From: a virus
Strand: one strand, 5' to 3'
Virus record (IMG/VR): IMGVR_UViG_3300021197_001931
Coordinates: 32,001-96,000 of that record
DNA: 64,000 nucleotides
In this document: positions 1-64,000 of the stretch, one piece after another
Layout: each line of letters starts with the position of its first letter
Numbering within the stretch: the first letter of the stretch is position 1
The notes under the pieces: generated by a model
Told to the model about the DNA's origin: nothing
The model's database searches: none
Seen by the model: the letters and a program-made list of their open reading frames with translations, nothing else
Made by a program: the position numbers and the translations under genes

Positions 1-8
1 ATGATGCG

Positions 9-257
9 ATGCGAGGCCTTATAACTGATGGAAGAATAGGCAATTCTCATCTAGATGTTCCAGGACATGACGGATATAACGGCTTTGGAGGCAAGTGCTT
101 TCCTAAAGATTTAAATGCTTTTATCGGATTGTTTAAACAAGTGGGTGTTGATCCAAAAGTTATGACGTCTGTTTGGGACAAAAATTTAGAAGTTCGACAA
201 GAGTACGATTGGAGAAGCATCGAGGGCGCCGTATCTAAAGGAGAAGAAAATGAGTAG
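9..257 (+). CDS. ugd: UDP-glucose/GDP-mannose dehydrogenase family protein, 3' part (frame stays open to the window start)
   Basis: DGRIG..H..VPG.DG..GFGGKCFPKD matches the catalytic-Cys motif GFGGxCxPKD. The protein ends soon after the central domain. Confidence 0.85.
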   Translation: MRGLITDGRIGNSHLDVPGHDGYNGFGGKCFPKDLNAFIGLFKQVGVDPKVMTSVWDKNLEVRQEYDWRSIEGAVSKGEENE

Positions 258-1125
258 ATGTTTGGTTACGGGACACCGTGGATACATAGGCTCCAAAGTA
301 TATGCAGCCTTGCAGGACAGAGGCCACGAAGTAATGGGCATAGACTTGCAGGATGGGCATGATATATTAATCCGCCTAAAACCAGATACTGATGGAAAAT
401 TTCATCCGCACTGGGCGTCGTTTAAACCAGAATATATATTTCATTTTGCAGCTATTCCAAGAGTTGTATACAGCATCGAGCAACCAGTCCATGTAATAGA
501 GAACAACCTATTAAGCAGCCTCTATATTCTAGAGTTTGCAAGACATGTTGGAGCCAAACGAGTTATTTATTCTAGCTCTTCATCCGTAAGAGGGAATGGA
601 AACGGGCCTGAAAGCCCTTACGCTGCGTCAAAATATATGCCTGAAAGCATGTGCAATGTTTGGTCTTCTTTATACGGCATAGATACTGTGTGCCTTAGAT
701 ACTTTAACGTATATTCGCCGTGTCAAAACGCATCAGGTCCGTATGCCACTGCAATAGCAAATTTTATGGAGTTTATACGCCAAGATAGGGATCCATACAT
801 TACGGGAGACGGAGAGCAGACCCGAGATATGGCGCACCTTGAAGATGTTGTCTCTGCAAATATATTTTGTATGAATCACGAAGGACCATTTGGTGGATCT
901 TTTTTTGATGTTGGTACGGGAGACAATATTTCACTAAACGATATTAAAAAAATTGTTCTAGAATATTTTCCGGATACTAATTTTAAATATGTTGAAGACC
1001 GCCCAGGCGACGTTATGCACACAAAGGCAAATATTCAACCCCTTCGTGATCTTGGATGGCGTCCAAGAAATCAGATAAACAGTGGAATAAGAAGCTGTTT
1101 TAAATCTTTAAAAGATAATTTATAA
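250..1125 (+). CDS. NAD-dependent epimerase/dehydratase (extended SDR, nucleotide-sugar epimerase)
   Basis: Rossmann motif TGHRGYIGS, YSSSSS, catalytic YAASK, LRYFNVY and GDGEQTRD. Confidence 0.92.
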   Translation: MSRCLVTGHRGYIGSKVYAALQDRGHEVMGIDLQDGHDILIRLKPDTDGKFHPHWASFKPEYIFHFAAIPRVVYSIEQPVHVIENNLLSSLYILEFARHVGAKRVIYSSSSSVRGNGNGPESPYAASKYMPESMCNVWSSLYGIDTVCLRYFNVYSPCQNASGPYATAIANFMEFIRQDRDPYITGDGEQTRDMAHLEDVVSANIFCMNHEGPFGGSFFDVGTGDNISLNDIKKIVLEYFPDTNFKYVEDRPGDVMHTKANIQPLRDLGWRPRNQINSGIRSCFKSLKDNL

Positions 1126-1143
1126 AAAAGAAAGGTAAATAAA

Positions 1144-1332
1144 ATGCCAAGAGCAACAAAAAAGGATAATAATATGGAAAACAAGTACACTTCACTTAGT
1201 AAGAGAATTAGCACCATGGCCGATAAGATTGCATCTCTAGAGAACGATCTGTCAATGACTCAAAAGCTTATTCGAGAAGATATGAAAAAAATAATTGATT
1301 TAGTAAGGGAGAATAGAAATGCAAGTCTTTAA
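1144..1332 (+). CDS. hypothetical small coiled-coil protein
   Basis: ORF with AAGGT SD-like site upstream and a heptad pattern. The ATG at 1174 is an alternative start. Confidence 0.6.
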   Translation: MPRATKKDNNMENKYTSLSKRISTMADKIASLENDLSMTQKLIREDMKKIIDLVRENRNASL

Positions 1333-1534
1333 TCTTTCCGATCAAGCACTGGGAGCAGTTATGATGGCTTTGCAAAAGTCCCTAATGGAGCAGTCTGACA
1401 TTGTTCCTGTTTTAAAGGAAATGAATTTTGTTCCGACTGATAGCGGCTTGGTTGTAAATAATCCTCCGTTGGTTAAGTATGAGGCAGACGGAATGGCCCT
1501 CTATGATGAAGTAGAAGATTCAGATAGTGAATAG
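1319..1534 (+). CDS. hypothetical protein
   Basis: SD GGGAG upstream; fits the tight gene packing. Confidence 0.65.
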   Translation: MQVFNLSDQALGAVMMALQKSLMEQSDIVPVLKEMNFVPTDSGLVVNNPPLVKYEADGMALYDEVEDSDSE

Positions 1535-1798
1535 ATGCCAACTTATACATATAAGTGCATAGAGTGTGACCACATATTTGATGAATTTCATTTAATGAGT
1601 GAGACAATAGACAAATGTGTTAAATGCGATTCAGAGCATGTTACTAAGGTTCTGCCTAAAAGTATGAATATGGTATCTAGATCCAATCCCTCTAAGCCTA
1701 AAGTTGGCAACATAGTTAATGATTATATTAAAGATGTAAAACAAGAATTAAAAGAGCAAAAAGAACAATTGTCTTCAAAAGAGTATAAAATTAAATGA
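1535..1798 (+). CDS. FmdB-family zinc-ribbon protein
   Basis: MPTYTYKCIECDHIF...CVKCDS, the typical MPxYxYxCxxC...CxxC pattern. Confidence 0.85.
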   Translation: MPTYTYKCIECDHIFDEFHLMSETIDKCVKCDSEHVTKVLPKSMNMVSRSNPSKPKVGNIVNDYIKDVKQELKEQKEQLSSKEYKIK

Positions 1799-2109
1799 TA
1801 ACACTGTCCATAATACTTTTTATATCTCTTGGAATTAACGTTCTTTTAGTCTGGTATTGTCGAAGACTAACCAGGCAGTTTGTGTTTTTTACCAAGAATG
1901 TTATTGAGTTAGAGAATAAGTTAAATCTTTTTGATACTCATTTGAATAGCGTCTATCAGCTTGAGATGTTTTATGGGGACGATACTCTAGATTCTTTAAT
2001 TAAACATTCAAAAGATCTAGTTAGTTCTATGAAACAATTTAATGATAGTTTTATTTTAGAAGATGAAGAGGGTTCCGAAGAAGAACAAAATTTTGAGGAA
2101 CAAGAGTAG
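1795..2109 (+). CDS. hypothetical membrane-anchored protein
   Basis: N-terminal hydrophobic helix, coiled coil and acidic tail; ATGA overlap with the upstream gene. Confidence 0.7.
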   Translation: MITLSIILFISLGINVLLVWYCRRLTRQFVFFTKNVIELENKLNLFDTHLNSVYQLEMFYGDDTLDSLIKHSKDLVSSMKQFNDSFILEDEEGSEEEQNFEEQE

Positions 2110-2811
2110 ATGGCAGCTAGAAAAGGTCGTAAAAGATCAAAAAATAAGCAATACTATTTTACCAAAGAGCACGAAAACGCAATAGTTCAATATGCCAACA
2201 CAAGAGATGTTCGTAAGAGAACAGAGCTATATATTGAATATATAGAGCCAGCCTTTAGTGAAATGGTTGATAAAGTAGTTTTTACTTATAAGTTTACATC
2301 TTTACCAAACATAGACGCCTTGAGAGAGGAATGTAAGGTTTGGCTAACGACAATACTTGATAAATATGACCCGTCCAAGGGGTCAAAGGCATTTTCATAC
2401 TTTTCAGTAATAACGAAAAATTGGTTCATACATAAAGTAAAAAAAACAACTGCCCGTTCTAGAAGAGAGACAGATCTTGAAGATATAACAGGTGATATAG
2501 AGCAAAGATACCTGTCATCATACAACCCCTATCACCACGATAGAGAGGATAAGGAATTTTGGCATTTTTTGTGGAAAGAGATAGACACCTGGGACAGCAT
2601 ATCTTTAAAAGAAAATGAAAAAAAAGTTTTAGAAGCTGTAAAGATAATACTTTCAAGCCCAGACGAAATTGAAATTTTTAATAAAAAGGCTATTTATTTA
2701 TACCTTCGTGAAATAACCGGCCTCAATACAAAACAAGTCGTAAATAATTTAAATAAGATGCGTATTAAGTACCGTGTTTTCAAAGGTAAATGGAATCGCG
2801 GGGACATTTAA
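2110..2811 (+). CDS. late-transcription sigma factor, T4 gp55-like
   Basis: YYF..E.E.AI N-terminus and KYDPSKGSKAFSYFSVITKNWF, a sigma region 2 pattern like gp55 FDPEKSxNPFAYFT. Confidence 0.75.
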   Translation: MAARKGRKRSKNKQYYFTKEHENAIVQYANTRDVRKRTELYIEYIEPAFSEMVDKVVFTYKFTSLPNIDALREECKVWLTTILDKYDPSKGSKAFSYFSVITKNWFIHKVKKTTARSRRETDLEDITGDIEQRYLSSYNPYHHDREDKEFWHFLWKEIDTWDSISLKENEKKVLEAVKIILSSPDEIEIFNKKAIYLYLREITGLNTKQVVNNLNKMRIKYRVFKGKWNRGDI

Positions 2812-3101
2812 TGAGAGACTTAAACGCATATCTTGCTGAAGCTATAGAAAATATTAGAAAAGACCGAGAAGTAACAAAAGAACTGCTTGACGATGTAATG
2901 CAATACATGTCTAAGGACGAGAATAGTCACAAAGAAGTTGGACAAACAGCAGCTAAATATGTTGAAACGCTTCAAAGATCAAACGAGCAGTTGGTAAAAG
3001 TCAGCACTATTATACATAAGCGAGAGAGCGCCGTAGGCCACCTTGGCCTATCTGATAAAGATAAGGATGATCTATTTGACTTGATTAAGGAATCACAGTA
3101 A
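2811..3101 (+). CDS. hypothetical helical protein
   Basis: Start chosen at the TAATG overlap with the sigma stop codon (ORF track uses 2790). Confidence 0.65.
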   Translation: MRDLNAYLAEAIENIRKDREVTKELLDDVMQYMSKDENSHKEVGQTAAKYVETLQRSNEQLVKVSTIIHKRESAVGHLGLSDKDKDDLFDLIKESQ

Positions 3102-4504
3102 TGGCAGACGAATCTATAACTGTTGTATCTTTAGATGAAGAGCATAATGATAAGAGGTCAAACCCATATAGATCGACTGCTGACCCACTTGCCCTTGCCT
3201 CTGGCGAAGATATGCCACATAAGATTATTAAGGAATCGGCATTAGAAAACCAGAGAAAAAACTACTTTGAAGACACAAAAACGTTCCAAGCCACTGTATT
3301 AAGAGTAAATGGTGATAGATCTACCGTAAAAAGAAGGGCCGTTTTCTCAGGGACAGGAGAAAATGAAAGGGATTTCATATCAGTTCAAGCAAGAATACCA
3401 GTATTGCACAAGATGATCCCAAAACCCAAAATGATCCCACCTTCCAGCGAAGATGCTATAAAAAATAAGGGCATAATAGAGATGCACCCAACTTTTGTAG
3501 CTAGGTCTGAGGGAGAATTGTCAACTATAGGCGAGGGCGATGTAATATTGGTTCAATTCAACAAAGGCCCTGGGCACGGGATGCAGATTGATGGGCACAT
3601 TTTAAAAATTTATCAGAAGGCAACCATAAGAGGTGACTCTGAAAACGGGGAAGACTCAGAACAATTAGCAAGAGTTTTTGTTTCTGATACTGAAAATGCA
3701 ACCATGGGCGAAATACTCTCATCAGAGAGAACCAGGCTTAATGCTCCAGGGCAGGCCTCAGAAGAGCCCGCATCTATATTTACTTGGGACCAATTAGGAA
3801 CAATTGTAGAAAAGGGTGGCCTGGAAAAAATTCTAAACTACCTTTCAAGCAAAGAAAGTTTAAACAACTTTAATGCTGTAAATCGTGGCCGAGGCGGAGA
3901 CTCTCCTGGGGATGCGCGTGATTATATTATTGAAAATCCTCAGAATTTAACAGAGATGAACATTTCTAAAGTCATTGAGCTTCAAAAGGGAGGGTCTTAT
4001 ACACAGAATGTTGATATGACCCCAGTCCGCGCGACTGGAGTAACCCCTAGTGAAAGACCAGGGTTTCTTGCTGTTGGTGCGTATCAGATGATACCCGAAA
4101 CTTTAAAAAGAATTAAAAATAGGGCCGGCTGCCCTACAAATACGATTTTTAATGAAAACACTCAGAAAAGACTATGTGCCGATTTATTGCTTTCAGATAA
4201 TAAAAACTTAGGAAATTATTTACTAAGTAAATACGATAATTCAGAAAGAGCTGCTCAAGTTGTAGCATATATTTGGGCCTCCATACCATTGCAATATTAC
4301 TACGAAGAAACTGGTTGTAATAGAGGAGACAGCGCATATTGTAGAGATAGCGCTGGTAACAGGGCCTCATCGTCAACTAGTCCAGAAGAGGTAATATCAA
4401 TAATTCAAAGTGCTAGACAAGACATGCAACCTCTTTTAGAGGAGCTGGGAATATCAAGAGAAACAGAAGAAGCTGCTAGCGAACCCACGGAAACGGCGGA
4501 GTAA
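3101..4504 (+). CDS. baseplate hub/tail lysin: gp5-like N-terminal OB-fold plus lambda-type lysozyme (lytic transglycosylase) domain
   Basis: VQARIPVLH and GDVILVQF resemble the gp5 OB-fold. SKES...AVGAYQMIPETL...F...Q...WASIP is the lambda-lysozyme-like signature. Confidence 0.65.
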   Translation: MADESITVVSLDEEHNDKRSNPYRSTADPLALASGEDMPHKIIKESALENQRKNYFEDTKTFQATVLRVNGDRSTVKRRAVFSGTGENERDFISVQARIPVLHKMIPKPKMIPPSSEDAIKNKGIIEMHPTFVARSEGELSTIGEGDVILVQFNKGPGHGMQIDGHILKIYQKATIRGDSENGEDSEQLARVFVSDTENATMGEILSSERTRLNAPGQASEEPASIFTWDQLGTIVEKGGLEKILNYLSSKESLNNFNAVNRGRGGDSPGDARDYIIENPQNLTEMNISKVIELQKGGSYTQNVDMTPVRATGVTPSERPGFLAVGAYQMIPETLKRIKNRAGCPTNTIFNENTQKRLCADLLLSDNKNLGNYLLSKYDNSERAAQVVAYIWASIPLQYYYEETGCNRGDSAYCRDSAGNRASSSTSPEEVISIIQSARQDMQPLLEELGISRETEEAASEPTETAE

Positions 4505-4506
4505 AA

Positions 4507-5463
4507 ATGAGTAACGACAAAAGAAAATCAAGAGATTTTTCTGGGCTAGACCCAAAAGAGCAAAAAATGTGGGCCGCAGGGCTCACAGGGGATGAGAATG
4601 CTAGAACATCTGGTGTTGGCAACAGTCCCTTAAAAGAGGCAGTTCCAAATTATCAACGTGGGTTGTTTGGTGGCTGTGAAACTAAAATATCTGGAAAAAA
4701 CAATACATGGATCATTTTAGGTCGAGATAGGCCACATGATTCCATGTCTGGATATGGAGGTAAAGCGAACACCCAAGCCGGTGCGATTGACATTGTTGTC
4801 GGTAGGATGGGAAACCTAAAAGAGACCCCCAAAGGGGGTATTAGGGTAGATCCTAATTTCTTTGCTGATTCAGCTAGAATTTACATCAGTCAGAAGGCAG
4901 ACATTGACGATTATTTTAAATTAGTTGGAGATACACAGCACGAGGGAATGTCAGGAATCGGTATTAAGGCAGATGGCGTCAGAATAATTGGAAGAAGGGG
5001 TGTTAAAATAGTTTCCGGTGCTGGTAAAAATAAAGCATTAGGCAAAGAGCTTGACTCTTTGGGGCGCCCGCTGGAGAGCAAGGAAGGTATTGAATTAATA
5101 GGGGCAAATGATGTTGGCGCAAACCCTTTAGAGCCCTTAGTGAAAGCCTACAGGCTTGCGGATACGTTGAAGATTTTAGTAGATGAAATTATGGATTTAA
5201 GAGGTATTGTCGATGCGCTCTCTGCAAAGCAAACAAAGATAAACCAGGTTATAGGGGCACATACGCATCAAGTTGCAGGTGTCCAGGCCACCCCTTCAGG
5301 AGAGTTGGCATCATTCACATCTATATATGAAGCGCAAAAAATGGACCAAGTGAATAGCAAATTATATAAACTTGGCATCAAGATGGGAAATAATTTTGTT
5401 ACTAATCGTTTAGAACCAACGGGCAATAAATGGTTTGGAAGTATGTTTAACAAAACTAACTAG
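4507..5463 (+). CDS. baseplate central spike protein (gp5 C-terminal/gpV-like)
   Basis: Beta-rich repeats (ARIYISQK, GIKADGVRIIGRRGVKI), an HxH tip motif (AHTHQ), and position in the baseplate block. Confidence 0.55.
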   Translation: MSNDKRKSRDFSGLDPKEQKMWAAGLTGDENARTSGVGNSPLKEAVPNYQRGLFGGCETKISGKNNTWIILGRDRPHDSMSGYGGKANTQAGAIDIVVGRMGNLKETPKGGIRVDPNFFADSARIYISQKADIDDYFKLVGDTQHEGMSGIGIKADGVRIIGRRGVKIVSGAGKNKALGKELDSLGRPLESKEGIELIGANDVGANPLEPLVKAYRLADTLKILVDEIMDLRGIVDALSAKQTKINQVIGAHTHQVAGVQATPSGELASFTSIYEAQKMDQVNSKLYKLGIKMGNNFVTNRLEPTGNKWFGSMFNKTN

Positions 5464-5475
5464 GGAATTGGCATT

Positions 5476-8400
5476 ATGACAGTTGAAGTAGGCAGTTATA
5501 TCAAGAGAGTGAGGTGGTTGCAAGAGATCATTGAGCCTCTTTTTGCTAGCACATACATTAGAAGATTTTTTGAAGACTTAGGTACTGGTGATCCCCTACA
5601 GTCAAATCGGGCAGATGGTTATGTAAACGGCGAGGTTATTGTTTATGGTGACGGTGGCCGTGATCCATACGATCCTTATTTTCAAAATGAAGATTTAGAG
5701 TTTATAAATCCAGAGGATGGGCCAACATTTAGGGTCTATTCAGAGTGGCGCATAAGGTTTTTAAGCGAATGGAGCGACTCAGAACTTATCTCCTGGCTTG
5801 CAAATACCATGTCCCCAAGAATATTTCAAGCTCTTACTTATCTTACTAACGTCTATGGTCCGCTAGATAAGTACGATGAAATGCTGGGGAATAATTGGGG
5901 CACAGCGACAATGGCGGCTATGAGAGACTATTCCTCTGGAGTTAACACAAATTTTTTCGATAACCTAGGCATCCGCCACACCACTCTTGGCCCAGCAGCC
6001 CCGGACATAGACGTACAAATTATTAATGCTTCAAAAGTCGTAAGGACGCTTTTGATATTTGATGATGGGTATGGTTGCGTCTCTAGAGAGGAGAGGCAGA
6101 ACCCAGAACTATATTCATATCCAGATAAAATGCCTGTTAAATTCTCTACGACTTATTTCACATCGAGATTTAAGGCATTAGGGTATCCTCCACATGGAGA
6201 GCCAGCAGGAGTATTTTCTTATTCAACCCGTGTTGGGATAGAGAATCACCCAGATCGCCGAGATGGCGCGTGCCCATTTCCGATAAATCCAGCGTACTTT
6301 ACTGCATGGACTGAAAATGCATTCCCACAGGAGGAGGAGGTAGAGGTCACAGAATACAGTTCAATTGGAACTGAGCATGGTAGCTATGATTATACAACTT
6401 ATCGATACCCTGGCGTTAGAGAGATAGCATGTCCGATACTCCCGGATCCAACGTTTCTTGGAGCAGGGGAGGCAGGAATTCCTCCAACTCTACAGGCTAG
6501 GCACCCATGTCCTGAAACAGATTTAACAGAGGAGTTTATAAGAGAACCAGTATGCACGCCAGATAGTAGTTTTTTGGAACCAGAATGGACAGCGGAGATG
6601 CGTTCTTTTTTGAATTCCAGAGTTTGTGAATATTATGTTCCTGTCCAAACCCCATATGGGTGCCCAGGAGGGGATGGACTGGCAGAATATGCAAGAGAAT
6701 TTTCTGAACAAGCCGTTCAAAGTTTACTTGACTTTTTGAACAAGGAAGCTACCGAGCAACAGACAAATATACTAGTAAATTTTGTTTTAGAAGAATTATA
6801 CTATGACTTTGATAAAGCTCCAAATGTTGATCTTAAGTTATTATACAGGTGGCCGTTTGCTCTGGTTAAAGCACTAAAGCTTGATGACAGAAATTCCCCC
6901 TCAATTAACGAATCTCCAAATGCGGGAAGCGATGTGGAATTTTCTTCTTCAAGCTTACTTTCAGATCTTGATACATTAAAATTAATTTTAGAAATTATAG
7001 GACCACAACAGGTAGATCTCTGGTCATCAGAGAAAGCGAAAATTATAATTACTGGTACAGCGAGAGAGGCAGACATCTTACAAGAGTCGCGCAACATACT
7101 AACCCTTAAGACTGCAATAACTGACTTTTTAAATTCAAATAATTACGTTTTCCCACCAGCAGTGGTTGAACAGGCTGCAGGGTCTCAATTCCCCATACCA
7201 GATAGTGGCGTAGCGGCTGACAGTCTAAAGATCGTTTATGACGAACAATATAATTTTGTATCTATTTTTGTGCGTGGTGATGGCTCTGATTATTTACAAT
7301 TAAATGAGAGGCTTTTGCCAGAAGACAGCGCTCTTCGAAATCAGACAATGGTGTCCTACTTGGCAAACTTAAATGACATAATCCTTGATTACAATAATAG
7401 CCAAGAGTTGCAGTTACTACCATTCTTACAAAAATATCATCAACCTGCTGTTCGTATTTCGTATCAATCGGGAATCTCAGAGCCCACACTTCTTCCAGAC
7501 AATTGCTCAGGTGGAGTTCTTGAAGATGTTACCAATTCGATATTAGATAGCTTAGTTGATTCTGCAAATGAGTTTGTTGGCAAGTTTGCTAGTAATTTGT
7601 GTATGACATCTGAACAAGTGGCACAAAAGGAGCGCGATTATCTTTCATCTCTGGAGAGTCTTAAAGATATTGTAAGCGAGCAGAATTTAAAAAATGTTTT
7701 TCTACAAGATCCGCTCATAGCGAATATTGATAGGCTCATAAAATCAATCAACAATAGTGAGGATGTGGTTAAAGCTGCTTGGGCAAACTTGTTTGATAAA
7801 ATGACCGCATGTGGCTTATTTAATCTTGTAACAAAAACAATAGAAACAATTGCAAAAGTAGACTTCTGTGGGCTATCGCCAGAGGCCATCTTGACAGTAG
7901 CTATAAAATCATCTTTAAAAAATATAGACACGGGCGTATTGCGAAGAATATATGAAGGACTGCCAGAAAATACAAAAAATGAGTTACTTGATAACTACTC
8001 AGAAAGATTTAGACAGTTTATTGAGGATAGTGGATATAATGGATCAACTGCATTCCCATGGGATCTAGAGGAGCAAAACAGGCAAGCAGAGAGAGACTCC
8101 AGAGAAAACAGAATAATATATGATGGTTCTTTGTTTACTTCTCCATCACTGGAGCAAACACAATCTAGGTACGTAAATTCTTATAGGGCCGGATATCGTG
8201 CTGGCTTAGAGTATGACCCACTTTCGGAGGACGAGGAGGAAATAGATTTATCATCCGGACAGTTTGATGAAGGATCTTTTTGGGCTGGGTATGTAGCTGC
8301 CAGAGGAGATGTAGAGCTAGGAATACCAGGAGACCCAAACTCAATTGTTCCTCCTCGCAGATCGGATGTATTAACTGATGCTGAGAGATTAGAAACTAAT

Positions 8401-11400
8401 TCTCCAAATGTAAACTCTAGCGCCTTTGGCAGGTTGGCTGGTGGGCTTGTTGCCGATACATTTAAGATTTCAATTGAAATATTTGTGGAGACATTGGGGG
8501 ACTTATTGAGCTTTGATGAGCTGCTAGAACAGACTGGCGACTTGCCTGTTGTCGGTGCATTAATTAAATCAGTTCCAGAAATAGCAAAATGTGCTGTTGA
8601 TATAAAGTTAATATCTAATGGGCAAGAACTTAACGTAGGATCAATACAAAATAATCTACAAAATGGTTTTAAAGGAGACATATGTGATATTATAGGAGGA
8701 TTAAAATCTTTGACATTGCCAGATATTGAGGCAAAGCTTAATTCTTCTTTGAATACCAGGACGCTAAAGGCGGCTTTTCTAAATGCTCTTTTGCCTGTTA
8801 TTAGAAATTTATTAATAAAGATTTTATTAAATACTTTGTTGAAAATCATAAGTAAAACAACTGGAGTTTTAAAGGGCGCTCTATGTGAGGCTGCAAAAAG
8901 CAATATCTCATCGGCTATCGAGGGATCCATAGCTGGAAATGTAGCAACACAGGTGTACATTCCCCCAGGGAATATAGGCAACTTGTTTGCTGAGGCCTTC
9001 TGCGGACCCTCTACCACCCCAGAGCAGGCAGCTGACCAGGCCTTCTCAACCATCTCTTCTTTGGTTGAGGGCGGCACTCCTGATTCTTCTTGCTCTTTGA
9101 TAGATTCATTATCTAGACGCCTTAGAATGGATCAATTGCTAGACCTACTACAAGGAGACGCTAGTGAAAGCGTAGTTCAGGTTGTATTAAGTATATCAAG
9201 GAATGATTGCCCTGAATTTTCAGATTTCTTATTTGATGAAGCATCAGTAAGATCATTTTTTGTAAACCTCTCAACTTCGTTTACTGATGAATTCCTAAAC
9301 GAAACTAGAGATAGTTTGGAAACTTTTGGGGCAAACCGAGGAGATATAGTTACGACTTGTGATATTGATCCTGATATATCTGGACTAGAGCAGGCGCTTC
9401 GAGAAGAGTGTGGAGATAACATATCAGAGGAACAGATACAGCAACAGATAGAATCATTTAGAAGGAGGGTGGAACAAACAGTAGATGATTTGACCTCCAT
9501 AATGTCAAGTGGCTTTGATAGTTCCATGGAAGACACAATTCAAAATACCTTAGCAAGTGTAGTACCTAAAGACGACCCTACAAATGTAATTTTGGTAAAA
9601 CAGGTTGTTGATAGTATGTTTGACCCTCTATATTCATCTTACTCAAGAGGATTACTGGCGCCGGTAGCTCCAAATGGGAATTGTGGGTATCTAAACGCAG
9701 TCTTATCTAATAAGAAGGCAGTGCCACTAAAAGGCCAGTTTACCGCATTTCGAGCACTTTCATCTCTAGCCTTTGGACCAATGTCTGCCATGTTACCAGG
9801 CGGGGGAGGTGCAGCAGAGGAGATTATTAGCAGTTTAAGGATGGATTTTTTTGGACCGGACACTGGAGAAAGGCCCACTGAAAAACCAGGGACAATTGGC
9901 TCTCAGCTATTAGATGTTTTTAATAATGGAGAATATTTTTCATTTTCTTCTGATTTTTCAAACGATTATATCGAATTAACTTATGATGGCCCAATAGAAT
10001 TACCAATATTTAATTTAAATTATAATTTTATTACAAATGAAGCGTCTTTAACAAGATATAGTGCTCTTGGGATTGAGAGAAACCAGGACAGCACGACCCT
10101 GGGACCGGGGTCTATGAGACTTGTGGCCCCAGAATCAGATGAAACTTTTGGGGAAGTGCAGGAATATCTAAATAATAATTCATCCGGAATATCCCCAATC
10201 GAGCTTGCTAGGCCATTTTTTCCATCTTTAGCAAGTTCGCCGACTCCACTTACAATAGGTTCATCGGTTATACTACATAACTTGTCTTCAACTGGCGTTG
10301 TTGATCCTCTTTCGCCTGGTTTGTATGGTACGAATTTTTCAAGTATAGCAGTGAATGTAGCTTCTTTTATAAAAACACTTAGAGCCAGAGTGCTCCTATC
10401 TTTAGCAAAATCAATAACGTATAATTCTAATGCGTTTGCATATGGAGAATACATATTTGATGAAGTATCGGATACACAACTTATTCCATCCGTTGACCCA
10501 GCCCTCACTGAAAGGGGTTATGATGTATTTTATCTAGATGATGGAAATATAGTAGTGGTGCCACCAAGGAAAGGAGGGTGGCTTGAATTAAAAGACATTC
10601 TTTTGCCCGAGAGGCAAAGTGAATATTGCTGTCCTGACAGGAGAGACTTGCTAGATGTTCAATCAATTAAGAGCGCGGCTTTAAGCTCTTTTGAATCTTT
10701 GTCTGAGGATCCAAGATTAAACGAAAACCCACGAACAGTAAGGGAGGCTCCGTATGCACATATTTTAGGCAGGACCACTGCTGCTTGTATGGAGGGTGTC
10801 GTTGTAGCAACCATAAGAACACATATAATCGAATGCATGTTGAATGGCTATGCAAGTTTCAGTAAGTATAAGACAAATATCCCATCTGCTTATTCTGATT
10901 TACTAGCAGATTATGTTAGCAAAAAAATGAGGGGCGGCCTTAGAACGCAGCGCCCCACCCCGCAGTTCCCAGCATCTCAGGGCACCGACCTTTATGGATA
11001 CTGGAATGAATTTCTTGAACAAGCTGTTCAGGTGTATATAAATCGTGCGAATTCTGGACGAATAACAATAACAGCGGCGGCAGACGCCGCACTTAGATCG
11101 ATAAGTAGCTTTTCTGCGCAATATAGATACCCCCAAAGAGGAGACCTCAGAGAAGCCCGAACATCTAGGCCTGGGATTACTCTTAAAAAATTGAGAAGAG
11201 ATGAGAATATAAAGGCAATTCAACAAACTGAAGACGAGGCAATTGTTATTTTAAGACATTTAGTAAAGGAAGAATTTAATAGAATATCTCAAACAATAGA
11301 TGAAATCTTCCCAACTCCTGGGGGCGGTTGGGTCTCCAACATTGGTATAGATTTTCTTAAAAATGGCTATTACATAGAAAATAGAAATGTTTTTGATATT

Positions 11401-12738
11401 CCAATGTTTGACGAAGATATCTTAGATGGCCTTCGAAACCCTGATTTGTCATTTGAGGAGAAGGGGCACTTTATTCTGCAGTCTTATGTGAGGCCGGTAT
11501 TGGTTGGAGATCCCACAGGGTTATCTGGCCCAGAAAGAGACTTCTATGAGAGAATGCAATCTCGAACTTCAACAGCCTCTCTTTTTGGTCTTCGTGAGAT
11601 GAGGGAATATATCCAAGAAGATGCATCTGCCTCTCTACTGTCGGCATACCCACAGATAAACTCTATATTTTCGTCTTTTAAATATGGACTTAGGCTTGTT
11701 TATGTTTTAGGAGATCAGGAAGTATCTGATTTTGAGTCTTCGGGGGGAGGTTTAGTCAGGCTCCTTGATCAATCGGATCCAATCACAAGGCTGTTCAGAC
11801 ACCCATCCGATGGGTCAGATAATAGATACTCCATTCCAATGGTTTCTTCTGAATTTATTGAAATTGAATTTGAGGGAGAAAGTTTTAACGATTTTGTTAG
11901 CGCTGCCTCAATCACTTCTTTGCAACTGCAGTCTATAGATAGGGCTGAGGAGTTTAATTGGCCTCTATTGGTAGAGTTAATGTTGAACACCTCACAATAT
12001 AAATCAATTTTTGAATATGCCGTCCCAGTTAACACAATGCAATCTTTAAACACAATTTATAATATAGAATCCTTTTTATATTCCATAGGTCGCGATGATG
12101 GGTGGGCTGCCAATACTTTAGTTTTGCCCGAATTACCTCTTGGGCCTCCCGTTGCGATACCTTTAGCAAACTTTAATAATTGGAACAAGAAAGCCTTTCC
12201 ACAAATGAAGCGAAAACTGAAGAGGATGTTCAATTTGCTTTATAGGTCAAATGATTTTACTTATGATCCCTTCGCAAACATTAATAGCCAACAAGATGAA
12301 ATTAGCGAGGAATCCAGAAACGCAAATGCAGATTCTTGGACTGATGGCCTGACACCGGAAACAAGGTCTAGAATTATATTTGAGAATCCACTTTGTTTTA
12401 GCCCCTCAGACAGAGAGGGGGATACTTCGTCTAGCGATAGTGGGGACACCTCCAGCGACGACGGAGGCTCGCCATCTGGCCCAAGAAGGAGAGATACTAC
12501 GGGAGACCACCTTGGCGGGAGGGGAGAGAGAGCCGTAGACGCGCGAACATATGTTTGTGTTACATACTACAATACTAGGTTAGAAGGTACATACTATCAA
12601 ATAATGACACTATCAGAAGCAGAAGCTCTCGCTGCCGAGGATAGGGATACTATAGTTGGTGTAAGTTGGGTCGATGCTCCTGGTGCTACTGGTCCTGCGG
12701 GCCCCTCTCGAACTAATTTGTGTGAGGACATATCATAG
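5476..12738 (+). CDS. giant (2420 aa) acidic, probably virion-associated baseplate/tail protein of unknown function
   Basis: Uninterrupted ORF between the spike and gp25 genes; largely helical centre and low-complexity C-terminus. Confidence 0.6.
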   Translation: MTVEVGSYIKRVRWLQEIIEPLFASTYIRRFFEDLGTGDPLQSNRADGYVNGEVIVYGDGGRDPYDPYFQNEDLEFINPEDGPTFRVYSEWRIRFLSEWSDSELISWLANTMSPRIFQALTYLTNVYGPLDKYDEMLGNNWGTATMAAMRDYSSGVNTNFFDNLGIRHTTLGPAAPDIDVQIINASKVVRTLLIFDDGYGCVSREERQNPELYSYPDKMPVKFSTTYFTSRFKALGYPPHGEPAGVFSYSTRVGIENHPDRRDGACPFPINPAYFTAWTENAFPQEEEVEVTEYSSIGTEHGSYDYTTYRYPGVREIACPILPDPTFLGAGEAGIPPTLQARHPCPETDLTEEFIREPVCTPDSSFLEPEWTAEMRSFLNSRVCEYYVPVQTPYGCPGGDGLAEYAREFSEQAVQSLLDFLNKEATEQQTNILVNFVLEELYYDFDKAPNVDLKLLYRWPFALVKALKLDDRNSPSINESPNAGSDVEFSSSSLLSDLDTLKLILEIIGPQQVDLWSSEKAKIIITGTAREADILQESRNILTLKTAITDFLNSNNYVFPPAVVEQAAGSQFPIPDSGVAADSLKIVYDEQYNFVSIFVRGDGSDYLQLNERLLPEDSALRNQTMVSYLANLNDIILDYNNSQELQLLPFLQKYHQPAVRISYQSGISEPTLLPDNCSGGVLEDVTNSILDSLVDSANEFVGKFASNLCMTSEQVAQKERDYLSSLESLKDIVSEQNLKNVFLQDPLIANIDRLIKSINNSEDVVKAAWANLFDKMTACGLFNLVTKTIETIAKVDFCGLSPEAILTVAIKSSLKNIDTGVLRRIYEGLPENTKNELLDNYSERFRQFIEDSGYNGSTAFPWDLEEQNRQAERDSRENRIIYDGSLFTSPSLEQTQSRYVNSYRAGYRAGLEYDPLSEDEEEIDLSSGQFDEGSFWAGYVAARGDVELGIPGDPNSIVPPRRSDVLTDAERLETNSPNVNSSAFGRLAGGLVADTFKISIEIFVETLGDLLSFDELLEQTGDLPVVGALIKSVPEIAKCAVDIKLISNGQELNVGSIQNNLQNGFKGDICDIIGGLKSLTLPDIEAKLNSSLNTRTLKAAFLNALLPVIRNLLIKILLNTLLKIISKTTGVLKGALCEAAKSNISSAIEGSIAGNVATQVYIPPGNIGNLFAEAFCGPSTTPEQAADQAFSTISSLVEGGTPDSSCSLIDSLSRRLRMDQLLDLLQGDASESVVQVVLSISRNDCPEFSDFLFDEASVRSFFVNLSTSFTDEFLNETRDSLETFGANRGDIVTTCDIDPDISGLEQALREECGDNISEEQIQQQIESFRRRVEQTVDDLTSIMSSGFDSSMEDTIQNTLASVVPKDDPTNVILVKQVVDSMFDPLYSSYSRGLLAPVAPNGNCGYLNAVLSNKKAVPLKGQFTAFRALSSLAFGPMSAMLPGGGGAAEEIISSLRMDFFGPDTGERPTEKPGTIGSQLLDVFNNGEYFSFSSDFSNDYIELTYDGPIELPIFNLNYNFITNEASLTRYSALGIERNQDSTTLGPGSMRLVAPESDETFGEVQEYLNNNSSGISPIELARPFFPSLASSPTPLTIGSSVILHNLSSTGVVDPLSPGLYGTNFSSIAVNVASFIKTLRARVLLSLAKSITYNSNAFAYGEYIFDEVSDTQLIPSVDPALTERGYDVFYLDDGNIVVVPPRKGGWLELKDILLPERQSEYCCPDRRDLLDVQSIKSAALSSFESLSEDPRLNENPRTVREAPYAHILGRTTAACMEGVVVATIRTHIIECMLNGYASFSKYKTNIPSAYSDLLADYVSKKMRGGLRTQRPTPQFPASQGTDLYGYWNEFLEQAVQVYINRANSGRITITAAADAALRSISSFSAQYRYPQRGDLREARTSRPGITLKKLRRDENIKAIQQTEDEAIVILRHLVKEEFNRISQTIDEIFPTPGGGWVSNIGIDFLKNGYYIENRNVFDIPMFDEDILDGLRNPDLSFEEKGHFILQSYVRPVLVGDPTGLSGPERDFYERMQSRTSTASLFGLREMREYIQEDASASLLSAYPQINSIFSSFKYGLRLVYVLGDQEVSDFESSGGGLVRLLDQSDPITRLFRHPSDGSDNRYSIPMVSSEFIEIEFEGESFNDFVSAASITSLQLQSIDRAEEFNWPLLVELMLNTSQYKSIFEYAVPVNTMQSLNTIYNIESFLYSIGRDDGWAANTLVLPELPLGPPVAIPLANFNNWNKKAFPQMKRKLKRMFNLLYRSNDFTYDPFANINSQQDEISEESRNANADSWTDGLTPETRSRIIFENPLCFSPSDREGDTSSSDSGDTSSDDGGSPSGPRRRDTTGDHLGGRGERAVDARTYVCVTYYNTRLEGTYYQIMTLSEAEALAAEDRDTIVGVSWVDAPGATGPAGPSRTNLCEDIS

Positions 12739-12800
12739 ACTAGCGCACATTATGAAAAAGAAACTCCGACAGCCACTAATTAAAGAAAGAGGGATACTTT

Positions 12801-13184
12801 ATGTCGGGAATCGCTGTACAACTACCACTTATAAGAGACCAAGAAGACGGGTTTGGATTATTAAAAAACTATGATGATGTAGTCGCCCAAAACCTTAAAA
12901 TGCTGATATTAACAGTCCCTGGGGAAAGGATAATGGATCCTGATTTTGGTGTTGGCGCTAGAAGATATCTTTTTGAACAGCTCACTGAGGAAACTTTTCA
13001 ACTTTTTAAGAGTAGGTTGTTGCAACAACAACAAAAGTATTTGCCATATTTAGTTATAAAAAATGTTGAATTTGTCTCCTCACTTAGTAATAAAGAGGTT
13101 GATGAAAATACTTTACAAATTAAAATTTCTTACTTTAACAAAGTTTTCAAGAGTTCGGGAATTCTTTCCTTGCCATTAACCTAA
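12801..13184 (+). CDS. baseplate wedge subunit, gp25/GPW family
   Basis: QNLKMLILTVPGERIMDPDFGVG...LFE signature. Confidence 0.92.
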   Translation: MSGIAVQLPLIRDQEDGFGLLKNYDDVVAQNLKMLILTVPGERIMDPDFGVGARRYLFEQLTEETFQLFKSRLLQQQQKYLPYLVIKNVEFVSSLSNKEVDENTLQIKISYFNKVFKSSGILSLPLT

Positions 13185-13191
13185 GAAAACA

Positions 13192-13199
13192 ACTATTTA
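13192..13199 (+). promoter_or_regulatory. putative late promoter ACTATTTA (gp6 operon)
   Basis: Intergenic copy of the recurring motif; variant ACTAATTA at 12775 precedes gp25. Confidence 0.6.
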
Positions 13200-13221
13200 T
13201 ATTAATAACCGAGGGCTTTTG

Positions 13222-15018
13222 ATGACAAAAAATAAGGTGCCGATTAAATACACCAGCCGAGACTTTGAATCGATTAGAAGAGATTTGATCGATTACGCAA
13301 AGAGATATTATTCTGAAACGTTTAGAGACTTTAGTGATGCTTCGTTTGGGTCTCTAATGATAGATAGCGTTGCCTACATAGGCGATATCTTGTCTTTTTA
13401 CTTAGATTACCAGGTTAACGAAACGTTTCTAAACTCTGCCATCGAATACAACAACGTTATCAACATAGGCGAGCAAATGGGGTATAAATTTAAAGGCCCT
13501 GCATCCTCATACGGGGTGTGTGCGTTCTATGTAAAGATCCCCTCAAACACATCAGGAATTGGACCAGATACTTCCTATGTTCCAATATTAAAGAAGGGTG
13601 CCACTGTTTCCTCTACTGGAGGGGCGACCTTCATACTACTTGAGGATGTTGATTTTAATAACCCAACAAATGAAATTGTCAGCCTAGAACAAAATACAAC
13701 GACTAATCAAACAACTTTTTGGGGTATCCAGGCGTTTGGAAGTGTTGTCTCTGGAGAGTTGGGAACAGAAACTATAAATGTGGGCTCTTTTGAAAGATTT
13801 AAGAAGCTAGATTTAAAAGCTCTTGATATAGTTGAAATAATATCTGTAACAGATTCGGAAGGTAATGTTTACTACGAAGTCCCATTCTTGTCGCAAAACG
13901 TAATACACAGAGGTATTCCAAATCGTAATCAGGCAGATAATACTGCGCCCGCATCTATTATCAAGCCTTTTGTTGTTCCTAGGAGATTTGTTATAAAAAG
14001 AACATCTAGGAGGACTTCTCTCCAGTTTGGATATGGCTCTGAAGACGAGACCAACGAAGCATCTGTTGCAGAACCAACAAACGTTGTATTGCAAAAGATA
14101 GGAAAGAACTACATTAATGATACATCTTTTGATCCATCCAAGCTTTTAGATTCAGATAAATTTGGAGTTTCTCCGTCTAATACAACTTTAAGAATTAACT
14201 TTAGAAGAAATACAATCACAAATGCAAATGCATCAGCAGGATCAGTGACAAACATTGTTAGTTCAAGGGTGATCTTTCAAAATCCCACCTCTTTAAACAC
14301 AAACTCTAGATCCTCTGTTGCAAACTCTTTAGCAGTGACCAATTTAAAGCCAATATCTGGCGAATCATCAAACCCTGGATTAGATGAGCTTAGGCAACAA
14401 ATAATGGATAATTTTTCCGCTCAAGATAGAATAGTTACCGAGCAAGATTACAAAGCCTTTATATACACAATGCCAGGAAGGTTCGGGTCAATAACAAGAT
14501 GTGCTATCTATAGAGACACTGATGCGTTTAGAAGAAATTTGAATTTGTATGTCATTTCTTCTGATAAGGATGATTATCTTGTAGAGACAAATTCACAAGT
14601 AAAAGAAAATTTAAAAACTTGGATAGGCCAAAGTAAGATGATCAATGATACTATTGACATTTTGGATGCAAAGGTAGTTAATGTCCAATTAAGGTACACC
14701 CTCCTATCCTATAGCATTAGAGATTCACTAGAGCTTATTGTCAAAGCAAATAGCGCCCTCAAAAAAAGATTTTCTAGAAAATTTGACATAGGGGAAAACT
14801 TCGATTTAGATGAGGTAAGGAAAATTCTCACAAAACTACCAGGAGTTGATGGTGTAAGGAATGTTAGGCTGGTAAATAAGTTTGGTGGTGCGTATTCAAA
14901 CATTTCTTACAACACGGCTGAATATACTGATGCAGAAAACAGATTTGTTGAAGTGCCAAAGAATGTAGTATTGGAAATTAAATACTTAGATACCGATATA
15001 ATAGGAACGTTGAAATAA
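13222..15018 (+). CDS. baseplate wedge protein, T4 gp6/baseplate J-like
   Basis: YTSRDFESIR..L, DFSDASFG, AYIGDILSFYLDYQVNE and AQDRIVTEQDY motifs. Confidence 0.88.
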   Translation: MTKNKVPIKYTSRDFESIRRDLIDYAKRYYSETFRDFSDASFGSLMIDSVAYIGDILSFYLDYQVNETFLNSAIEYNNVINIGEQMGYKFKGPASSYGVCAFYVKIPSNTSGIGPDTSYVPILKKGATVSSTGGATFILLEDVDFNNPTNEIVSLEQNTTTNQTTFWGIQAFGSVVSGELGTETINVGSFERFKKLDLKALDIVEIISVTDSEGNVYYEVPFLSQNVIHRGIPNRNQADNTAPASIIKPFVVPRRFVIKRTSRRTSLQFGYGSEDETNEASVAEPTNVVLQKIGKNYINDTSFDPSKLLDSDKFGVSPSNTTLRINFRRNTITNANASAGSVTNIVSSRVIFQNPTSLNTNSRSSVANSLAVTNLKPISGESSNPGLDELRQQIMDNFSAQDRIVTEQDYKAFIYTMPGRFGSITRCAIYRDTDAFRRNLNLYVISSDKDDYLVETNSQVKENLKTWIGQSKMINDTIDILDAKVVNVQLRYTLLSYSIRDSLELIVKANSALKKRFSRKFDIGENFDLDEVRKILTKLPGVDGVRNVRLVNKFGGAYSNISYNTAEYTDAENRFVEVPKNVVLEIKYLDTDIIGTLK

Positions 15019-16667
15019 TGGCTATCAAAAGATATGTCGCTGCTAGCGACACAACTATTACAAATGCTTTTAAATCCAACTTGAGAACAAGAGGCACTGG
15101 TTCAAACATGGGTCGTGCCGATAGTCTTGAGGTGTTTTCCATTTATGGACAGGAGAGTTCTGGGTCTTCCGAATTATCTAGAGTTTTAGTGCATTTTGAC
15201 ACTGACGCCATATCAACAGATAGAACAAACGGGACAATACCTGTATCTGGCAGTGTTAGCTTTCATTTAAAAATGACAAATGCCGTGACCCCTTTTACCG
15301 TTCCTCGTAATTTTACGCTTGTTGCTGCCGCTGTTTCTGGGGCTAGTACCAGCATTCATGCCTCTATCGATTTTAATTGGCAAGAGGGTCACGGTATAGA
15401 TATGGACGGGTATACCGATATAACTCGTAATGGCGAAGGGTCCAACTGGATAAATATGGGCTCTAGCAGCACTTTAGGAGTTGTAAAGTGGGGAAATCAG
15501 GCCTCACCCACGGTGGGGGGCATTTATATTGATAATGCTAAATCTACATTTAAGCAATCTTTTGATACTGGTGTAGAAAACCTTGAAATTGATATCACTA
15601 CTTTAGTAGAACAGTGGGTAAACAGTGATGGAAACGTCTTAGGGACTATACCGAACTATGGACTTGGATTGCGATTATCAGCCTCGCAAGAAGCATATAT
15701 TGCAACGGCAGATGCAGCAACAAATGTTCCCGCCAATGATGGCGGTTCAAAAAGATCATATTACACAAAAAAATTCTTTGCAAGAAGTTCTGAGTTCTTT
15801 TACAGGCGCCCTATTATAGAGGCAAGATGGGACTCCGCAACGAAAGATGATAGAGGAAACTTTTATTATAGCAGTTCTTTGGCAACCGCTGATGAAAATT
15901 TAAATACTCTTTACTTGTATAACTATTTTAGAGGCCAGCTTAGAAATATACCAGAAATACAGGGAGGTAAAATATATGTCTCTATATTCTCTGGTTCGAT
16001 GTCAGACGAAGGCTCCGGTAGAGAGGCTCTGCATCTAGTTGCTGATGGAACCCATGTGTTGGCTGCCTCGCCTACTGTTGTTACGGGAGGTCATGTTTCT
16101 ACCGGCATATACTCTGCATCTTTTGCAATAACTGGGTCAAAACCTAAAGCACTAGAGACTTTGTATGATGTCTGGTTCAAGGGCGGAGTTGGCGAAATAA
16201 ACAATGCTTTGGATGCAACGGTGCAGTATCAAACTGGCACAATAGAGCCAAAAAGACTAATGCTGCATCCAGAGAATCCGTCCACCGCTTTTGTTTCAAA
16301 AATAACAAACTTAAGGCCATCATATTCAAATCTAGAGACCGCTAGATTTAGAGTTTTCACGAGACAAAAGAATTGGTATCCATCTATTTATACTAAGGCA
16401 GTTGCCACTGTGCCGCCATTTATAATAGAAAGTGGCTCATATTCAGTTACAAGAGTTGTTGACAATTATAGAGCTATTAGTTTTGGAACAGGTAGTGCTT
16501 TACATACTCAGATGTCCTTTGATGTTTCGGGCAGTTATTTTGACTTGGATATGAGTATGTTGGAGCCAGGCTATGCTTACAAGATCAAGCTTGCTTTCTA
16601 CAATGGTTCTATCGGCGGCTGGCAAGAACAAACGCAAGAATTTAAATTCAGAGTTGAAGAAGGTTAG
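15018..16667 (+). CDS. virion structural protein with DNRLRE/CBM96-like N-terminal domain
   Basis: DTTI...N.G....LEV...SRVLVHFD pattern and a beta-rich C-terminus; TAATG coupling to gp6. Confidence 0.55.
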   Translation: MAIKRYVAASDTTITNAFKSNLRTRGTGSNMGRADSLEVFSIYGQESSGSSELSRVLVHFDTDAISTDRTNGTIPVSGSVSFHLKMTNAVTPFTVPRNFTLVAAAVSGASTSIHASIDFNWQEGHGIDMDGYTDITRNGEGSNWINMGSSSTLGVVKWGNQASPTVGGIYIDNAKSTFKQSFDTGVENLEIDITTLVEQWVNSDGNVLGTIPNYGLGLRLSASQEAYIATADAATNVPANDGGSKRSYYTKKFFARSSEFFYRRPIIEARWDSATKDDRGNFYYSSSLATADENLNTLYLYNYFRGQLRNIPEIQGGKIYVSIFSGSMSDEGSGREALHLVADGTHVLAASPTVVTGGHVSTGIYSASFAITGSKPKALETLYDVWFKGGVGEINNALDATVQYQTGTIEPKRLMLHPENPSTAFVSKITNLRPSYSNLETARFRVFTRQKNWYPSIYTKAVATVPPFIIESGSYSVTRVVDNYRAISFGTGSALHTQMSFDVSGSYFDLDMSMLEPGYAYKIKLAFYNGSIGGWQEQTQEFKFRVEEG

Positions 16668-16669
16668 AG

Positions 16670-19600
16670 ATGAGCAGTAGTGATCAATTTAATTCAGGAC
16701 CTAAAACAATCTCAGCAAAAAGCATGGCAGATCTTGGGACTGATGCTGAATCTGCAGAAAATATCATAGCAAAAAAGAATAGGTTAAAAGTCTTTTTACC
16801 TCCAATTGATTATTCCACTGCTTCAAACTTTGCTGTTTATGGATCGGCTGAAAAATATTACACGGACGCAGTAAAAAGAGTTTATTTAGAGTATCCGTAT
16901 GATGGGTCCGAGAAGGAAATAAATGAATATATTTTAAGTTCCTCATTTCTTGATCAATACATTTTTAATAAAAGATATCCGAGAACAAATGGGTTCGCTA
17001 GATTTGCTACAAAAAACTCATGGGGGTCTCTTGTTGACTCATCCGGGGACTACGGAGCACCAGCTACAAGCTCATATGAATATATAACATTTTATGGTGG
17101 ACCAAACACATCTTACAACACCAATGAATCAATCGCCAGCGCGTTCTCTTCATCTCATAATCAAAACAATATTTTTGATTTATCAAAAAAGAGAGGGTCA
17201 AACCTTGCTTTAAATCCGACTAGTGGCTCTACAGTTGAGTTCTGGTTAAATAAGTCTGCGTTTTTGCCGGCATTGACTAAAAAAGAGGTCATCTTAGATA
17301 TATGGAATGGAAATGGTGTTCGCGCCGATTCTAGCTATGGCCGCTTTATGATAGAAATTAGTGCTAGTGGTCACGCTTCTCAAGACGCTACTGGTCGCGG
17401 CGGTCTAAATCCTTTTCGTTTAACATATCTGTCTGGCACAACTGGTATAAGTAATCAAGTAATTGGTTCTACTTCCTTGACCACATCTTCGATAGCAGAT
17501 AACACATGGGCGCATTACGCTATTACTGTTGTTTCATCTTCTGATGAAGGGTTGAACGCCAAATTGTATATAAATGGCGAATTAGATGATTCTAGGGATT
17601 ATGCAGCAATTGGGACCATGAATGAAGTAACTGGCGCATTTAGAGCCAATATCGGTTCTCTTATGTATGAGCCACCAATTGGAACTGATGCACCAAACAT
17701 AGGTTGGGGCAAACTTTCCGCCGATTTAGATGAATTCAGATATTGGAAGATAGAGCGGTCTGCCAAAGACATAGGGAGGAACTGGTTTACACAAGTGCGC
17801 GGAGGCACTAACACAGACGACGCGAACGTTGATCTTGGAGTATATTTTAAATTCAATGAGGGTGTTACTGGAGAAGACTCAGCAGATTCAACCGTTTTAG
17901 ATTATTCCGGTAGGATATCAAATGGTTCGTGGACTGGGTATGATAGCCAATCAAGAAATAGTGGGTCTGCAATTGTCCTATCTAGAGCAGCTTCGTCTGA
18001 ATTCAAGGATCCAATCATATATTCCAGCCATCCGGACGTGGAGTCTATTTTATCTGAATTGAAACTAGAGGGTAGGGTATATGATCAGGAAAACAACTCT
18101 TCAATAATAAACTCTATGCCAGCATGGATCGTTGAGAGTGACACAAATGGTGATTTACAAAATTTGGTGCAAATTGTAGCAAGCTATTTTGATAGGCTGC
18201 AGAACCAAATTAGAGAATTGCCAAGAATAAAAAATATAAGTTATTTAAGCTCTAGCTACGCCTCCCCCGCGTTTGCTTCAGAGTTGGTTAACAGCACGGG
18301 AATGTTTGCGTCTGAGATGTTTATTGATTCTAACATAATAGAAGAAATAATGTCTCGTGATGAAGATAGGAATTTTGATTTAGATTTTGATGAGATAAGA
18401 AATAGAATCTATCAAAACATTTATAATAACCTTATTTACATAAACAAGACAAAAGGGACAGAAAAGGCATTTAGGAATCTTATTCATTGTTATGGGGTAG
18501 ATGAAAGCCTCATAAGAATGAACATGTATGGGGACGAAGTAACATATGAACTAAAAGACAATTTTAGATCATCTGTTGTAGCGAAGAATTTAGTAGATTT
18601 CACCGGGCCAGGAAAAAACCAGGGAACCATTTTCCAAATGAGTGCCTCAAATAATAGTGATAGCGTCTCATTTATAACTGGTTCGGGAGCTACTGGTAAA
18701 GAAGACTTCATTGGCTTTACTTTGGAAAGTGAGATTCTTTTCCCTACGACCCCTGGTATCTGTGAGACAACAGCTAGCATAGGAAACCCAATAGTAACAT
18801 CGTCGTTGTTTGGAATGCATGGGGCAAATGGATATACTCCCGCTGACACTACTTGGCCCGAAAATGATTATGCTGATATTAGAGTTGTAGCCATTAGGCC
18901 TGGTGGGGATTTTAATGAAGATGACGCATATTTTATGGTTACCTCATCATTTGCGGGTCTCCCTACTTTAACAACCGACACTTACAAAGATGTCTACAAC
19001 AATAATAAATGGAATTTTGCTATAAGGATTATAAATGACAAGTATCCTTTAGGCGACGTTGTTACAGGGGTCTCAGGAAGTGATACAGGATATAAGTTGG
19101 AGTTTTATGGGGTCAACCAAACACTTGATGTCACAGAAGACGAATTTTATATAACTGGAGATATTAGCACACAAGATGCCGTAAATGTTTTAAGAAGCGA
19201 CAAGAGGGTTTTTGCTGGCGCCCACAGGACTAATTTTACAGGCTCAATACTCCAGTTTAGTGACGTAAAACTATCCAGTGTTAGGTACTGGGCCAATCAA
19301 ATCTCAAATGATGTTATAAAGGCACATGCTAGAGATACAAGTAATTACGGAACATTTTTCCCACATAGGAATGCGTTTTTAAACCAGTCGACAGCTATTG
19401 GGACATATATACCAGAAATAGAAACGTTAGCCCTTAATTGGAGCTTTGATAACCTGACAGGCTCAAGCCCCACTGGTAGACTAGAGGTGCTTGATAGTTC
19501 TTCTGGTTCACTAGAATTACAAGATAGGTATGGTTGGCTTGGAAAAGTAGTGAAAGCCCAACATACTGCAGTTGGGTTTGGTTTCCCATTTGATGATAAA

Positions 19601-22600
19601 AAAGTCATAAATAGAGAGTTTATCCATACAGCAAAACAATCATTACCAGAAAATGTGCAGTCATCAGAGATGGTTAACATATTGTCTCGTGATGATGAGG
19701 TTTTCACGAGAGACCAGAGGCCAGTAAATTATTATTTCTCTATTGAAAAAAGTATGTATCAGGTAATTTCTGACGAAATATTAAATACGTTTGCAACAAT
19801 AGTTGAATTCAACAACCTAATAGGAGACCCTGTTAACAGATACCGTCAAGATTATAAAATACTTGAAAAAGCTAGGAGTCTTTATTTTGAAGATGTGGAA
19901 AATGTTCCAAGTTTAGATAAATTCATTGATTTTTACAAATGGATTGATTCTTCTTTATCAAATTTCTTGTACCAGCTAATTCCCGCATCTGCTAAGTCGT
20001 CAAACCAAATTAGAACATTGATTGAAAGCCATATATTAGAGAGAAATAAATATTGGACTAAATTTCCAACGCTAGAGAAAAAGGTCCCTGGAGGGCCGTC
20101 TGGGCTAGTAACTGCAGCAGCATCATTGGGGGGAGGAACTAGCGATAGCCCATATCGTTCTCGCGATGGAGCGAATGCTGTACTCGACAGCGCCCCAATA
20201 CCATATGTTGAAACTAAACATGCGTCATATTGGAAAAAGAGAGCATCAAGAACTGAATCGCCGCTAGCGACTGGAATTACAGGCGTTGATAATGATAAGC
20301 AAACAATCTTAAATGCTTTACAGTCTGGGTACGATCGAGATATTAGTAGACCTTTTGTATTAAATAAAAAAGTTGATAAAACTTTTCATGGTGGTACAAA
20401 CTATCCGAAGATAAAAAAGAAAGATATTATTTTTAACGCAACATCCCCAGATGGGCCCCAAGCGACGTCTGGAGTTCCCCTAAATGTAATGCTTGTTAAC
20501 GATACTGAAGTTCAAAATTTTGAAAACATAGACGACATTTTAGATCCAAATAAGAAGAAATTTTATTCCTTCACCTGTAGAATACGCAGGGAAGACGAGA
20601 CTGGCCTACAATATGTAAACAATAACACATATACCTCGGTTCTAAAGGGAGACATAGCAGCCCCATTTAGATTAGTTAGTGGATCAATTACAACAGGATA
20701 TAACAAGTTAATAGCTGAAAACTTTAAAACTGGAACGATACTAACAAATTTGCACGAGGATACGTTTGTAACTAATGAGAGATCTTTACAGGGACCGTTT
20801 ACAGATGCACATGTTGGTGGCCATCAATCTAGGCACATAGACATAAACCGCTTCGATCCGCTGAAAGCTACAATAGACAAAATTGATAATCAGGAAACTC
20901 GACCGGAGGCATGGAGAATCCTAATAGGCACCGAATATGGGACTGATACGACTATGTTGGGTATAACAGGCCCAGACTACCCATATCCTGTGGGCCCGTA
21001 TCCGTATACTTTATTTAAAAAGGCGTCAAGATACAGAAACGTTGGTGCAAAAAGACCAGTAAACATTAGAAACATAAATTATACGACTGCGTCAAATGTA
21101 GTGGGCAATTACTCAAATAATTATGAAATATTTCAAACTGCTGGTAGAAGCATTAACAATAAATATTTTGTGGCCAATGAGGGTATCTCTTTGCCGACCT
21201 CCCCGCTTGATCTAAAAGCTGCACTTCCGCAAACAAACACTTTGTCCACCTTGCTTGGGTTAAAATTTGGATACACATCTTTGGGTAACTACTTTGGAGT
21301 CAAGCTGGCGTCCGATGGGGCTCTAGATGTCAGCAACAGGTATGAAATTTTAGGAAATTTTGATACGATTATGCGAACAGGGTCGGCTACAAAATCTATA
21401 TTTGTAAATAGGTTTTCCGCCCCAGGAGGCCCAGAAGTAAATACCGTAAGCTATTTAGATATCGCAGCGGCAGAAAAGTCAGCTTACAACGCTTTACCAT
21501 TTAGAAATCTATCCGTTCTTACCTCTGGTAGCGGTGAGGCAGCCGCAATACGAGCAGACAATTTAAATAGAAGAATTGGATTAAGAACTCTGCTGAAAGA
21601 GCATGCAGGTTCTTTCGGAACCGGGCTAAATGCAACAATCCCCACCGATGAATATGCATCAGTTCCTTCTTGGCACAAAGTAAATAGAAATCCTGTAAGG
21701 AGGATAGAGATCAATGGGGATAAGAGTCCATCAGACAATTCTTATGTGACCGGCACAATTTATGATAATGGGTTTATATCTCATGCAATACCGAGAGGTG
21801 ATCACCAGTATTCCTGGATATCTGCTTCAGCAGCTCCTTTTGAGAGAATCTATGGGCACGCTTATGGAGATAGCGTTATTTCAAGTTCTGTGGGAGGATT
21901 CCAGCAAGCCATATTGTTTTTGTCGCAAAGCCACAATACTGTTAGTGCTACGTCTGGTAAGCCAATAGTTGTAGATTTTGTTGGCTTAAACACTCTAATT
22001 GTTGAAAATATAGACGTAGAAAACAATATCGCAAGTGGAAGCTCTGGAAAAGGCCGATTGGGTGATTATATAAACATAGACTTTAAAGATGATAACTTGT
22101 CTACTACGTTTGCAGCTGGTGAGGTTTTAAACGCTTTATTGCTGCATAGGAATGGCCCATATGGAGTTAACACATGGACACAAATACGAGGGGGAGATAA
22201 AAAGCTAACCAGATTGTTGAGAAATAGAAACATAATTTCACACTTTAACAAAACAGAGTATGAGTACCCCTTAAAAACAGATAATATAAGGCCAAAGCAG
22301 CTAAGGGGAAAGCTGTTTAACTTTACCGAAGCTCCACTACAGAAAAAGTTTAATTCATTATCACATAATGTTTCTATAAAAACAACTACATCTGATGGTA
22401 GAGAAATAACCAAGAATGCTTCATTTGAAACAAGTTATGGAAACGCATTAAGCTACTTTAATAATGCTGAGTTGGATAATCTACTTGCTGATCAAACTGA
22501 GCAAATTAGTGTTCCCGCCTATGATAAAATAATAAATCTATACACTGGCGATCAAACTAATAACCCAGATAGTCCAATTGAAAAGTTTAACTCACTAACA

Positions 22601-25468
22601 TATAAAGAGAGAGTTTACCCATCTTCTATAAACGTTTTTTCCGCTAGTGTTAGAGTGAGGCAGGACTATAGCAATACTTTTTGGAGAAATGACAGAACCG
22701 GAAGAGCACGCTCAAATGTCTTCAGTTTTGGCAAAACTATATCAGACATTAGCATGTGGTCTCTAGACGCAGATACGGATTGGGCAACAAGGCAACCAAA
22801 TACTAGAGTTGGAACTAGCGGTGGCCCCGGTGTCTTGCAGAACAACTACTCACAGATACACAACGGCGATACAACTAAAATATTTGGATCGGTTCAGTAC
22901 GCAAGAAGGCACACGTTAGAAAATGTTCGATCTGTCGTTGGACCAGAGGGCTTGGATATACCCGCAACTGGAACCTATTATACGTCTCCCCTAGGATATA
23001 GGAGATCACACGATGAAGATAGGTTTGGAGGCCAAGCTCTATGGGAGGCCGCATCTCAAGCTGGAAAAACCCCATGGTATAATTCATATGATGACTATGT
23101 TCAAGAAATGAGACTAGCTGGTAAAGAATATTCAATTGTTCCAGAGTTTAGAATAAGCGACCACATAGAGTTGTACTACAAGGCAGATAATAGTAATTTC
23201 TTAGCTGATAGGCTTGATCTATTGAAAATAGAAGGAGGAGATAGCAACAAAAATAATAGTTCAAAACGCGATTTCTTTAAAACATATACAAACTCTGACT
23301 TTTTGAAATATTTTGGCGTTGTTCGCGATGACCTTAAAGATACTGGTTCTCCATCATCCATAAAACTCACATGCGGAGCTTTGTTAAAATTCCTTCCTTA
23401 TAATGGGTTTTATCCATCAGAACGAACGGTGGAAATTGCTTCAATGTTTTCTTCATCATATGGAAATTATCTAAACCTTGATCGAAAAGCTGGCATGGCA
23501 CCAGAAACGGCGTTTAGAACTTTTAACGCCCCAATGTTCGCTCCTGGTGTTATGTACAATACTATTAAGAGTGGAATAGCGGTAGACTACCCAGTGATGA
23601 CCTCTAGTTTCGATACACATGGTCTGGCATCGGCTGAGGATTCTTGTAGTTACATATCAGGAACGAACGGACTTGGGCTTTTTGGATATAGAGTTCCGTT
23701 TGAGTCCCTGGTGGAACCAGAGTCTTATTTATCTGATGTTGATCTTTTTGATATGGAAACACACCCAAGTGCAGCACTTAGTGTTACTGCTTCTTGGGCA
23801 GGTCAGGGCGGAAACTTGTATAAGATGATGGCCAGCAACTTCTTAGCAGAAAGTATAGATTTCTTCTTACCAGAGGGTAAATTAACAACTATAAGTTCAA
23901 AACCAGAGGATCAGTGGGAGTCTGCTGAAAAAGGAAGAGTGTATGCTGCGAGAGTTAAGATGCGCAAGACATATAATAAGTCTACGATAAGAACAGGATC
24001 GCAGGGATACTACAATCCACTAACTCCTGCGTCTCTATGGAGGCAGGCTGATTACCATGAGACATTCACTATGTACAGCCGTCCTAGCGCATTTGGGCCC
24101 CCCGTGGGTGGAGGAACACAAGGAACAGCTATTTACGGCTCTACCAACGGATTTAATCCTTGCTTTACTCCGCCTTACTATTATGGTGAATGTTGGGCTG
24201 ACATATTCTGGACAGCTGATAAAGCTGGAAATATTACTGCAGAGGATATCACAAATTCAAACAGTTTGGCGATCTCCTATATTAGAATTGGAAATGACTG
24301 GGCTCTGTCAAACGCCACAGGTAAGGGCACTGTGGGAGTGTCTTCAAGGAATACCTTACTTCATTCTGATAATATTGAGTCGAACTCAATGCAGTTAGAT
24401 GCGTCGTTAAATTTGCTAGCAAAAGCTGAGACTAAGAAAATAATTTATGACGCCAATACAGGGAAACCAACAATAGCGGAAGACGGTGGACAGGCAGTGT
24501 TAACTGTCCAAACAAAGTTTGAAACGCCTATGCTTAATTTTGCAGAAGTATCTGTCACCAATCCAACGCACGGAAGCGCCAGTATACCCAGGGGCATGTG
24601 GCACCAATACGCTCAGCCACCTTCATCGCCAGACATAGGGGTATTTTTGTCTATAAATGATGTACCAGATAACTATATTGAAAATGCATTAGGTGGCGTC
24701 CCCGCTTCCACTGGCTCATTAATCGATTTGCTTGGATTTAAGACAGAGGAACAAAGGCTTGGAGAGGTTTCGGAGACCAAAAAAATAAGTGAAGCTATCG
24801 TTGCGATACCATATATTGAAAAGGGTGGTGAAAGAAAGTTTTTTGAAATTTCTAGAAAAGTAGTAGACGAGGCGTTGCTAGACAACCCGACAGTTTCAAA
24901 TAGCGTAAAGCAGATGGTGGATTCTATGCAAAAATATATATTGCCACCAAAGCTTGACTTTGTAGAAAACCCTGATGCCGTCGACCCGTTTGCGATGTAC
25001 ATATTTGAATTTGAACATGTACTAGACCGGGATGATTTAGTTGATATTTGGCAAGGACTGCCACCAAAAATAGGACAGGCCTTTGATTCGGAGTCGACTC
25101 AGTTTACTTCTGGTAAAGGGCCACACACTTCTCAAATTATAAAAGAAGTTGAGATATCTCACCCATTGCTAGTTGGGGAATTATTAAATAAAGACAATAT
25201 ACCCAGCAAACTAAGATGGATGGTCTTTAAGATCAAGAAAAAAGCGCAAAAGAATTATTTTGACAAAGTCATAAAAGATCATGCAAGCAATGGGGGAAGA
25301 TTTGATAGTTCTAAATTAACCAATGTTGGTAGAATAAATTCTAGCAAAGGCTCTAGTCCAAAGTATACCTACAATTGGCCTTATGATTTCTTTTCTTTAG
25401 TAGAACTAGTTAAACTAGACGCAGAAATAGAGATATCAAACGACTTAGACAGCCAGGAAAAATCATAA
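16670..25468 (+). CDS. giant (2932 aa) baseplate wedge protein (gp7/P2 gpI-like core) with LamG/concanavalin-like domains
   Basis: LamG motifs TVEFW, WAHYAIT, LYING, LDEFRYW; wedge motif IYNNL.YI.KTKGTEKAFRNLI.CYG. Confidence 0.7.
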   Translation: MSSSDQFNSGPKTISAKSMADLGTDAESAENIIAKKNRLKVFLPPIDYSTASNFAVYGSAEKYYTDAVKRVYLEYPYDGSEKEINEYILSSSFLDQYIFNKRYPRTNGFARFATKNSWGSLVDSSGDYGAPATSSYEYITFYGGPNTSYNTNESIASAFSSSHNQNNIFDLSKKRGSNLALNPTSGSTVEFWLNKSAFLPALTKKEVILDIWNGNGVRADSSYGRFMIEISASGHASQDATGRGGLNPFRLTYLSGTTGISNQVIGSTSLTTSSIADNTWAHYAITVVSSSDEGLNAKLYINGELDDSRDYAAIGTMNEVTGAFRANIGSLMYEPPIGTDAPNIGWGKLSADLDEFRYWKIERSAKDIGRNWFTQVRGGTNTDDANVDLGVYFKFNEGVTGEDSADSTVLDYSGRISNGSWTGYDSQSRNSGSAIVLSRAASSEFKDPIIYSSHPDVESILSELKLEGRVYDQENNSSIINSMPAWIVESDTNGDLQNLVQIVASYFDRLQNQIRELPRIKNISYLSSSYASPAFASELVNSTGMFASEMFIDSNIIEEIMSRDEDRNFDLDFDEIRNRIYQNIYNNLIYINKTKGTEKAFRNLIHCYGVDESLIRMNMYGDEVTYELKDNFRSSVVAKNLVDFTGPGKNQGTIFQMSASNNSDSVSFITGSGATGKEDFIGFTLESEILFPTTPGICETTASIGNPIVTSSLFGMHGANGYTPADTTWPENDYADIRVVAIRPGGDFNEDDAYFMVTSSFAGLPTLTTDTYKDVYNNNKWNFAIRIINDKYPLGDVVTGVSGSDTGYKLEFYGVNQTLDVTEDEFYITGDISTQDAVNVLRSDKRVFAGAHRTNFTGSILQFSDVKLSSVRYWANQISNDVIKAHARDTSNYGTFFPHRNAFLNQSTAIGTYIPEIETLALNWSFDNLTGSSPTGRLEVLDSSSGSLELQDRYGWLGKVVKAQHTAVGFGFPFDDKKVINREFIHTAKQSLPENVQSSEMVNILSRDDEVFTRDQRPVNYYFSIEKSMYQVISDEILNTFATIVEFNNLIGDPVNRYRQDYKILEKARSLYFEDVENVPSLDKFIDFYKWIDSSLSNFLYQLIPASAKSSNQIRTLIESHILERNKYWTKFPTLEKKVPGGPSGLVTAAASLGGGTSDSPYRSRDGANAVLDSAPIPYVETKHASYWKKRASRTESPLATGITGVDNDKQTILNALQSGYDRDISRPFVLNKKVDKTFHGGTNYPKIKKKDIIFNATSPDGPQATSGVPLNVMLVNDTEVQNFENIDDILDPNKKKFYSFTCRIRREDETGLQYVNNNTYTSVLKGDIAAPFRLVSGSITTGYNKLIAENFKTGTILTNLHEDTFVTNERSLQGPFTDAHVGGHQSRHIDINRFDPLKATIDKIDNQETRPEAWRILIGTEYGTDTTMLGITGPDYPYPVGPYPYTLFKKASRYRNVGAKRPVNIRNINYTTASNVVGNYSNNYEIFQTAGRSINNKYFVANEGISLPTSPLDLKAALPQTNTLSTLLGLKFGYTSLGNYFGVKLASDGALDVSNRYEILGNFDTIMRTGSATKSIFVNRFSAPGGPEVNTVSYLDIAAAEKSAYNALPFRNLSVLTSGSGEAAAIRADNLNRRIGLRTLLKEHAGSFGTGLNATIPTDEYASVPSWHKVNRNPVRRIEINGDKSPSDNSYVTGTIYDNGFISHAIPRGDHQYSWISASAAPFERIYGHAYGDSVISSSVGGFQQAILFLSQSHNTVSATSGKPIVVDFVGLNTLIVENIDVENNIASGSSGKGRLGDYINIDFKDDNLSTTFAAGEVLNALLLHRNGPYGVNTWTQIRGGDKKLTRLLRNRNIISHFNKTEYEYPLKTDNIRPKQLRGKLFNFTEAPLQKKFNSLSHNVSIKTTTSDGREITKNASFETSYGNALSYFNNAELDNLLADQTEQISVPAYDKIINLYTGDQTNNPDSPIEKFNSLTYKERVYPSSINVFSASVRVRQDYSNTFWRNDRTGRARSNVFSFGKTISDISMWSLDADTDWATRQPNTRVGTSGGPGVLQNNYSQIHNGDTTKIFGSVQYARRHTLENVRSVVGPEGLDIPATGTYYTSPLGYRRSHDEDRFGGQALWEAASQAGKTPWYNSYDDYVQEMRLAGKEYSIVPEFRISDHIELYYKADNSNFLADRLDLLKIEGGDSNKNNSSKRDFFKTYTNSDFLKYFGVVRDDLKDTGSPSSIKLTCGALLKFLPYNGFYPSERTVEIASMFSSSYGNYLNLDRKAGMAPETAFRTFNAPMFAPGVMYNTIKSGIAVDYPVMTSSFDTHGLASAEDSCSYISGTNGLGLFGYRVPFESLVEPESYLSDVDLFDMETHPSAALSVTASWAGQGGNLYKMMASNFLAESIDFFLPEGKLTTISSKPEDQWESAEKGRVYAARVKMRKTYNKSTIRTGSQGYYNPLTPASLWRQADYHETFTMYSRPSAFGPPVGGGTQGTAIYGSTNGFNPCFTPPYYYGECWADIFWTADKAGNITAEDITNSNSLAISYIRIGNDWALSNATGKGTVGVSSRNTLLHSDNIESNSMQLDASLNLLAKAETKKIIYDANTGKPTIAEDGGQAVLTVQTKFETPMLNFAEVSVTNPTHGSASIPRGMWHQYAQPPSSPDIGVFLSINDVPDNYIENALGGVPASTGSLIDLLGFKTEEQRLGEVSETKKISEAIVAIPYIEKGGERKFFEISRKVVDEALLDNPTVSNSVKQMVDSMQKYILPPKLDFVENPDAVDPFAMYIFEFEHVLDRDDLVDIWQGLPPKIGQAFDSESTQFTSGKGPHTSQIIKEVEISHPLLVGELLNKDNIPSKLRWMVFKIKKKAQKNYFDKVIKDHASNGGRFDSSKLTNVGRINSSKGSSPKYTYNWPYDFFSLVELVKLDAEIEISNDLDSQEKS

Positions 25469-25471
25469 AAA

Positions 25472-26482
25472 ATGACGTTTTTTAATAAAAAACAAGAAGT
25501 TATAGACCTTGAGTTGACGCCATTTGGAGAACAACTTCTTTCGGAGGGGTCTTTTGAGCCTGTTTATTACGCTTTTTTTGATGATGATGTTTTATACGAT
25601 GCCGGTGGAGCTGCAAATGCCGGGGAAGTACAAAATGAAATAGAGGCTAGAATACAGGATAACACTCCTAGTAGGAAAGCGCAATACATATATAAGGGCG
25701 TTGAAACAAATGTTGACACAATAGTAGCAGCTAATAGGATTGCGGCAGCTTTTTTCCCAGAGATAAGGCAACAAGAATTGGTTCTATTCCCACCGCTAAT
25801 AGATGGTGACTACTCTCTCATTGAGCCACTTGGATCTATGGAGATTGGTAGCGAGAATGCTCCATCTTGGGATATTAGAGTCTTAAAGGGAGAACTTTCG
25901 GGAGCCATTAACTATCTAACTAGTTCAGCCGACAATGGAGAAAATTCTAAAGTTCAAAGAATACCTCAACTAGATTTTGATGTGTCATACAAAGTAGCAA
26001 TTGGATGGGGTCCTGCACCTGGAGATAGAAATATAATCGGGGGCCCATATAATGATGGAACTTATCTATACTTACCAGAAGGCATCCCTGAATTAATTTT
26101 TAGTGTCGATGAAAAAAATGCTTCTAATGAGACTGAGTATGATATTGAAGTATATGAAGTAAATACTGTAGGTAAACAAAGAATTTTGACACCAAAACTA
26201 TTTCGAGAAAAGATTCCAATTGTAGTTGATGGATTGCTATTAGATAATGAAGAGAGAGCCGCTATACTTCGTGATGAAAGGCCACCAACTGAGGACATGG
26301 TAAGATACTATTTTAATATAGATACGGATCTGGATATTCCGGAAGAGCAAATATGTGAACTAATTCAGCATCTTAAGACACGAGGGGTTCAGGTTGATGA
26401 CATACCATACGACTGCCCAGAAATACTGCCTGTTGGTAGGTTTAATATTTACGAGTCTGACGCATCGGGAGAAGAATGTTAA
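25472..26482 (+). CDS. virion structural protein; N-terminus paralogous to 33451
   Basis: MTFF...ID.ELT.FG...L..G.F...YYAFFDDDVLY aligns with MAFL...ILDAVLTDLGR..LA.G...ITKFALADDEIDY. Confidence 0.6.
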   Translation: MTFFNKKQEVIDLELTPFGEQLLSEGSFEPVYYAFFDDDVLYDAGGAANAGEVQNEIEARIQDNTPSRKAQYIYKGVETNVDTIVAANRIAAAFFPEIRQQELVLFPPLIDGDYSLIEPLGSMEIGSENAPSWDIRVLKGELSGAINYLTSSADNGENSKVQRIPQLDFDVSYKVAIGWGPAPGDRNIIGGPYNDGTYLYLPEGIPELIFSVDEKNASNETEYDIEVYEVNTVGKQRILTPKLFREKIPIVVDGLLLDNEERAAILRDERPPTEDMVRYYFNIDTDLDIPEEQICELIQHLKTRGVQVDDIPYDCPEILPVGRFNIYESDASGEEC

Positions 26483-29400
26483 ATGTTAAAAATTAATGAA
26501 CAAAGCGTAAAAAGCGGACTTGCCCCAAATGTTTATATTCGTAAAATAAAAATATCTGAGGCTCCAGGCTCTTTTACAAAAACAAATAATTTAACAGACA
26601 ATACAAGGAAACCTACTCCTGTTCTGAATAGAATTGATGGATCATTGTCCTATGGTGCTCCAAATAATCAGGAAGATGAAGAATTACAAGGTACTCCACT
26701 TAATGTGCACATTGATTTGTCAGTTGTTGCTATAGATAATAAAAATAATAAAAAACTTAATTGGATAGATGACAGCCGTGCCAGGTCCCCCATGATTATC
26801 AAGGTGGTTCAAAGTTCCAATGTAAAACTAACGCAAGACTTGCTGTCAAATGGCGGCAGAAAGTTTTTTGACCAAAACAATGGGGAGGTTTTTAATAAGT
26901 ATAATAAGTTTATTGATTATCAAATCCAAGAGATTTCTTTATCATCGCGCGCTAATGAGGAGCCCGGCATTGTAAAGCAAAAGAACGCATTATCAAAAAG
27001 TAACATCCTTAGTCTAGTTAAGAGTGTTAAATTTGACGTTCAAAAGAATCCTAAACATTTGACATATTTTGTATTGTGCCAGATAGGAGATTCTCCCAAT
27101 GCAAGCCCACTCATACCACACAGTCCGGTGATTGTTGAAAATGTCATAAGAAATTCAAACATTGTGAAAGAGGCGTTTAAATTTATTGACCCCAGCAATG
27201 GAGCTATTTGGGCATCCTCGGTTCACTACCATGAACCAACTGGCTGGATGGAGGGGTCTTTTCACACAAACAAGCCTCACAAGAAGCTGATCAAGAGACC
27301 AGAAAAAAACACAAAAATAATTTATCAGCCAATTGTTGACAAGTTTAGCAACTTAGATATTAATTTGTCTAGTAATACCATTGACACTCCAATTAATTAT
27401 TTTTCTGATCTTTATATTACAAGAGATAAAGATGGAAACGCCTTATTTGGATTTAATTTTGATCATCTAAATTTTATGATAAATAATTCCAATTTTAATA
27501 ATCTATTTAAAAATTCTGATTCAAAGGTTGTGTCAGAGCTGCTGGCGGCTTCTCCAATTATTGATTTATCAATAAATAGAGATAGAGTTCGCACACACAT
27601 GGCAAGCAATCGATTACAGACACCGGCCAAAAGAATTGTGGACTTTAATGTAGAGGAGGGGCCCGATGTAATTGCTTCATCATACGATGATTTAGGAACT
27701 CTAAAGCCGAACGTCAAGTATTATTTTGAAGGAGAAAAGTCTTACAATAACGCCAGACTAGTCTTCAGTGGAGATGAGGTCCCAGATGGCTTTAAGCCAT
27801 ATGGTGAAATACAAGAGGTCCCTATAAGCAATAATCACTTTAGAATGTTTTCGGGAAGGGACCTATCTGTATCTGAGAAAACAGACGGGATATATCAATA
27901 CTCTGTTTCCATGCAGATAAAGGATGGAACAAAACAATTTATTCAAAACAAGCTAGCCGAGCTTCATTTTTCTATAAGTAATGTCGAGGATTATCTAGGA
28001 AGGGCATCATTTTCAAAAAACTACAATTATGGCACGGACAAATTCGAACAATCTTTTATCTCATCAGAGTTTGATTCAAGTAAATATTTGATACTGCCTG
28101 CCAATTCTTTACAAGATATTTATTCCGGGATACAAAAGACGAAGGGGCCCACGACCGTTCAGGATTGGTTTTCAGCAATAGTAAAATATATAGAGATATT
28201 GGACTTAATTTTCGATGTAGGCGATAATGACAAAGTTTCTTTAACAAATGTTTTATATTCCATGGTTAGCCCAACTACGGCGACTTTAGATAGTATTCAA
28301 GAGTTTATAAATGTATTGAAACTACTTTATAGTAAAATTGAGCACGCAATAGTTGATCCCTATGGCTCCCACTCTAAAGACAGAAGTTCAATATCTGGCG
28401 GGGGATCATATCCAATCTATAAAACTTCCTACAATTTTGTAGATTTGTATGATTCAAATGTAGTTAAAAATTCTGGAGTTGATTATTTGGGAGCCCAGCC
28501 GTCGCGCGGCTTTGCATCTGTCTCTAGGCAAGAGTTTGTCTCTAGAATACAAAGAGAATACGAAAGAATAGCAAATGATACAATGTCTGAGAGTGAAATA
28601 AAAAAGAATTTTAAATTTTTAACGGACAAAAATGTTAAAGCATTGTTTGGCAGTGATACTAAGGGCTCAGATATTGCCCCTGCTTTTATTGATCTAGATG
28701 GCAAAAGAGTTAACCTTTTGTCACAAAACGTAGATTCTTTAGATTATGTATCTGCAACGGCGGTTGCTCAAAACTTGTTGTTTGATAACGCTGCAGGATC
28801 CTTGTTCGTTGGCACTTCGGACGAAGTTTTAAGTGTTTTGGATCAGGTTGGAAAGGGAAGCTCGGCTAAACGCACCAAAGCAATAAAAGATATACAAAAC
28901 AAAACAAGCAAAACCCTGGGCTTTTCAGTAAAAGACGCCAATATGAAAAACCAAATTAATGCTGGAACAGTAAGCTCGGAAAAATACTTAGGAACAAATA
29001 ATAAATTTACAAGCACAAAACCCGCAGCAGACATAATATCTGTTAAGTTAGAAAAGACAGACCAAGAGACAGCAATTTCTGTTGTCAACAGGGTCCTGGA
29101 AATTTTAAATGTTTCTCCCAATTTACAATCATTTGTTGACAAAAATGATTCAACTAATATTTCATTTGACTTGAGTAAGGAAAATAACTTTCTTTCCAAG
29201 AATATAATACCATCCAAACAAAGTGACGATTTAAAAAAATCTGCAGAGCAAATTAATGATTTCATTAAAAATGAAATACCACATCAACAGAAGCTATTAA
29301 CATTAAAAAAAGATAGGCTATATAATGACTCAGCCGCAAAGGCATCAAGCGATGACGATGTAAAGTCAGACGGATTTATATACAATTTTGGAATGTTAAG

Positions 29401-29968
29401 AAGAGTAGAATATTTGAGTGGCTTTAAAAATAACTCAATTAAAGATGAAATTTGGAAAAAGCTGACATTTCAAAATATAGCCTCTACCGCAGGCACCTTA
29501 TTGTGTAGAATAAAAAAATATGATGAGCCTCTTTTAAATATAGGAAGTTACGAGCTTGTTAACAGCCTCCCAGTTTATAATGAGTATTTTACAATTACTT
29601 TAAATGGAGATAGCGCTGGTATGAATAGTAGACAGGCCGCAACTCAAACTGGCCTAAGTTATACCGATAACACACAGTTGTTATATAATGGAACACAGAG
29701 GGGGGTCATTGACGAATTATTGCGACTAACGTCTCTGGAATTTAACACAAACGGGGAGGTACAATATCTTATGACACAAATCCCCAGGGCTCCCACTAGT
29801 GCGTTTAGGAGAACAACAGGTATTGGAAAAGCTAAGAATATAACAAATCAATCTTCTCAAGTTGAACAAAGAGCAGACGCACCTAGATCGGGGGCTAGTG
29901 GTGCACCTGTTTCAAGATCCTCAACAAGGGGACGTAGAATAACCAGATCTTCAGGAGGGTCTTATTAA
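26483..29968 (+). CDS. large structural-cluster protein of unknown function (1161 aa)
   Basis: Long ORF abutting both neighbours; His-rich motif VHYH..GWMEG..H...H. Confidence 0.6.
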   Translation: MLKINEQSVKSGLAPNVYIRKIKISEAPGSFTKTNNLTDNTRKPTPVLNRIDGSLSYGAPNNQEDEELQGTPLNVHIDLSVVAIDNKNNKKLNWIDDSRARSPMIIKVVQSSNVKLTQDLLSNGGRKFFDQNNGEVFNKYNKFIDYQIQEISLSSRANEEPGIVKQKNALSKSNILSLVKSVKFDVQKNPKHLTYFVLCQIGDSPNASPLIPHSPVIVENVIRNSNIVKEAFKFIDPSNGAIWASSVHYHEPTGWMEGSFHTNKPHKKLIKRPEKNTKIIYQPIVDKFSNLDINLSSNTIDTPINYFSDLYITRDKDGNALFGFNFDHLNFMINNSNFNNLFKNSDSKVVSELLAASPIIDLSINRDRVRTHMASNRLQTPAKRIVDFNVEEGPDVIASSYDDLGTLKPNVKYYFEGEKSYNNARLVFSGDEVPDGFKPYGEIQEVPISNNHFRMFSGRDLSVSEKTDGIYQYSVSMQIKDGTKQFIQNKLAELHFSISNVEDYLGRASFSKNYNYGTDKFEQSFISSEFDSSKYLILPANSLQDIYSGIQKTKGPTTVQDWFSAIVKYIEILDLIFDVGDNDKVSLTNVLYSMVSPTTATLDSIQEFINVLKLLYSKIEHAIVDPYGSHSKDRSSISGGGSYPIYKTSYNFVDLYDSNVVKNSGVDYLGAQPSRGFASVSRQEFVSRIQREYERIANDTMSESEIKKNFKFLTDKNVKALFGSDTKGSDIAPAFIDLDGKRVNLLSQNVDSLDYVSATAVAQNLLFDNAAGSLFVGTSDEVLSVLDQVGKGSSAKRTKAIKDIQNKTSKTLGFSVKDANMKNQINAGTVSSEKYLGTNNKFTSTKPAADIISVKLEKTDQETAISVVNRVLEILNVSPNLQSFVDKNDSTNISFDLSKENNFLSKNIIPSKQSDDLKKSAEQINDFIKNEIPHQQKLLTLKKDRLYNDSAAKASSDDDVKSDGFIYNFGMLRRVEYLSGFKNNSIKDEIWKKLTFQNIASTAGTLLCRIKKYDEPLLNIGSYELVNSLPVYNEYFTITLNGDSAGMNSRQAATQTGLSYTDNTQLLYNGTQRGVIDELLRLTSLEFNTNGEVQYLMTQIPRAPTSAFRRTTGIGKAKNITNQSSQVEQRADAPRSGASGAPVSRSSTRGRRITRSSGGSY

Positions 29969-32900
29969 TGTCTACAATACCTCCATCAGGACCAGGTCCG
30001 TATCCACCACCAGGCGGGGGCTCTGGGCCCACTTTGCCCGACCTAGGTCCATCCGCAACGGAGCCATCGATTGCTGGTGATTTTCCGGGATTAAGAAATG
30101 GCTCAGAGCATGCAAAAAATGTTATTGTTGTTGACAAAGAGAACGCCTCTTTGTCTCTAAGTCCAAATACAGACCCAATTAGAAGAGACTCGCTCGCCCA
30201 TTGGGCCACCTTTGAAGAGAGTGGTTTACCGAATCAAACATTAGCTTGGATCAGAGATGGAAGACATGATAGCCTAGTAGAGTCTGCAAGAATAAACAAT
30301 ATTGAATATAGAACGTCAACTGATGATGGTGTGCCATCTGAACTTTTTCCATATGGCGTTAGAGAAGAGACGATAAGAATTACGTATAAAGATAATTTCT
30401 TAGGTGACGACCCAGAAGCTTTTCTTAGCTATCTTTTAGCAAATGGATTCGCCAACGTTGGTAGAGAATATTTTGACCACGCTTTAGAATATTTTGAAGC
30501 GTTTACGCCAGAACAAAACCAAGCTCTTTATGGGGATACAAGCGGGATGTCCCACCAATTGACTTCCCAGGTCGCGTTTGATTACAATTTTTATACAAAA
30601 TTATACGAAGAGAATGTAGGCAGATATACGATACCTGAGACAATATATCCCCATATATACACTTTTTATTTAGAAAAAGAAAGGGCACTAGAGGGAGGAG
30701 ATAGTCCATTTTACGGCGATATAGTCGATGCTTCTTACCTTGACCCCAGAATTGATCAGGAAGGGTATAGTGAACAGTGGATATACCATGATTTTATCAC
30801 ACTAAATAGGCCAATAGAAGAGCAGCGCATTTTTATAAATTTAATAAGAGAAACATCGGTTAGCTCTGAAAAAATTGGAGAAATAGATAGGGGAGAATAT
30901 TTTGATGTTTGGGCAGATAGATATCCAAATGCCCTGGCAGGCTCTGTTGAAACAGCAGCTGGCTCAACGCTGATTCGAATCGGAATAGACAAACTTACAG
31001 ACAAGTATAAAAATGTAATTATACCTTTGACCACTGAGGATAGAATTCATTCAAGCTACAATTCGTATAAAGAGTTGTTCCCTATGTTTGCAGATATACA
31101 ATTTTCACAAACGTCTCCGAACAAAGTGGTTCAAAGCCTAACAGACACACCAGATGATGATGCTAATTTTTCAATTTTTAATAATTTAATGAGAGATGTT
31201 ATTTCTGATTTTATAGCCCTAAGCAGAGTTGGCGGGATAAACGTATTTTCAACAGTTAAGAATTTTGCAGAAAACCACGAACAAGCATACCCAGACTCAC
31301 TAGGTAACCCTTCTCTTTTGCCTACTGCTGGAAACGCAACTAGAAGAGTTTTTAATTTGGGAGATTGGGCTCTCGGAGAAGAATCCATTGATTACAACGA
31401 ATCAGATTACATATTTTTACAAAATTTTGCTTCTGAAGAAGCTGAAACAACATTATCTGATCTGATTACAATAAGAAGAAATTCTGATGTCTTAGTTGAG
31501 GATTTTGTTTTAGCAGACATCCTGCCTAATTTAAGAAATACATTACTTAATGCGTACAACAATCACCGGAGAACTTATAGAGACATATTGTCTGGAAATA
31601 GGGCCTACTCTGAAGATGTGTTTTTTAAAGTTAGCAAATTTGCTATTTCGCCAAGCGGAGTCCGCTCTTCGACGCCCATTCAAAGTTTTTATCTTGTGAA
31701 TGACGAGCATAATAGAAGTGTGGTTAATCTTATAGATACGCAGTTAAAGTATGGCGAAACATATGAATATGAAATTAACACATGTAGGCTGGTGTATGGG
31801 ACCAAGACACGAATAACATCTGCTAGATATTTTAGACCTGATAGTTTTAGAATACGAACAGATGGGGAGCCTGGCTTTATGGTTTCTGGCGTGTTTAGGC
31901 CCGTTGTTGCTGGTGAAGTTTCTTTTATAGATGAAGCAACCACGCCAACAACCCCACCAATCGGCCCAGGCGGAGGCCCTGGCTCAGGGGGGACACCCCC
32001 AATTAGTTTCGAACCACTCCCAGCTGAGTTTTATTCCTCTGGGGGCCAAATAAATTTGGTTGATGTTGACATTCAACTTGTGCCTTCAATACAGCTCATT
32101 GAACTTCCTTATGTTTCATCTATAACGGCTGGGATTAACGTTTTGCGAAGAACTATGTTGGACGACCCTCCCATGCCACCAGAGGTTGAGGTGCTCCCAT
32201 ATACTGGTGTTAATGACCATCTTCTATTTTTACTAAATACTGGAGCTGGCTCAAGAGAGTTCTTGCCAATATCTTTCAATAGCGAAGAACAAAATTTTAT
32301 AGATAGGATTAGGCTAAACAATCCAGGGTCGGATACAGATGAAATTTTATATGAGAACGATGATCCATCAACTATATTTGAAGTTTATAGATTAGAGAGA
32401 AAACCCACTTCGTATAATGATTTTAAAGGAAACCTTTTAGCCGAGGTTAGCTCTATAGATGAATTAATAGGATACAGGCAAGCGTCGTCAGTTGGGTATC
32501 GAAACTTTATTCAGCCAAATACGGTATATTATTACATGTTTAGGGCGGTTGATATTCATGGGCACGTATCTCATCCAAGCCCAGTGTATCAAATTGAATT
32601 AATAGACGATCAAGGGGCAGTATATCCGATCATAAGAAGCTTTGAGTTTGAGTCGCAATTACAAAGAAAGTCTAAAATTAAAAAATTAAATAGATTTTTA
32701 AAAATTAGTCCCACTTTTTTGCAAAGTGTTCTGGGAGATCTAAGCATAACCTCTGGTCCCCCGGCTACTGCACCAAGGGAAGATAGTCTTCCTCTTGGGG
32801 TTCAAACCCTAAGTCTTTGGGACAAAAGTTTTAAAATTAGGTTGACAGGACGAAAAACTGGTAGGAAAATTGACTTAAATATCAATTTTAATAAAGAATA

Positions 32901-33372
32901 TGATAATACGCTTCCTGACGAGGCTCCTGACATTGTTTATGATGAGGCTACCAGCCCAGCGGAGCCAGTCACGACTACACCAGAATCGACATATACACCA
33001 CCGGATGTCCCCGATGAATCTGAAGTCAGCCCTCCTTTGAAGGAAACTGAGTTTATACCTGGCACGCTGCCCCCAGAATTGCGACCTGATACTAGCGCGC
33101 CTCCTTTAAAGGAAGTTGAGCTTACACTTGGCACACTTCCCCCAGAATTGCGACCTGATACTAGCGCGCCTAGTATGATTCCACGCGAAACATTAGGAAA
33201 CGTAAACACTCGGCGCCCACCAGGAGATCCAAGCTTTGGTAGAGATTCAATGCCTGCCGGCGGCAGAGTCTTTCGGGATTTTCCTCCCGCTCCTCCCCCA
33301 CGCACTCCCCCGCGGACCCATCAACAGTCATCAGTTGATGATCCGAAGAATCGCCGCTACCGGGACGATTAA
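29968..33372 (+). CDS. large structural protein with an FN3-like domain and Pro-rich termini
   Basis: PPMPP...FEVYRL...YYYMFRAVDIHGHVSHPS resembles the end of an FN3 domain; both tails are Pro/Gly-rich. Confidence 0.6.
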   Translation: MSTIPPSGPGPYPPPGGGSGPTLPDLGPSATEPSIAGDFPGLRNGSEHAKNVIVVDKENASLSLSPNTDPIRRDSLAHWATFEESGLPNQTLAWIRDGRHDSLVESARINNIEYRTSTDDGVPSELFPYGVREETIRITYKDNFLGDDPEAFLSYLLANGFANVGREYFDHALEYFEAFTPEQNQALYGDTSGMSHQLTSQVAFDYNFYTKLYEENVGRYTIPETIYPHIYTFYLEKERALEGGDSPFYGDIVDASYLDPRIDQEGYSEQWIYHDFITLNRPIEEQRIFINLIRETSVSSEKIGEIDRGEYFDVWADRYPNALAGSVETAAGSTLIRIGIDKLTDKYKNVIIPLTTEDRIHSSYNSYKELFPMFADIQFSQTSPNKVVQSLTDTPDDDANFSIFNNLMRDVISDFIALSRVGGINVFSTVKNFAENHEQAYPDSLGNPSLLPTAGNATRRVFNLGDWALGEESIDYNESDYIFLQNFASEEAETTLSDLITIRRNSDVLVEDFVLADILPNLRNTLLNAYNNHRRTYRDILSGNRAYSEDVFFKVSKFAISPSGVRSSTPIQSFYLVNDEHNRSVVNLIDTQLKYGETYEYEINTCRLVYGTKTRITSARYFRPDSFRIRTDGEPGFMVSGVFRPVVAGEVSFIDEATTPTTPPIGPGGGPGSGGTPPISFEPLPAEFYSSGGQINLVDVDIQLVPSIQLIELPYVSSITAGINVLRRTMLDDPPMPPEVEVLPYTGVNDHLLFLLNTGAGSREFLPISFNSEEQNFIDRIRLNNPGSDTDEILYENDDPSTIFEVYRLERKPTSYNDFKGNLLAEVSSIDELIGYRQASSVGYRNFIQPNTVYYYMFRAVDIHGHVSHPSPVYQIELIDDQGAVYPIIRSFEFESQLQRKSKIKKLNRFLKISPTFLQSVLGDLSITSGPPATAPREDSLPLGVQTLSLWDKSFKIRLTGRKTGRKIDLNINFNKEYDNTLPDEAPDIVYDEATSPAEPVTTTPESTYTPPDVPDESEVSPPLKETEFIPGTLPPELRPDTSAPPLKEVELTLGTLPPELRPDTSAPSMIPRETLGNVNTRRPPGDPSFGRDSMPAGGRVFRDFPPAPPPRTPPRTHQQSSVDDPKNRRYRDD
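33031..33171 (+). repeat. 69-bp tandem duplication inside CDS (PPLKE....GTLPPELRPDTSA x2)
   Basis: cccccagaattgcgacctgatactagcgcgcct is identical at 33070 and 33139. Confidence 0.9.
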
Positions 33373-33382
33373 TAGGTATGAG

Positions 33383-33429
33383 ACTATTTAAAAGAAAAAC
33401 GGGAAAAATGATTAGAAAATCACTAATTA
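33383..33429 (+). promoter_or_regulatory. tandem putative late promoters ACTATTTA / ACTAATTA
   Basis: Two copies (33383 and 33422) in one 78-nt gap. Confidence 0.6.
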
Positions 33430-33450
33430 TATTTATAACGAGGAAATAAT

Positions 33451-34380
33451 ATGGCTTTTTTGAACAATTCAGGAGATATTATTCTTGATGCAGTCTTGAC
33501 TGATCTAGGTAGACAACGCCTAGCCAGAGGTGACGGCAGCTTTAGAATTACAAAGTTTGCTTTAGCGGACGACGAGATTGATTACACTCTTTACAATAAG
33601 AACCATCCCAGCGGCAGCGCTTATTACGACCTTGAGATTTTGCAGACACCAGTCCTAGAGGCGTTCACAAACAACACATCTTTCTTAAAATCAAAGCTAG
33701 TAACAATACCCCGATCAAATATTTTATATTTACCAGTGCTAAAACTGGCCCAGGGGGCACAAAAAAGGGAACCCTTTTATTCAAGCGTAAATGCATATCT
33801 TGTCGCCGTAAATGAGGCAACACAAGATTCAAAAATTTCTAATTCTATCAAAATGGATGTTGATGGAATCCTTTATGGAGCAAGTGGTTTTGAGAACAAT
33901 AATCCCATCACTATTCACCAGGGGCTGGATACAGATGAGATTTCTTCAAATCGAGCCCTCGATTCAAGCTTGATCGAAACATCTTATATGATTGAGGTAG
34001 ACAACAGACTGGGCAGCATAGTTAGCCCTCAAGGCGTCCCAGCAACCTACTCTTTCCTTGATGATGACAACATTGCCACATATTATTTTAGCATCAAATC
34101 TGACAGGAGTTATTTTGAAAATATAACAAATCCAAAAGTCTTGTCTTCGTTGGCTGGCCCACGAGGTTCGAGTCTTGTATTTAAAATAGCTTCTTCGGTG
34201 GAACTCGCTACTAGTACCCACTTGTTTACAAAACTAGGCGGAAACACGATGTCCGTGGATGCTGCATCTGGCGGAGGAACTGTCAATGTAAATTATATTG
34301 ACGCCACAGTTAGAGTTACGGGCGTAAACACAGGATATAGACTAGATATTCCAATTAGATTTATTAGATCACCATCTTAA
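33451..34380 (+). CDS. virion structural protein (baseplate/tail-collar-like N-terminus)
   Basis: SD GAGG and its own late-promoter motifs; LTDLGRQRLA...ITKFALADD resembles the N-terminus of DUF3751 tail-collar fibre proteins. Confidence 0.6.
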   Translation: MAFLNNSGDIILDAVLTDLGRQRLARGDGSFRITKFALADDEIDYTLYNKNHPSGSAYYDLEILQTPVLEAFTNNTSFLKSKLVTIPRSNILYLPVLKLAQGAQKREPFYSSVNAYLVAVNEATQDSKISNSIKMDVDGILYGASGFENNNPITIHQGLDTDEISSNRALDSSLIETSYMIEVDNRLGSIVSPQGVPATYSFLDDDNIATYYFSIKSDRSYFENITNPKVLSSLAGPRGSSLVFKIASSVELATSTHLFTKLGGNTMSVDAASGGGTVNVNYIDATVRVTGVNTGYRLDIPIRFIRSPS

Positions 34381-34392
34381 AAAGGATAGAAA

Positions 34393-35523
34393 ATGGCTAC
34401 CACATTTAAAACATTAGGCGCAAAAGACGTTACGTCGACAAGATCTCTCTTACACGAAGCAATTCCAATTACTGGATCGATAGTTTCGGGAACCTATGTT
34501 CAAGGAGGATACGCGGGCACTGAAACAAATATTAGGGACTATACACACGGTATGTTCCAAAGTGTGTATGATTATCCGTATTTAAGCTCATCTGCAAATC
34601 ATATTTTTGATTTAACAATGGGGTATTCCGCCAATTCTGCTCTTTCTAAGTCATCTCTTGTAGCGCAAAATGCAAAAAAGATTAATATCTATAATCAAAT
34701 GGCCCAAGTCCTCATGGGTTTTGATCACACAGGGTCCGTCCATGAATTTGATGAAGACGGAGATCTAAGTGGTGGCTCTAAAATGCGCGAGTGCTTCTTT
34801 GTTAATTTCGCAAGATTGTTGACAAAGGATGAAATTAAAAAGGGCACGTTTGCTTTGACTCTAGGAGTTAGTGGTGCATATAACGATTTTGGCGCATTTG
34901 TCCAGAGAGTACAATTAGCAGATACGAATGCAGCCACAAGCTTTAAAGTGAACTCTCCTGCTGGAGAATATTCAATATTGTATGCAACAAATGTGGCCGG
35001 AACAGAGCTAATCAACCCAACAGCAGGAACAACAGCTATTAAAGCAGGGCTGATATTTTATCAAGCCGGCGTTGCAGTAATAACTGGATCTATTTTTGCT
35101 AGCCAGCAAACTGAGCCTCTTGGGCTTCTATCTGGCTCAGGTGGCCCTGGAGAGCCTCTCCGATTTAACGCCTCTGAAGAAACTGTAAGTGCTGTTATGT
35201 CTGGGTCTACGATCTCTGCTGCCGCTGAAGGATTTAGGCATAGGTATGAAAACCTTAACTTTAATAACACAACAGAGCTAAATTCAACAATCTATTTCTG
35301 TAGAGCGAACAATAATGATTTTAATTATTCTTCAAACCCATCTTACTTATCAGCTAGTAAACTACGGGTAAAAGATAATGCTTCTGACCCTCCGCTTGCT
35401 TATGCAACAACTGTTGGGTTGTATAGTCCCGATAACGAACTTTTAGCAACTGCAAAACTTTCTGAACCAATTAAAAAGGACCCAACTGACGAATTTACAC
35501 TAAGAGTGCGTTTAGATTATTAA
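34393..35523 (+). CDS. virion structural protein, paralogue of 35545
   Basis: Shares IKKGT, NYSSNPSY and C-terminal VGLY...NELLA.AKL..P.KK....T....LD[YF] with 35545. Confidence 0.65.
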   Translation: MATTFKTLGAKDVTSTRSLLHEAIPITGSIVSGTYVQGGYAGTETNIRDYTHGMFQSVYDYPYLSSSANHIFDLTMGYSANSALSKSSLVAQNAKKINIYNQMAQVLMGFDHTGSVHEFDEDGDLSGGSKMRECFFVNFARLLTKDEIKKGTFALTLGVSGAYNDFGAFVQRVQLADTNAATSFKVNSPAGEYSILYATNVAGTELINPTAGTTAIKAGLIFYQAGVAVITGSIFASQQTEPLGLLSGSGGPGEPLRFNASEETVSAVMSGSTISAAAEGFRHRYENLNFNNTTELNSTIYFCRANNNDFNYSSNPSYLSASKLRVKDNASDPPLAYATTVGLYSPDNELLATAKLSEPIKKDPTDEFTLRVRLDY

Positions 35524-35528
35524 CATAA

Positions 35529-35536
35529 GCTATTTA
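35529..35536 (+). promoter_or_regulatory. putative late promoter GCTATTTA
   Basis: In a 21-nt gap, 8 nt before ATG 35545. Confidence 0.55.
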
Positions 35537-35544
35537 TTTATGTT

Positions 35545-36774
35545 ATGCCATATTATAAATTCAAACAAAGCGATATTTACTTTAATCGCATAAAAGCACA
35601 CCCGCAAAAGAAGTTTTTTGTCTACAACTCTTCAATCTTTTTAGATAATCAATCCAAAATTAGTGGAACTTTTACAGGAAGTATACCAAACGCACCTACG
35701 GGATATGTCAGCCTGTATGAGCTTAATGTTGACAGACACGACCTCAGCATGGGTCCAGCCCCAGCTTTAATAAATCCGTTTGTTGAGCGTGATTCAAACC
35801 TAACTGCATTTCGAACTATAAGCACTTCAAGTTTTTATAGGACAGAAATAGGAGAAAGTGTAACGGGGTCTTACCCTCTTACTGCAAGCATAGAGAGAGA
35901 TTTATTTGAAGCTTGTCCTGTCGGTGAAAGCCGCAATCGAGCAAATAAAATAAATGCTTTAAAGACAACATTGGATTATTATACTCCACTAAGCAATCAG
36001 TATGAGTTTAGTTCTTCAAACGGAAATTGGGATAAAGGCCAGCAGGCCATAAATTTAATTAGCATTCCGTCAATCTTTTACGGCTCTACAATAAAAAAGG
36101 GAACAGTTGACTTAAAGTTCTATATAACTGGAACCTTGATAGGTGAGCTTCGAGATGAGAACTACAATGGCGAACTAATACAAGTCGGGCCACCAGGGAG
36201 TAATGGGTCAGGAAGCGTAGCTGGGGTTGCTCTATATGATGAGGGGTTCCTAATGCTAACAGGAAGTTGGCCACTAGAGCACGCTGGTTATGATTATACA
36301 AACGCCAACAAGGCTTCAAAGTCTTCATGGTTATATTTCAATGTTGGGGCAAACGATAATATACCCGCGCACCCCGGTAATACAACAAACCCGGCGATAT
36401 CAAGACTATCCGCCAGCTATGACTCTCAGTTTTCTGGCACCAATTACGTTCCCGTTAAGACAATGTTGGCTCATGCTCCAAGAAATGAGCTTAATTACTC
36501 AAGTAACCCATCATACATAGACCAGTCTAGCGCAGGCGCATTTGTTTTTTATACTAGTTCTGCTGGATATATAGAAAATGATAAACAAGGAATTAAAAAT
36601 ACTATAAAATCACCGTATGTAAGCCCTACTGGTAGTTACATGCCTCAAACTTTCATATCAAAGGTTGGAATTTTTGATAAAGATAAGAATTTGATTGCTA
36701 TAGCTAAGGTTGCAACTCCGGTTAAAAAAACAGAAGAGAGAGAGCTTACGTTTAAATTAAAACTGGATTTTTAA
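35545..36774 (+). CDS. virion structural protein, paralogue of 34393
   Basis: Same shared motifs (IKKGTVDL, NYSSNPSY, VGIFDKDKNLIAIAKVATPVKK). Confidence 0.65.
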   Translation: MPYYKFKQSDIYFNRIKAHPQKKFFVYNSSIFLDNQSKISGTFTGSIPNAPTGYVSLYELNVDRHDLSMGPAPALINPFVERDSNLTAFRTISTSSFYRTEIGESVTGSYPLTASIERDLFEACPVGESRNRANKINALKTTLDYYTPLSNQYEFSSSNGNWDKGQQAINLISIPSIFYGSTIKKGTVDLKFYITGTLIGELRDENYNGELIQVGPPGSNGSGSVAGVALYDEGFLMLTGSWPLEHAGYDYTNANKASKSSWLYFNVGANDNIPAHPGNTTNPAISRLSASYDSQFSGTNYVPVKTMLAHAPRNELNYSSNPSYIDQSSAGAFVFYTSSAGYIENDKQGIKNTIKSPYVSPTGSYMPQTFISKVGIFDKDKNLIAIAKVATPVKKTEERELTFKLKLDF

Positions 36775-37313
36775 TGATTTTAGGATTAGATGTAAGCACC
36801 AGCATAACCGGGGCAACAGTTGTTAATGAAGACGGAGATGTCGTCTGTAATGTAGCCTGGGATACTAGGAATAAAAAGTATTTCCCAACACTCATCTCAA
36901 AAGCCACTTGGATTGAAGAGCGGCTGATTGATATTCAAAAAAAATATAAAGTTAAAGAAATCTATATAGAGCAATCTCTGCATTCTTTTAGATCTGGGTT
37001 TTCATCGGCCCAAACTTTATCAACCCTATCTCGTTATAACGGCATAATATCTTGGATATGTTATCAAGTATTTTTGTTAGAGCCAATGTATGTGGCTGCC
37101 ACTACTGCTAGAAAATCTTGTGGGATCAAGGTTCCAAAGGGCTCAAAGGCAAAGCAAGTTGTGCTTGAATACCTGCTTGACAATGAACCAGAGTTCAGCA
37201 TAGAATATACTCGACAAGGCAATCCAAAGCCGGATTCCTACGATCGAGCAGACAGTATTGTCATTGCTAAGGCTGGTTATAACTTATGGAAGAACAAAAA
37301 CTCTCCATCTTAA
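36774..37313 (+). CDS. ruvC: RuvC-like Holliday junction resolvase
   Basis: ILGLDVSTSITG (catalytic Asp), IYIEQ (Glu) and DRADS (DxxD). Confidence 0.8.
   Translation: MILGLDVSTSITGATVVNEDGDVVCNVAWDTRNKKYFPTLISKATWIEERLIDIQKKYKVKEIYIEQSLHSFRSGFSSAQTLSTLSRYNGIISWICYQVFLLEPMYVAATTARKSCGIKVPKGSKAKQVVLEYLLDNEPEFSIEYTRQGNPKPDSYDRADSIVIAKAGYNLWKNKNSPS
37177..37206 (+). promoter_or_regulatory. sigma70-type promoter embedded in ruvC
   Basis: TTGACA (37177-82), 18-nt spacer, TAGAAT (37201-06), about 80 nt upstream of the primase start. Confidence 0.6.
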
Positions 37314-38221
37314 AAGCAGTTCTCGGAAGGTTTCGAAGGACCGGTTCCGAATATCTTTTTGCCTGCCCATTTTGTAAACATCACAAGCCAAAATTCTCTG
37401 TTAATCTTAATCGAGGAGCAAAGTGTTGGGTATGTGACTGGAAAAGCCCTGATGTTCGCCGTGTAATACGACGTGTGGGCTCTTTCGATCAACTGCAGGA
37501 GTGGGATGCGATTACTGGTCGCGTCTCTCTGAGCGCGTTTGACGAGCTTTTTGGAGACTATGAAGATGTGGTGGCCGAAGAGACCATAAAATTGCCAGAC
37601 TCTTTCATATCCTTGGCCAATAGAAATATTTCCTTGTCCTCTTTGGCTGCTAGACAATACTTAAAAAGTAGAGGCCTAACAGAAAAGGACCTTGTAAATT
37701 GGAAGATTGGATTTTGTACTAGCGGTGAGTATGCAAACCGTGTTATAATCCCGTCGTTCAACATGAATGGAGAGGTAAACTATTTCATTGCTCGTGCGTA
37801 TAACGATGATTGGATGCGATATAAGAATCCACCAGTCAGTAGAGACATTGTTTTTAATGAGTTGTTTCTTGATTGGGACAGCGACCTAACAATAGTTGAA
37901 GGAGCCTTTGATGCCATTGTTGCTGGGCCCAATGCCGTTCCTATTCTGGGGTCAACCTTGAATGAGCGGTCTAAATTGTTCCAAGCGATTGTCAAACATG
38001 ACACACCAATATATATTGCTCTTGACCCTGACGCAGAAAAGAAGTCAAACAAACTTATTTCAGCACTGATGAAGTACGATGTTGAGCTTTATAAGGTTGA
38101 CATCTCTGGATATGATGATGTAGGGTCAATGACCAAGCGAGAGTATCAAAAGAGAAAAGAACAGGCACTCTTCATGTCTTCGGACAATTATCTTTACTAT
38201 CGCGCTCTAAGCGCGGTTTAG
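37286..38221 (+). CDS. DNA primase (DnaG-type: zinc finger plus TOPRIM)
   Basis: CPFC..H...CWVC zinc finger, RVIIP, YFIAR, RYKNP, IVEGAFDA and ALDPDA. Confidence 0.9.
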   Translation: MEEQKLSILKAVLGRFRRTGSEYLFACPFCKHHKPKFSVNLNRGAKCWVCDWKSPDVRRVIRRVGSFDQLQEWDAITGRVSLSAFDELFGDYEDVVAEETIKLPDSFISLANRNISLSSLAARQYLKSRGLTEKDLVNWKIGFCTSGEYANRVIIPSFNMNGEVNYFIARAYNDDWMRYKNPPVSRDIVFNELFLDWDSDLTIVEGAFDAIVAGPNAVPILGSTLNERSKLFQAIVKHDTPIYIALDPDAEKKSNKLISALMKYDVELYKVDISGYDDVGSMTKREYQKRKEQALFMSSDNYLYYRALSAV

Positions 38222-38228
38222 GAGCCTT

Positions 38229-41200
38229 ATGACATTCAAAATCGCACACTGTGCGGACGTGCATATTAAAAATCTCAAGTATCATTATGAGTATAGGCAC
38301 GTTTTTGCACAAATGTATGATATTTTACGTGATGAGAACGTAGATTGTATCTATATTGGGGGCGATATAGCCCACACAAAGACCCAAATTTCACCTGAAT
38401 TTGTTGAAATTTGCTCTGACTTCTTTACAAATCTGGCCAATATTGCCCCAACTTATGTGATTCTTGGCAATCACGACGGCAATTTGCGTAACTCAACCAG
38501 ACAAGATGCAATTACTCCCATTGTAAAGGCACTTAAAAACCCAAATCTGCACCTTCTTCGTGGATCTGGAGAACACCAGGTAAGTGACGACATTACTTTT
38601 AATGTCTTGTCCATCTTCGACGAGGACGGCTGGGTTAAACCTAGCGACCCCAACAAGATTAACATTGCTCTTTACCATGGTGCGATTGCTGGTGTCGAAA
38701 CAGATACTGGCTTTGTCTTAACTCATGGAGATCATGATTGCTCAATCTTTGAGGATCACGACTTTGCTATGCTTGGAGACATACATAAAACAAATCAAAT
38801 CGTAGATACCGAGGGACGTGTAAGATACTGCGGTTCAATCGTACAACAAAATCATGGTGAGACTAATGATAAAGGATTTTTGACTTGGGAAATTGATAGT
38901 AAAGATGATTTTACTGTCAAGCACCATAAACTTATTAATCCCAAGCCCTTTGTGACGCTCATCCTAACTCCAAAGGGCAGGCTTCCAAATAAAGCCAAAG
39001 TTCCGCCCAATGCTCGCTTGAGGCTTATTGGCAATAATAATATTCCTATCGACAAGCTTCGCAAAGCCATCGATAGTGCAAAGCACAAGTATTCTCCTGA
39101 AAGTGTGACTTTCCTTAATAAGTCTCTTGACTCACGAGGTAATGTTGAAAAACTTACGAGTGGTCTCAATAAGGAAAACCTAAGAGACATGGCAGTTCAG
39201 GAAAAGCTAATCACAGAGTATCTAAAAGATTTTGAGATTAACCAAAAAACTCTTGATCAAATATTTGCCTTAAATCGCAAATACAATTCTATGATTAATA
39301 CTGAAAATGATGTTTCGCGCAATGTTAATTGGAAGCTAAACTCTTTGGAGTGGGACAACCTTTTTAATTATGGTGAAGGTAACAAGATTGACTTTGATAA
39401 GCTAAATGGCATCGTAGGCATTTTTGGAAAGAACTACTCTGGTAAGAGCAGTATTATTGATAGCCTTCTCTATGGCATGTTCAATTCTACCTCAAAAAAC
39501 GAACGAAAAAATCTAAATGTTATTAATCAAAATAGAGATGATGGCAATGCTGTGCTCGTGGCCACCATTGGTGATGACAAGTACAAGATAACTAGAGACT
39601 CGGAGAAGTACACCAAAAAAGTCAAGGGTAACGAGGTTACCGAGGCCAAAACCAATGTAAACTTTGCCAAGATTGATGGCGATGACGAACAGAGTCTAAA
39701 TGGCATGACACGAGCAGAAACAGACCATAATATCAAAAAGACTTTTGGAACAATGGAAGATTTTCTCTTAACATCGATGGCTGCTCAATTTGGGGCCCTG
39801 TCTTTTATTGGCGAAGGATCAACAAAAAGAAAAGAGATTCTTGCCAAGTTTTTGGACCTAGTTGTGTTCGAAGACAAGTTTAAACTTGCCAAGAAAGATT
39901 CGTCAGAACTTAAGGCTGCCTTGAAGCGTTTAGAGGGCAACGATTATACAGAGAGGATCACGGAAGTATCATCTAAATTTCAAGAGAACAAAGACCTTTT
40001 AGATTCTTGCTCTGAAGAGTCAGAGAGTCTTAAAAGACAATTGGCATCTAAAAATGCTGAGTTATCTGAGTTAAAGTCGCGCATCGCTGCAGCACCAGAT
40101 TCGGCATCCAAGTTAGTCATGGCACGAGAACGTCTTGGATACTGTGATAAAGAAATAGATTCGCTAAAAAAGAAAGAGCAGCAACTGTCGGAAAAGGTCA
40201 CTACTAAAAATGATGCTCGAACAAAGATTGCAGAATTTTTAAGCAGCCTTAATATTATGGATTTGAAGGAGCAGCAAGAGTTTCTTGAGGTCAAGACTGA
40301 CGAACTCCAAGGGCTCTTATCCCAAATTAAGAAAAGCGAAGGCTTAATTAAAAATGATGAAAAGAAGCTAAAGCTTCTTTCTGAAGTTCCATGCGGAAAT
40401 GAGTTTCCTAAGTGTAAATTTATCAAGGACGCCCATAAAGCAAAGGGCACGCTTGAAGATAATAAAGGCAGCCTTGCAGATCTAAATAAAAAACATGATT
40501 CAGTTTCTGCTGAAATAGGTGTCTCTGACATTGAAAATGTTCGTGGTCTTATACGAAAGCACGAACAACTTTCTCTAAAAAACACACAGCTAAAAAAAGA
40601 CCTAGAGTACATCTCATTAGAGATGCAGACAGTTATTTCCCGCAGAAACGAATTGCTTGTAAATCGAGAGGGCCTGTTTAAGGAAGTAGAATCTTTCGAG
40701 AAAGACAAAGAGGGTTTAAAAAAGGCCAAAGATTATAATGCGGAAAGATCATCTCTAGATTCTGATATCAAAAGATTGAACAAGAAGCTAGAAAGTTGTG
40801 AAGTTCGTTTGAGAGAGTTTTATCTCCAGCATGGATCATATGAGCAGAAGCTAATTAATCTTCGTGAGCAAAAGCAAGAGCTAGAAGATTTAAGAACGGA
40901 ATATTCTGCGTATGATCTTTATATGAAGTGTATGCATAGTAATGGAATTGCCTATGATATTATTAAGAAGAAGCTTCCTGCTATTAACGAGGAGATTTCA
41001 AAAGTTCTAACAAATGTGGTAGACTTTGAAGTGTACATGGAAAGTGGAGATAAAAGGCTAGATATTTTTATTAAACACCCACGTTACATTGGCAGACCAA
41101 TTGAAATGGGCTCTGGAGCAGAAAAGACTGTGGCCTCGATGGCAATTAGGCTTGCGTTGCTAACAGTATCTAGCTTGCCTAAGAGCGATGTGTTTATTTT

Positions 41201-41381
41201 AGATGAGCCTGGTACCGCTTTAGACAAGGACAACATGGATGGGTTTGTTAGAATTTTAGATATGATTAAATCAAAATTTAAAACAATTCTACTTATTTCG
41301 CATCTTGATTATTTAAAGGATTGCGTAGACACGCAGGTAGTCATTGACAAACAAGATGGGTACGCTTTAGTTAGCAACTAA
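38229..41381 (+). CDS. fused Mre11/SbcD nuclease - Rad50/SbcC ATPase (T4 gp47-gp46-like)
   Basis: Phosphoesterase motifs ADVH, GGDIAH, GNHD, LGDIH; Walker A GKNYSGKS; coiled coil; signature GSGAE; Walker B ILDEP; ISH switch. Confidence 0.92.
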   Translation: MTFKIAHCADVHIKNLKYHYEYRHVFAQMYDILRDENVDCIYIGGDIAHTKTQISPEFVEICSDFFTNLANIAPTYVILGNHDGNLRNSTRQDAITPIVKALKNPNLHLLRGSGEHQVSDDITFNVLSIFDEDGWVKPSDPNKINIALYHGAIAGVETDTGFVLTHGDHDCSIFEDHDFAMLGDIHKTNQIVDTEGRVRYCGSIVQQNHGETNDKGFLTWEIDSKDDFTVKHHKLINPKPFVTLILTPKGRLPNKAKVPPNARLRLIGNNNIPIDKLRKAIDSAKHKYSPESVTFLNKSLDSRGNVEKLTSGLNKENLRDMAVQEKLITEYLKDFEINQKTLDQIFALNRKYNSMINTENDVSRNVNWKLNSLEWDNLFNYGEGNKIDFDKLNGIVGIFGKNYSGKSSIIDSLLYGMFNSTSKNERKNLNVINQNRDDGNAVLVATIGDDKYKITRDSEKYTKKVKGNEVTEAKTNVNFAKIDGDDEQSLNGMTRAETDHNIKKTFGTMEDFLLTSMAAQFGALSFIGEGSTKRKEILAKFLDLVVFEDKFKLAKKDSSELKAALKRLEGNDYTERITEVSSKFQENKDLLDSCSEESESLKRQLASKNAELSELKSRIAAAPDSASKLVMARERLGYCDKEIDSLKKKEQQLSEKVTTKNDARTKIAEFLSSLNIMDLKEQQEFLEVKTDELQGLLSQIKKSEGLIKNDEKKLKLLSEVPCGNEFPKCKFIKDAHKAKGTLEDNKGSLADLNKKHDSVSAEIGVSDIENVRGLIRKHEQLSLKNTQLKKDLEYISLEMQTVISRRNELLVNREGLFKEVESFEKDKEGLKKAKDYNAERSSLDSDIKRLNKKLESCEVRLREFYLQHGSYEQKLINLREQKQELEDLRTEYSAYDLYMKCMHSNGIAYDIIKKKLPAINEEISKVLTNVVDFEVYMESGDKRLDIFIKHPRYIGRPIEMGSGAEKTVASMAIRLALLTVSSLPKSDVFILDEPGTALDKDNMDGFVRILDMIKSKFKTILLISHLDYLKDCVDTQVVIDKQDGYALVSN

Positions 41382-41388
41382 CTATTTA
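41381..41388 (+). promoter_or_regulatory. putative late promoter ACTATTTA (lysis/packaging operon)
   Basis: Begins at the stop of the Mre11-Rad50 gene, where late genes resume. Confidence 0.65.
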
Positions 41389-41409
41389 TTAAATGTCTAC
41401 GGAGGCAAT

Positions 41410-41616
41410 ATGACAGAAGCACAAATACAAAAAGCTCCTTTGGCTGATAGAATTCTTGGCAAGTTAACTTCAAGAAAGCTATTGGTTTGGGGCACGGCCA
41501 CGGCCCTGGCATTTCTAGGGTTTGTGACATCTAGTGATTGGGTGACAATTTCAGTGGTATACATCGGCTCTCAAGGCGTTGTTGACACTGTAGTCGCTCT
41601 GAAGAATGCGGGTTAG
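41410..41616 (+). CDS. putative holin
   Basis: 68 aa with two hydrophobic helices and an LTSRKL motif; SD GGAGG and late motif upstream. Confidence 0.55.
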   Translation: MTEAQIQKAPLADRILGKLTSRKLLVWGTATALAFLGFVTSSDWVTISVVYIGSQGVVDTVVALKNAG

Positions 41617-42025
41617 TGTGAGCTTGCTCACAATAAAAACTCTCCTATTAAAAGCATGGGCATGGACCAAAACTCATTGGTATGTGCCTGTGCTTTTTAT
41701 TACCGCTGCCTTACTTACCATTTTTACCAAAGGTGACGCTGTTAATCCCATTTTGGATCTAATGGACAAGAACCGCAAGAACTATGAAAATAGAGTCAAA
41801 GTTCTAGAAGAAAGTCGTGAGAATGAAATAAGAAGGTCAGAAGAAGTCAGGATAAAATTTGATGAAACGATACGACAGATTGAGCGACAACATGATGAGT
41901 CTAGTAGTTCACTTGATAGAGAAAGGCGTAAAAGGGTTAAGGAGCTTGTGGAAAACTTTCATCAAGATCCTGGATCCCTCTCAGAAGCTTTAGAAAAGGA
42001 ATTCGGGTTTAAGAATGTTGAGTAG
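41606..42025 (+). CDS. membrane-anchored coiled-coil protein (i-spanin-like topology)
   Basis: N-terminal TM helix (WYVPVLFITAALLTIF) followed by a charged coiled coil. Confidence 0.5.
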   Translation: MRVSVSLLTIKTLLLKAWAWTKTHWYVPVLFITAALLTIFTKGDAVNPILDLMDKNRKNYENRVKVLEESRENEIRRSEEVRIKFDETIRQIERQHDESSSSLDRERRKRVKELVENFHQDPGSLSEALEKEFGFKNVE

Positions 42026-42467
42026 AATCCTAGTATTGATAGCAATTTTTAGTTTATTTCCAGTAGACCTGTTAGCACAAGAAGAGCCACAGTTTACTCA
42101 GCTAGAAGAAGGTGAACCAGCACCATTTGCTGGCACCTTATTCAACCCAACTGCAACTGCACAGTTGATTGCAGATCGTGAGTTTCGACTCACGGACTGT
42201 GACTTGCGTGTAAATTATGAGATTAATCTCTTAACGGCTCGCCGCGACTTGGAATACAATCTCTTACAAGTGCGGTATGATTCACTTGAAGAGCGTAGTA
42301 CAGCACTCTCTAGCCTAAAAGATCAAGAAATAATTGATCTTCGAGAGGCTGTTCGCAAGCACCCTAACCGTCATAGCCATTGGTTTTTTGCGGGAGGATT
42401 TGTTGCTGGCGCAGTTACCTCAATTGCAATCTTCTTTGCAGCAAGAGAAATTAATCAGGGGTCGTAG
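42015..42467 (+). CDS. exported coiled-coil protein with C-terminal TM helix (spanin-like candidate)
   Basis: Signal peptide ending LLA|Q, GEPAPFAGTL, coiled coil, C-terminal WFFAGGFVAGAVTSIAIFFA. Confidence 0.5.
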   Translation: MLSRILVLIAIFSLFPVDLLAQEEPQFTQLEEGEPAPFAGTLFNPTATAQLIADREFRLTDCDLRVNYEINLLTARRDLEYNLLQVRYDSLEERSTALSSLKDQEIIDLREAVRKHPNRHSHWFFAGGFVAGAVTSIAIFFAAREINQGS

Positions 42468-42859
42468 TGAGTAACAAAGACTGGAACAAAATAGCAAAAA
42501 TAGAACAGGCCATCAGTAAGAAATATGGCAACGATGCAATTCAAAATCCTAAAGACAATTGGACTGATGAAAAAGAAGAAGAATATCTTAAACAGATGCG
42601 CAAATTGTCAGAAAAGGAATATGGCTTAATTGAGAAAGATCAGAAAGTAGAGGTTAATGGTGTTTTAGTACCCAAGAAACTACTTAATAAAGAGTCTAAT
42701 CGCACCTGTGCTGTGTGTAACGTTTATTCATTCGATGTTCGTGATGATGTTTACATGAACAAACATGATTGTTGCTATAAGTGCTATATACAGTGGGTAG
42801 AGGACCGAGAAGAAAGATGGCAATCTGGATGGAGACCAAATAATGGCAACGACACTTGA
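42467..42859 (+). CDS. hypothetical zinc-finger protein
   Basis: GTG start overlapping the upstream TAG; CAVC...CCYKC near the C-terminus. Confidence 0.65.
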   Translation: MSNKDWNKIAKIEQAISKKYGNDAIQNPKDNWTDEKEEEYLKQMRKLSEKEYGLIEKDQKVEVNGVLVPKKLLNKESNRTCAVCNVYSFDVRDDVYMNKHDCCYKCYIQWVEDREERWQSGWRPNNGNDT

Positions 42860-43352
42860 GATTATCCGAGGAATTTCACAAGCAGCGGCAAACATAGGAT
42901 ACGACGGAGCCCACGAGGGCATTCATGGCGACGGTGAGCCCAGAAGCGCGGGACTGCGAAGAGAAGAGGGCCACATGATTAACGACCGTCGAGTGATTGA
43001 TGGGTTTGGCGTTAAGTTTATGGGTAACGTACTCTGTATCACTTATTCTAGTGAATTGCAGCTTAAAGAAGTGTACGCTAATGGTTTTGAGAGCGAAATA
43101 GAGCAAAGAATAGCTGAAGTAGCAAAGTTCTTAAAAAAGGAGTATAAGGCTGTTACCGGATCCACCCTATCCTTAACAAAGATGGGGGATGCTGATATGA
43201 TTGTTCAAAACAGATCAAAGGTTTGGACTTGGGTTCAAGCACAATGCATGTTTAAAATTGGAGGCATTCAAGAGGTTGTTGAAGTTACCGAAGAAGAGAA
43301 AGACTTAAGAGATCGATTTAAAGATTTCCTCAGCTTGGGAAACAGCAATTAA
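42843..43352 (+). CDS. hypothetical protein upstream of terminase
   Basis: SD GGAG upstream; fits the gene packing. Confidence 0.65.
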   Translation: MATTLEIIRGISQAAANIGYDGAHEGIHGDGEPRSAGLRREEGHMINDRRVIDGFGVKFMGNVLCITYSSELQLKEVYANGFESEIEQRIAEVAKFLKKEYKAVTGSTLSLTKMGDADMIVQNRSKVWTWVQAQCMFKIGGIQEVVEVTEEEKDLRDRFKDFLSLGNSN

Positions 43353-43361
43353 AAATGAAGA

Positions 43362-44960
43362 ATGGCTTATCAACTTACCAAGAAAGAAATTTATAGAGAA
43401 GTTTTAAAGTGTGGTAAGGACCCTGTTTACTTTATAAACAATTATGCAAGAATATCCCATCCGCAAAGAGGACTAATTCCATTTAAAACTTATGACTTTC
43501 AGTCGGACCTTCTAAGCGATTTTAACAACTACCGTTTTAATATTATTTTAAAAGCCAGGCAATTAGGTATCTCAACTATTACAGCGGGATACATTGTCTG
43601 GCTTATGCTTTTTCATCGTGATAAAAATGTGTTAGTCATCGCAACCAAGTTTGGAACAGCTTCGAATCTTGTTAAGAAAGTAAAAAACATTTTAAAGAAT
43701 GTACCAGACTTTCTACAAATTTCAGATATTACTATTGATAATCGATCTTCTTTTGAACTTTCAAATGGATCTCAAATAAAAGCCTCATCAACCTCTGGTG
43801 ATGCAGGTCGTTCAGAAGCATTGTCTTTACTAGTGATTGATGAGGCCGCGCACGTAGAGGGCCTCAAAGAATTATGGACTGGCTTGTATCCAACTCTTTC
43901 AACTGGTGGAAGATGTATAGCCCTGTCTACACCCAATGGCGTGGGTAATTGGTTCCACAAAGCATACACGGAAGCGGAACAGGGCATAAATGATTTTTAT
44001 CCAACAAATCTGCCTTGGCAAGTGCACCCCGATAGGGACCAGGGGTGGTTTGAAAAAGAGACAAGAAACATGTCTCGTCGACAAATTGCCCAAGAATTGG
44101 AATGCAACTTCAATACGTCAGGTGAGACAGTGGTTCATCCTGATGATATAAAAAGAATCTTTGATTCTGTAAGGGATCCAAAACATAGGACTGGCTTTGA
44201 CAGAAACTATTGGATTTGGGAAGAACACAAGGAAGACTGCACCTATATGCTTGTTGCAGACGTTGCTCGCGGCGATGGAAAGGATTATTCTGTGTTTCAT
44301 GTTATAAAACTTGAAACTATGGAAGTTATCGCAGAGTACCAAGGAAAGCCAGCACCAGATGTTTATGCTAGTATGTTATATTCGTCAGGGAAAGAATATG
44401 GTAATTGCTTGTTAGTGGTTGAAAATAACTCTGTTGGATTTGCAGTTTTGGATAAATTAAGAGACTTGGAATATCCAAATATTTATTACTCTATCAAATC
44501 AACACATGAATATATAAACCAGCTTGAGGCAGAATCTATGTCTAATTCTGTGGCTGGGTTCACAACATCCCAGAAGACTCGTCCATTAATCGTGGCAAAA
44601 TTGGAAGAATTCATTAGAAATAAACTAATTACTCTATATTCTTTGCGGACGGCTAATGAGTTTAAGACATTTGTCTGGAATAACGGACGCCCACAAGCTA
44701 TGAGGAGTTATAACGACGATTTAATAATGGCTTTGGCGATCGCGTGTTGGGTTCGAGACACAGCCCTTGAGACAAGCCAGAGAGATATAGAATATCAAAA
44801 AGCGTTTTTAGGATCTATGATAATGTCCAATACTAAAATAAATACTACAATCCCTGGTATGCATGGCTATAATCCTAAATATGATTTTGAAAATGATTTA
44901 AAAAAGAAAGATAATATACAACAAGTTGATAAAGAATTTGTTTGGCTATTCAAAGGATAA
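43362..44960 (+). CDS. terL: terminase large subunit (T4 gp17-like)
   Basis: KARQLGIST, LLVIDEAAH, LSTPNG; nuclease motifs ADVARGDGKDYS and DDLIMA. Confidence 0.95.
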   Translation: MAYQLTKKEIYREVLKCGKDPVYFINNYARISHPQRGLIPFKTYDFQSDLLSDFNNYRFNIILKARQLGISTITAGYIVWLMLFHRDKNVLVIATKFGTASNLVKKVKNILKNVPDFLQISDITIDNRSSFELSNGSQIKASSTSGDAGRSEALSLLVIDEAAHVEGLKELWTGLYPTLSTGGRCIALSTPNGVGNWFHKAYTEAEQGINDFYPTNLPWQVHPDRDQGWFEKETRNMSRRQIAQELECNFNTSGETVVHPDDIKRIFDSVRDPKHRTGFDRNYWIWEEHKEDCTYMLVADVARGDGKDYSVFHVIKLETMEVIAEYQGKPAPDVYASMLYSSGKEYGNCLLVVENNSVGFAVLDKLRDLEYPNIYYSIKSTHEYINQLEAESMSNSVAGFTTSQKTRPLIVAKLEEFIRNKLITLYSLRTANEFKTFVWNNGRPQAMRSYNDDLIMALAIACWVRDTALETSQRDIEYQKAFLGSMIMSNTKINTTIPGMHGYNPKYDFENDLKKKDNIQQVDKEFVWLFKG

Positions 44961-44965
44961 AATAA

Positions 44966-46948
44966 ATGGCAGATTATAAAGACAATCCAAAAAATCCACA
45001 AAATAGACTGTTTAAGCAATTAACCAGAGTGTTTTCTGGGCCAATGATAAGGTACAGAAGTCAAACTGGGAGACGTATAAAGCGAAGAGATATGGACAAA
45101 TATGCCAATAGCTTTAAGTCTGCTAGCGGCCAACAATTTAAAAAGTCAGAATATCATTCCTATGAAAAACTTCAAGCACACGCCTATACTAACCAAAACC
45201 GATCGGAAAGATATTCCGACTTCGATCAGATGGAATATATGCCAGAGATAGCATCAGCCCTAGACATTTACGCAGATGAAATGTCAACGTCGTCAGAATT
45301 AACCCCACTATTAAATATACGGTGCCACAATGATGAAATAAAGGCTGTTTTAGAAACTTTATATCATAATGTTCTAAACATAGATTTCAATTTATTTGGA
45401 TGGTGTAGATCAATGTGCAAGTTTGGAGATTATTTTTTATATCTCGACATTGATGAAGATCAGGGAATTAGATCTGCGATTGGATTACCGGCAGAAGAGA
45501 TAGAAAGGCTAGAAGGAGAAGACAAAACAAATCCAAACTATGTTCAATATCAATGGAATTCAGCGGGAATGACTTTTGAAAACTGGCAGGTGGGACACTT
45601 TAGAATCTTAGGAAATGATAAGTATGCCCCATATGGAACTTCGGTTCTTGAGCCTGCTAGGCGTATATGGAGACAACTAACACTACTTGAGGATGCTATG
45701 ATGGCATATAGAATCGTTCGATCACCAGAAAGGCGCGTATTCTATATTGATGTTGGAAATATAAATGCAACGGACGTTGAGCAATACATGCAAAAAGTCA
45801 TGACTCAAATGAAGAGAAACCAGCTTGTTGATAGTGACACTGGACGAGTTGATTTACGTTACAATCCAATGTCAGTAGAGGAAGACTATTTCATCCCAGT
45901 CCGTGGCGGAACATCATCTAAAATTGAAACACTGCCTGGTGGAGCTGCGTCGAGCGATATAGACGATGTTAAATATCTACGTGACAAACTGTTTGCCGCC
46001 CTTAAGGTCCCACAGTCATATCTAACACAAGGCGAGGAAGGGAGTGAGGATAAGACAACACTGGCGCAAAAGGATATTAGGTTTGCCAGAACAATTCAAA
46101 GGCTGCAACGATCAATCGTTTCGGAACTAGAAAAGATCGGGATTATCCATCTATACACTCTTGGGTTTAGAGGTGATGATATTATCTCCTTTGACCTGTC
46201 CCTAAACAACCCTTCAAAGCTTGCGGAACTTCAAGAGCTGGAATATTGGAAAACTAAATTTGATGTGGCTGGAGCGGCTACAGAAGGATTCTTTAGTCGT
46301 CGTTGGATTGCAGAACACCTATTCCACCTCTCGGAAGATGAATTCTTGCGAAACACCAGAGAGCTTGTATACGATAAGAAATATGACGCCCTACTTCAAG
46401 CACAATTTGAAGCAGCCACTTCTGAGGCAGCAGGAATGGACACGGGAGCAGGAGCTGATAACCTAGGCGACGACATGGCTGAGCCGCCCGCCGACGAGAC
46501 CCCTGATTTAGACGCTGCGCTTGGCGGTGAAGAGCCTGCTGCTGGCACAAGTATAGAGGATATTGTTAATAGGCCTCTAGTTGGCCCAGGAGGCGATGCT
46601 CCTGGCAAGAGGGACGTCTCCAAGGCAATGAGGCAAGATGGTATGACAACTACTTCAAAGTCTAAAGGAAAATGGTATCTACCGGTGTCTAATGATGCAA
46701 GAAAAGACAGTGGCCCCAGGCTTCGTAGCTACAAAGCAAAGTGGGGAAATGAAAAGACTAAAGCAACAATGAGAAATATCGCTCCTGGCGCCCAAGAGTT
46801 GTTAGGACTAGGAAAAGGTATTTATGAGAATATAGAATCTACTTATGATATGGAAGAGAAAAAAATTATTGACTCTCATTTTGAAATTAGAAGACTAGTA
46901 GAAAACCTGGAGCAAAATAAAGATGTTAACGAAGACGAGACACAATAA
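44966..46948 (+). CDS. portal vertex protein (T4 gp20-like) with C-terminal extension
   Basis: EDAMMAYRIVRSPERRVFYIDVGN, EDYFIPVRGG, YLRDKLFAALKVP and DIRFARTIQRLQ. Confidence 0.95.
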   Translation: MADYKDNPKNPQNRLFKQLTRVFSGPMIRYRSQTGRRIKRRDMDKYANSFKSASGQQFKKSEYHSYEKLQAHAYTNQNRSERYSDFDQMEYMPEIASALDIYADEMSTSSELTPLLNIRCHNDEIKAVLETLYHNVLNIDFNLFGWCRSMCKFGDYFLYLDIDEDQGIRSAIGLPAEEIERLEGEDKTNPNYVQYQWNSAGMTFENWQVGHFRILGNDKYAPYGTSVLEPARRIWRQLTLLEDAMMAYRIVRSPERRVFYIDVGNINATDVEQYMQKVMTQMKRNQLVDSDTGRVDLRYNPMSVEEDYFIPVRGGTSSKIETLPGGAASSDIDDVKYLRDKLFAALKVPQSYLTQGEEGSEDKTTLAQKDIRFARTIQRLQRSIVSELEKIGIIHLYTLGFRGDDIISFDLSLNNPSKLAELQELEYWKTKFDVAGAATEGFFSRRWIAEHLFHLSEDEFLRNTRELVYDKKYDALLQAQFEAATSEAAGMDTGAGADNLGDDMAEPPADETPDLDAALGGEEPAAGTSIEDIVNRPLVGPGGDAPGKRDVSKAMRQDGMTTTSKSKGKWYLPVSNDARKDSGPRLRSYKAKWGNEKTKATMRNIAPGAQELLGLGKGIYENIESTYDMEEKKIIDSHFEIRRLVENLEQNKDVNEDETQ

Positions 46949-47759
46949 AAAAAGAAATACCGCTTTTCTTTATGAGGCCCTCGTTAGAGAGCTTACTAAG
47001 AGTATAGTGTCAAAGAATAATAATAAAAAAAATATCATAATCTCAATTATGAAAGAGCATTTTGCAAAAGAAACTGCCCTTAGAAAAGAGCTAGAGCTGT
47101 TTAAAGATCTTTATGAAAGTACATCTATTCACCCTTACATGTGTGAAAAGCTAATACAAGAGGTAAAAAGGTCTCATTCCAATCTTGACTCAAAGCAAAT
47201 ATTTGATGAACAAACTGCATTGATAAATAAAATAAACAAACTTTTGTCAAAAAATGTTTTTTCTAATTTTGTTCCAAACTATAAGAACTTAGCTACGATA
47301 GCACAGATACTAAATCCAGATGTTTCCGCAAAGAGCAGAGTAATTCTTGAAGGGAGTCTGGTAAGCTGCATGTCATTGGACTCAAAGCAAGGGGCTCGTG
47401 AAATGGTGCCAATTGATAACATCGTTTATTCAACATTTGTTAAAAAATTCAATGAGCAATACGGCAATGGTCTCTTGGAGGAGCAAAAAGAGCTATTAAG
47501 CAAATATATTGCATCATTTCATGATAATGCGATAGAACTAAAAATTTTCTTAAACGAAGAGATTTCAAATTTAAGGAAGGCTCTGATCGTAGCTAACGAA
47601 AAGGCCACAGAGGAAAACAACGCTGCATTGTGTAGCAAAATCACAGAGGTTATAAATGTTGTTGATGAATCTTCAAAGTCTGAGATAACCATAGAAACTA
47701 TAACTAAAATTTTAAAAATTCAAAGTCTTGTAAAGGAACTTGAGATTAATGGCAATTAG
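46923..47759 (+). CDS. head morphogenesis/prohead core-like protein
   Basis: Helical protein between portal and protease; HNKKRNTAFLYE N-terminus. Confidence 0.6.
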   Translation: MLTKTRHNKKRNTAFLYEALVRELTKSIVSKNNNKKNIIISIMKEHFAKETALRKELELFKDLYESTSIHPYMCEKLIQEVKRSHSNLDSKQIFDEQTALINKINKLLSKNVFSNFVPNYKNLATIAQILNPDVSAKSRVILEGSLVSCMSLDSKQGAREMVPIDNIVYSTFVKKFNEQYGNGLLEEQKELLSKYIASFHDNAIELKIFLNEEISNLRKALIVANEKATEENNAALCSKITEVINVVDESSKSEITIETITKILKIQSLVKELEINGN

Positions 47760-48318
47760 AGTCAAAATTGGAAAAGCTGAAGACGAGGGCACTACCGCTA
47801 GTCAGCTAGCAAAAACGCCAGATGTAAAGGTGCGCCTTGATATTAGAAAAACTTTGGACGGTAACCTGATAATATCAGACCACCCAGATATAACCATTGT
47901 TATAATTCCTACAAAAAGAAAAATATTGTCTTTGGCCAAACAATTAAATAGTGGAGTTGTGTATGGGGCACAAAATAGATTGTTCGATTTTTTAATTGAC
48001 AAGGGGGTAGTAAGCCCCACATCTGTGGAGGGTGGTTCCATATATGCTTCAATGGAGGCCACAATACCAGAGGCCCCCAATATACCAGCAGTAAAAGTTG
48101 CAATTATCAATGTTGCCAGATGGCTTGAAAGCGAAAAACCCTCTATTGATTTCTTAGATAATTACGAAGATGTTTTTGTACTAGACTTAACAGACCCAGA
48201 CGCCGTTCACTCAACGGAACTTGGGCAAGTCCCCCATGCGGCAGAAAAAGGATCTATAAAGCCGTCGCTAGCCAGAGGCCCCTATGGACTATCCATGTAT
48301 AACTACTATGGTTATTAG
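47749..48318 (+). CDS. hypothetical head-cluster protein
   Basis: ATG 47749 preferred over TTG 47740; HSTELGQVPH..EKGSI C-terminal motif. Confidence 0.6.
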   Translation: MAIRVKIGKAEDEGTTASQLAKTPDVKVRLDIRKTLDGNLIISDHPDITIVIIPTKRKILSLAKQLNSGVVYGAQNRLFDFLIDKGVVSPTSVEGGSIYASMEATIPEAPNIPAVKVAIINVARWLESEKPSIDFLDNYEDVFVLDLTDPDAVHSTELGQVPHAAEKGSIKPSLARGPYGLSMYNYYGY

Positions 48319-48326
48319 AGGGTAGA

Positions 48327-48650
48327 ATGAATCTAGTTTACTTTATTCTATGTGCTTTTGGGTTGACCAATATTTTAGTCTATGGATCTATCTTCAACAA
48401 AATAAGACCTAAGCATCATTTCTTTCATTGCCCTATGTGTGTTGGCTTCTGGGTTGGTGTTTTTTTGTTGGTGACTAACCGTTTAACAGAACTATTTACG
48501 TTTGAGCATAGTTTATACAATGCTTTTGTATTGGGGTGTTTAAGCTCTGGTACATCATATATACTTGCCATGCTAGTTGGCGACAAAGGAGTAAGAAGTG
48601 AGATTCACAAACCTGAAGTGGGGACTACAACCAGTCCGTCGCTGTTGTAA
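48327..48650 (+). CDS. small membrane protein with CxxC (DUF1360-like)
   Basis: SD GAGGG; three hydrophobic segments; FHCPMCVGFW motif. Confidence 0.6.
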   Translation: MNLVYFILCAFGLTNILVYGSIFNKIRPKHHFFHCPMCVGFWVGVFLLVTNRLTELFTFEHSLYNAFVLGCLSSGTSYILAMLVGDKGVRSEIHKPEVGTTTSPSLL

Positions 48651-48687
48651 AGGATCGAAACTCATGCGGGTGGCGCCCGCAATATAG
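48598..48687 (+). CDS. unannotated 29-aa peptide MRFTNLKWGLQPVRRCCKGSKLMRVAPAI
   Basis: AAGGAG SD at 48586-91, GTG start 6 nt later, TAG at 48685-87; fills the gap before the protease gene. Confidence 0.5.
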   Translation: MRFTNLKWGLQPVRRCCKGSKLMRVAPAI

Positions 48688-48696
48688 GTATTAAAA

Positions 48697-49296
48697 ATGG
48701 CTAAACAATTATTAAGAGAATATTACGAACTTTGTGATGGTGGAATTTGTCAGGACCTCTTAACAGAGTCCGAAAAAGCTATGGTACGCGAAGGCCACAT
48801 GATCCTTACAGGCGTTTGCCAAAGGGCTATGGTTGAAAATGGAAATCGTCGAATCTATAGTGAACGAATTCTTGCAAGAGAAGTTGAAAAGTATCAATCA
48901 CTAATTGAACAAAAGAGATCTCTTGGAGAGCTTGACCACCCTGATAGCTCAGTTGTTAGTCTTGAGAAGGTGTCTCACATGATTATATCCCTCTGGATGG
49001 AGGGCAATGATGTGTATGCAAAACTATTGGTGCTACCAACACCAGCGGGCAATATTTTAAAGGCCCTTGTTAATAGTGGATGTTCAATTGGCATTTCATC
49101 TCGTGGAATGGGCTCTGTTAGAGAGCAGGGTGGGCAGACAATTGTTGAAGATGACTTTCAACTAATTTGCTTTGATATGGTTTCCGAGGCGTCCACCCCT
49201 GGTGCTTACATGGAGCAAAAGCATGAGGGAATGTCCTCTTTGAGAGAGGGCGGCAATAAACTAAATCAACTCTTTAACGATATTTTAAGGGATTAA
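48697..49296 (+). CDS. prohead core protein protease (T4 gp21-like)
   Basis: NGNRRIY, LGELDHP, GISSRGMGSV and FDMVSEASTPGA. Confidence 0.93.
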   Translation: MAKQLLREYYELCDGGICQDLLTESEKAMVREGHMILTGVCQRAMVENGNRRIYSERILAREVEKYQSLIEQKRSLGELDHPDSSVVSLEKVSHMIISLWMEGNDVYAKLLVLPTPAGNILKALVNSGCSIGISSRGMGSVREQGGQTIVEDDFQLICFDMVSEASTPGAYMEQKHEGMSSLREGGNKLNQLFNDILRD

Positions 49297-49297
49297 A

Positions 49298-51307
49298 ATG
49301 AATACAAAAACAGAGAGTATTTCTACAATTCTTGAGGGTTTTGAAAAAGACATCGAACGAAGTCGTGCAAGAACCAAGAAATTTTTATCTCAACTTGAGC
49401 CAGTGCTTTTTGGACCTGAAGGGGAGTTTGCAAAAATTGATCGGAGAAAAGCTTTGGCAAAAAAAGCCAAAGAGGCCGAGACCCAAGACAAGCAGCCACA
49501 GGGCCAACCTGCAACAAAAGAAGAGCCCCCGCAAGGCGCTGCTATATTCTTACAACGAGGCGATAGAAAAAATTTAACTGATGCTTTTAAAGGTGTGAAA
49601 GTTGATGGCTCTTTAAAAAGAATTGTCATAAACAGTGTCATGGATCAACTAAAGGCCATGGATGTTGCAATCCTTGAAGCTACCCACAGCAGCATTACTA
49701 TACAAACAAAAGCAATCGTTGACGACCTTAAAAAGGCCGGTGCCAACTCTCAGCAGATTAAAGCTCTGCTTGGGGCACTCGGCCAATGGGCGAATACCCA
49801 AGATTTTCCAAAAATAAAAATAGCAAAAACAAAGATTCCGACTCGTAGGGCAAAAGCTAAGAAGGCCGCAGTTGAGCCAGAACCAGCTCCCGCCGCAGCA
49901 GAAAAGGAAGAGTCTTTAGACAAGGATGCAATTCTTGATGCTATAAAAGATAAGATGAATCGCCCATTCTCTGTGAAGTTGGGACCTCGCCGGTACCGAC
50001 CAACTACAATGAAATCAGTTCCAGAGAAGCTACACGATGTTATTCTTAAATCTGTTGAAAAGAAGTTAGATGCTGGTGAAAAGAAAATATCAATGAGCGA
50101 TATTTTTACAGGGTTAGAAACAGTAAAGCTTACCGATGATGAGACAAAGATAGCCGGCACCGTGGGTAAAGAGGGGCTAGAGAAAGCCGGTGATACGCAA
50201 TTAAAAAGACTCTCAAAGGCCCTAAAGGAGGCCGGTATTAGTATTGTGAATGATGGACAAGACATTGATCCAAAGAGTCTTTCTGTTATTCAAGCATTGT
50301 CTGCTGGCCGAGACGTCCGCGCAGAACTAGAAGTAGGTATAACAAACAGAACTATTGCTCGTCAGTCAGTTCAGGCCAAAGGTGAGGAAATTAAAGTTGC
50401 AGGGGCTACACCTTCAACATCGACAAAGAAAAAACCGCGCGCTAGAGATCTAATAGCTAAAATTGAGAAAGCAAAAACCCTAGAAGATCTTGGAGCCTTG
50501 GTGCCAGACGATGAAAAACGAATAACTGTCTTGAGGGCCCGTGATGATAGGCGTGGCGAGATTAAGAAGGCCCAAGGTGAGGAAATTAAAGTTGCAGGGG
50601 CCATCCTAACAGTCAAGAAAGGCAAGCCTGATGAAGTTAGAGTCGCAAAACCAGAGGACAAAAAAGAGTTTGAAGAAGCCGCTGAGGAAGCAGCTGAGGA
50701 GGTTGTCCCCTCCAAAGAGACAGAAGATAAAATTGAAAAAACATCCACTCCTGTCGAAGACCTTGCACCCAAAGAAAAAGAGCAAGCTAAAAAAAGCATA
50801 AAGCCAGAAGACGTTACGGTGCTTATAGATTCTAAAACAATTGATGATGTTGTGAAAGCAGTTATGGACGCTTATAAGGAACAAGAGGGTATTAAGGGGC
50901 AACAGTACAAGATAACCGAAAAGGACGCCAAGGAATCAGTTACAAAGGTACTTCGATCCCTCTTGGACCCAGAAAATACAAAGATATTGAAAGCCCTGGT
51001 GGATGGGGAATTTAAACAATATGGGCCAATTCCGACCAAAAAGCTTGTAGGCATAGTAAACAACTCACTAAATATATCTCTTGACGGAGAAGAGGAAGAA
51101 GTAGAAGACGAGGAAGAAATAAAAGTTCCCGACTTTATGTCAAGGCTTGACGCCATACTTGCTGGTGGTTCCTCTAAAGATACCGATAATGTCAAAGAGA
51201 TACCAGCGTTAGAGCCAGCCCTTCAAGAAACAAAGACAGTTCAAGACTATATAAATGAAAGTCACGAAGATAAATTTAACAAACTACTGAAAGCATTTAC
51301 AAAATAG
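49298..51307 (+). CDS. Lys/Glu/Ala-rich probable internal head protein
   Basis: Charged low-complexity composition; gp21-type I/L-x-E sites near both termini (ILEG, LQET, INES). Confidence 0.5.
   Translation: MNTKTESISTILEGFEKDIERSRARTKKFLSQLEPVLFGPEGEFAKIDRRKALAKKAKEAETQDKQPQGQPATKEEPPQGAAIFLQRGDRKNLTDAFKGVKVDGSLKRIVINSVMDQLKAMDVAILEATHSSITIQTKAIVDDLKKAGANSQQIKALLGALGQWANTQDFPKIKIAKTKIPTRRAKAKKAAVEPEPAPAAAEKEESLDKDAILDAIKDKMNRPFSVKLGPRRYRPTTMKSVPEKLHDVILKSVEKKLDAGEKKISMSDIFTGLETVKLTDDETKIAGTVGKEGLEKAGDTQLKRLSKALKEAGISIVNDGQDIDPKSLSVIQALSAGRDVRAELEVGITNRTIARQSVQAKGEEIKVAGATPSTSTKKKPRARDLIAKIEKAKTLEDLGALVPDDEKRITVLRARDDRRGEIKKAQGEEIKVAGAILTVKKGKPDEVRVAKPEDKKEFEEAAEEAAEEVVPSKETEDKIEKTSTPVEDLAPKEKEQAKKSIKPEDVTVLIDSKTIDDVVKAVMDAYKEQEGIKGQQYKITEKDAKESVTKVLRSLLDPENTKILKALVDGEFKQYGPIPTKKLVGIVNNSLNISLDGEEEEVEDEEEIKVPDFMSRLDAILAGGSSKDTDNVKEIPALEPALQETKTVQDYINESHEDKFNKLLKAFTK
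50379..50601 (+). repeat. 28-bp exact direct repeat, 195 bp apart (GEEIKVAGA x2)
   Basis: aaggtgaggaaattaaagttgcaggggc at 50379-50406 and 50574-50601. Confidence 0.9.
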
Positions 51308-51315
51308 GATCTTAA

Positions 51316-51750
51316 ATGAAGAAACAAGAATTAAAAAAGCTTTTAAAGCCACTTATTAAAGAATGCATTAAAGAGGTAATCCTCGAAGAAGGTGTCCTCT
51401 CTAATGTTGTGTCTGAGGTCGTTCAAGGCCTTGGCGCACCAAGAATCGTAGAAGCTAAAGCGGCTCCGGTTCAGCAGCAGTCTTCTATCGAAGACATGCA
51501 AAGAGCGGCAGAACAAAAAAGAGCGCAATTAAGCGAACAGAAAAATAAACTTCTTTCTGCAATAAATACAGAGGCATATGGAGGAATAGATTTGTTTGAG
51601 GGGACAGAGCCCCTTTCGGGTGGAGGGAAGGTCTCATCTGGACCACAAGCGCAAGGGCCCTTATCAAATATTGACGCAAACGACCCTGGGGTGGACATAA
51701 GTGGAATTATGGGGATAGCAGGCGGAAGATGGGCCGCACATTTAAAATAA
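51316..51750 (+). CDS. probable internal/core head protein
   Basis: MKKQELKKLLKPLIKECIKEVILEE N-terminus with stacked I/L-x-E sites. Confidence 0.55.
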   Translation: MKKQELKKLLKPLIKECIKEVILEEGVLSNVVSEVVQGLGAPRIVEAKAAPVQQQSSIEDMQRAAEQKRAQLSEQKNKLLSAINTEAYGGIDLFEGTEPLSGGGKVSSGPQAQGPLSNIDANDPGVDISGIMGIAGGRWAAHLK

Positions 51751-51760
51751 CGGAAATAAA

Positions 51761-52021
51761 ATGACAATTAATGCAAAAGTAACACCAAAGAATAGACATG
51801 AATCTTCAGATAGAATGATTAGAAGATTTATCAAGAAAACAAAAAAGATTAAATTAATGGATGAGTTAAGAGAGCGAAGGTATTACGTAAAGCCCTCTGA
51901 AATAAAAAGGTCAGAAAAAAGAAGAAGAATTGCAGAAAATGCAAAACGAGTGCGTCAAGAAAAAGCTATTTTGCTTGAAGAGTCTAATTATAGTAATAAG
52001 CGTTCCAAAAACAGGAGATAA
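51761..52021 (+). CDS. rpsU: phage-encoded 30S ribosomal protein bS21
   Basis: ESSDRMIRRFIKK.KK..LMDELRERRYYVKPSEIKR matches the bS21 consensus E....lrRFk.......E.r.r.yyeKPs..r. Confidence 0.85.
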   Translation: MTINAKVTPKNRHESSDRMIRRFIKKTKKIKLMDELRERRYYVKPSEIKRSEKRRRIAENAKRVRQEKAILLEESNYSNKRSKNRR

Positions 52022-52023
52022 AA

Positions 52024-52497
52024 ATGGCAAATCCTTCAGACACTATGTCCGTACTGAAAAACTATAGAGTTGGTCTAAATAATGTTGGTTCTTATCAAGT
52101 AGCAGGAAAGCCCTACATTACAGGGTCAGATGCAGGACCAGTCGGTGGTGAAAGTTATTATGCATTTCCATCAGTAACAAACAACATAACAGTTACAAAC
52201 TATTCAGTGTTAGATACAGCACTTCCAAATCAGCGACAATGTGAGGAAATAAGGGTTCATTTTAATTCAACTGGCTCTAGTGCAGTGGTCGCTGGTCACC
52301 ACTATTATATATTATCCGGAACTGTTCAATCAATTGACTTAAACGTAAAGTGTAAAGAAATTTATATTTCGTCTCCTGATGCAGGCTCCCCAAGAAAATA
52401 TAGAATTGCAGCTAGCCTTACACAAATTCCTGTTGAGAGAATGTATGCGTTGACTGGATCTGGTTTAACAACTGATGTCCGTGGCCCGCATAGCTAA
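52024..52497 (+). CDS. small beta-rich virion protein (putative)
   Basis: SD AGGAG; TCTAATTA late-like motif upstream; three TGS motifs. Confidence 0.55.
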   Translation: MANPSDTMSVLKNYRVGLNNVGSYQVAGKPYITGSDAGPVGGESYYAFPSVTNNITVTNYSVLDTALPNQRQCEEIRVHFNSTGSSAVVAGHHYYILSGTVQSIDLNVKCKEIYISSPDAGSPRKYRIAASLTQIPVERMYALTGSGLTTDVRGPHS

Positions 52498-52511
52498 TTT
52501 AGGAGTAACTA

Positions 52512-54605
52512 ATGCCAGATTATGGATGGGCATATATAAACTTAGATGTTCTAAAAACTATTCAAGGGCCGTCTGAGGTAACTGGCACAATTGCCATTAT
52601 AATAGATGATACGACCTTTTCTGGTTCTCAGTTCCTGGCCTATGCAACGGCTTCTAATAAAGTTGGCATTGGTTTAGATTTCCCAACTGTTGTGCCAACT
52701 CACCAGTTACATGTTTCTGCTAGTGCTGGTGAAGAAGTCGCAGCTAACTTCACGGGCGACATCCTCGTTTCAGGGTCTGCTTTTATTTCTGGCACCCTAA
52801 GAGTAGAAAATATCCAAGCGAAAACTGTAATTTCTTCTAGCCATTTGCTGGTCAGGGATCCAGTTATAGGGCTTGGATTTGGTGATGGGTCTAATCAAAC
52901 TGGATCGGTTGGCGATCGAGGCATCATTTTTGGATTAGCAGGCAATTTAAACCAAGCGATTATTTGGGACCAAAGTTCTGGTAGTTTTATTGTGGGTAAA
53001 GTCGGTTCTCAGGGCCCAGACAGTGACTCATACACAATGGCTGACGCGGATTTGTCAACCTTTAAAGTCGGCGTATTAACAGCATCCGCAGGTCTTGTCA
53101 CAAACACGGTATCAGCATCTCACAATGTAAGTATTGTTGGAAATGTTGCTACAGAGGGCACGTTAAGCGTATCTGGATCAACAGTTTTGGGTCACGCTAG
53201 TTCAAATAACACAACCATAACTGGGCAAACTATAAATATACCCAATGTGGCAGCTGGAACTGATAATACTGTAGTTATCTACAATGGAAGTACACTTCTC
53301 ACTGACGAAATAGATTCAAAAGTTTGGGACGGTAACTTAATAGATGTTACAGGAACTCCGTCAGATAATCAAGTGGTAACTTTTGCAGACGCTGACACAG
53401 TACAGGGAGAATCAAATCTAACGTTTGATGGTTCTACTTTAACAGTTGGTAATGATATTTCGGTCGCTGGAAAATTAGTACATACGGGAGATACAGACAC
53501 CCATGTAAAATTTGATGCTGATAAGATAGAGCTTATTGCCGGAAATGAAACACTATTAACGTTAACAGAAGATTCTCAAGACATAGTAATCGTGGGCGAC
53601 GGCGGTGATGTAGACTTCCAAGTAAAAACAAGCGGAAACAACAATACCATTTTTGCACAAGGAAGCACAGATAGAGTTGGATTAGGCACAAGTTCACCAA
53701 ATGCAGTGCTAGAAATAAGCAGATCTGTTGGAATGGCCAAGCCAATGTTCCAAGTAGTCCATGGAGGCACACATAATAATATTTCTGATGGTAAGCCCCT
53801 TATTATCGTGACTGGTTCTACCCCCGATGGATTTACTGGGGTTGTTGGAATTAATACCGAGAACCCCAAGGGGGTCTTGCATGTGGCTGGTGCAGGAAAG
53901 ACGGCGTTGATAGCTAACGCTGAAGGGAAGGTCATAATAGGAAAAGATACCAGCACAATAGGGTCGACCTTTGAAGTGCAATCAGACCTAAATACCGATG
54001 CTATAGCTAAGTTTGTTAATACACAAAATGTAACTGGTGATGAGGGCCCATTTGTAATCTTCCATATTTCCGGTTCTTCTGATGGTGGAGGACACTTTGG
54101 AAGCCACCACTCTGGTAGTAACATGCACCTATCAGGGACCTCTTTCCTTACGGCTGTGACTGCTTCGGTAGGGTTTAGCGGGTCTATTGGTAACTTTGGA
54201 ACTCTCAACATTAATAGCGTTGCGATTACTCAGGGAACTGTCGACGGGACTACAATCGGCGGAACAACCCCAGGTGTGGTCAATCAGACTGCTGGAACTG
54301 TTAAATATCGTTCTAAAGACAATGGAGACAGCCCATATAGCGTTGTTGCAAGCGATTATATAATTGGCGTTGACACAAGTGGTGGCGCAGTGCAAATAAA
54401 CCTACAGGCCGCTAGTTCCGCTGGCACTGGAAGAATGTTAATAATTAAGGATATTAAAGGAACTGCTGGAGCAAACAACATCACAATCGAGCCGAACGGT
54501 TCTGAGTTTATTGACAGGCAGGCTAATTTAATTATAGCTGCTAACTCTGGATCTGTCATGCTATTCTGTGATGGATCTGAGTATTTTATTGCAGGAACAA
54601 GATAA
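52512..54605 (+). CDS. fibre protein (tail or head fibre)
   Basis: VGIG/VGLGTSSP/VGINTENP...LHV fibre repeats, GESNLTFDGSTL, and a C-terminal domain shared with 56687 and 57279. Confidence 0.75.
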   Translation: MPDYGWAYINLDVLKTIQGPSEVTGTIAIIIDDTTFSGSQFLAYATASNKVGIGLDFPTVVPTHQLHVSASAGEEVAANFTGDILVSGSAFISGTLRVENIQAKTVISSSHLLVRDPVIGLGFGDGSNQTGSVGDRGIIFGLAGNLNQAIIWDQSSGSFIVGKVGSQGPDSDSYTMADADLSTFKVGVLTASAGLVTNTVSASHNVSIVGNVATEGTLSVSGSTVLGHASSNNTTITGQTINIPNVAAGTDNTVVIYNGSTLLTDEIDSKVWDGNLIDVTGTPSDNQVVTFADADTVQGESNLTFDGSTLTVGNDISVAGKLVHTGDTDTHVKFDADKIELIAGNETLLTLTEDSQDIVIVGDGGDVDFQVKTSGNNNTIFAQGSTDRVGLGTSSPNAVLEISRSVGMAKPMFQVVHGGTHNNISDGKPLIIVTGSTPDGFTGVVGINTENPKGVLHVAGAGKTALIANAEGKVIIGKDTSTIGSTFEVQSDLNTDAIAKFVNTQNVTGDEGPFVIFHISGSSDGGGHFGSHHSGSNMHLSGTSFLTAVTASVGFSGSIGNFGTLNINSVAITQGTVDGTTIGGTTPGVVNQTAGTVKYRSKDNGDSPYSVVASDYIIGVDTSGGAVQINLQAASSAGTGRMLIIKDIKGTAGANNITIEPNGSEFIDRQANLIIAANSGSVMLFCDGSEYFIAGTR

Positions 54606-55456
54606 TGACAATACTGACTGGCTCATTGACCAGTCTGACGCTAAGCGGCAGTAGTCTGGTACAAAGAAAAAATACTGGTGCTGAGGTCCTCATGGATCTT
54701 GATTTTACCAAACTTCCAAATCAAAGTTTGACTGATGATGCAACTAATAGTATTGGAGGATTTCCATTTTATATAGATAAAGTAAGTTCGCCTGAATGGG
54801 TGAATATTGTCAATGGTACCGGATTAGCTTTCCGTGGAACACAAAATAAGCTTTTAAGAGTTTTTTTAGATCTAACTGGAACGTTTCCACAAATAGACAC
54901 AACAGATAGAATAAGAGTGGTAGCTCAATATTTTGTTACTACATTTGGTGGCGTTGGTGGCCCGGGGAATACGATATACGCTGGGCTTTCTAATGGGTAT
55001 GTCGCTGCTGACGAGGGGACACAAACATACGATTCTTATGTGTTTTCTTATGCTGAGCGAAACAACTCTGTTGTATCGGATAAATTTATTTTCGGTGCAA
55101 TACACTCAATGGGAGGCGGTACTGCTGTGAATACTCACAACGTAGTAAGCCCAGCTAGCGCAGCGCCTACTATAGTAAGATTAGAATTAGACGGAGTTCA
55201 AGATAATTGGTATACAGCCGGTGATTTTAATATATCTTCTTCTAATGGTTTGACAGATTTCCCAACCCCCGGTGGTATAACTTATAGAACTAGACAACGA
55301 ATGCAGACTAACACAAGTATGCCAAGGCTAACAAACGATTATGTGGCCCCATTTACAGGCAGCTTCCACGTATGGCTGCAATTCTCTCCTAATATTTCAG
55401 AGATGTCAGCTTCGATACAGAGGCTAAGCATATTTAGATATGGAGTGGACCAATGA
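54605..55456 (+). CDS. putative adhesin/receptor-binding domain protein, copy 1
   Basis: Beta-rich; N- and C-termini clearly homologous to 55634. Confidence 0.55.
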   Translation: MTILTGSLTSLTLSGSSLVQRKNTGAEVLMDLDFTKLPNQSLTDDATNSIGGFPFYIDKVSSPEWVNIVNGTGLAFRGTQNKLLRVFLDLTGTFPQIDTTDRIRVVAQYFVTTFGGVGGPGNTIYAGLSNGYVAADEGTQTYDSYVFSYAERNNSVVSDKFIFGAIHSMGGGTAVNTHNVVSPASAAPTIVRLELDGVQDNWYTAGDFNISSSNGLTDFPTPGGITYRTRQRMQTNTSMPRLTNDYVAPFTGSFHVWLQFSPNISEMSASIQRLSIFRYGVDQ

Positions 55457-55632
55457 AAACAGCCAACATAAGAATACAAAAGATTTGTGAATCTTTAAAT
55501 TCTGCTTTATCTGATGCGGCGTTTTTTCAAATTATAATTTCGTTGCAAGAATTTGACAATATTACCACCGATAACGCACGTATTGCTTTAGTTGATCAGA
55601 TTATTGCTGCCGTAAACGAGGCAAGAGGATAA
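55453..55632 (+). CDS. 59-aa helical protein, paralogue of 56500 (not in ORF track)
   Basis: ATGA overlap and SD GGAG. MKTANIRIQKICESLNSALSDAAFFQIIISLQEFDNITTDNARIALVDQIIAAVNEARG aligns with ITLEELDNIATDEQKLALWQQISDAITAARG. Confidence 0.8.
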   Translation: MKTANIRIQKICESLNSALSDAAFFQIIISLQEFDNITTDNARIALVDQIIAAVNEARG

Positions 55633-55633
55633 A

Positions 55634-56500
55634 ATGAGTTTTTCAATTACGGGCAGTAGTTTGGTATTAGGAGATGATAAAGGTGCTTCTGAGGTTGTAT
55701 TTGATTTAAATTTTAGAGAAATGGTGAACCAATCTTTATCTGCTGGTGTTAATACCCTAAGCGATGGAACAAAAATATTTGTAACCCTAGTTGATAGTCC
55801 CCCTTGGGCATCTATTGTTAATGGACAGGGCCTAAGCGCTCGATGTCTCACAAATGACCAAGTAATAGTTTCGTTGGATTTAACTGGAGCCATAAACGCT
55901 GGGAAAACCGCCACTGACCCTGGTCGGTTTAACCCAAGAGATAGATTAAGAATGATAGCAGAAATTAGTGGTACCACGATTTCTGGTGCTGGGGCCAACG
56001 GAGATGGTTTTTACTCAACAATTGGAAATGGGATAACAACAGAAGTAGGAACTGGAGATTTTTCTGGAACGCCTATTTCCACCGAGGGGGTGTTTGCAGC
56101 CATTCACGTAGATTCAAACAATGGTAATAAACTAACACCTAGAATTTGGTCTAGAATAGGCGGCACATATGCCGAAAAGGACTATACTGGAGTTGACGAG
56201 AGGGTCGTCACACCCGGAGTTACGCATGTGGTGTTAGAAACAGATATTTTTGAAGGATCTTGTTGGACAAGATATAAGACTGGCTCAACCTCACTAGACC
56301 CACATGTTGGCGGATTACCAGTCCCTACAGAGCTAACAACTTATGGTAGAGCAAGACTTCTCGCTAGTGGCGGAGTAGTTGTGGACAATAGCCCTTTTAC
56401 CGGATCTGTTATAGGAAATCTTACCTTTTGGGCACCGGTTACCGAGGTATCTGCTTCCTTAACAAGATTGACATTACTAAGATATGGAAATATTAAATAA
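55634..56500 (+). CDS. putative adhesin/receptor-binding domain protein, copy 2
   Basis: Paralogue of 54605: GSSLV, D.F....NQSL, SP.W..IVNG.GL, PFTGS, SAS..RL...RYG. Confidence 0.55.
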   Translation: MSFSITGSSLVLGDDKGASEVVFDLNFREMVNQSLSAGVNTLSDGTKIFVTLVDSPPWASIVNGQGLSARCLTNDQVIVSLDLTGAINAGKTATDPGRFNPRDRLRMIAEISGTTISGAGANGDGFYSTIGNGITTEVGTGDFSGTPISTEGVFAAIHVDSNNGNKLTPRIWSRIGGTYAEKDYTGVDERVVTPGVTHVVLETDIFEGSCWTRYKTGSTSLDPHVGGLPVPTELTTYGRARLLASGGVVVDNSPFTGSVIGNLTFWAPVTEVSASLTRLTLLRYGNIK

Positions 56501-56682
56501 TGAATATTATAGATACAAGTATTGTAAATAAATATACAAGCATGGCTGGACTCCCTACAGAGACCGTAGAGCAAGAAATCAATATTACTCTTGAAGAATT
56601 AGACAATATCGCCACTGATGAACAGAAACTTGCCTTATGGCAACAAATTTCTGATGCAATTACTGCTGCACGCGGTAGTTAG
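56500..56682 (+). CDS. 60-aa helical protein, paralogue of 55453
   Basis: TAATG coupling to 55634 and a shared C-terminal half. Confidence 0.75.
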   Translation: MNIIDTSIVNKYTSMAGLPTETVEQEINITLEELDNIATDEQKLALWQQISDAITAARGS

Positions 56683-56686
56683 TATT

Positions 56687-57166
56687 ATGGGACGTGGAAG
56701 TAGAAGCAGATTTAAATACTACATGCCAGAAATACCTGTTGAGCAATTTGATATTTATGGTATCACCATGCCCGCTGCTGGGCCCTTTGCTGAAAAGTTT
56801 GAGTATATTCCCCCAACTGTTGATGACAATCTGCTAACAGAAGCAGAATTTGAAGATAAATTTAAAGTTGATGAAGCTTCAAAGCTTCAATCATATTCAG
56901 CTGATATAACTTTGGTTCCAACAGAACACTTTGTAGGCGTGGACACCAATGCTTCAGCTATTACGATTACGCTACCAACAGCAGCAAGTATCAGCTCAGG
57001 AAAACAGTTAGTTATAAAGGACGAAGGCGGTTCTGCTGGTACAAATAGTATTACTATTACCACATATGATGGATCCTTAATAGATGGAGAAACATCAGTA
57101 AAACTAGAATCTGATTATGCTGCCATAAACATTTACTATAACGGTAGTGGTTGGCACATCTATTAA
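56687..57166 (+). CDS. short fibre-family protein carrying the shared C-terminal domain
   Basis: ATG 56687 preferred (56618 would overlap the upstream gene by 65 nt); GVDT...ITITLP...GKQLVIKDEGG.A..N.ITI...IDG motif. Confidence 0.7.
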   Translation: MGRGSRSRFKYYMPEIPVEQFDIYGITMPAAGPFAEKFEYIPPTVDDNLLTEAEFEDKFKVDEASKLQSYSADITLVPTEHFVGVDTNASAITITLPTAASISSGKQLVIKDEGGSAGTNSITITTYDGSLIDGETSVKLESDYAAINIYYNGSGWHIY

Positions 57167-57226
57167 CATAAATTTAACAAAAATATTTAAATAGATTCTC
57201 TAAAACCGCGTCTATATACCATTGCC

Positions 57227-57255
57227 AGGTCTAGGGGAAACCTTAGACCTTTTTT
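57227..57255 (+). terminator. GAAA-tetraloop hairpin plus U-tract (terminator or 5' leader hairpin)
   Basis: AGGTCTAGGG-GAAA-CCTTAGACCT followed by TTTTT. Confidence 0.6.
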
Positions 57256-57278
57256 GAACTCATAGGAGGGTTTTTTTA

Positions 57279-59489
57279 ATGGCTTATAAAACAATTATCG
57301 GTACTCTTAAGACTGCCGGTACTCTTGATGTCTCCGCTGGTGACATTGATCTCGCAGCAGGTTCTGTCGACAACGCAGACCTCGCTGGCTCTATTGCTAA
57401 CTCCAAGCTAGCAAATTCCGCCGTCACAGTTACTGCTGGTGACGGACTCTCAGGTGGTGGTTCCGTTTCTCTCGGTTCTTCCGTCTCAGTTGCTGTTGAC
57501 CTTAACGAACTAACTGCTGCTACGGTTGACGTTGCCAATGACAGTCTTGCCCTAATTGATGCCACTGATAATGGCTCCAAGAAAGAGAGCATTGCTGATC
57601 TTATGACTGCCGTCGCTGGTGATGGCCTCAAAGCCGCCTCTGGTGTGCTAGCCATGGATCTTAATGAACTAAGTGCCGCTGCAGTCGCAGTTAGTGCTGA
57701 CAGCATCGCCATTATCGATGCCACTGACAACAGCTCTAAAAAAGAGAGCATCGCTGATCTCGTCACCGCCATGGCTGGTGATGGTCTCGCTGCTTCTTCT
57801 GGCGTCCTCGCCGTTGGCGTTGACGACAGCACTGTTGAGCTAAACTCCGATGCTCTTCGTGTTAAGGCTGCTGGTATTAACGTGTCTCACCTCAACTCCG
57901 CAGTTGCCGGTAACGGACTTTCTGGTGGAGCTGGTTCTGCTCTTGCTGTTGCGGTAAGTGGCGCTGTTCACGTTACCTCCGATAAGGTTGCACTTAGTGG
58001 CGCTATTGCTGGTGCGGGCCTCAAATGGCTTGGCGATGTTGATATCATCACCGGACTTGAGCTTGACCTCTCTGAGTATAGCCGCGTCGATGTTGCCGCT
58101 GGTGACCACTTCCTCATGCTTGACTCAGACGGCTCCAGCGTTCAGCTAGAGCGTTTTGACAAGCTTGCCAACGCCATGGCTGGTGACGGTCTGGAAGATT
58201 CTAGTGGCGTCCTTGCTGTCAAGGTTGACGACACTGGTATTGAAATTGACTCTGATACTGTACGTCTCAAGGACAACGGTGTCACCCTAGCCAAGATGGC
58301 TGGTCTCGCACGAGGCAAGTTCATCTATGGTGACGCTTCTGGTGACCCCGCAGCCCTATCTGTTGGTTCTGCTCACCAGTTCCTCCAAGCTGACGGCACC
58401 GACCTCGCTTGGGTCTCAATGAGTGGTGACGTCACCCTTGCCGCTGGTGTTGCCTCAATCGGTGCCACCAAGGTTACTGACGCAATGATGAACGACGACG
58501 TTGCTACCGGTCTTGCTGGCAATGGTCTTTCCGCTGCCTCTGGTGTCCTCGCCCTCGACCTCAATGAGCTAAGTGCTGCTGCGGTTGATCGTGCGAACGA
58601 CTCCATCGTTATCATTGATGCAACTGACAACAGCTCCAAGAAGGAGAGCATTGCCGACCTCGCCTCAGCTTTCGCTGATGGTGACGGCATTGAAGCTGCC
58701 GATGGTAAGCTTAGCGTCAAGGTCGACGATAGCTCTGTTGAAATCAACTCTGACGCTCTTCGCGTCAAGGCTTCTGGTATCACCAACGCAATGCTCGCTG
58801 GTTCCATCGCGAACGCCAAGCTTTCCAACAGTGCCGTCACTGTTGGTAGCACGAGCCTTTCACTCGGTGGTAGCGCAACTGCTTTCTCCGGTCTAACCGG
58901 TCTTGATTTCACCGCTGCTGACGCCAGTATTGCTGCTAGTCTCGGTGCAAACACCCTAACCATCGGTGGTGGTTCTTCACACGTCAAAATTGCCGGTGAC
59001 CTTCAGGTCGTTGGTACACTTGAGACTGTTAGTGCCACAGATCTTAGGGTTGAGGACCTAACCATTGAGGTTGCCAGAGGTGCTGCCAACTCTTCAGCTG
59101 CCGATGGCGCCGGTCTAAAGATTGATGGCGCTGACAAGTCCTTGACTTGGAGCGACAGCGACTCAGCGTTCAAGTTTGATGCTGACCTCTATGCAGCTGC
59201 TGGCCTAACTGGTCGCCTACACGCTATCAGCTCTGACGCTACCCTAACCCAAGGACACTTCTTGGTCAAGGTCTCCACCTCTGGTGGTGCCGTCGCAGTG
59301 ACGCTGCCCAGCAGCATGCCTACTGGTAAGGTCTTCGTGATCAAGGACGACGGTTCTGCCGCATCCAACGCGATTACGATTAATACCGCCGGATCAGAGA
59401 CCATTGATGGTGCCGCAAGCATCCAGATCATCTCTGCCTACGGTGCTGCTAACCTTATGTTTGATGGCAGCAACTACCTAGTCTGGTAA
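57279..59489 (+). CDS. Ala/Gly/Ser/Asp-rich repetitive fibre protein, probably high copy number
   Basis: SD TAGGAGGG; internal repeats; shared C-terminal domain; codon bias like the capsid gene. Confidence 0.75.
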   Translation: MAYKTIIGTLKTAGTLDVSAGDIDLAAGSVDNADLAGSIANSKLANSAVTVTAGDGLSGGGSVSLGSSVSVAVDLNELTAATVDVANDSLALIDATDNGSKKESIADLMTAVAGDGLKAASGVLAMDLNELSAAAVAVSADSIAIIDATDNSSKKESIADLVTAMAGDGLAASSGVLAVGVDDSTVELNSDALRVKAAGINVSHLNSAVAGNGLSGGAGSALAVAVSGAVHVTSDKVALSGAIAGAGLKWLGDVDIITGLELDLSEYSRVDVAAGDHFLMLDSDGSSVQLERFDKLANAMAGDGLEDSSGVLAVKVDDTGIEIDSDTVRLKDNGVTLAKMAGLARGKFIYGDASGDPAALSVGSAHQFLQADGTDLAWVSMSGDVTLAAGVASIGATKVTDAMMNDDVATGLAGNGLSAASGVLALDLNELSAAAVDRANDSIVIIDATDNSSKKESIADLASAFADGDGIEAADGKLSVKVDDSSVEINSDALRVKASGITNAMLAGSIANAKLSNSAVTVGSTSLSLGGSATAFSGLTGLDFTAADASIAASLGANTLTIGGGSSHVKIAGDLQVVGTLETVSATDLRVEDLTIEVARGAANSSAADGAGLKIDGADKSLTWSDSDSAFKFDADLYAAAGLTGRLHAISSDATLTQGHFLVKVSTSGGAVAVTLPSSMPTGKVFVIKDDGSAASNAITINTAGSETIDGAASIQIISAYGAANLMFDGSNYLVW
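57498..58780 (+). repeat. internal 53-aa repeats (DLNEL.AA.V....DS...IDATDN.SKKESIADL....AGDGL) and VDDS..E.NSDALRVK repeats
   Basis: Copies begin at 57498, 57657 (159-nt period) and 58557, with a degenerate copy near 58065. Confidence 0.85.
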
Positions 59490-59509
59490 ATTAAGCTATC
59501 ACTTAGCTT

Positions 59510-59544
59510 GGAGGGGCGTCCATTTGGGCGCCCTTCTTTTTTTT
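59510..59544 (+). terminator. rho-independent terminator after the fibre gene
   Basis: GAGGGGCGTCC-ATTT-GGGCGCCCTTC followed by T8. Confidence 0.88.
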
Positions 59545-59563
59545 GACTTTAAAGGCCTAAAGC

Positions 59564-59571
59564 ACTATTTA
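59564..59571 (+). promoter_or_regulatory. putative late promoter ACTATTTA (scaffold/capsid operon)
   Basis: Directly after a terminator; the motif recurs in most larger intergenic gaps. Confidence 0.65.
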
Positions 59572-59622
59572 CCTTTGATACAAATACATTTTGTTCACTA
59601 TTGATTCATTAGGAGATTATAA

Positions 59623-60741
59623 ATGTCATCAATGCTGGAGAAAGCTATCGTCGATGCAACAGCATTACGAGAGGCGGCACTTAAGAACGCAGAGGCTTCT
59701 ATTATAGAGAAGTACGCCCCAGAAATCAAGAACGCAGTTGAAACTCTTCTTGAGCAAGAACTTGGTGCTGATATTGGCATGGACGACATGCAACAAGAGG
59801 CAGAGGTGTCTGAGGATGAGGGCGACGAAGTTGACGTCCCTGCTGCCTTTTTGGAAGGTCTAGGCGGAAATCCCAAAGATGGAGAAGACGTTGAGCTAGA
59901 GCTTACACTAGAGGCCCTTACAGAGATGGCTAAAGAACTCACAACAGAAGAAGAAGATGAAACCCTAGAGGAAGGCGAAGAAGAAGTCCTTGAAGAGGAC
60001 GAGGAAACTCTAGAGGAAGAAGACGGGATGACTAGCGTCAAGGCTGGTGCGGATGACAATCCAGAAGAGACAAAAATGGATCACCTACCACCGGATGTTT
60101 TGAAAAATATTGCCAACAAAAAAGGCGTGAAGAAGGAATCCACTGAATCTGATGATGTCATTCTTGATCTTGACGAAGATGACATTGCAAAACTGGTCGA
60201 AGAACTCGTTGTTGATATCACACCTCAAAAGAGCGGATGGGCTGGCACACCAGAATCCGAGATGCAGTATAACATTGAGCTAGAACTAGCTAGCAGAGCT
60301 GCAACTGAGGCCCGTGAAGAGAACGAGGCATTAAAGAAAGCCATCGAAGAGCTTTCTGAATCCAAAGAACGTCTTGAGGGATCTAATAAATCCCTTAAGG
60401 AGGCAGTTTTGAAAATGAAAGACTTATTTGACGAGGTAAGTGTTTCAAACGCAAAACTATTATATACGAATCGTATTTTGAGTAGCCCCTCCTTGAATGA
60501 GCGACAAAAAGAGAACATTGTCGAAGCTATCTCCAAAGCCGGTTCGGTAAATGAAGCGAAGGTCATATATGATACACTTCAAAGCACAGGGGGCACAACT
60601 TCCAAGAAGTCAATGCCAAAATCCCTAAGCGAAGCAATTCAAAGATCTTCATCTACTGTTCTTCCCAGGCGTAAGTCTGAAAGAACTACCGATACTGCTA
60701 TTGACAGATTGCAAATTCTTGCAGGTATTAAACATAAATAA
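59623..60741 (+). CDS. prohead core/scaffolding protein (gp22-like position)
   Basis: Very acidic coiled coil with many L-x-E sites and C-terminal RLQILAGI, immediately upstream of the capsid gene. Confidence 0.75.
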   Translation: MSSMLEKAIVDATALREAALKNAEASIIEKYAPEIKNAVETLLEQELGADIGMDDMQQEAEVSEDEGDEVDVPAAFLEGLGGNPKDGEDVELELTLEALTEMAKELTTEEEDETLEEGEEEVLEEDEETLEEEDGMTSVKAGADDNPEETKMDHLPPDVLKNIANKKGVKKESTESDDVILDLDEDDIAKLVEELVVDITPQKSGWAGTPESEMQYNIELELASRAATEAREENEALKKAIEELSESKERLEGSNKSLKEAVLKMKDLFDEVSVSNAKLLYTNRILSSPSLNERQKENIVEAISKAGSVNEAKVIYDTLQSTGGTTSKKSMPKSLSEAIQRSSSTVLPRRKSERTTDTAIDRLQILAGIKHK

Positions 60742-60746
60742 ATTAA

Positions 60747-60758
60747 TAAGGAGGTGAT
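60747..60758 (+). promoter_or_regulatory. extended Shine-Dalgarno of the major capsid gene
   Basis: TAAGGAGGTGAT is fully complementary to the canonical 16S 3' end AUCACCUCCUUA. Confidence 0.85.
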
Positions 60759-60764
60759 ACTTTT

Positions 60765-62579
60765 ATGTCTGTTTTAAATAAATTAACTGAAGGTATTGTT
60801 AACCGTGATATGAAGAAGGAAGGCGCTGCTCTTCTCTCCAAGTGGGAAAAGACTGGTCTTCTCGAAGGTCTCGATAACGATACTAAGAAAAATGGCATGG
60901 CTCGACTATTAGAGAACCAAGCCAAAGAACTTCTACGTGAGGCCGCTAGCTCCATGGCTGGTGGTGACGTTGAGGGTTTTGCTGCTGTAGCATTCCCCAT
61001 CGTTCGTCGCGTATTCGGTGGGCTCATTGCTAACGACCTCGTGTCCGTGCAACCCATGAGCCTACCCTCTGGTCTAATCTTCTTCCTCGACTTCACTTAT
61101 GGTGGAATCAACGGAGATAGCAGAAGACTAGATAATGCTACTGGAGCTTCATTGTATGGTGGTGGACGAGTTGGCTCTCAGATCACCGGAGGTGTTGATC
61201 TAACGGCGGGTAACGCTGAGTTAGGCTTCTACGCTCTAAACAATGGCTACGCTTCACCCACGGCATCTTTCTCTGTTCCTGCAAATGGAACGGGAGGTGG
61301 CCCTGGTCTTGTACCCCTGGTTTCCGGAACAATCCAAGATAATGGTATTCCGCAAATTGAAGGTATTGGCCAAGACGACAACGCAACTTACAAGGTTGAG
61401 AGAATTCTACAATTTGACGCTGATCTAACAAGCGGTTCAGCGTTCCTAGTTTGCTCACTTCAAAAGAATGAGTTGTCTTCTTCAAATGGTTCAAGCTTTA
61501 ACTTTGATAACTTGGTTGCACTAAGTCTCACAGGAACAGGCGTCACTGACAACCTAGGTACTGGCGACTATGCACGACTCGTTCGTCGTCTAACGACTGA
61601 GGACTTTAATGACTCAAACAACATTCTTCTTACCTTTGAGACCACCGGATCAGCTGTGGCTGGTTCACCTACTCTCTTGTCCGAGTTGGTTACAGCAGGT
61701 GTTTCAGTCTTGAAGGGGCCGATTGTTGACAACTTCACTGCCGCCGATTCAATTGGTGGTGTTCAAGGTGCAACTGATTGGGCTCTAGAGAATGAGACAG
61801 ATATCCCCGAAATCAACATCAAGGTTGATAGCATTGCCGTCACTGCAGTGACCAAGAAGCTCAAGGCGAAGTGGACCCCTGAGCTTGGTCAAGACCTTAA
61901 TGCTTATCACAACCTAGATGCTGAGGTCGAGCTTACGAGCATTCTCTCTGAGCAAATTGCCCTAGAGATTGACCGTGAGATCCTAGAAGACCTAATCAAG
62001 GGTGCCGAGGCTGGTACACTCTACTGGTCACGTTCACCTGGTCTCTTCGTGAATCGCGAGACTGGTCAAGAAGTAGGAGCTTCATCTGCAGCCCCTGACT
62101 TCACCGGTACCGTTTCCGAGTGGTATGAGACTCTTCTAGAGACCATTAACGATGTCTCTGCTAGAATCCACCGCAAGACTCTAAGAGGCGGAGCTAACTT
62201 CATCGTGTGTTCACCTGAAGTTGCTTCTATCCTTGAGTTCACGGCTGGATTCAGAGCTGCTGTCACCGTTGATGGAGACAGAGGAACAGCTGGCGCGGTT
62301 AGAACCGGTCAACTTTCTAAGAAGTTGGATGTCTATGTTGATCCCTACTTCCCCCGTAACGTGGTCCTCGTTGGCCGCAGAGGCGGAAGCTTCCTAGAGA
62401 GTGGATATGTTTACGCTCCTTACGTCCCGCTACAAGTCACTCCCACCATCTTCGGTGTTGAGGACTTCGTACCCCGTAAGGGCGTGATGACACGCTACGC
62501 TAAGAAGATGGTCCGTCCTGATATGTACGGTCTAGTCATCTGCCGTGGCCTAATTGGTGAGGCTGGCGCAGTCAGCTAA
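60765..62579 (+). CDS. major capsid protein (T4 gp23-like)
   Basis: VQPMSLPSGLIFFL, KLKAKWTPELGQDLNAYHNLDAEVELTSILSEQIALEIDREIL, YAPYVPL, PRKGVMTRYA. Confidence 0.96.
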   Translation: MSVLNKLTEGIVNRDMKKEGAALLSKWEKTGLLEGLDNDTKKNGMARLLENQAKELLREAASSMAGGDVEGFAAVAFPIVRRVFGGLIANDLVSVQPMSLPSGLIFFLDFTYGGINGDSRRLDNATGASLYGGGRVGSQITGGVDLTAGNAELGFYALNNGYASPTASFSVPANGTGGGPGLVPLVSGTIQDNGIPQIEGIGQDDNATYKVERILQFDADLTSGSAFLVCSLQKNELSSSNGSSFNFDNLVALSLTGTGVTDNLGTGDYARLVRRLTTEDFNDSNNILLTFETTGSAVAGSPTLLSELVTAGVSVLKGPIVDNFTAADSIGGVQGATDWALENETDIPEINIKVDSIAVTAVTKKLKAKWTPELGQDLNAYHNLDAEVELTSILSEQIALEIDREILEDLIKGAEAGTLYWSRSPGLFVNRETGQEVGASSAAPDFTGTVSEWYETLLETINDVSARIHRKTLRGGANFIVCSPEVASILEFTAGFRAAVTVDGDRGTAGAVRTGQLSKKLDVYVDPYFPRNVVLVGRRGGSFLESGYVYAPYVPLQVTPTIFGVEDFVPRKGVMTRYAKKMVRPDMYGLVICRGLIGEAGAVS

Positions 62580-62603
62580 TCACTGATTAGTTAAAAAACA
62601 GTC

Positions 62604-62645
62604 AAACCCTCAGTTCTTTTCGGAGAGCTGAGGGTTTTGTCTTTC
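62604..62645 (+). terminator. rho-independent terminator after the capsid gene
   Basis: AAACCCTCAGTTCT...TTCG...AGAGCTGAGGGTTT stem followed by a T-rich tail. Confidence 0.85.
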
Positions 62646-62650
62646 TATGG

Positions 62651-62658
62651 GCTATTTA
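62651..62658 (+). promoter_or_regulatory. putative late promoter GCTATTTA
   Basis: Follows the terminator and precedes the structured leader of 62761. Confidence 0.6.
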
Positions 62659-62760
62659 CAATTACCTGGTTATTGGGCGGGCTTTGACCCGTCTCCGCTT
62701 TGTTAAACAAAGCGCGAACATGATTATAAATGGCGAAAAGCCAAGGGAGGGTTTCTAACT

Positions 62761-63414
62761 ATGGGAAGTAAAAGATTGGGTCTTGCGAGAACGCAAGCAC
62801 TATTAGAGAATTTGAAGAGAAGCTTGGCGCTGGGCGCCACCGAGGTCACCTGCAAAAAAGTGACGTGCAGCAATGGTGTTGTTGTTGATGCTGACGGCGT
62901 TAACATCGGCGCCGGCGGGCTGCAAGTTGATGCTGGTGGAATTATTGATAAAAATGTAACTAAGCAGTCCGGTACTGGCGCAGAGGACTTGACTTCAACG
63001 GCTGCCAACCTTATCTGGTGGTCTAGCGCAGCACAGGCTGGCGATATTACATTGCCCCAAGCGACAGCTAGCAACGTAGGCATGATCATCAGAGTTTTCG
63101 CTTGCGCTGACTGGAGTGGGACCGAATTTAAGCTTGGATTTGCAAATGGAGGCTCAACAGTTATGACGGGCAATTTGCAACTTGGAGCCATTGATGCCGC
63201 CGCCGGCGACGAGAACATTTCATTTAAAGTAACAACCAATACAAAATCAATTCGTATTGACAGTGACGCTGTAGACAGAGCTGGTGGAGCAATTGGCTCA
63301 ATGTACACCTTCTACTATCTTGAGGCAAACTTGGTCTTTGTTGAGGCTAAGGGACTAATCACTACTGGCACCCCGGCACCGAGCGCGAACGCTTCTACCA
63401 CTGGCGGAGTCTAA
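62761..63414 (+). CDS. putative capsid decoration/short fibre protein
   Basis: SD GGGAGGG; own transcription unit right after the capsid gene; ITLP.A....G...R motif reminiscent of the shared fibre domain. Confidence 0.55.
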   Translation: MGSKRLGLARTQALLENLKRSLALGATEVTCKKVTCSNGVVVDADGVNIGAGGLQVDAGGIIDKNVTKQSGTGAEDLTSTAANLIWWSSAAQAGDITLPQATASNVGMIIRVFACADWSGTEFKLGFANGGSTVMTGNLQLGAIDAAAGDENISFKVTTNTKSIRIDSDAVDRAGGAIGSMYTFYYLEANLVFVEAKGLITTGTPAPSANASTTGGV

Positions 63415-63442
63415 TAACAATATTTTTTATATTGTGAATACT

Positions 63443-63478
63443 AAAAGCCCCCTCAACAGAGGGGGCTTTTTCTTTTAT
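63443..63478 (+). terminator. rho-independent terminator
   Basis: AAAAGCCCCCTC-AACA-GAGGGGGCTTTT followed by TCTTTT. Confidence 0.9.
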
Positions 63479-63483
63479 TAACA

Positions 63484-63491
63484 ACTATTTA
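63484..63491 (+). promoter_or_regulatory. putative late promoter ACTATTTA
   Basis: Directly after the terminator, 26 nt before ORF 63518. Confidence 0.6.
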
Positions 63492-63517
63492 TTATATCAC
63501 AATCTGAAAGGGAAAAG

Positions 63518-63748
63518 ATGGAAATCATAACATGTGACCATACTATGGAGCTTACTAGCGATCAAGTTTGGAATATTCTTAAAGTGGAATTAATTGATGG
63601 ATTAGATAGCGGAGAGCTGTCAGAGGATGAGTTTGCGGACCAGATGAAGACGCTCCGCAATGTTGTCAACACTAATGAATTCAAATTGGTTATCGCTTCA
63701 AAGAATCAGGTGGCCACGGCTGGCGATGCTTCTGTTAGAAAGCTTTGA
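63518..63748 (+). CDS. hypothetical protein
   Basis: SD AAGGG and promoter motif upstream. Confidence 0.6.
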   Translation: MEIITCDHTMELTSDQVWNILKVELIDGLDSGELSEDEFADQMKTLRNVVNTNEFKLVIASKNQVATAGDASVRKL

Positions 63749-63771
63749 TAAATACACACTACGGAGGATTC

Positions 63772-64000
63772 ATGGGAAAGAAAAGAAGATATAGAAAATA
63801 TCCACATAAGTTTGGAAAAAAGTACGGTTTAAAATATGGCCTCAACAAAGACGCCAAAGAGCATGATGAGACAGTTGCTAAGACAATCTTGAGAACAGAA
63901 TCAACTGTATTGGCCTCTCCGGAGCCCGTCATTGAACCTGTCATTGAACCTGTCATTGAACCTGTTGTATTAGCTACACCAGAACCTATTAATGAGGTTT
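63772..64000 (+). CDS. hypothetical protein, 5' part (basic N-terminus, PVIE repeats); runs off the window
   Basis: SD GGAGG; MGKKRRYRKYPHKFGKKYGLKYGLNKD...EPVIEPVIEPVIEP with no stop before 64000. Confidence 0.7.
   Translation, partial: MGKKRRYRKYPHKFGKKYGLKYGLNKDAKEHDETVAKTILRTESTVLASPEPVIEPVIEPVIEPVVLATPEPINEV
63925..63966 (+). repeat. 12-bp tandem repeat (cctgtcattgaa, about 3.5 copies)
   Basis: Directly visible; encodes PVIE. Confidence 0.9.

Follow-up and report, generated by a model that had tools for sequence, protein, structure and literature searches.

A surface-protein tripeptide motif and a conserved GT4 gene pair as a candidate virion O-glycosylation system in a T4-superfamily phage lineage

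Introduction

Glycosyltransferase (GT) islands occur commonly in the genomes of aquatic phages, where they are generally taken, without evidence, for genes of DNA protection or of the host surface. Freeman et al. are said to have described virion glycosylation in 2023 for mycobacteriophages, Che8 and its relatives. In bacteria, BAHT heptosyltransferases (Aah and TibC acting on AIDA-I and TibA) glycosylate Ser at multiple sites of beta-structured surface proteins in the cytoplasm. The tandem GT-B genes GtfA and GtfB also prime Ser/Thr in the cytoplasm, with variable accessory transferases acting afterwards; GtfB is non-catalytic. The substrates of this O-GlcNAc transferase are the serine-rich repeat (SRR) proteins of streptococci and staphylococci (PMC7661464). 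Chloroviruses (PBCV-1 Vp54; B736L/A546L) have virus-encoded, cytoplasmic and ER-independent glycosylation at atypical sequons, with N-linked glycans mostly at NTxT, and B736L itself has no proven activity or acceptor (PMC9614988). In the mycobacteriophages, the glycans are placed on capsid and tail-tube subunits at the C-terminal end (PMC12619734, PMC11256854), where soluble phage-encoded glycosyltransferases provide a glycan shield.

Here we analysed a window of 64,000 nucleotides, the whole stretch from position 32,001 to 96,000 of the virus record IMGVR_UViG_3300021197_001931. Soluble phage-encoded glycosyltransferases are a feature shared with the mycobacteriophages, but here the candidate sites are many internal [S/T]-[G/A]-S tripeptides on ~10 proteins, the motif is missing from the tail tube, and donor synthesis is encoded in a 22-kb cluster of the phage itself. 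Closer relatives are found in the Immutovirus/Mel-JY01/RM378 group of the T4 superfamily, which has a capsid protein 41-46% identical, the same GT4-GT4 tandem and the same motif excess on the virion. The phage analysed here sits outside that group, on a distinct branch of mostly uncultured phages, and its glycan cluster is far larger. We found no account of the motif in the literature searched, including that on the Immutovirus/Mel-JY01/RM378 group.

Results

The glycan cluster spans 22 kb (genome 10739-33125) and includes at least 7 glycosyltransferases; its 3' end occupies window positions 1..1125 on the plus strand. As the preliminary description stated, the window starts with a UDP-glucose dehydrogenase (beginning 597 bases before the window and ending at 257) and an NDP-sugar epimerase (250-1125), ahead of the gp55-like late sigma factor (2110..2811, plus strand; phrog_234, E 5.6e-4) that separates the cluster from the tail genes. 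The glycosyltransferases that it proposed to seek upstream of base 1 lie directly there. The core pair, GT4a (genome 10739-12007) and GT4b (genome 11983-13281), is followed by three GT2 genes, GT9, GT4, methyltransferases, heptose-type donor enzymes, NeuA/NeuB, an SDR epimerase, DUF4910 and a deacetylase, and the cluster also contains a CDP-glycerol-transferase-like gene. All cluster proteins are soluble: none has a transmembrane segment, and neither a flippase nor a polymerase nor an exporter was found among them.

The cluster genes differ greatly in conservation. Among 65 related loci, GT4a and GT4b are present in 64-65, whereas genes past the first GT2 are present in 0-25, including the dehydrogenase (5/65) and the epimerase (25/65); the other transferase genes are sporadic. 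Sugar genes thus do lie near the motif proteins, as first noted, but the two in the window are variable accessories and, like GT9, were rejected as the core enzyme. GT9 and the heptose-type donor enzymes recall the BAHT systems; the cluster's only GT9 gene, however, occurs in 0/65 related loci and so cannot explain a lineage-wide motif, and Pfam scans gave no TibC-type match. GT4a and GT4b, which lie next to each other in 87 of 88 loci, form the cluster's invariant core. Equal conservation is seen upstream of the pair for phoH, a 257-aa protein and a PD-(D/E)XK nuclease.

Both GT4 subunits have a GT-B fold and an invariant EX7E signature, as members of the retaining GT4 family do. In ESMFold2 modelling the heterodimer scored 0.88 and the best control 0.00, the mark being one reached by 58/80 solved complexes and 2/110 mismatched pairs; the runs shared at least 96% of contacts, with a partner pLDDT of at least 88. 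This model predicts that GT4a and GT4b pair as a heterodimer in which each subunit keeps its catalytic EX7E motif. This differs from GtfA/GtfB, where only one subunit is catalytic, and no GtfA/GtfB match appeared in PDB profile searches or in the Foldseek top 50 for either protein; nor was an SRR adhesin or an accessory SecA2/SecY2 present among the cluster genes. The closest solved relative of both is chlorovirus B736L (PDB 3OY2), with a profile E of 2e-14 and Foldseek rank 1 for GT4a and E 4.5e-7 for GT4b, though at only 20% identity and with no tandem pair described there. The GT4a family is large, with at least 7616 matches among 8000 candidates scored.

Expected motif counts were taken from 1000 composition shuffles per protein. 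After this correction the excess of SGS/TGS/SAS/TAS noted earlier holds, with z of 3.1-7.2 in the carriers starting at 15018, 16670, 34393, 35545, 52024, 52512, 54605 and 55634 (all on the plus strand), and a recount reproduced the earlier per-protein numbers exactly. The outer baseplate protein 15018 (15018..16667, 549 aa; CBM/DNRLRE-like jelly roll plus Ig/FN3-like domains), encoded after gp6, has 10 motifs against 2.0 expected (z 5.8), and its 102 homologues average 10.7 motifs, 5.15-fold over chance. The baseplate-region protein 16670 (16670..25468, 2932 aa) has 23 against 7.2 (z 5.9), its homologues showing 8/2.3 (observed/expected) in immuto and 17/3.6 in G006. Six motifs against 1.4 were counted in the lineage-specific baseplate protein 34393 (34393..35523, 376 aa), whose homologues have 4-7 in seven pair-bearing genomes, and 7 against 1.2 in its paralogue 35545 (35545..36774, 409 aa). 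The 157-aa protein 52024 (52024..52497) of the head/fibre gene block carries three TGS against 0.5 (p 0.014; 34 against 7 in 11 homologues), and the fibre/spike 52512 (52512..54605, 697 aa) carries 15 against 3.1 (z 7.2). Two putative virion proteins, 54605 (54605..55456, 283 aa) and 55634 (55634..56500, 288 aa), have 4 each (p 0.011 and 0.016). The 3 motifs of the gp23-like major capsid protein (60765..62579, plus strand) all fall within residues 166-296, in the hypervariable insertion (~residues 160-320), and are not significant alone (p 0.13). Beyond the window end, the neck (genome 96214-97485) has 3 motifs and the tail sheath (genome 98925-101864) has 7 against 2.5.

Other proteins have few motifs: 2 in 5476, none in 26483 and 29968, and 1 each in primase, Mre11-Rad50, terminase and portal. 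The Ala/Ser/Gly-rich fibre 57279 (57279..59489, plus strand, 736 aa) has 0 against 4.7 expected, the count that had made it the internal control. Its five homologues, however, together have 24 motifs where 18 are expected, with 7/2.8 and 8/2.2 in two of these proteins, so it is a weaker control than claimed; it is a protein-specific exception and not a family-wide control. Pfam and PHROG searches gave no name to 15018, 16670, 26483 or 29968, and the LamG fold proposed for 16670 found no match in either.

A DNA-level repeat was rejected as the source of the motif, since 75 distinct 9-mers occur among 85 motif sites and codon use equals background. A composition artefact was likewise rejected, as the excess survives shuffling and is replicated across related loci. 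There, SGS reaches 3.4-3.6 and TGS 2.8-3.4, while NGS, DGS, AGS, GGS and SGN stay at 1.0-1.4. N-x-S/T is not in excess in the motif-rich proteins and, in contrast to the chlorovirus sequon, the enriched motif has no Asn. The fuller form is hydrophobic-[S/T]-[G/A]-S-hydrophobic, and there is a bias against a following Pro; the preceding V/I/L/F remarked on earlier was found at 41/75 sites against 25% expected. Hydrophobic residues at -1 and +1 are a pattern also expected of an amphipathic surface beta-strand. At the sites of 15018, T/S and G/A swap across the 102 homologues and the third Ser is kept (conservation 0.84 against 0.59 locally and 0.53 for other Ser), with sites both gained and lost. 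In predicted structures, which comprise two different fold types, the sites occupy loops, hairpin turns and strands. A single repeat fold was rejected: as had been proposed, the motif spans unrelated folds, namely the capsid insertion, neck, sheath, jelly roll and Ig domains, in loops and strands alike.

The distribution over the particle is uneven. In this aquatic T4-like phage and many relatives, the motif occurs at ~3-5 times chance in those proteins of capsid, neck, sheath, baseplate and fibres that face outwards (neck homologues 4.2-4.8x; sheath homologues 2.7-3.4x). In 78 capsid homologues the insertion holds 278 motifs against 79 expected and the remainder 35 against 51. The tail tube has 1 against 14 expected in the closest set of loci, the portal 3/18 and 6/18 (observed/expected) in two sets, and gp6, gp25, terminase and protease have ~0 across the genomes compared. 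The Ser-rich gp6-like inner baseplate wedge (13219..15018, plus strand) is motif-free, as are its orthologues in 8/8 pair-bearing genomes with an orthologue found, this phage included. The capsid C-terminal residue is Ser in 28/78 homologues including this phage; the motifs are internal, and the tube is motif-free. In surface virion proteins, the motif is under selection at the level of the protein.

The motif runs at 2.5-2.8x chance in three sets of related loci, where 17-20% of long proteins are significant, against an unspecific 1.4x and 0-1.8% in Kyanoviridae-like (cyanophage) control loci. Strong enrichment is seen in 9/10 pair-bearing genomes, including the cultured immuto, Mel-JY01 and RM378; the [ST]GS O/E is 2.5-4.0 in these nine and 0.9-1.6 in the main pair-less comparisons. 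LR756508 lacks GT4b and has the motif at background, with 0/474 proteins significant. It is nested in the clade, with a monophyletic grouping of the pair-bearers rejected by an AU test (p 6e-80). In G018 the pair is intact and the [ST]GS O/E is 1.72, against 1.60 in its pair-less sister G020, which is possibly incomplete. LR756508 and G020 keep a mild excess in a few proteins (3/0.7, 9/3.2 and 8/2.4). G001, G002, G003 and L048, taken from capsid-flank loci as motif-free relatives, were rejected as such because they are motif-rich elsewhere in the genome, and TJE1 and S-CBS4, with distant single GT4a-like genes, showed no clear enrichment. The co-occurrence suggested earlier therefore stands in that enrichment tracks the GT4 pair with one nested loss, but it is qualified by G018; co-occurrence is largely shared ancestry, with one clean independent contrast.

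Discussion

We consider it probable that the motif is the acceptor sequon of phage-encoded cytoplasmic O-glycosylation by the GT4 heterodimer. The sequence-level predictions of this proposal, made in the preliminary description, held; G018 near background and the shared ancestry weigh on the other side, and modification of the serine is what we infer. Late in infection the dimer would move a first sugar from a nucleotide-sugar donor onto the motif. The nearly invariant third Ser is the likeliest acceptor, with the first Ser/Thr as a recognition hydroxyl, although the reverse may also apply. The hypervariable downstream transferases and methyltransferases would then extend and decorate this sugar with heptose-like, nonulosonate and uronic-acid sugars, giving a strain-specific glycan coat over capsid, neck, sheath, outer baseplate and some fibres. 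The model resembles GtfA/GtfB priming, but its targets would be dispersed sites on folded virion proteins and not one SRR stalk. We give about even chances to the wider proposition of a widespread aquatic T4-superfamily clade with its own general sequon-directed system of protein O-glycosylation, in which a GT4 heterodimer with two catalytic subunits would prime [S/T]-[G/A]-S at thousands of sites per particle, spread over ~10 surface proteins, and a hypervariable island would build serotype-like glycans.

The motif might instead be a structural preference fixed in the lineage and inherited with the virion module, in which small residues cap exposed beta-strands and beta-solenoid faces or form turns on them, with the glycan cluster a co-inherited passenger. 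Consistent with this are the hydrophobic-out-small-out-hydrophobic periodicity, the 3/10 sites of 15018 in strands or at strand ends, the baseline in control phages (1.4-1.6x, the upper value from their capsid proteins), the little contrast between G018 and G020, and the many near-repeat copies in fibres (53 in the immuto spike). We regard it as unlikely, however, because the isosteric turn variants SGN, SGD, NGS, DGS and AGS are not enriched, the motif occurs on capsid insertion, neck, sheath, jelly roll, Ig and fibre folds, and its positions turn over in a capsid insertion only 31-40% conserved. In LR756508 it is at background even in the sheath (1/1.0) and the 15018 orthologue (0/0.3), and equally Ser-rich beta proteins of the same particle, a set chosen as motif-poor, have 3 motifs against ~19 expected.

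Modification by another enzyme or chemistry, with a transferase of the host or a phage-encoded phospho-, methyl- or acyl-transferase responsible, could draw on the methyltransferases and the CDP-glycerol-transferase-like gene, on the three upstream genes that equal the pair in conservation, and on G018, which has the pair yet a weak motif. It seems improbable given that the listed hosts are far apart (Flavobacterium, Rhodothermus, Microcystis) and that the remaining cluster transferase genes are sporadic. The Bacteroidota general O-glycosylation sequon, D-(S/T)-(A/I/L/V/M/T), also mismatches, DGS not being enriched. We give equally little weight to the view that the GTs act on phage DNA or the host cell surface and are unlinked to the motif, since the cluster has no transmembrane segment, flippase, polymerase or exporter, TET/JBP was not found in five relatives, and TET/JBP, ThyA/dCMP-hydroxymethylase-family and C5-methylase genes were not found in this genome, itself only ~72% complete (CheckV). 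Z-base DNA was rejected as well: the purA-like gene retains the Asp of PurA, which we take to distinguish purA from purZ, and hence is not purZ. GT4a does weakly match the Pfam GT4-conflict family, and GTs for hydroxymethylated bases and serotype-converting GTs are well known in phages (PMC12619734); LC-MS of DNA from the pair-bearing immuto nevertheless shows dA, dC, dT and fdPreQ1, with no glycosylated base reported (10.1101/2023.04.13.536721).

The analysis ties a conserved enzyme pair to a defined candidate acceptor motif, and the cultured carriers immuto_2-6A, RM378 and Mel-JY01 make the question testable. If O-glycosylation at the motif is correct, abundant phages wear variable, probably anionic sugar coats, with consequences for adsorption, decay, grazing and proteomic detection, and virion surface topology could be read from sequence via the motif. 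As an O-glycosyltransferase the pair would be new, portable and sequon-specific; compact and cytoplasmic, with a three-residue sequon and a thermostable version in RM378, it would also be a useful glycoengineering tool.

An ice-binding function of the TxT type was rejected, as TGT/TAT show far lower enrichment than TGS/SGS and thermophilic RM378 carries the motif. An ACTAnTTA promoter-like motif precedes the virion genes and the phoH-nuclease-GT operon, and is gene-proximal upstream of the pair in only 20/51 related loci.

The motif in the virion proteins

The window covers bases 32001-96000 of a virus record that is 161,719 bases long, with a completeness of about 72% (CheckV). Gene products of the window include a gp55-like sigma factor, a gp6-like wedge protein and a gp23-like capsid protein, and the neck and sheath genes lie just past the window end. 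By capsid protein, three cultured phages come nearest, at 41-46% identity: immuto (on Flavobacterium), Mel-JY01 (on Microcystis) and RM378 (on Rhodothermus); the capsid protein of the uncultured LR756508 is 50% identical.

The tripeptide [S/T]-[G/A]-S had been reported as abundant on a subset of virion proteins, and every count in that preliminary description proved exact. The excess also goes beyond composition, as proposed there, with z values of 3.1-7.2 for the eight named proteins (1000 shuffles per protein). The capsid protein by itself, with 3 motifs and 1.3 expected, was not significant. When all tripeptides of the enriched set are ranked, TGS, SGS and SAS take the first three places; since the set was picked on the motif, this ranking is descriptive only. 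Codon usage within the motif equals that of the background, and the feature therefore belongs to the protein level. Fibre 57279 (proteins are named by their start base in the window) had been offered as a motif-free control. It indeed carries 0 motifs against 4.7 expected, but since 2 of 5 homologues are enriched, the lack is particular to this protein and does not serve as a control for its family. Its gene (57279-59489) sits where the window is richest in GC (about 52% at 58001-60000 versus about 39% elsewhere), and the C-terminal domain family phrog_20556 is common to this fibre and the motif-rich fibre/spike protein 52512. The LamG assignment could not be confirmed; the DNRLRE/CBM-like N-terminal domain of the outer baseplate protein 15018 is backed by PF06848 on one homologue and by a CBM fold match.

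On the particle, the motif is unevenly placed. Over 78 capsid proteins, 278 motifs fall in the hypervariable insertion, where 79 are expected, and 35 in the conserved core, where 51 are. From its position, we take this insertion to be the counterpart of the insertion domain at the outer surface of T4 gp23. By family, the motif ratio is 4.2-4.8x for neck, 2.7-3.4x for sheath and 2.7-3.1x for capsid proteins. The tube has 1 motif versus 14 expected in the closest set, two of the three sets show a deficit in the portal, and orthologues of gp6, gp25, terminase, protease and primase have 0-1 motifs in nearly all genomes. The 102 homologues of 15018 average 10.7 motifs per protein (5.15x), with sites gained and lost from one homologue to another; position 1 swaps between Thr and Ser, position 2 is Gly or Ala and at times Ser, and position 3 stays Ser. 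In an AlphaFold model of 15018 (pLDDT 82), the sites are distributed over jelly-roll and Ig-like domains, about 7 of 10 in loops or hairpin turns and 3 within strands or at their ends. The last residue of the capsid protein (60765-62579) is Ser, a trait found in 28 of 78 homologues, frequently as ...GATS, and one that recalls the C-terminal glycosylation of mycobacteriophages.

The motif across related loci

We repeated the measurement on the dereplicated proteins of 240 loci around capsid genes in the clade, a set not chosen on the motif, with 160 Kyanoviridae-like loci as control. The motif reached 2.5-2.8x expected in the clade, and 17-20% of proteins of at least 300 aa were significant (p<0.005); in the control it stood at an unspecific 1.36-1.41x, with 0-1.8% of proteins significant. 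Within the clade loci, SGS was at 3.4-3.6x, TGS at 2.8-3.4x, SAS at 1.7-2.1x and TAS at 1.5-2.2x, the near-motif tripeptides NGS, DGS, AGS, GGS and SGN at 1.0-1.4x, and the Thr-ended SGT and TGT at 1.0-1.6x. Motif-rich proteins prefer V/I/L/F at -1 and F/L/Y at +1, where Pro falls to 0.2x. Judged on sequence, the motif is a selected, surface-restricted and sequence-specific feature. A literature search found no paper describing it. The related genome G002 encodes a 4590-aa protein (C1:126219-139991) with 269 motifs among Gly-Thr-Ser repeats.

A promoter-like element, ACTAnTTA, occurs 34 times on the + strand and 4 times on the - strand, ahead of many virion genes and also of phoH, the first gene of the glycosyltransferase operon (genome 7365). 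Intergenic copies of the form ACTA[A/T/G]TTA at window positions 12775, 13192, 33383, 33422, 41381, 59564 and 63484 lie 26-68 bases upstream of gene starts. Around the capsid genes of related loci the count is 345 versus 16, and the element is gene-proximal upstream of the GT4 pair described below in 20 of 51 loci. It is a candidate late promoter for the sigma factor encoded at window 2110.

The glycan cluster and the GT4 pair

Glycosyltransferases, which the preliminary description proposed to look for upstream of base 1, are present directly upstream in a contiguous glycan cluster (genome 10739-33125) that encodes three GT4, three GT2 and one GT9 enzymes, methyltransferases, donor-synthesis proteins (an RpiB-nucleotidyltransferase fusion, PfkB kinase, aldolase II, cupin, transaldolase, NeuA and NeuB), SDR epimerases, DUF4910 and UDP-Glc dehydrogenase. 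No transmembrane segment was found in any protein of the cluster. The cluster opens with GT4a (10739-12007) and GT4b (11983-13281). Across 65 related loci, GT4a and GT4b are retained in 64-65, the first GT2 in 52 and the remaining genes in 0-25; the two genes lie side by side in 87 of 88 loci, and the remaining locus is interrupted by a contig end. As read from the genes, a conserved and soluble GT4 tandem stands at the head of a variable glycan island.

The GT4 catalytic signature EX7E is invariant in both proteins, GT4a has a predicted GT-B fold (pLDDT 90), and the best solved-structure match for each is chlorovirus B736L, a candidate glycosyltransferase whose acceptor is not established (PMC9614988). 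The two are predicted to form a heterodimer: the ESMFold2 score was 0.88, and the best of three controls gave 0.00. The score mark was reached by 58 of 80 structurally solved complexes and by 2 of 110 pairs that were mismatched. Runs agreed in at least 96% of contacts with partner pLDDT of at least 88, and the modelled interface places C-terminal residues 415-422 of GT4a against residues 253-261 of GT4b.

GT4a is broken into two neighbouring ORFs in Mel-JY01 (L099:23441-24932) and G003 (C1:62690-64209), near the boundary between its two Rossmann domains. In about a quarter of related loci GT4b has an additional C-terminal 250-290 aa or so (for example L093:4455-6485, L116:9965-12106 and L136:10648-12738), possibly a fused neighbouring GT2. 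Three genes upstream of GT4a, a 257-aa protein (genome 8903-9676) recurs in all 65 loci with enough flank; its sole match, weak and below cut-off over 31 residues, is ATLF metallopeptidase-like, and it could belong to the proposed glycosylation system. The RpiB isomerase-cytidylyltransferase-like fusion (genome 19162-20040) adjoins the PfkB kinase, aldolase II, cupin and transaldolase genes, a neighbourhood that we note as a heptose-type donor pathway without GmhA.

Co-distribution and proposed modification

For [ST]GS in Ser/Gly-rich proteins (immuto, Mel-JY01 and B3 covered in part), the observed/expected ratio is 2.5-4.0 in nine pair-bearing genomes, namely our own, immuto, Mel-JY01, RM378 (whose GT4b is diverged), G001, G002, G003, G005 and G006. 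LR756508 stands at 1.25, G020 at 1.60, G019 at 1.23, the cyanophage controls at 1.44 and the structural region of B3 at 0.86. LR756508 has GT4a and lacks GT4b, and 0 of its 474 proteins has a significant motif excess. A tree built from four markers, with B3, Xoo-sp13 and LR756511 as root and G019, TJE1 and S-CBS4 excluded, places it inside the clade, and an AU test rejects a monophyletic group of pair-bearers (p 6e-80). LR756508 is thus one natural joint loss of GT4b and motif enrichment. Both genes are absent from five complete outgroup genomes. G018 has the pair and yet a ratio of just 1.72. Its sister G020 is pair-less as sequenced and possibly incomplete, so that this second contrast is uninformative or mildly contrary to a pair-motif link. 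G018 (C1:106839-197194) has plentiful mucin-like Pro-Ser-Pro/Pro-Thr-Pro repeats instead, perhaps a different acceptor signal.

We consider it reasonably probable that the GT4 pair puts the first sugar onto the motif, the acceptor probably being the third Ser, and that enzymes of the variable cluster would then lengthen the glycan. The main competing explanation, a structural preference for the tripeptide fixed in the lineage, seems to us unlikely. Other targets for the glycosyltransferases can also be argued against. Action of the pair on phage DNA is opposed by LC-UV-MS of immuto DNA, which gave dA, dC, dT and fdPreQ1 (10.1101/2023.04.13.536721); TET/JBP, ThyA-family and C5-methylase genes were not found in our genome (about 72% complete), nor TET/JBP in five relatives. 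No export machinery was seen, a point against synthesis of a host-surface polymer.

Priming of the motif by the pair would resemble the GtfA/GtfB type, here on a virion, although GT4a and GT4b fall outside the GtfA/GtfB family. The system is best filed as putative virus-encoded virion glycosylation in a new form, and the proposal can be tested in the cultured phages immuto, Mel-JY01 and RM378.

Other features of the genome

A purA-like gene lies near a phrog_9582 dehydrogenase gene (genome pieces L004:16057-17049 and 18103-19134); a purZ identity is ruled out by the retained PurA Asp. The DNA polymerase (phrog_405, L004:12030-15479, genome 124030-127479) has 1149 aa, a length from which we presume family C. 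That of immuto is of family A and that of Mel-JY01 of family B, and we note in passing that the polymerase has been swapped inside the clade.
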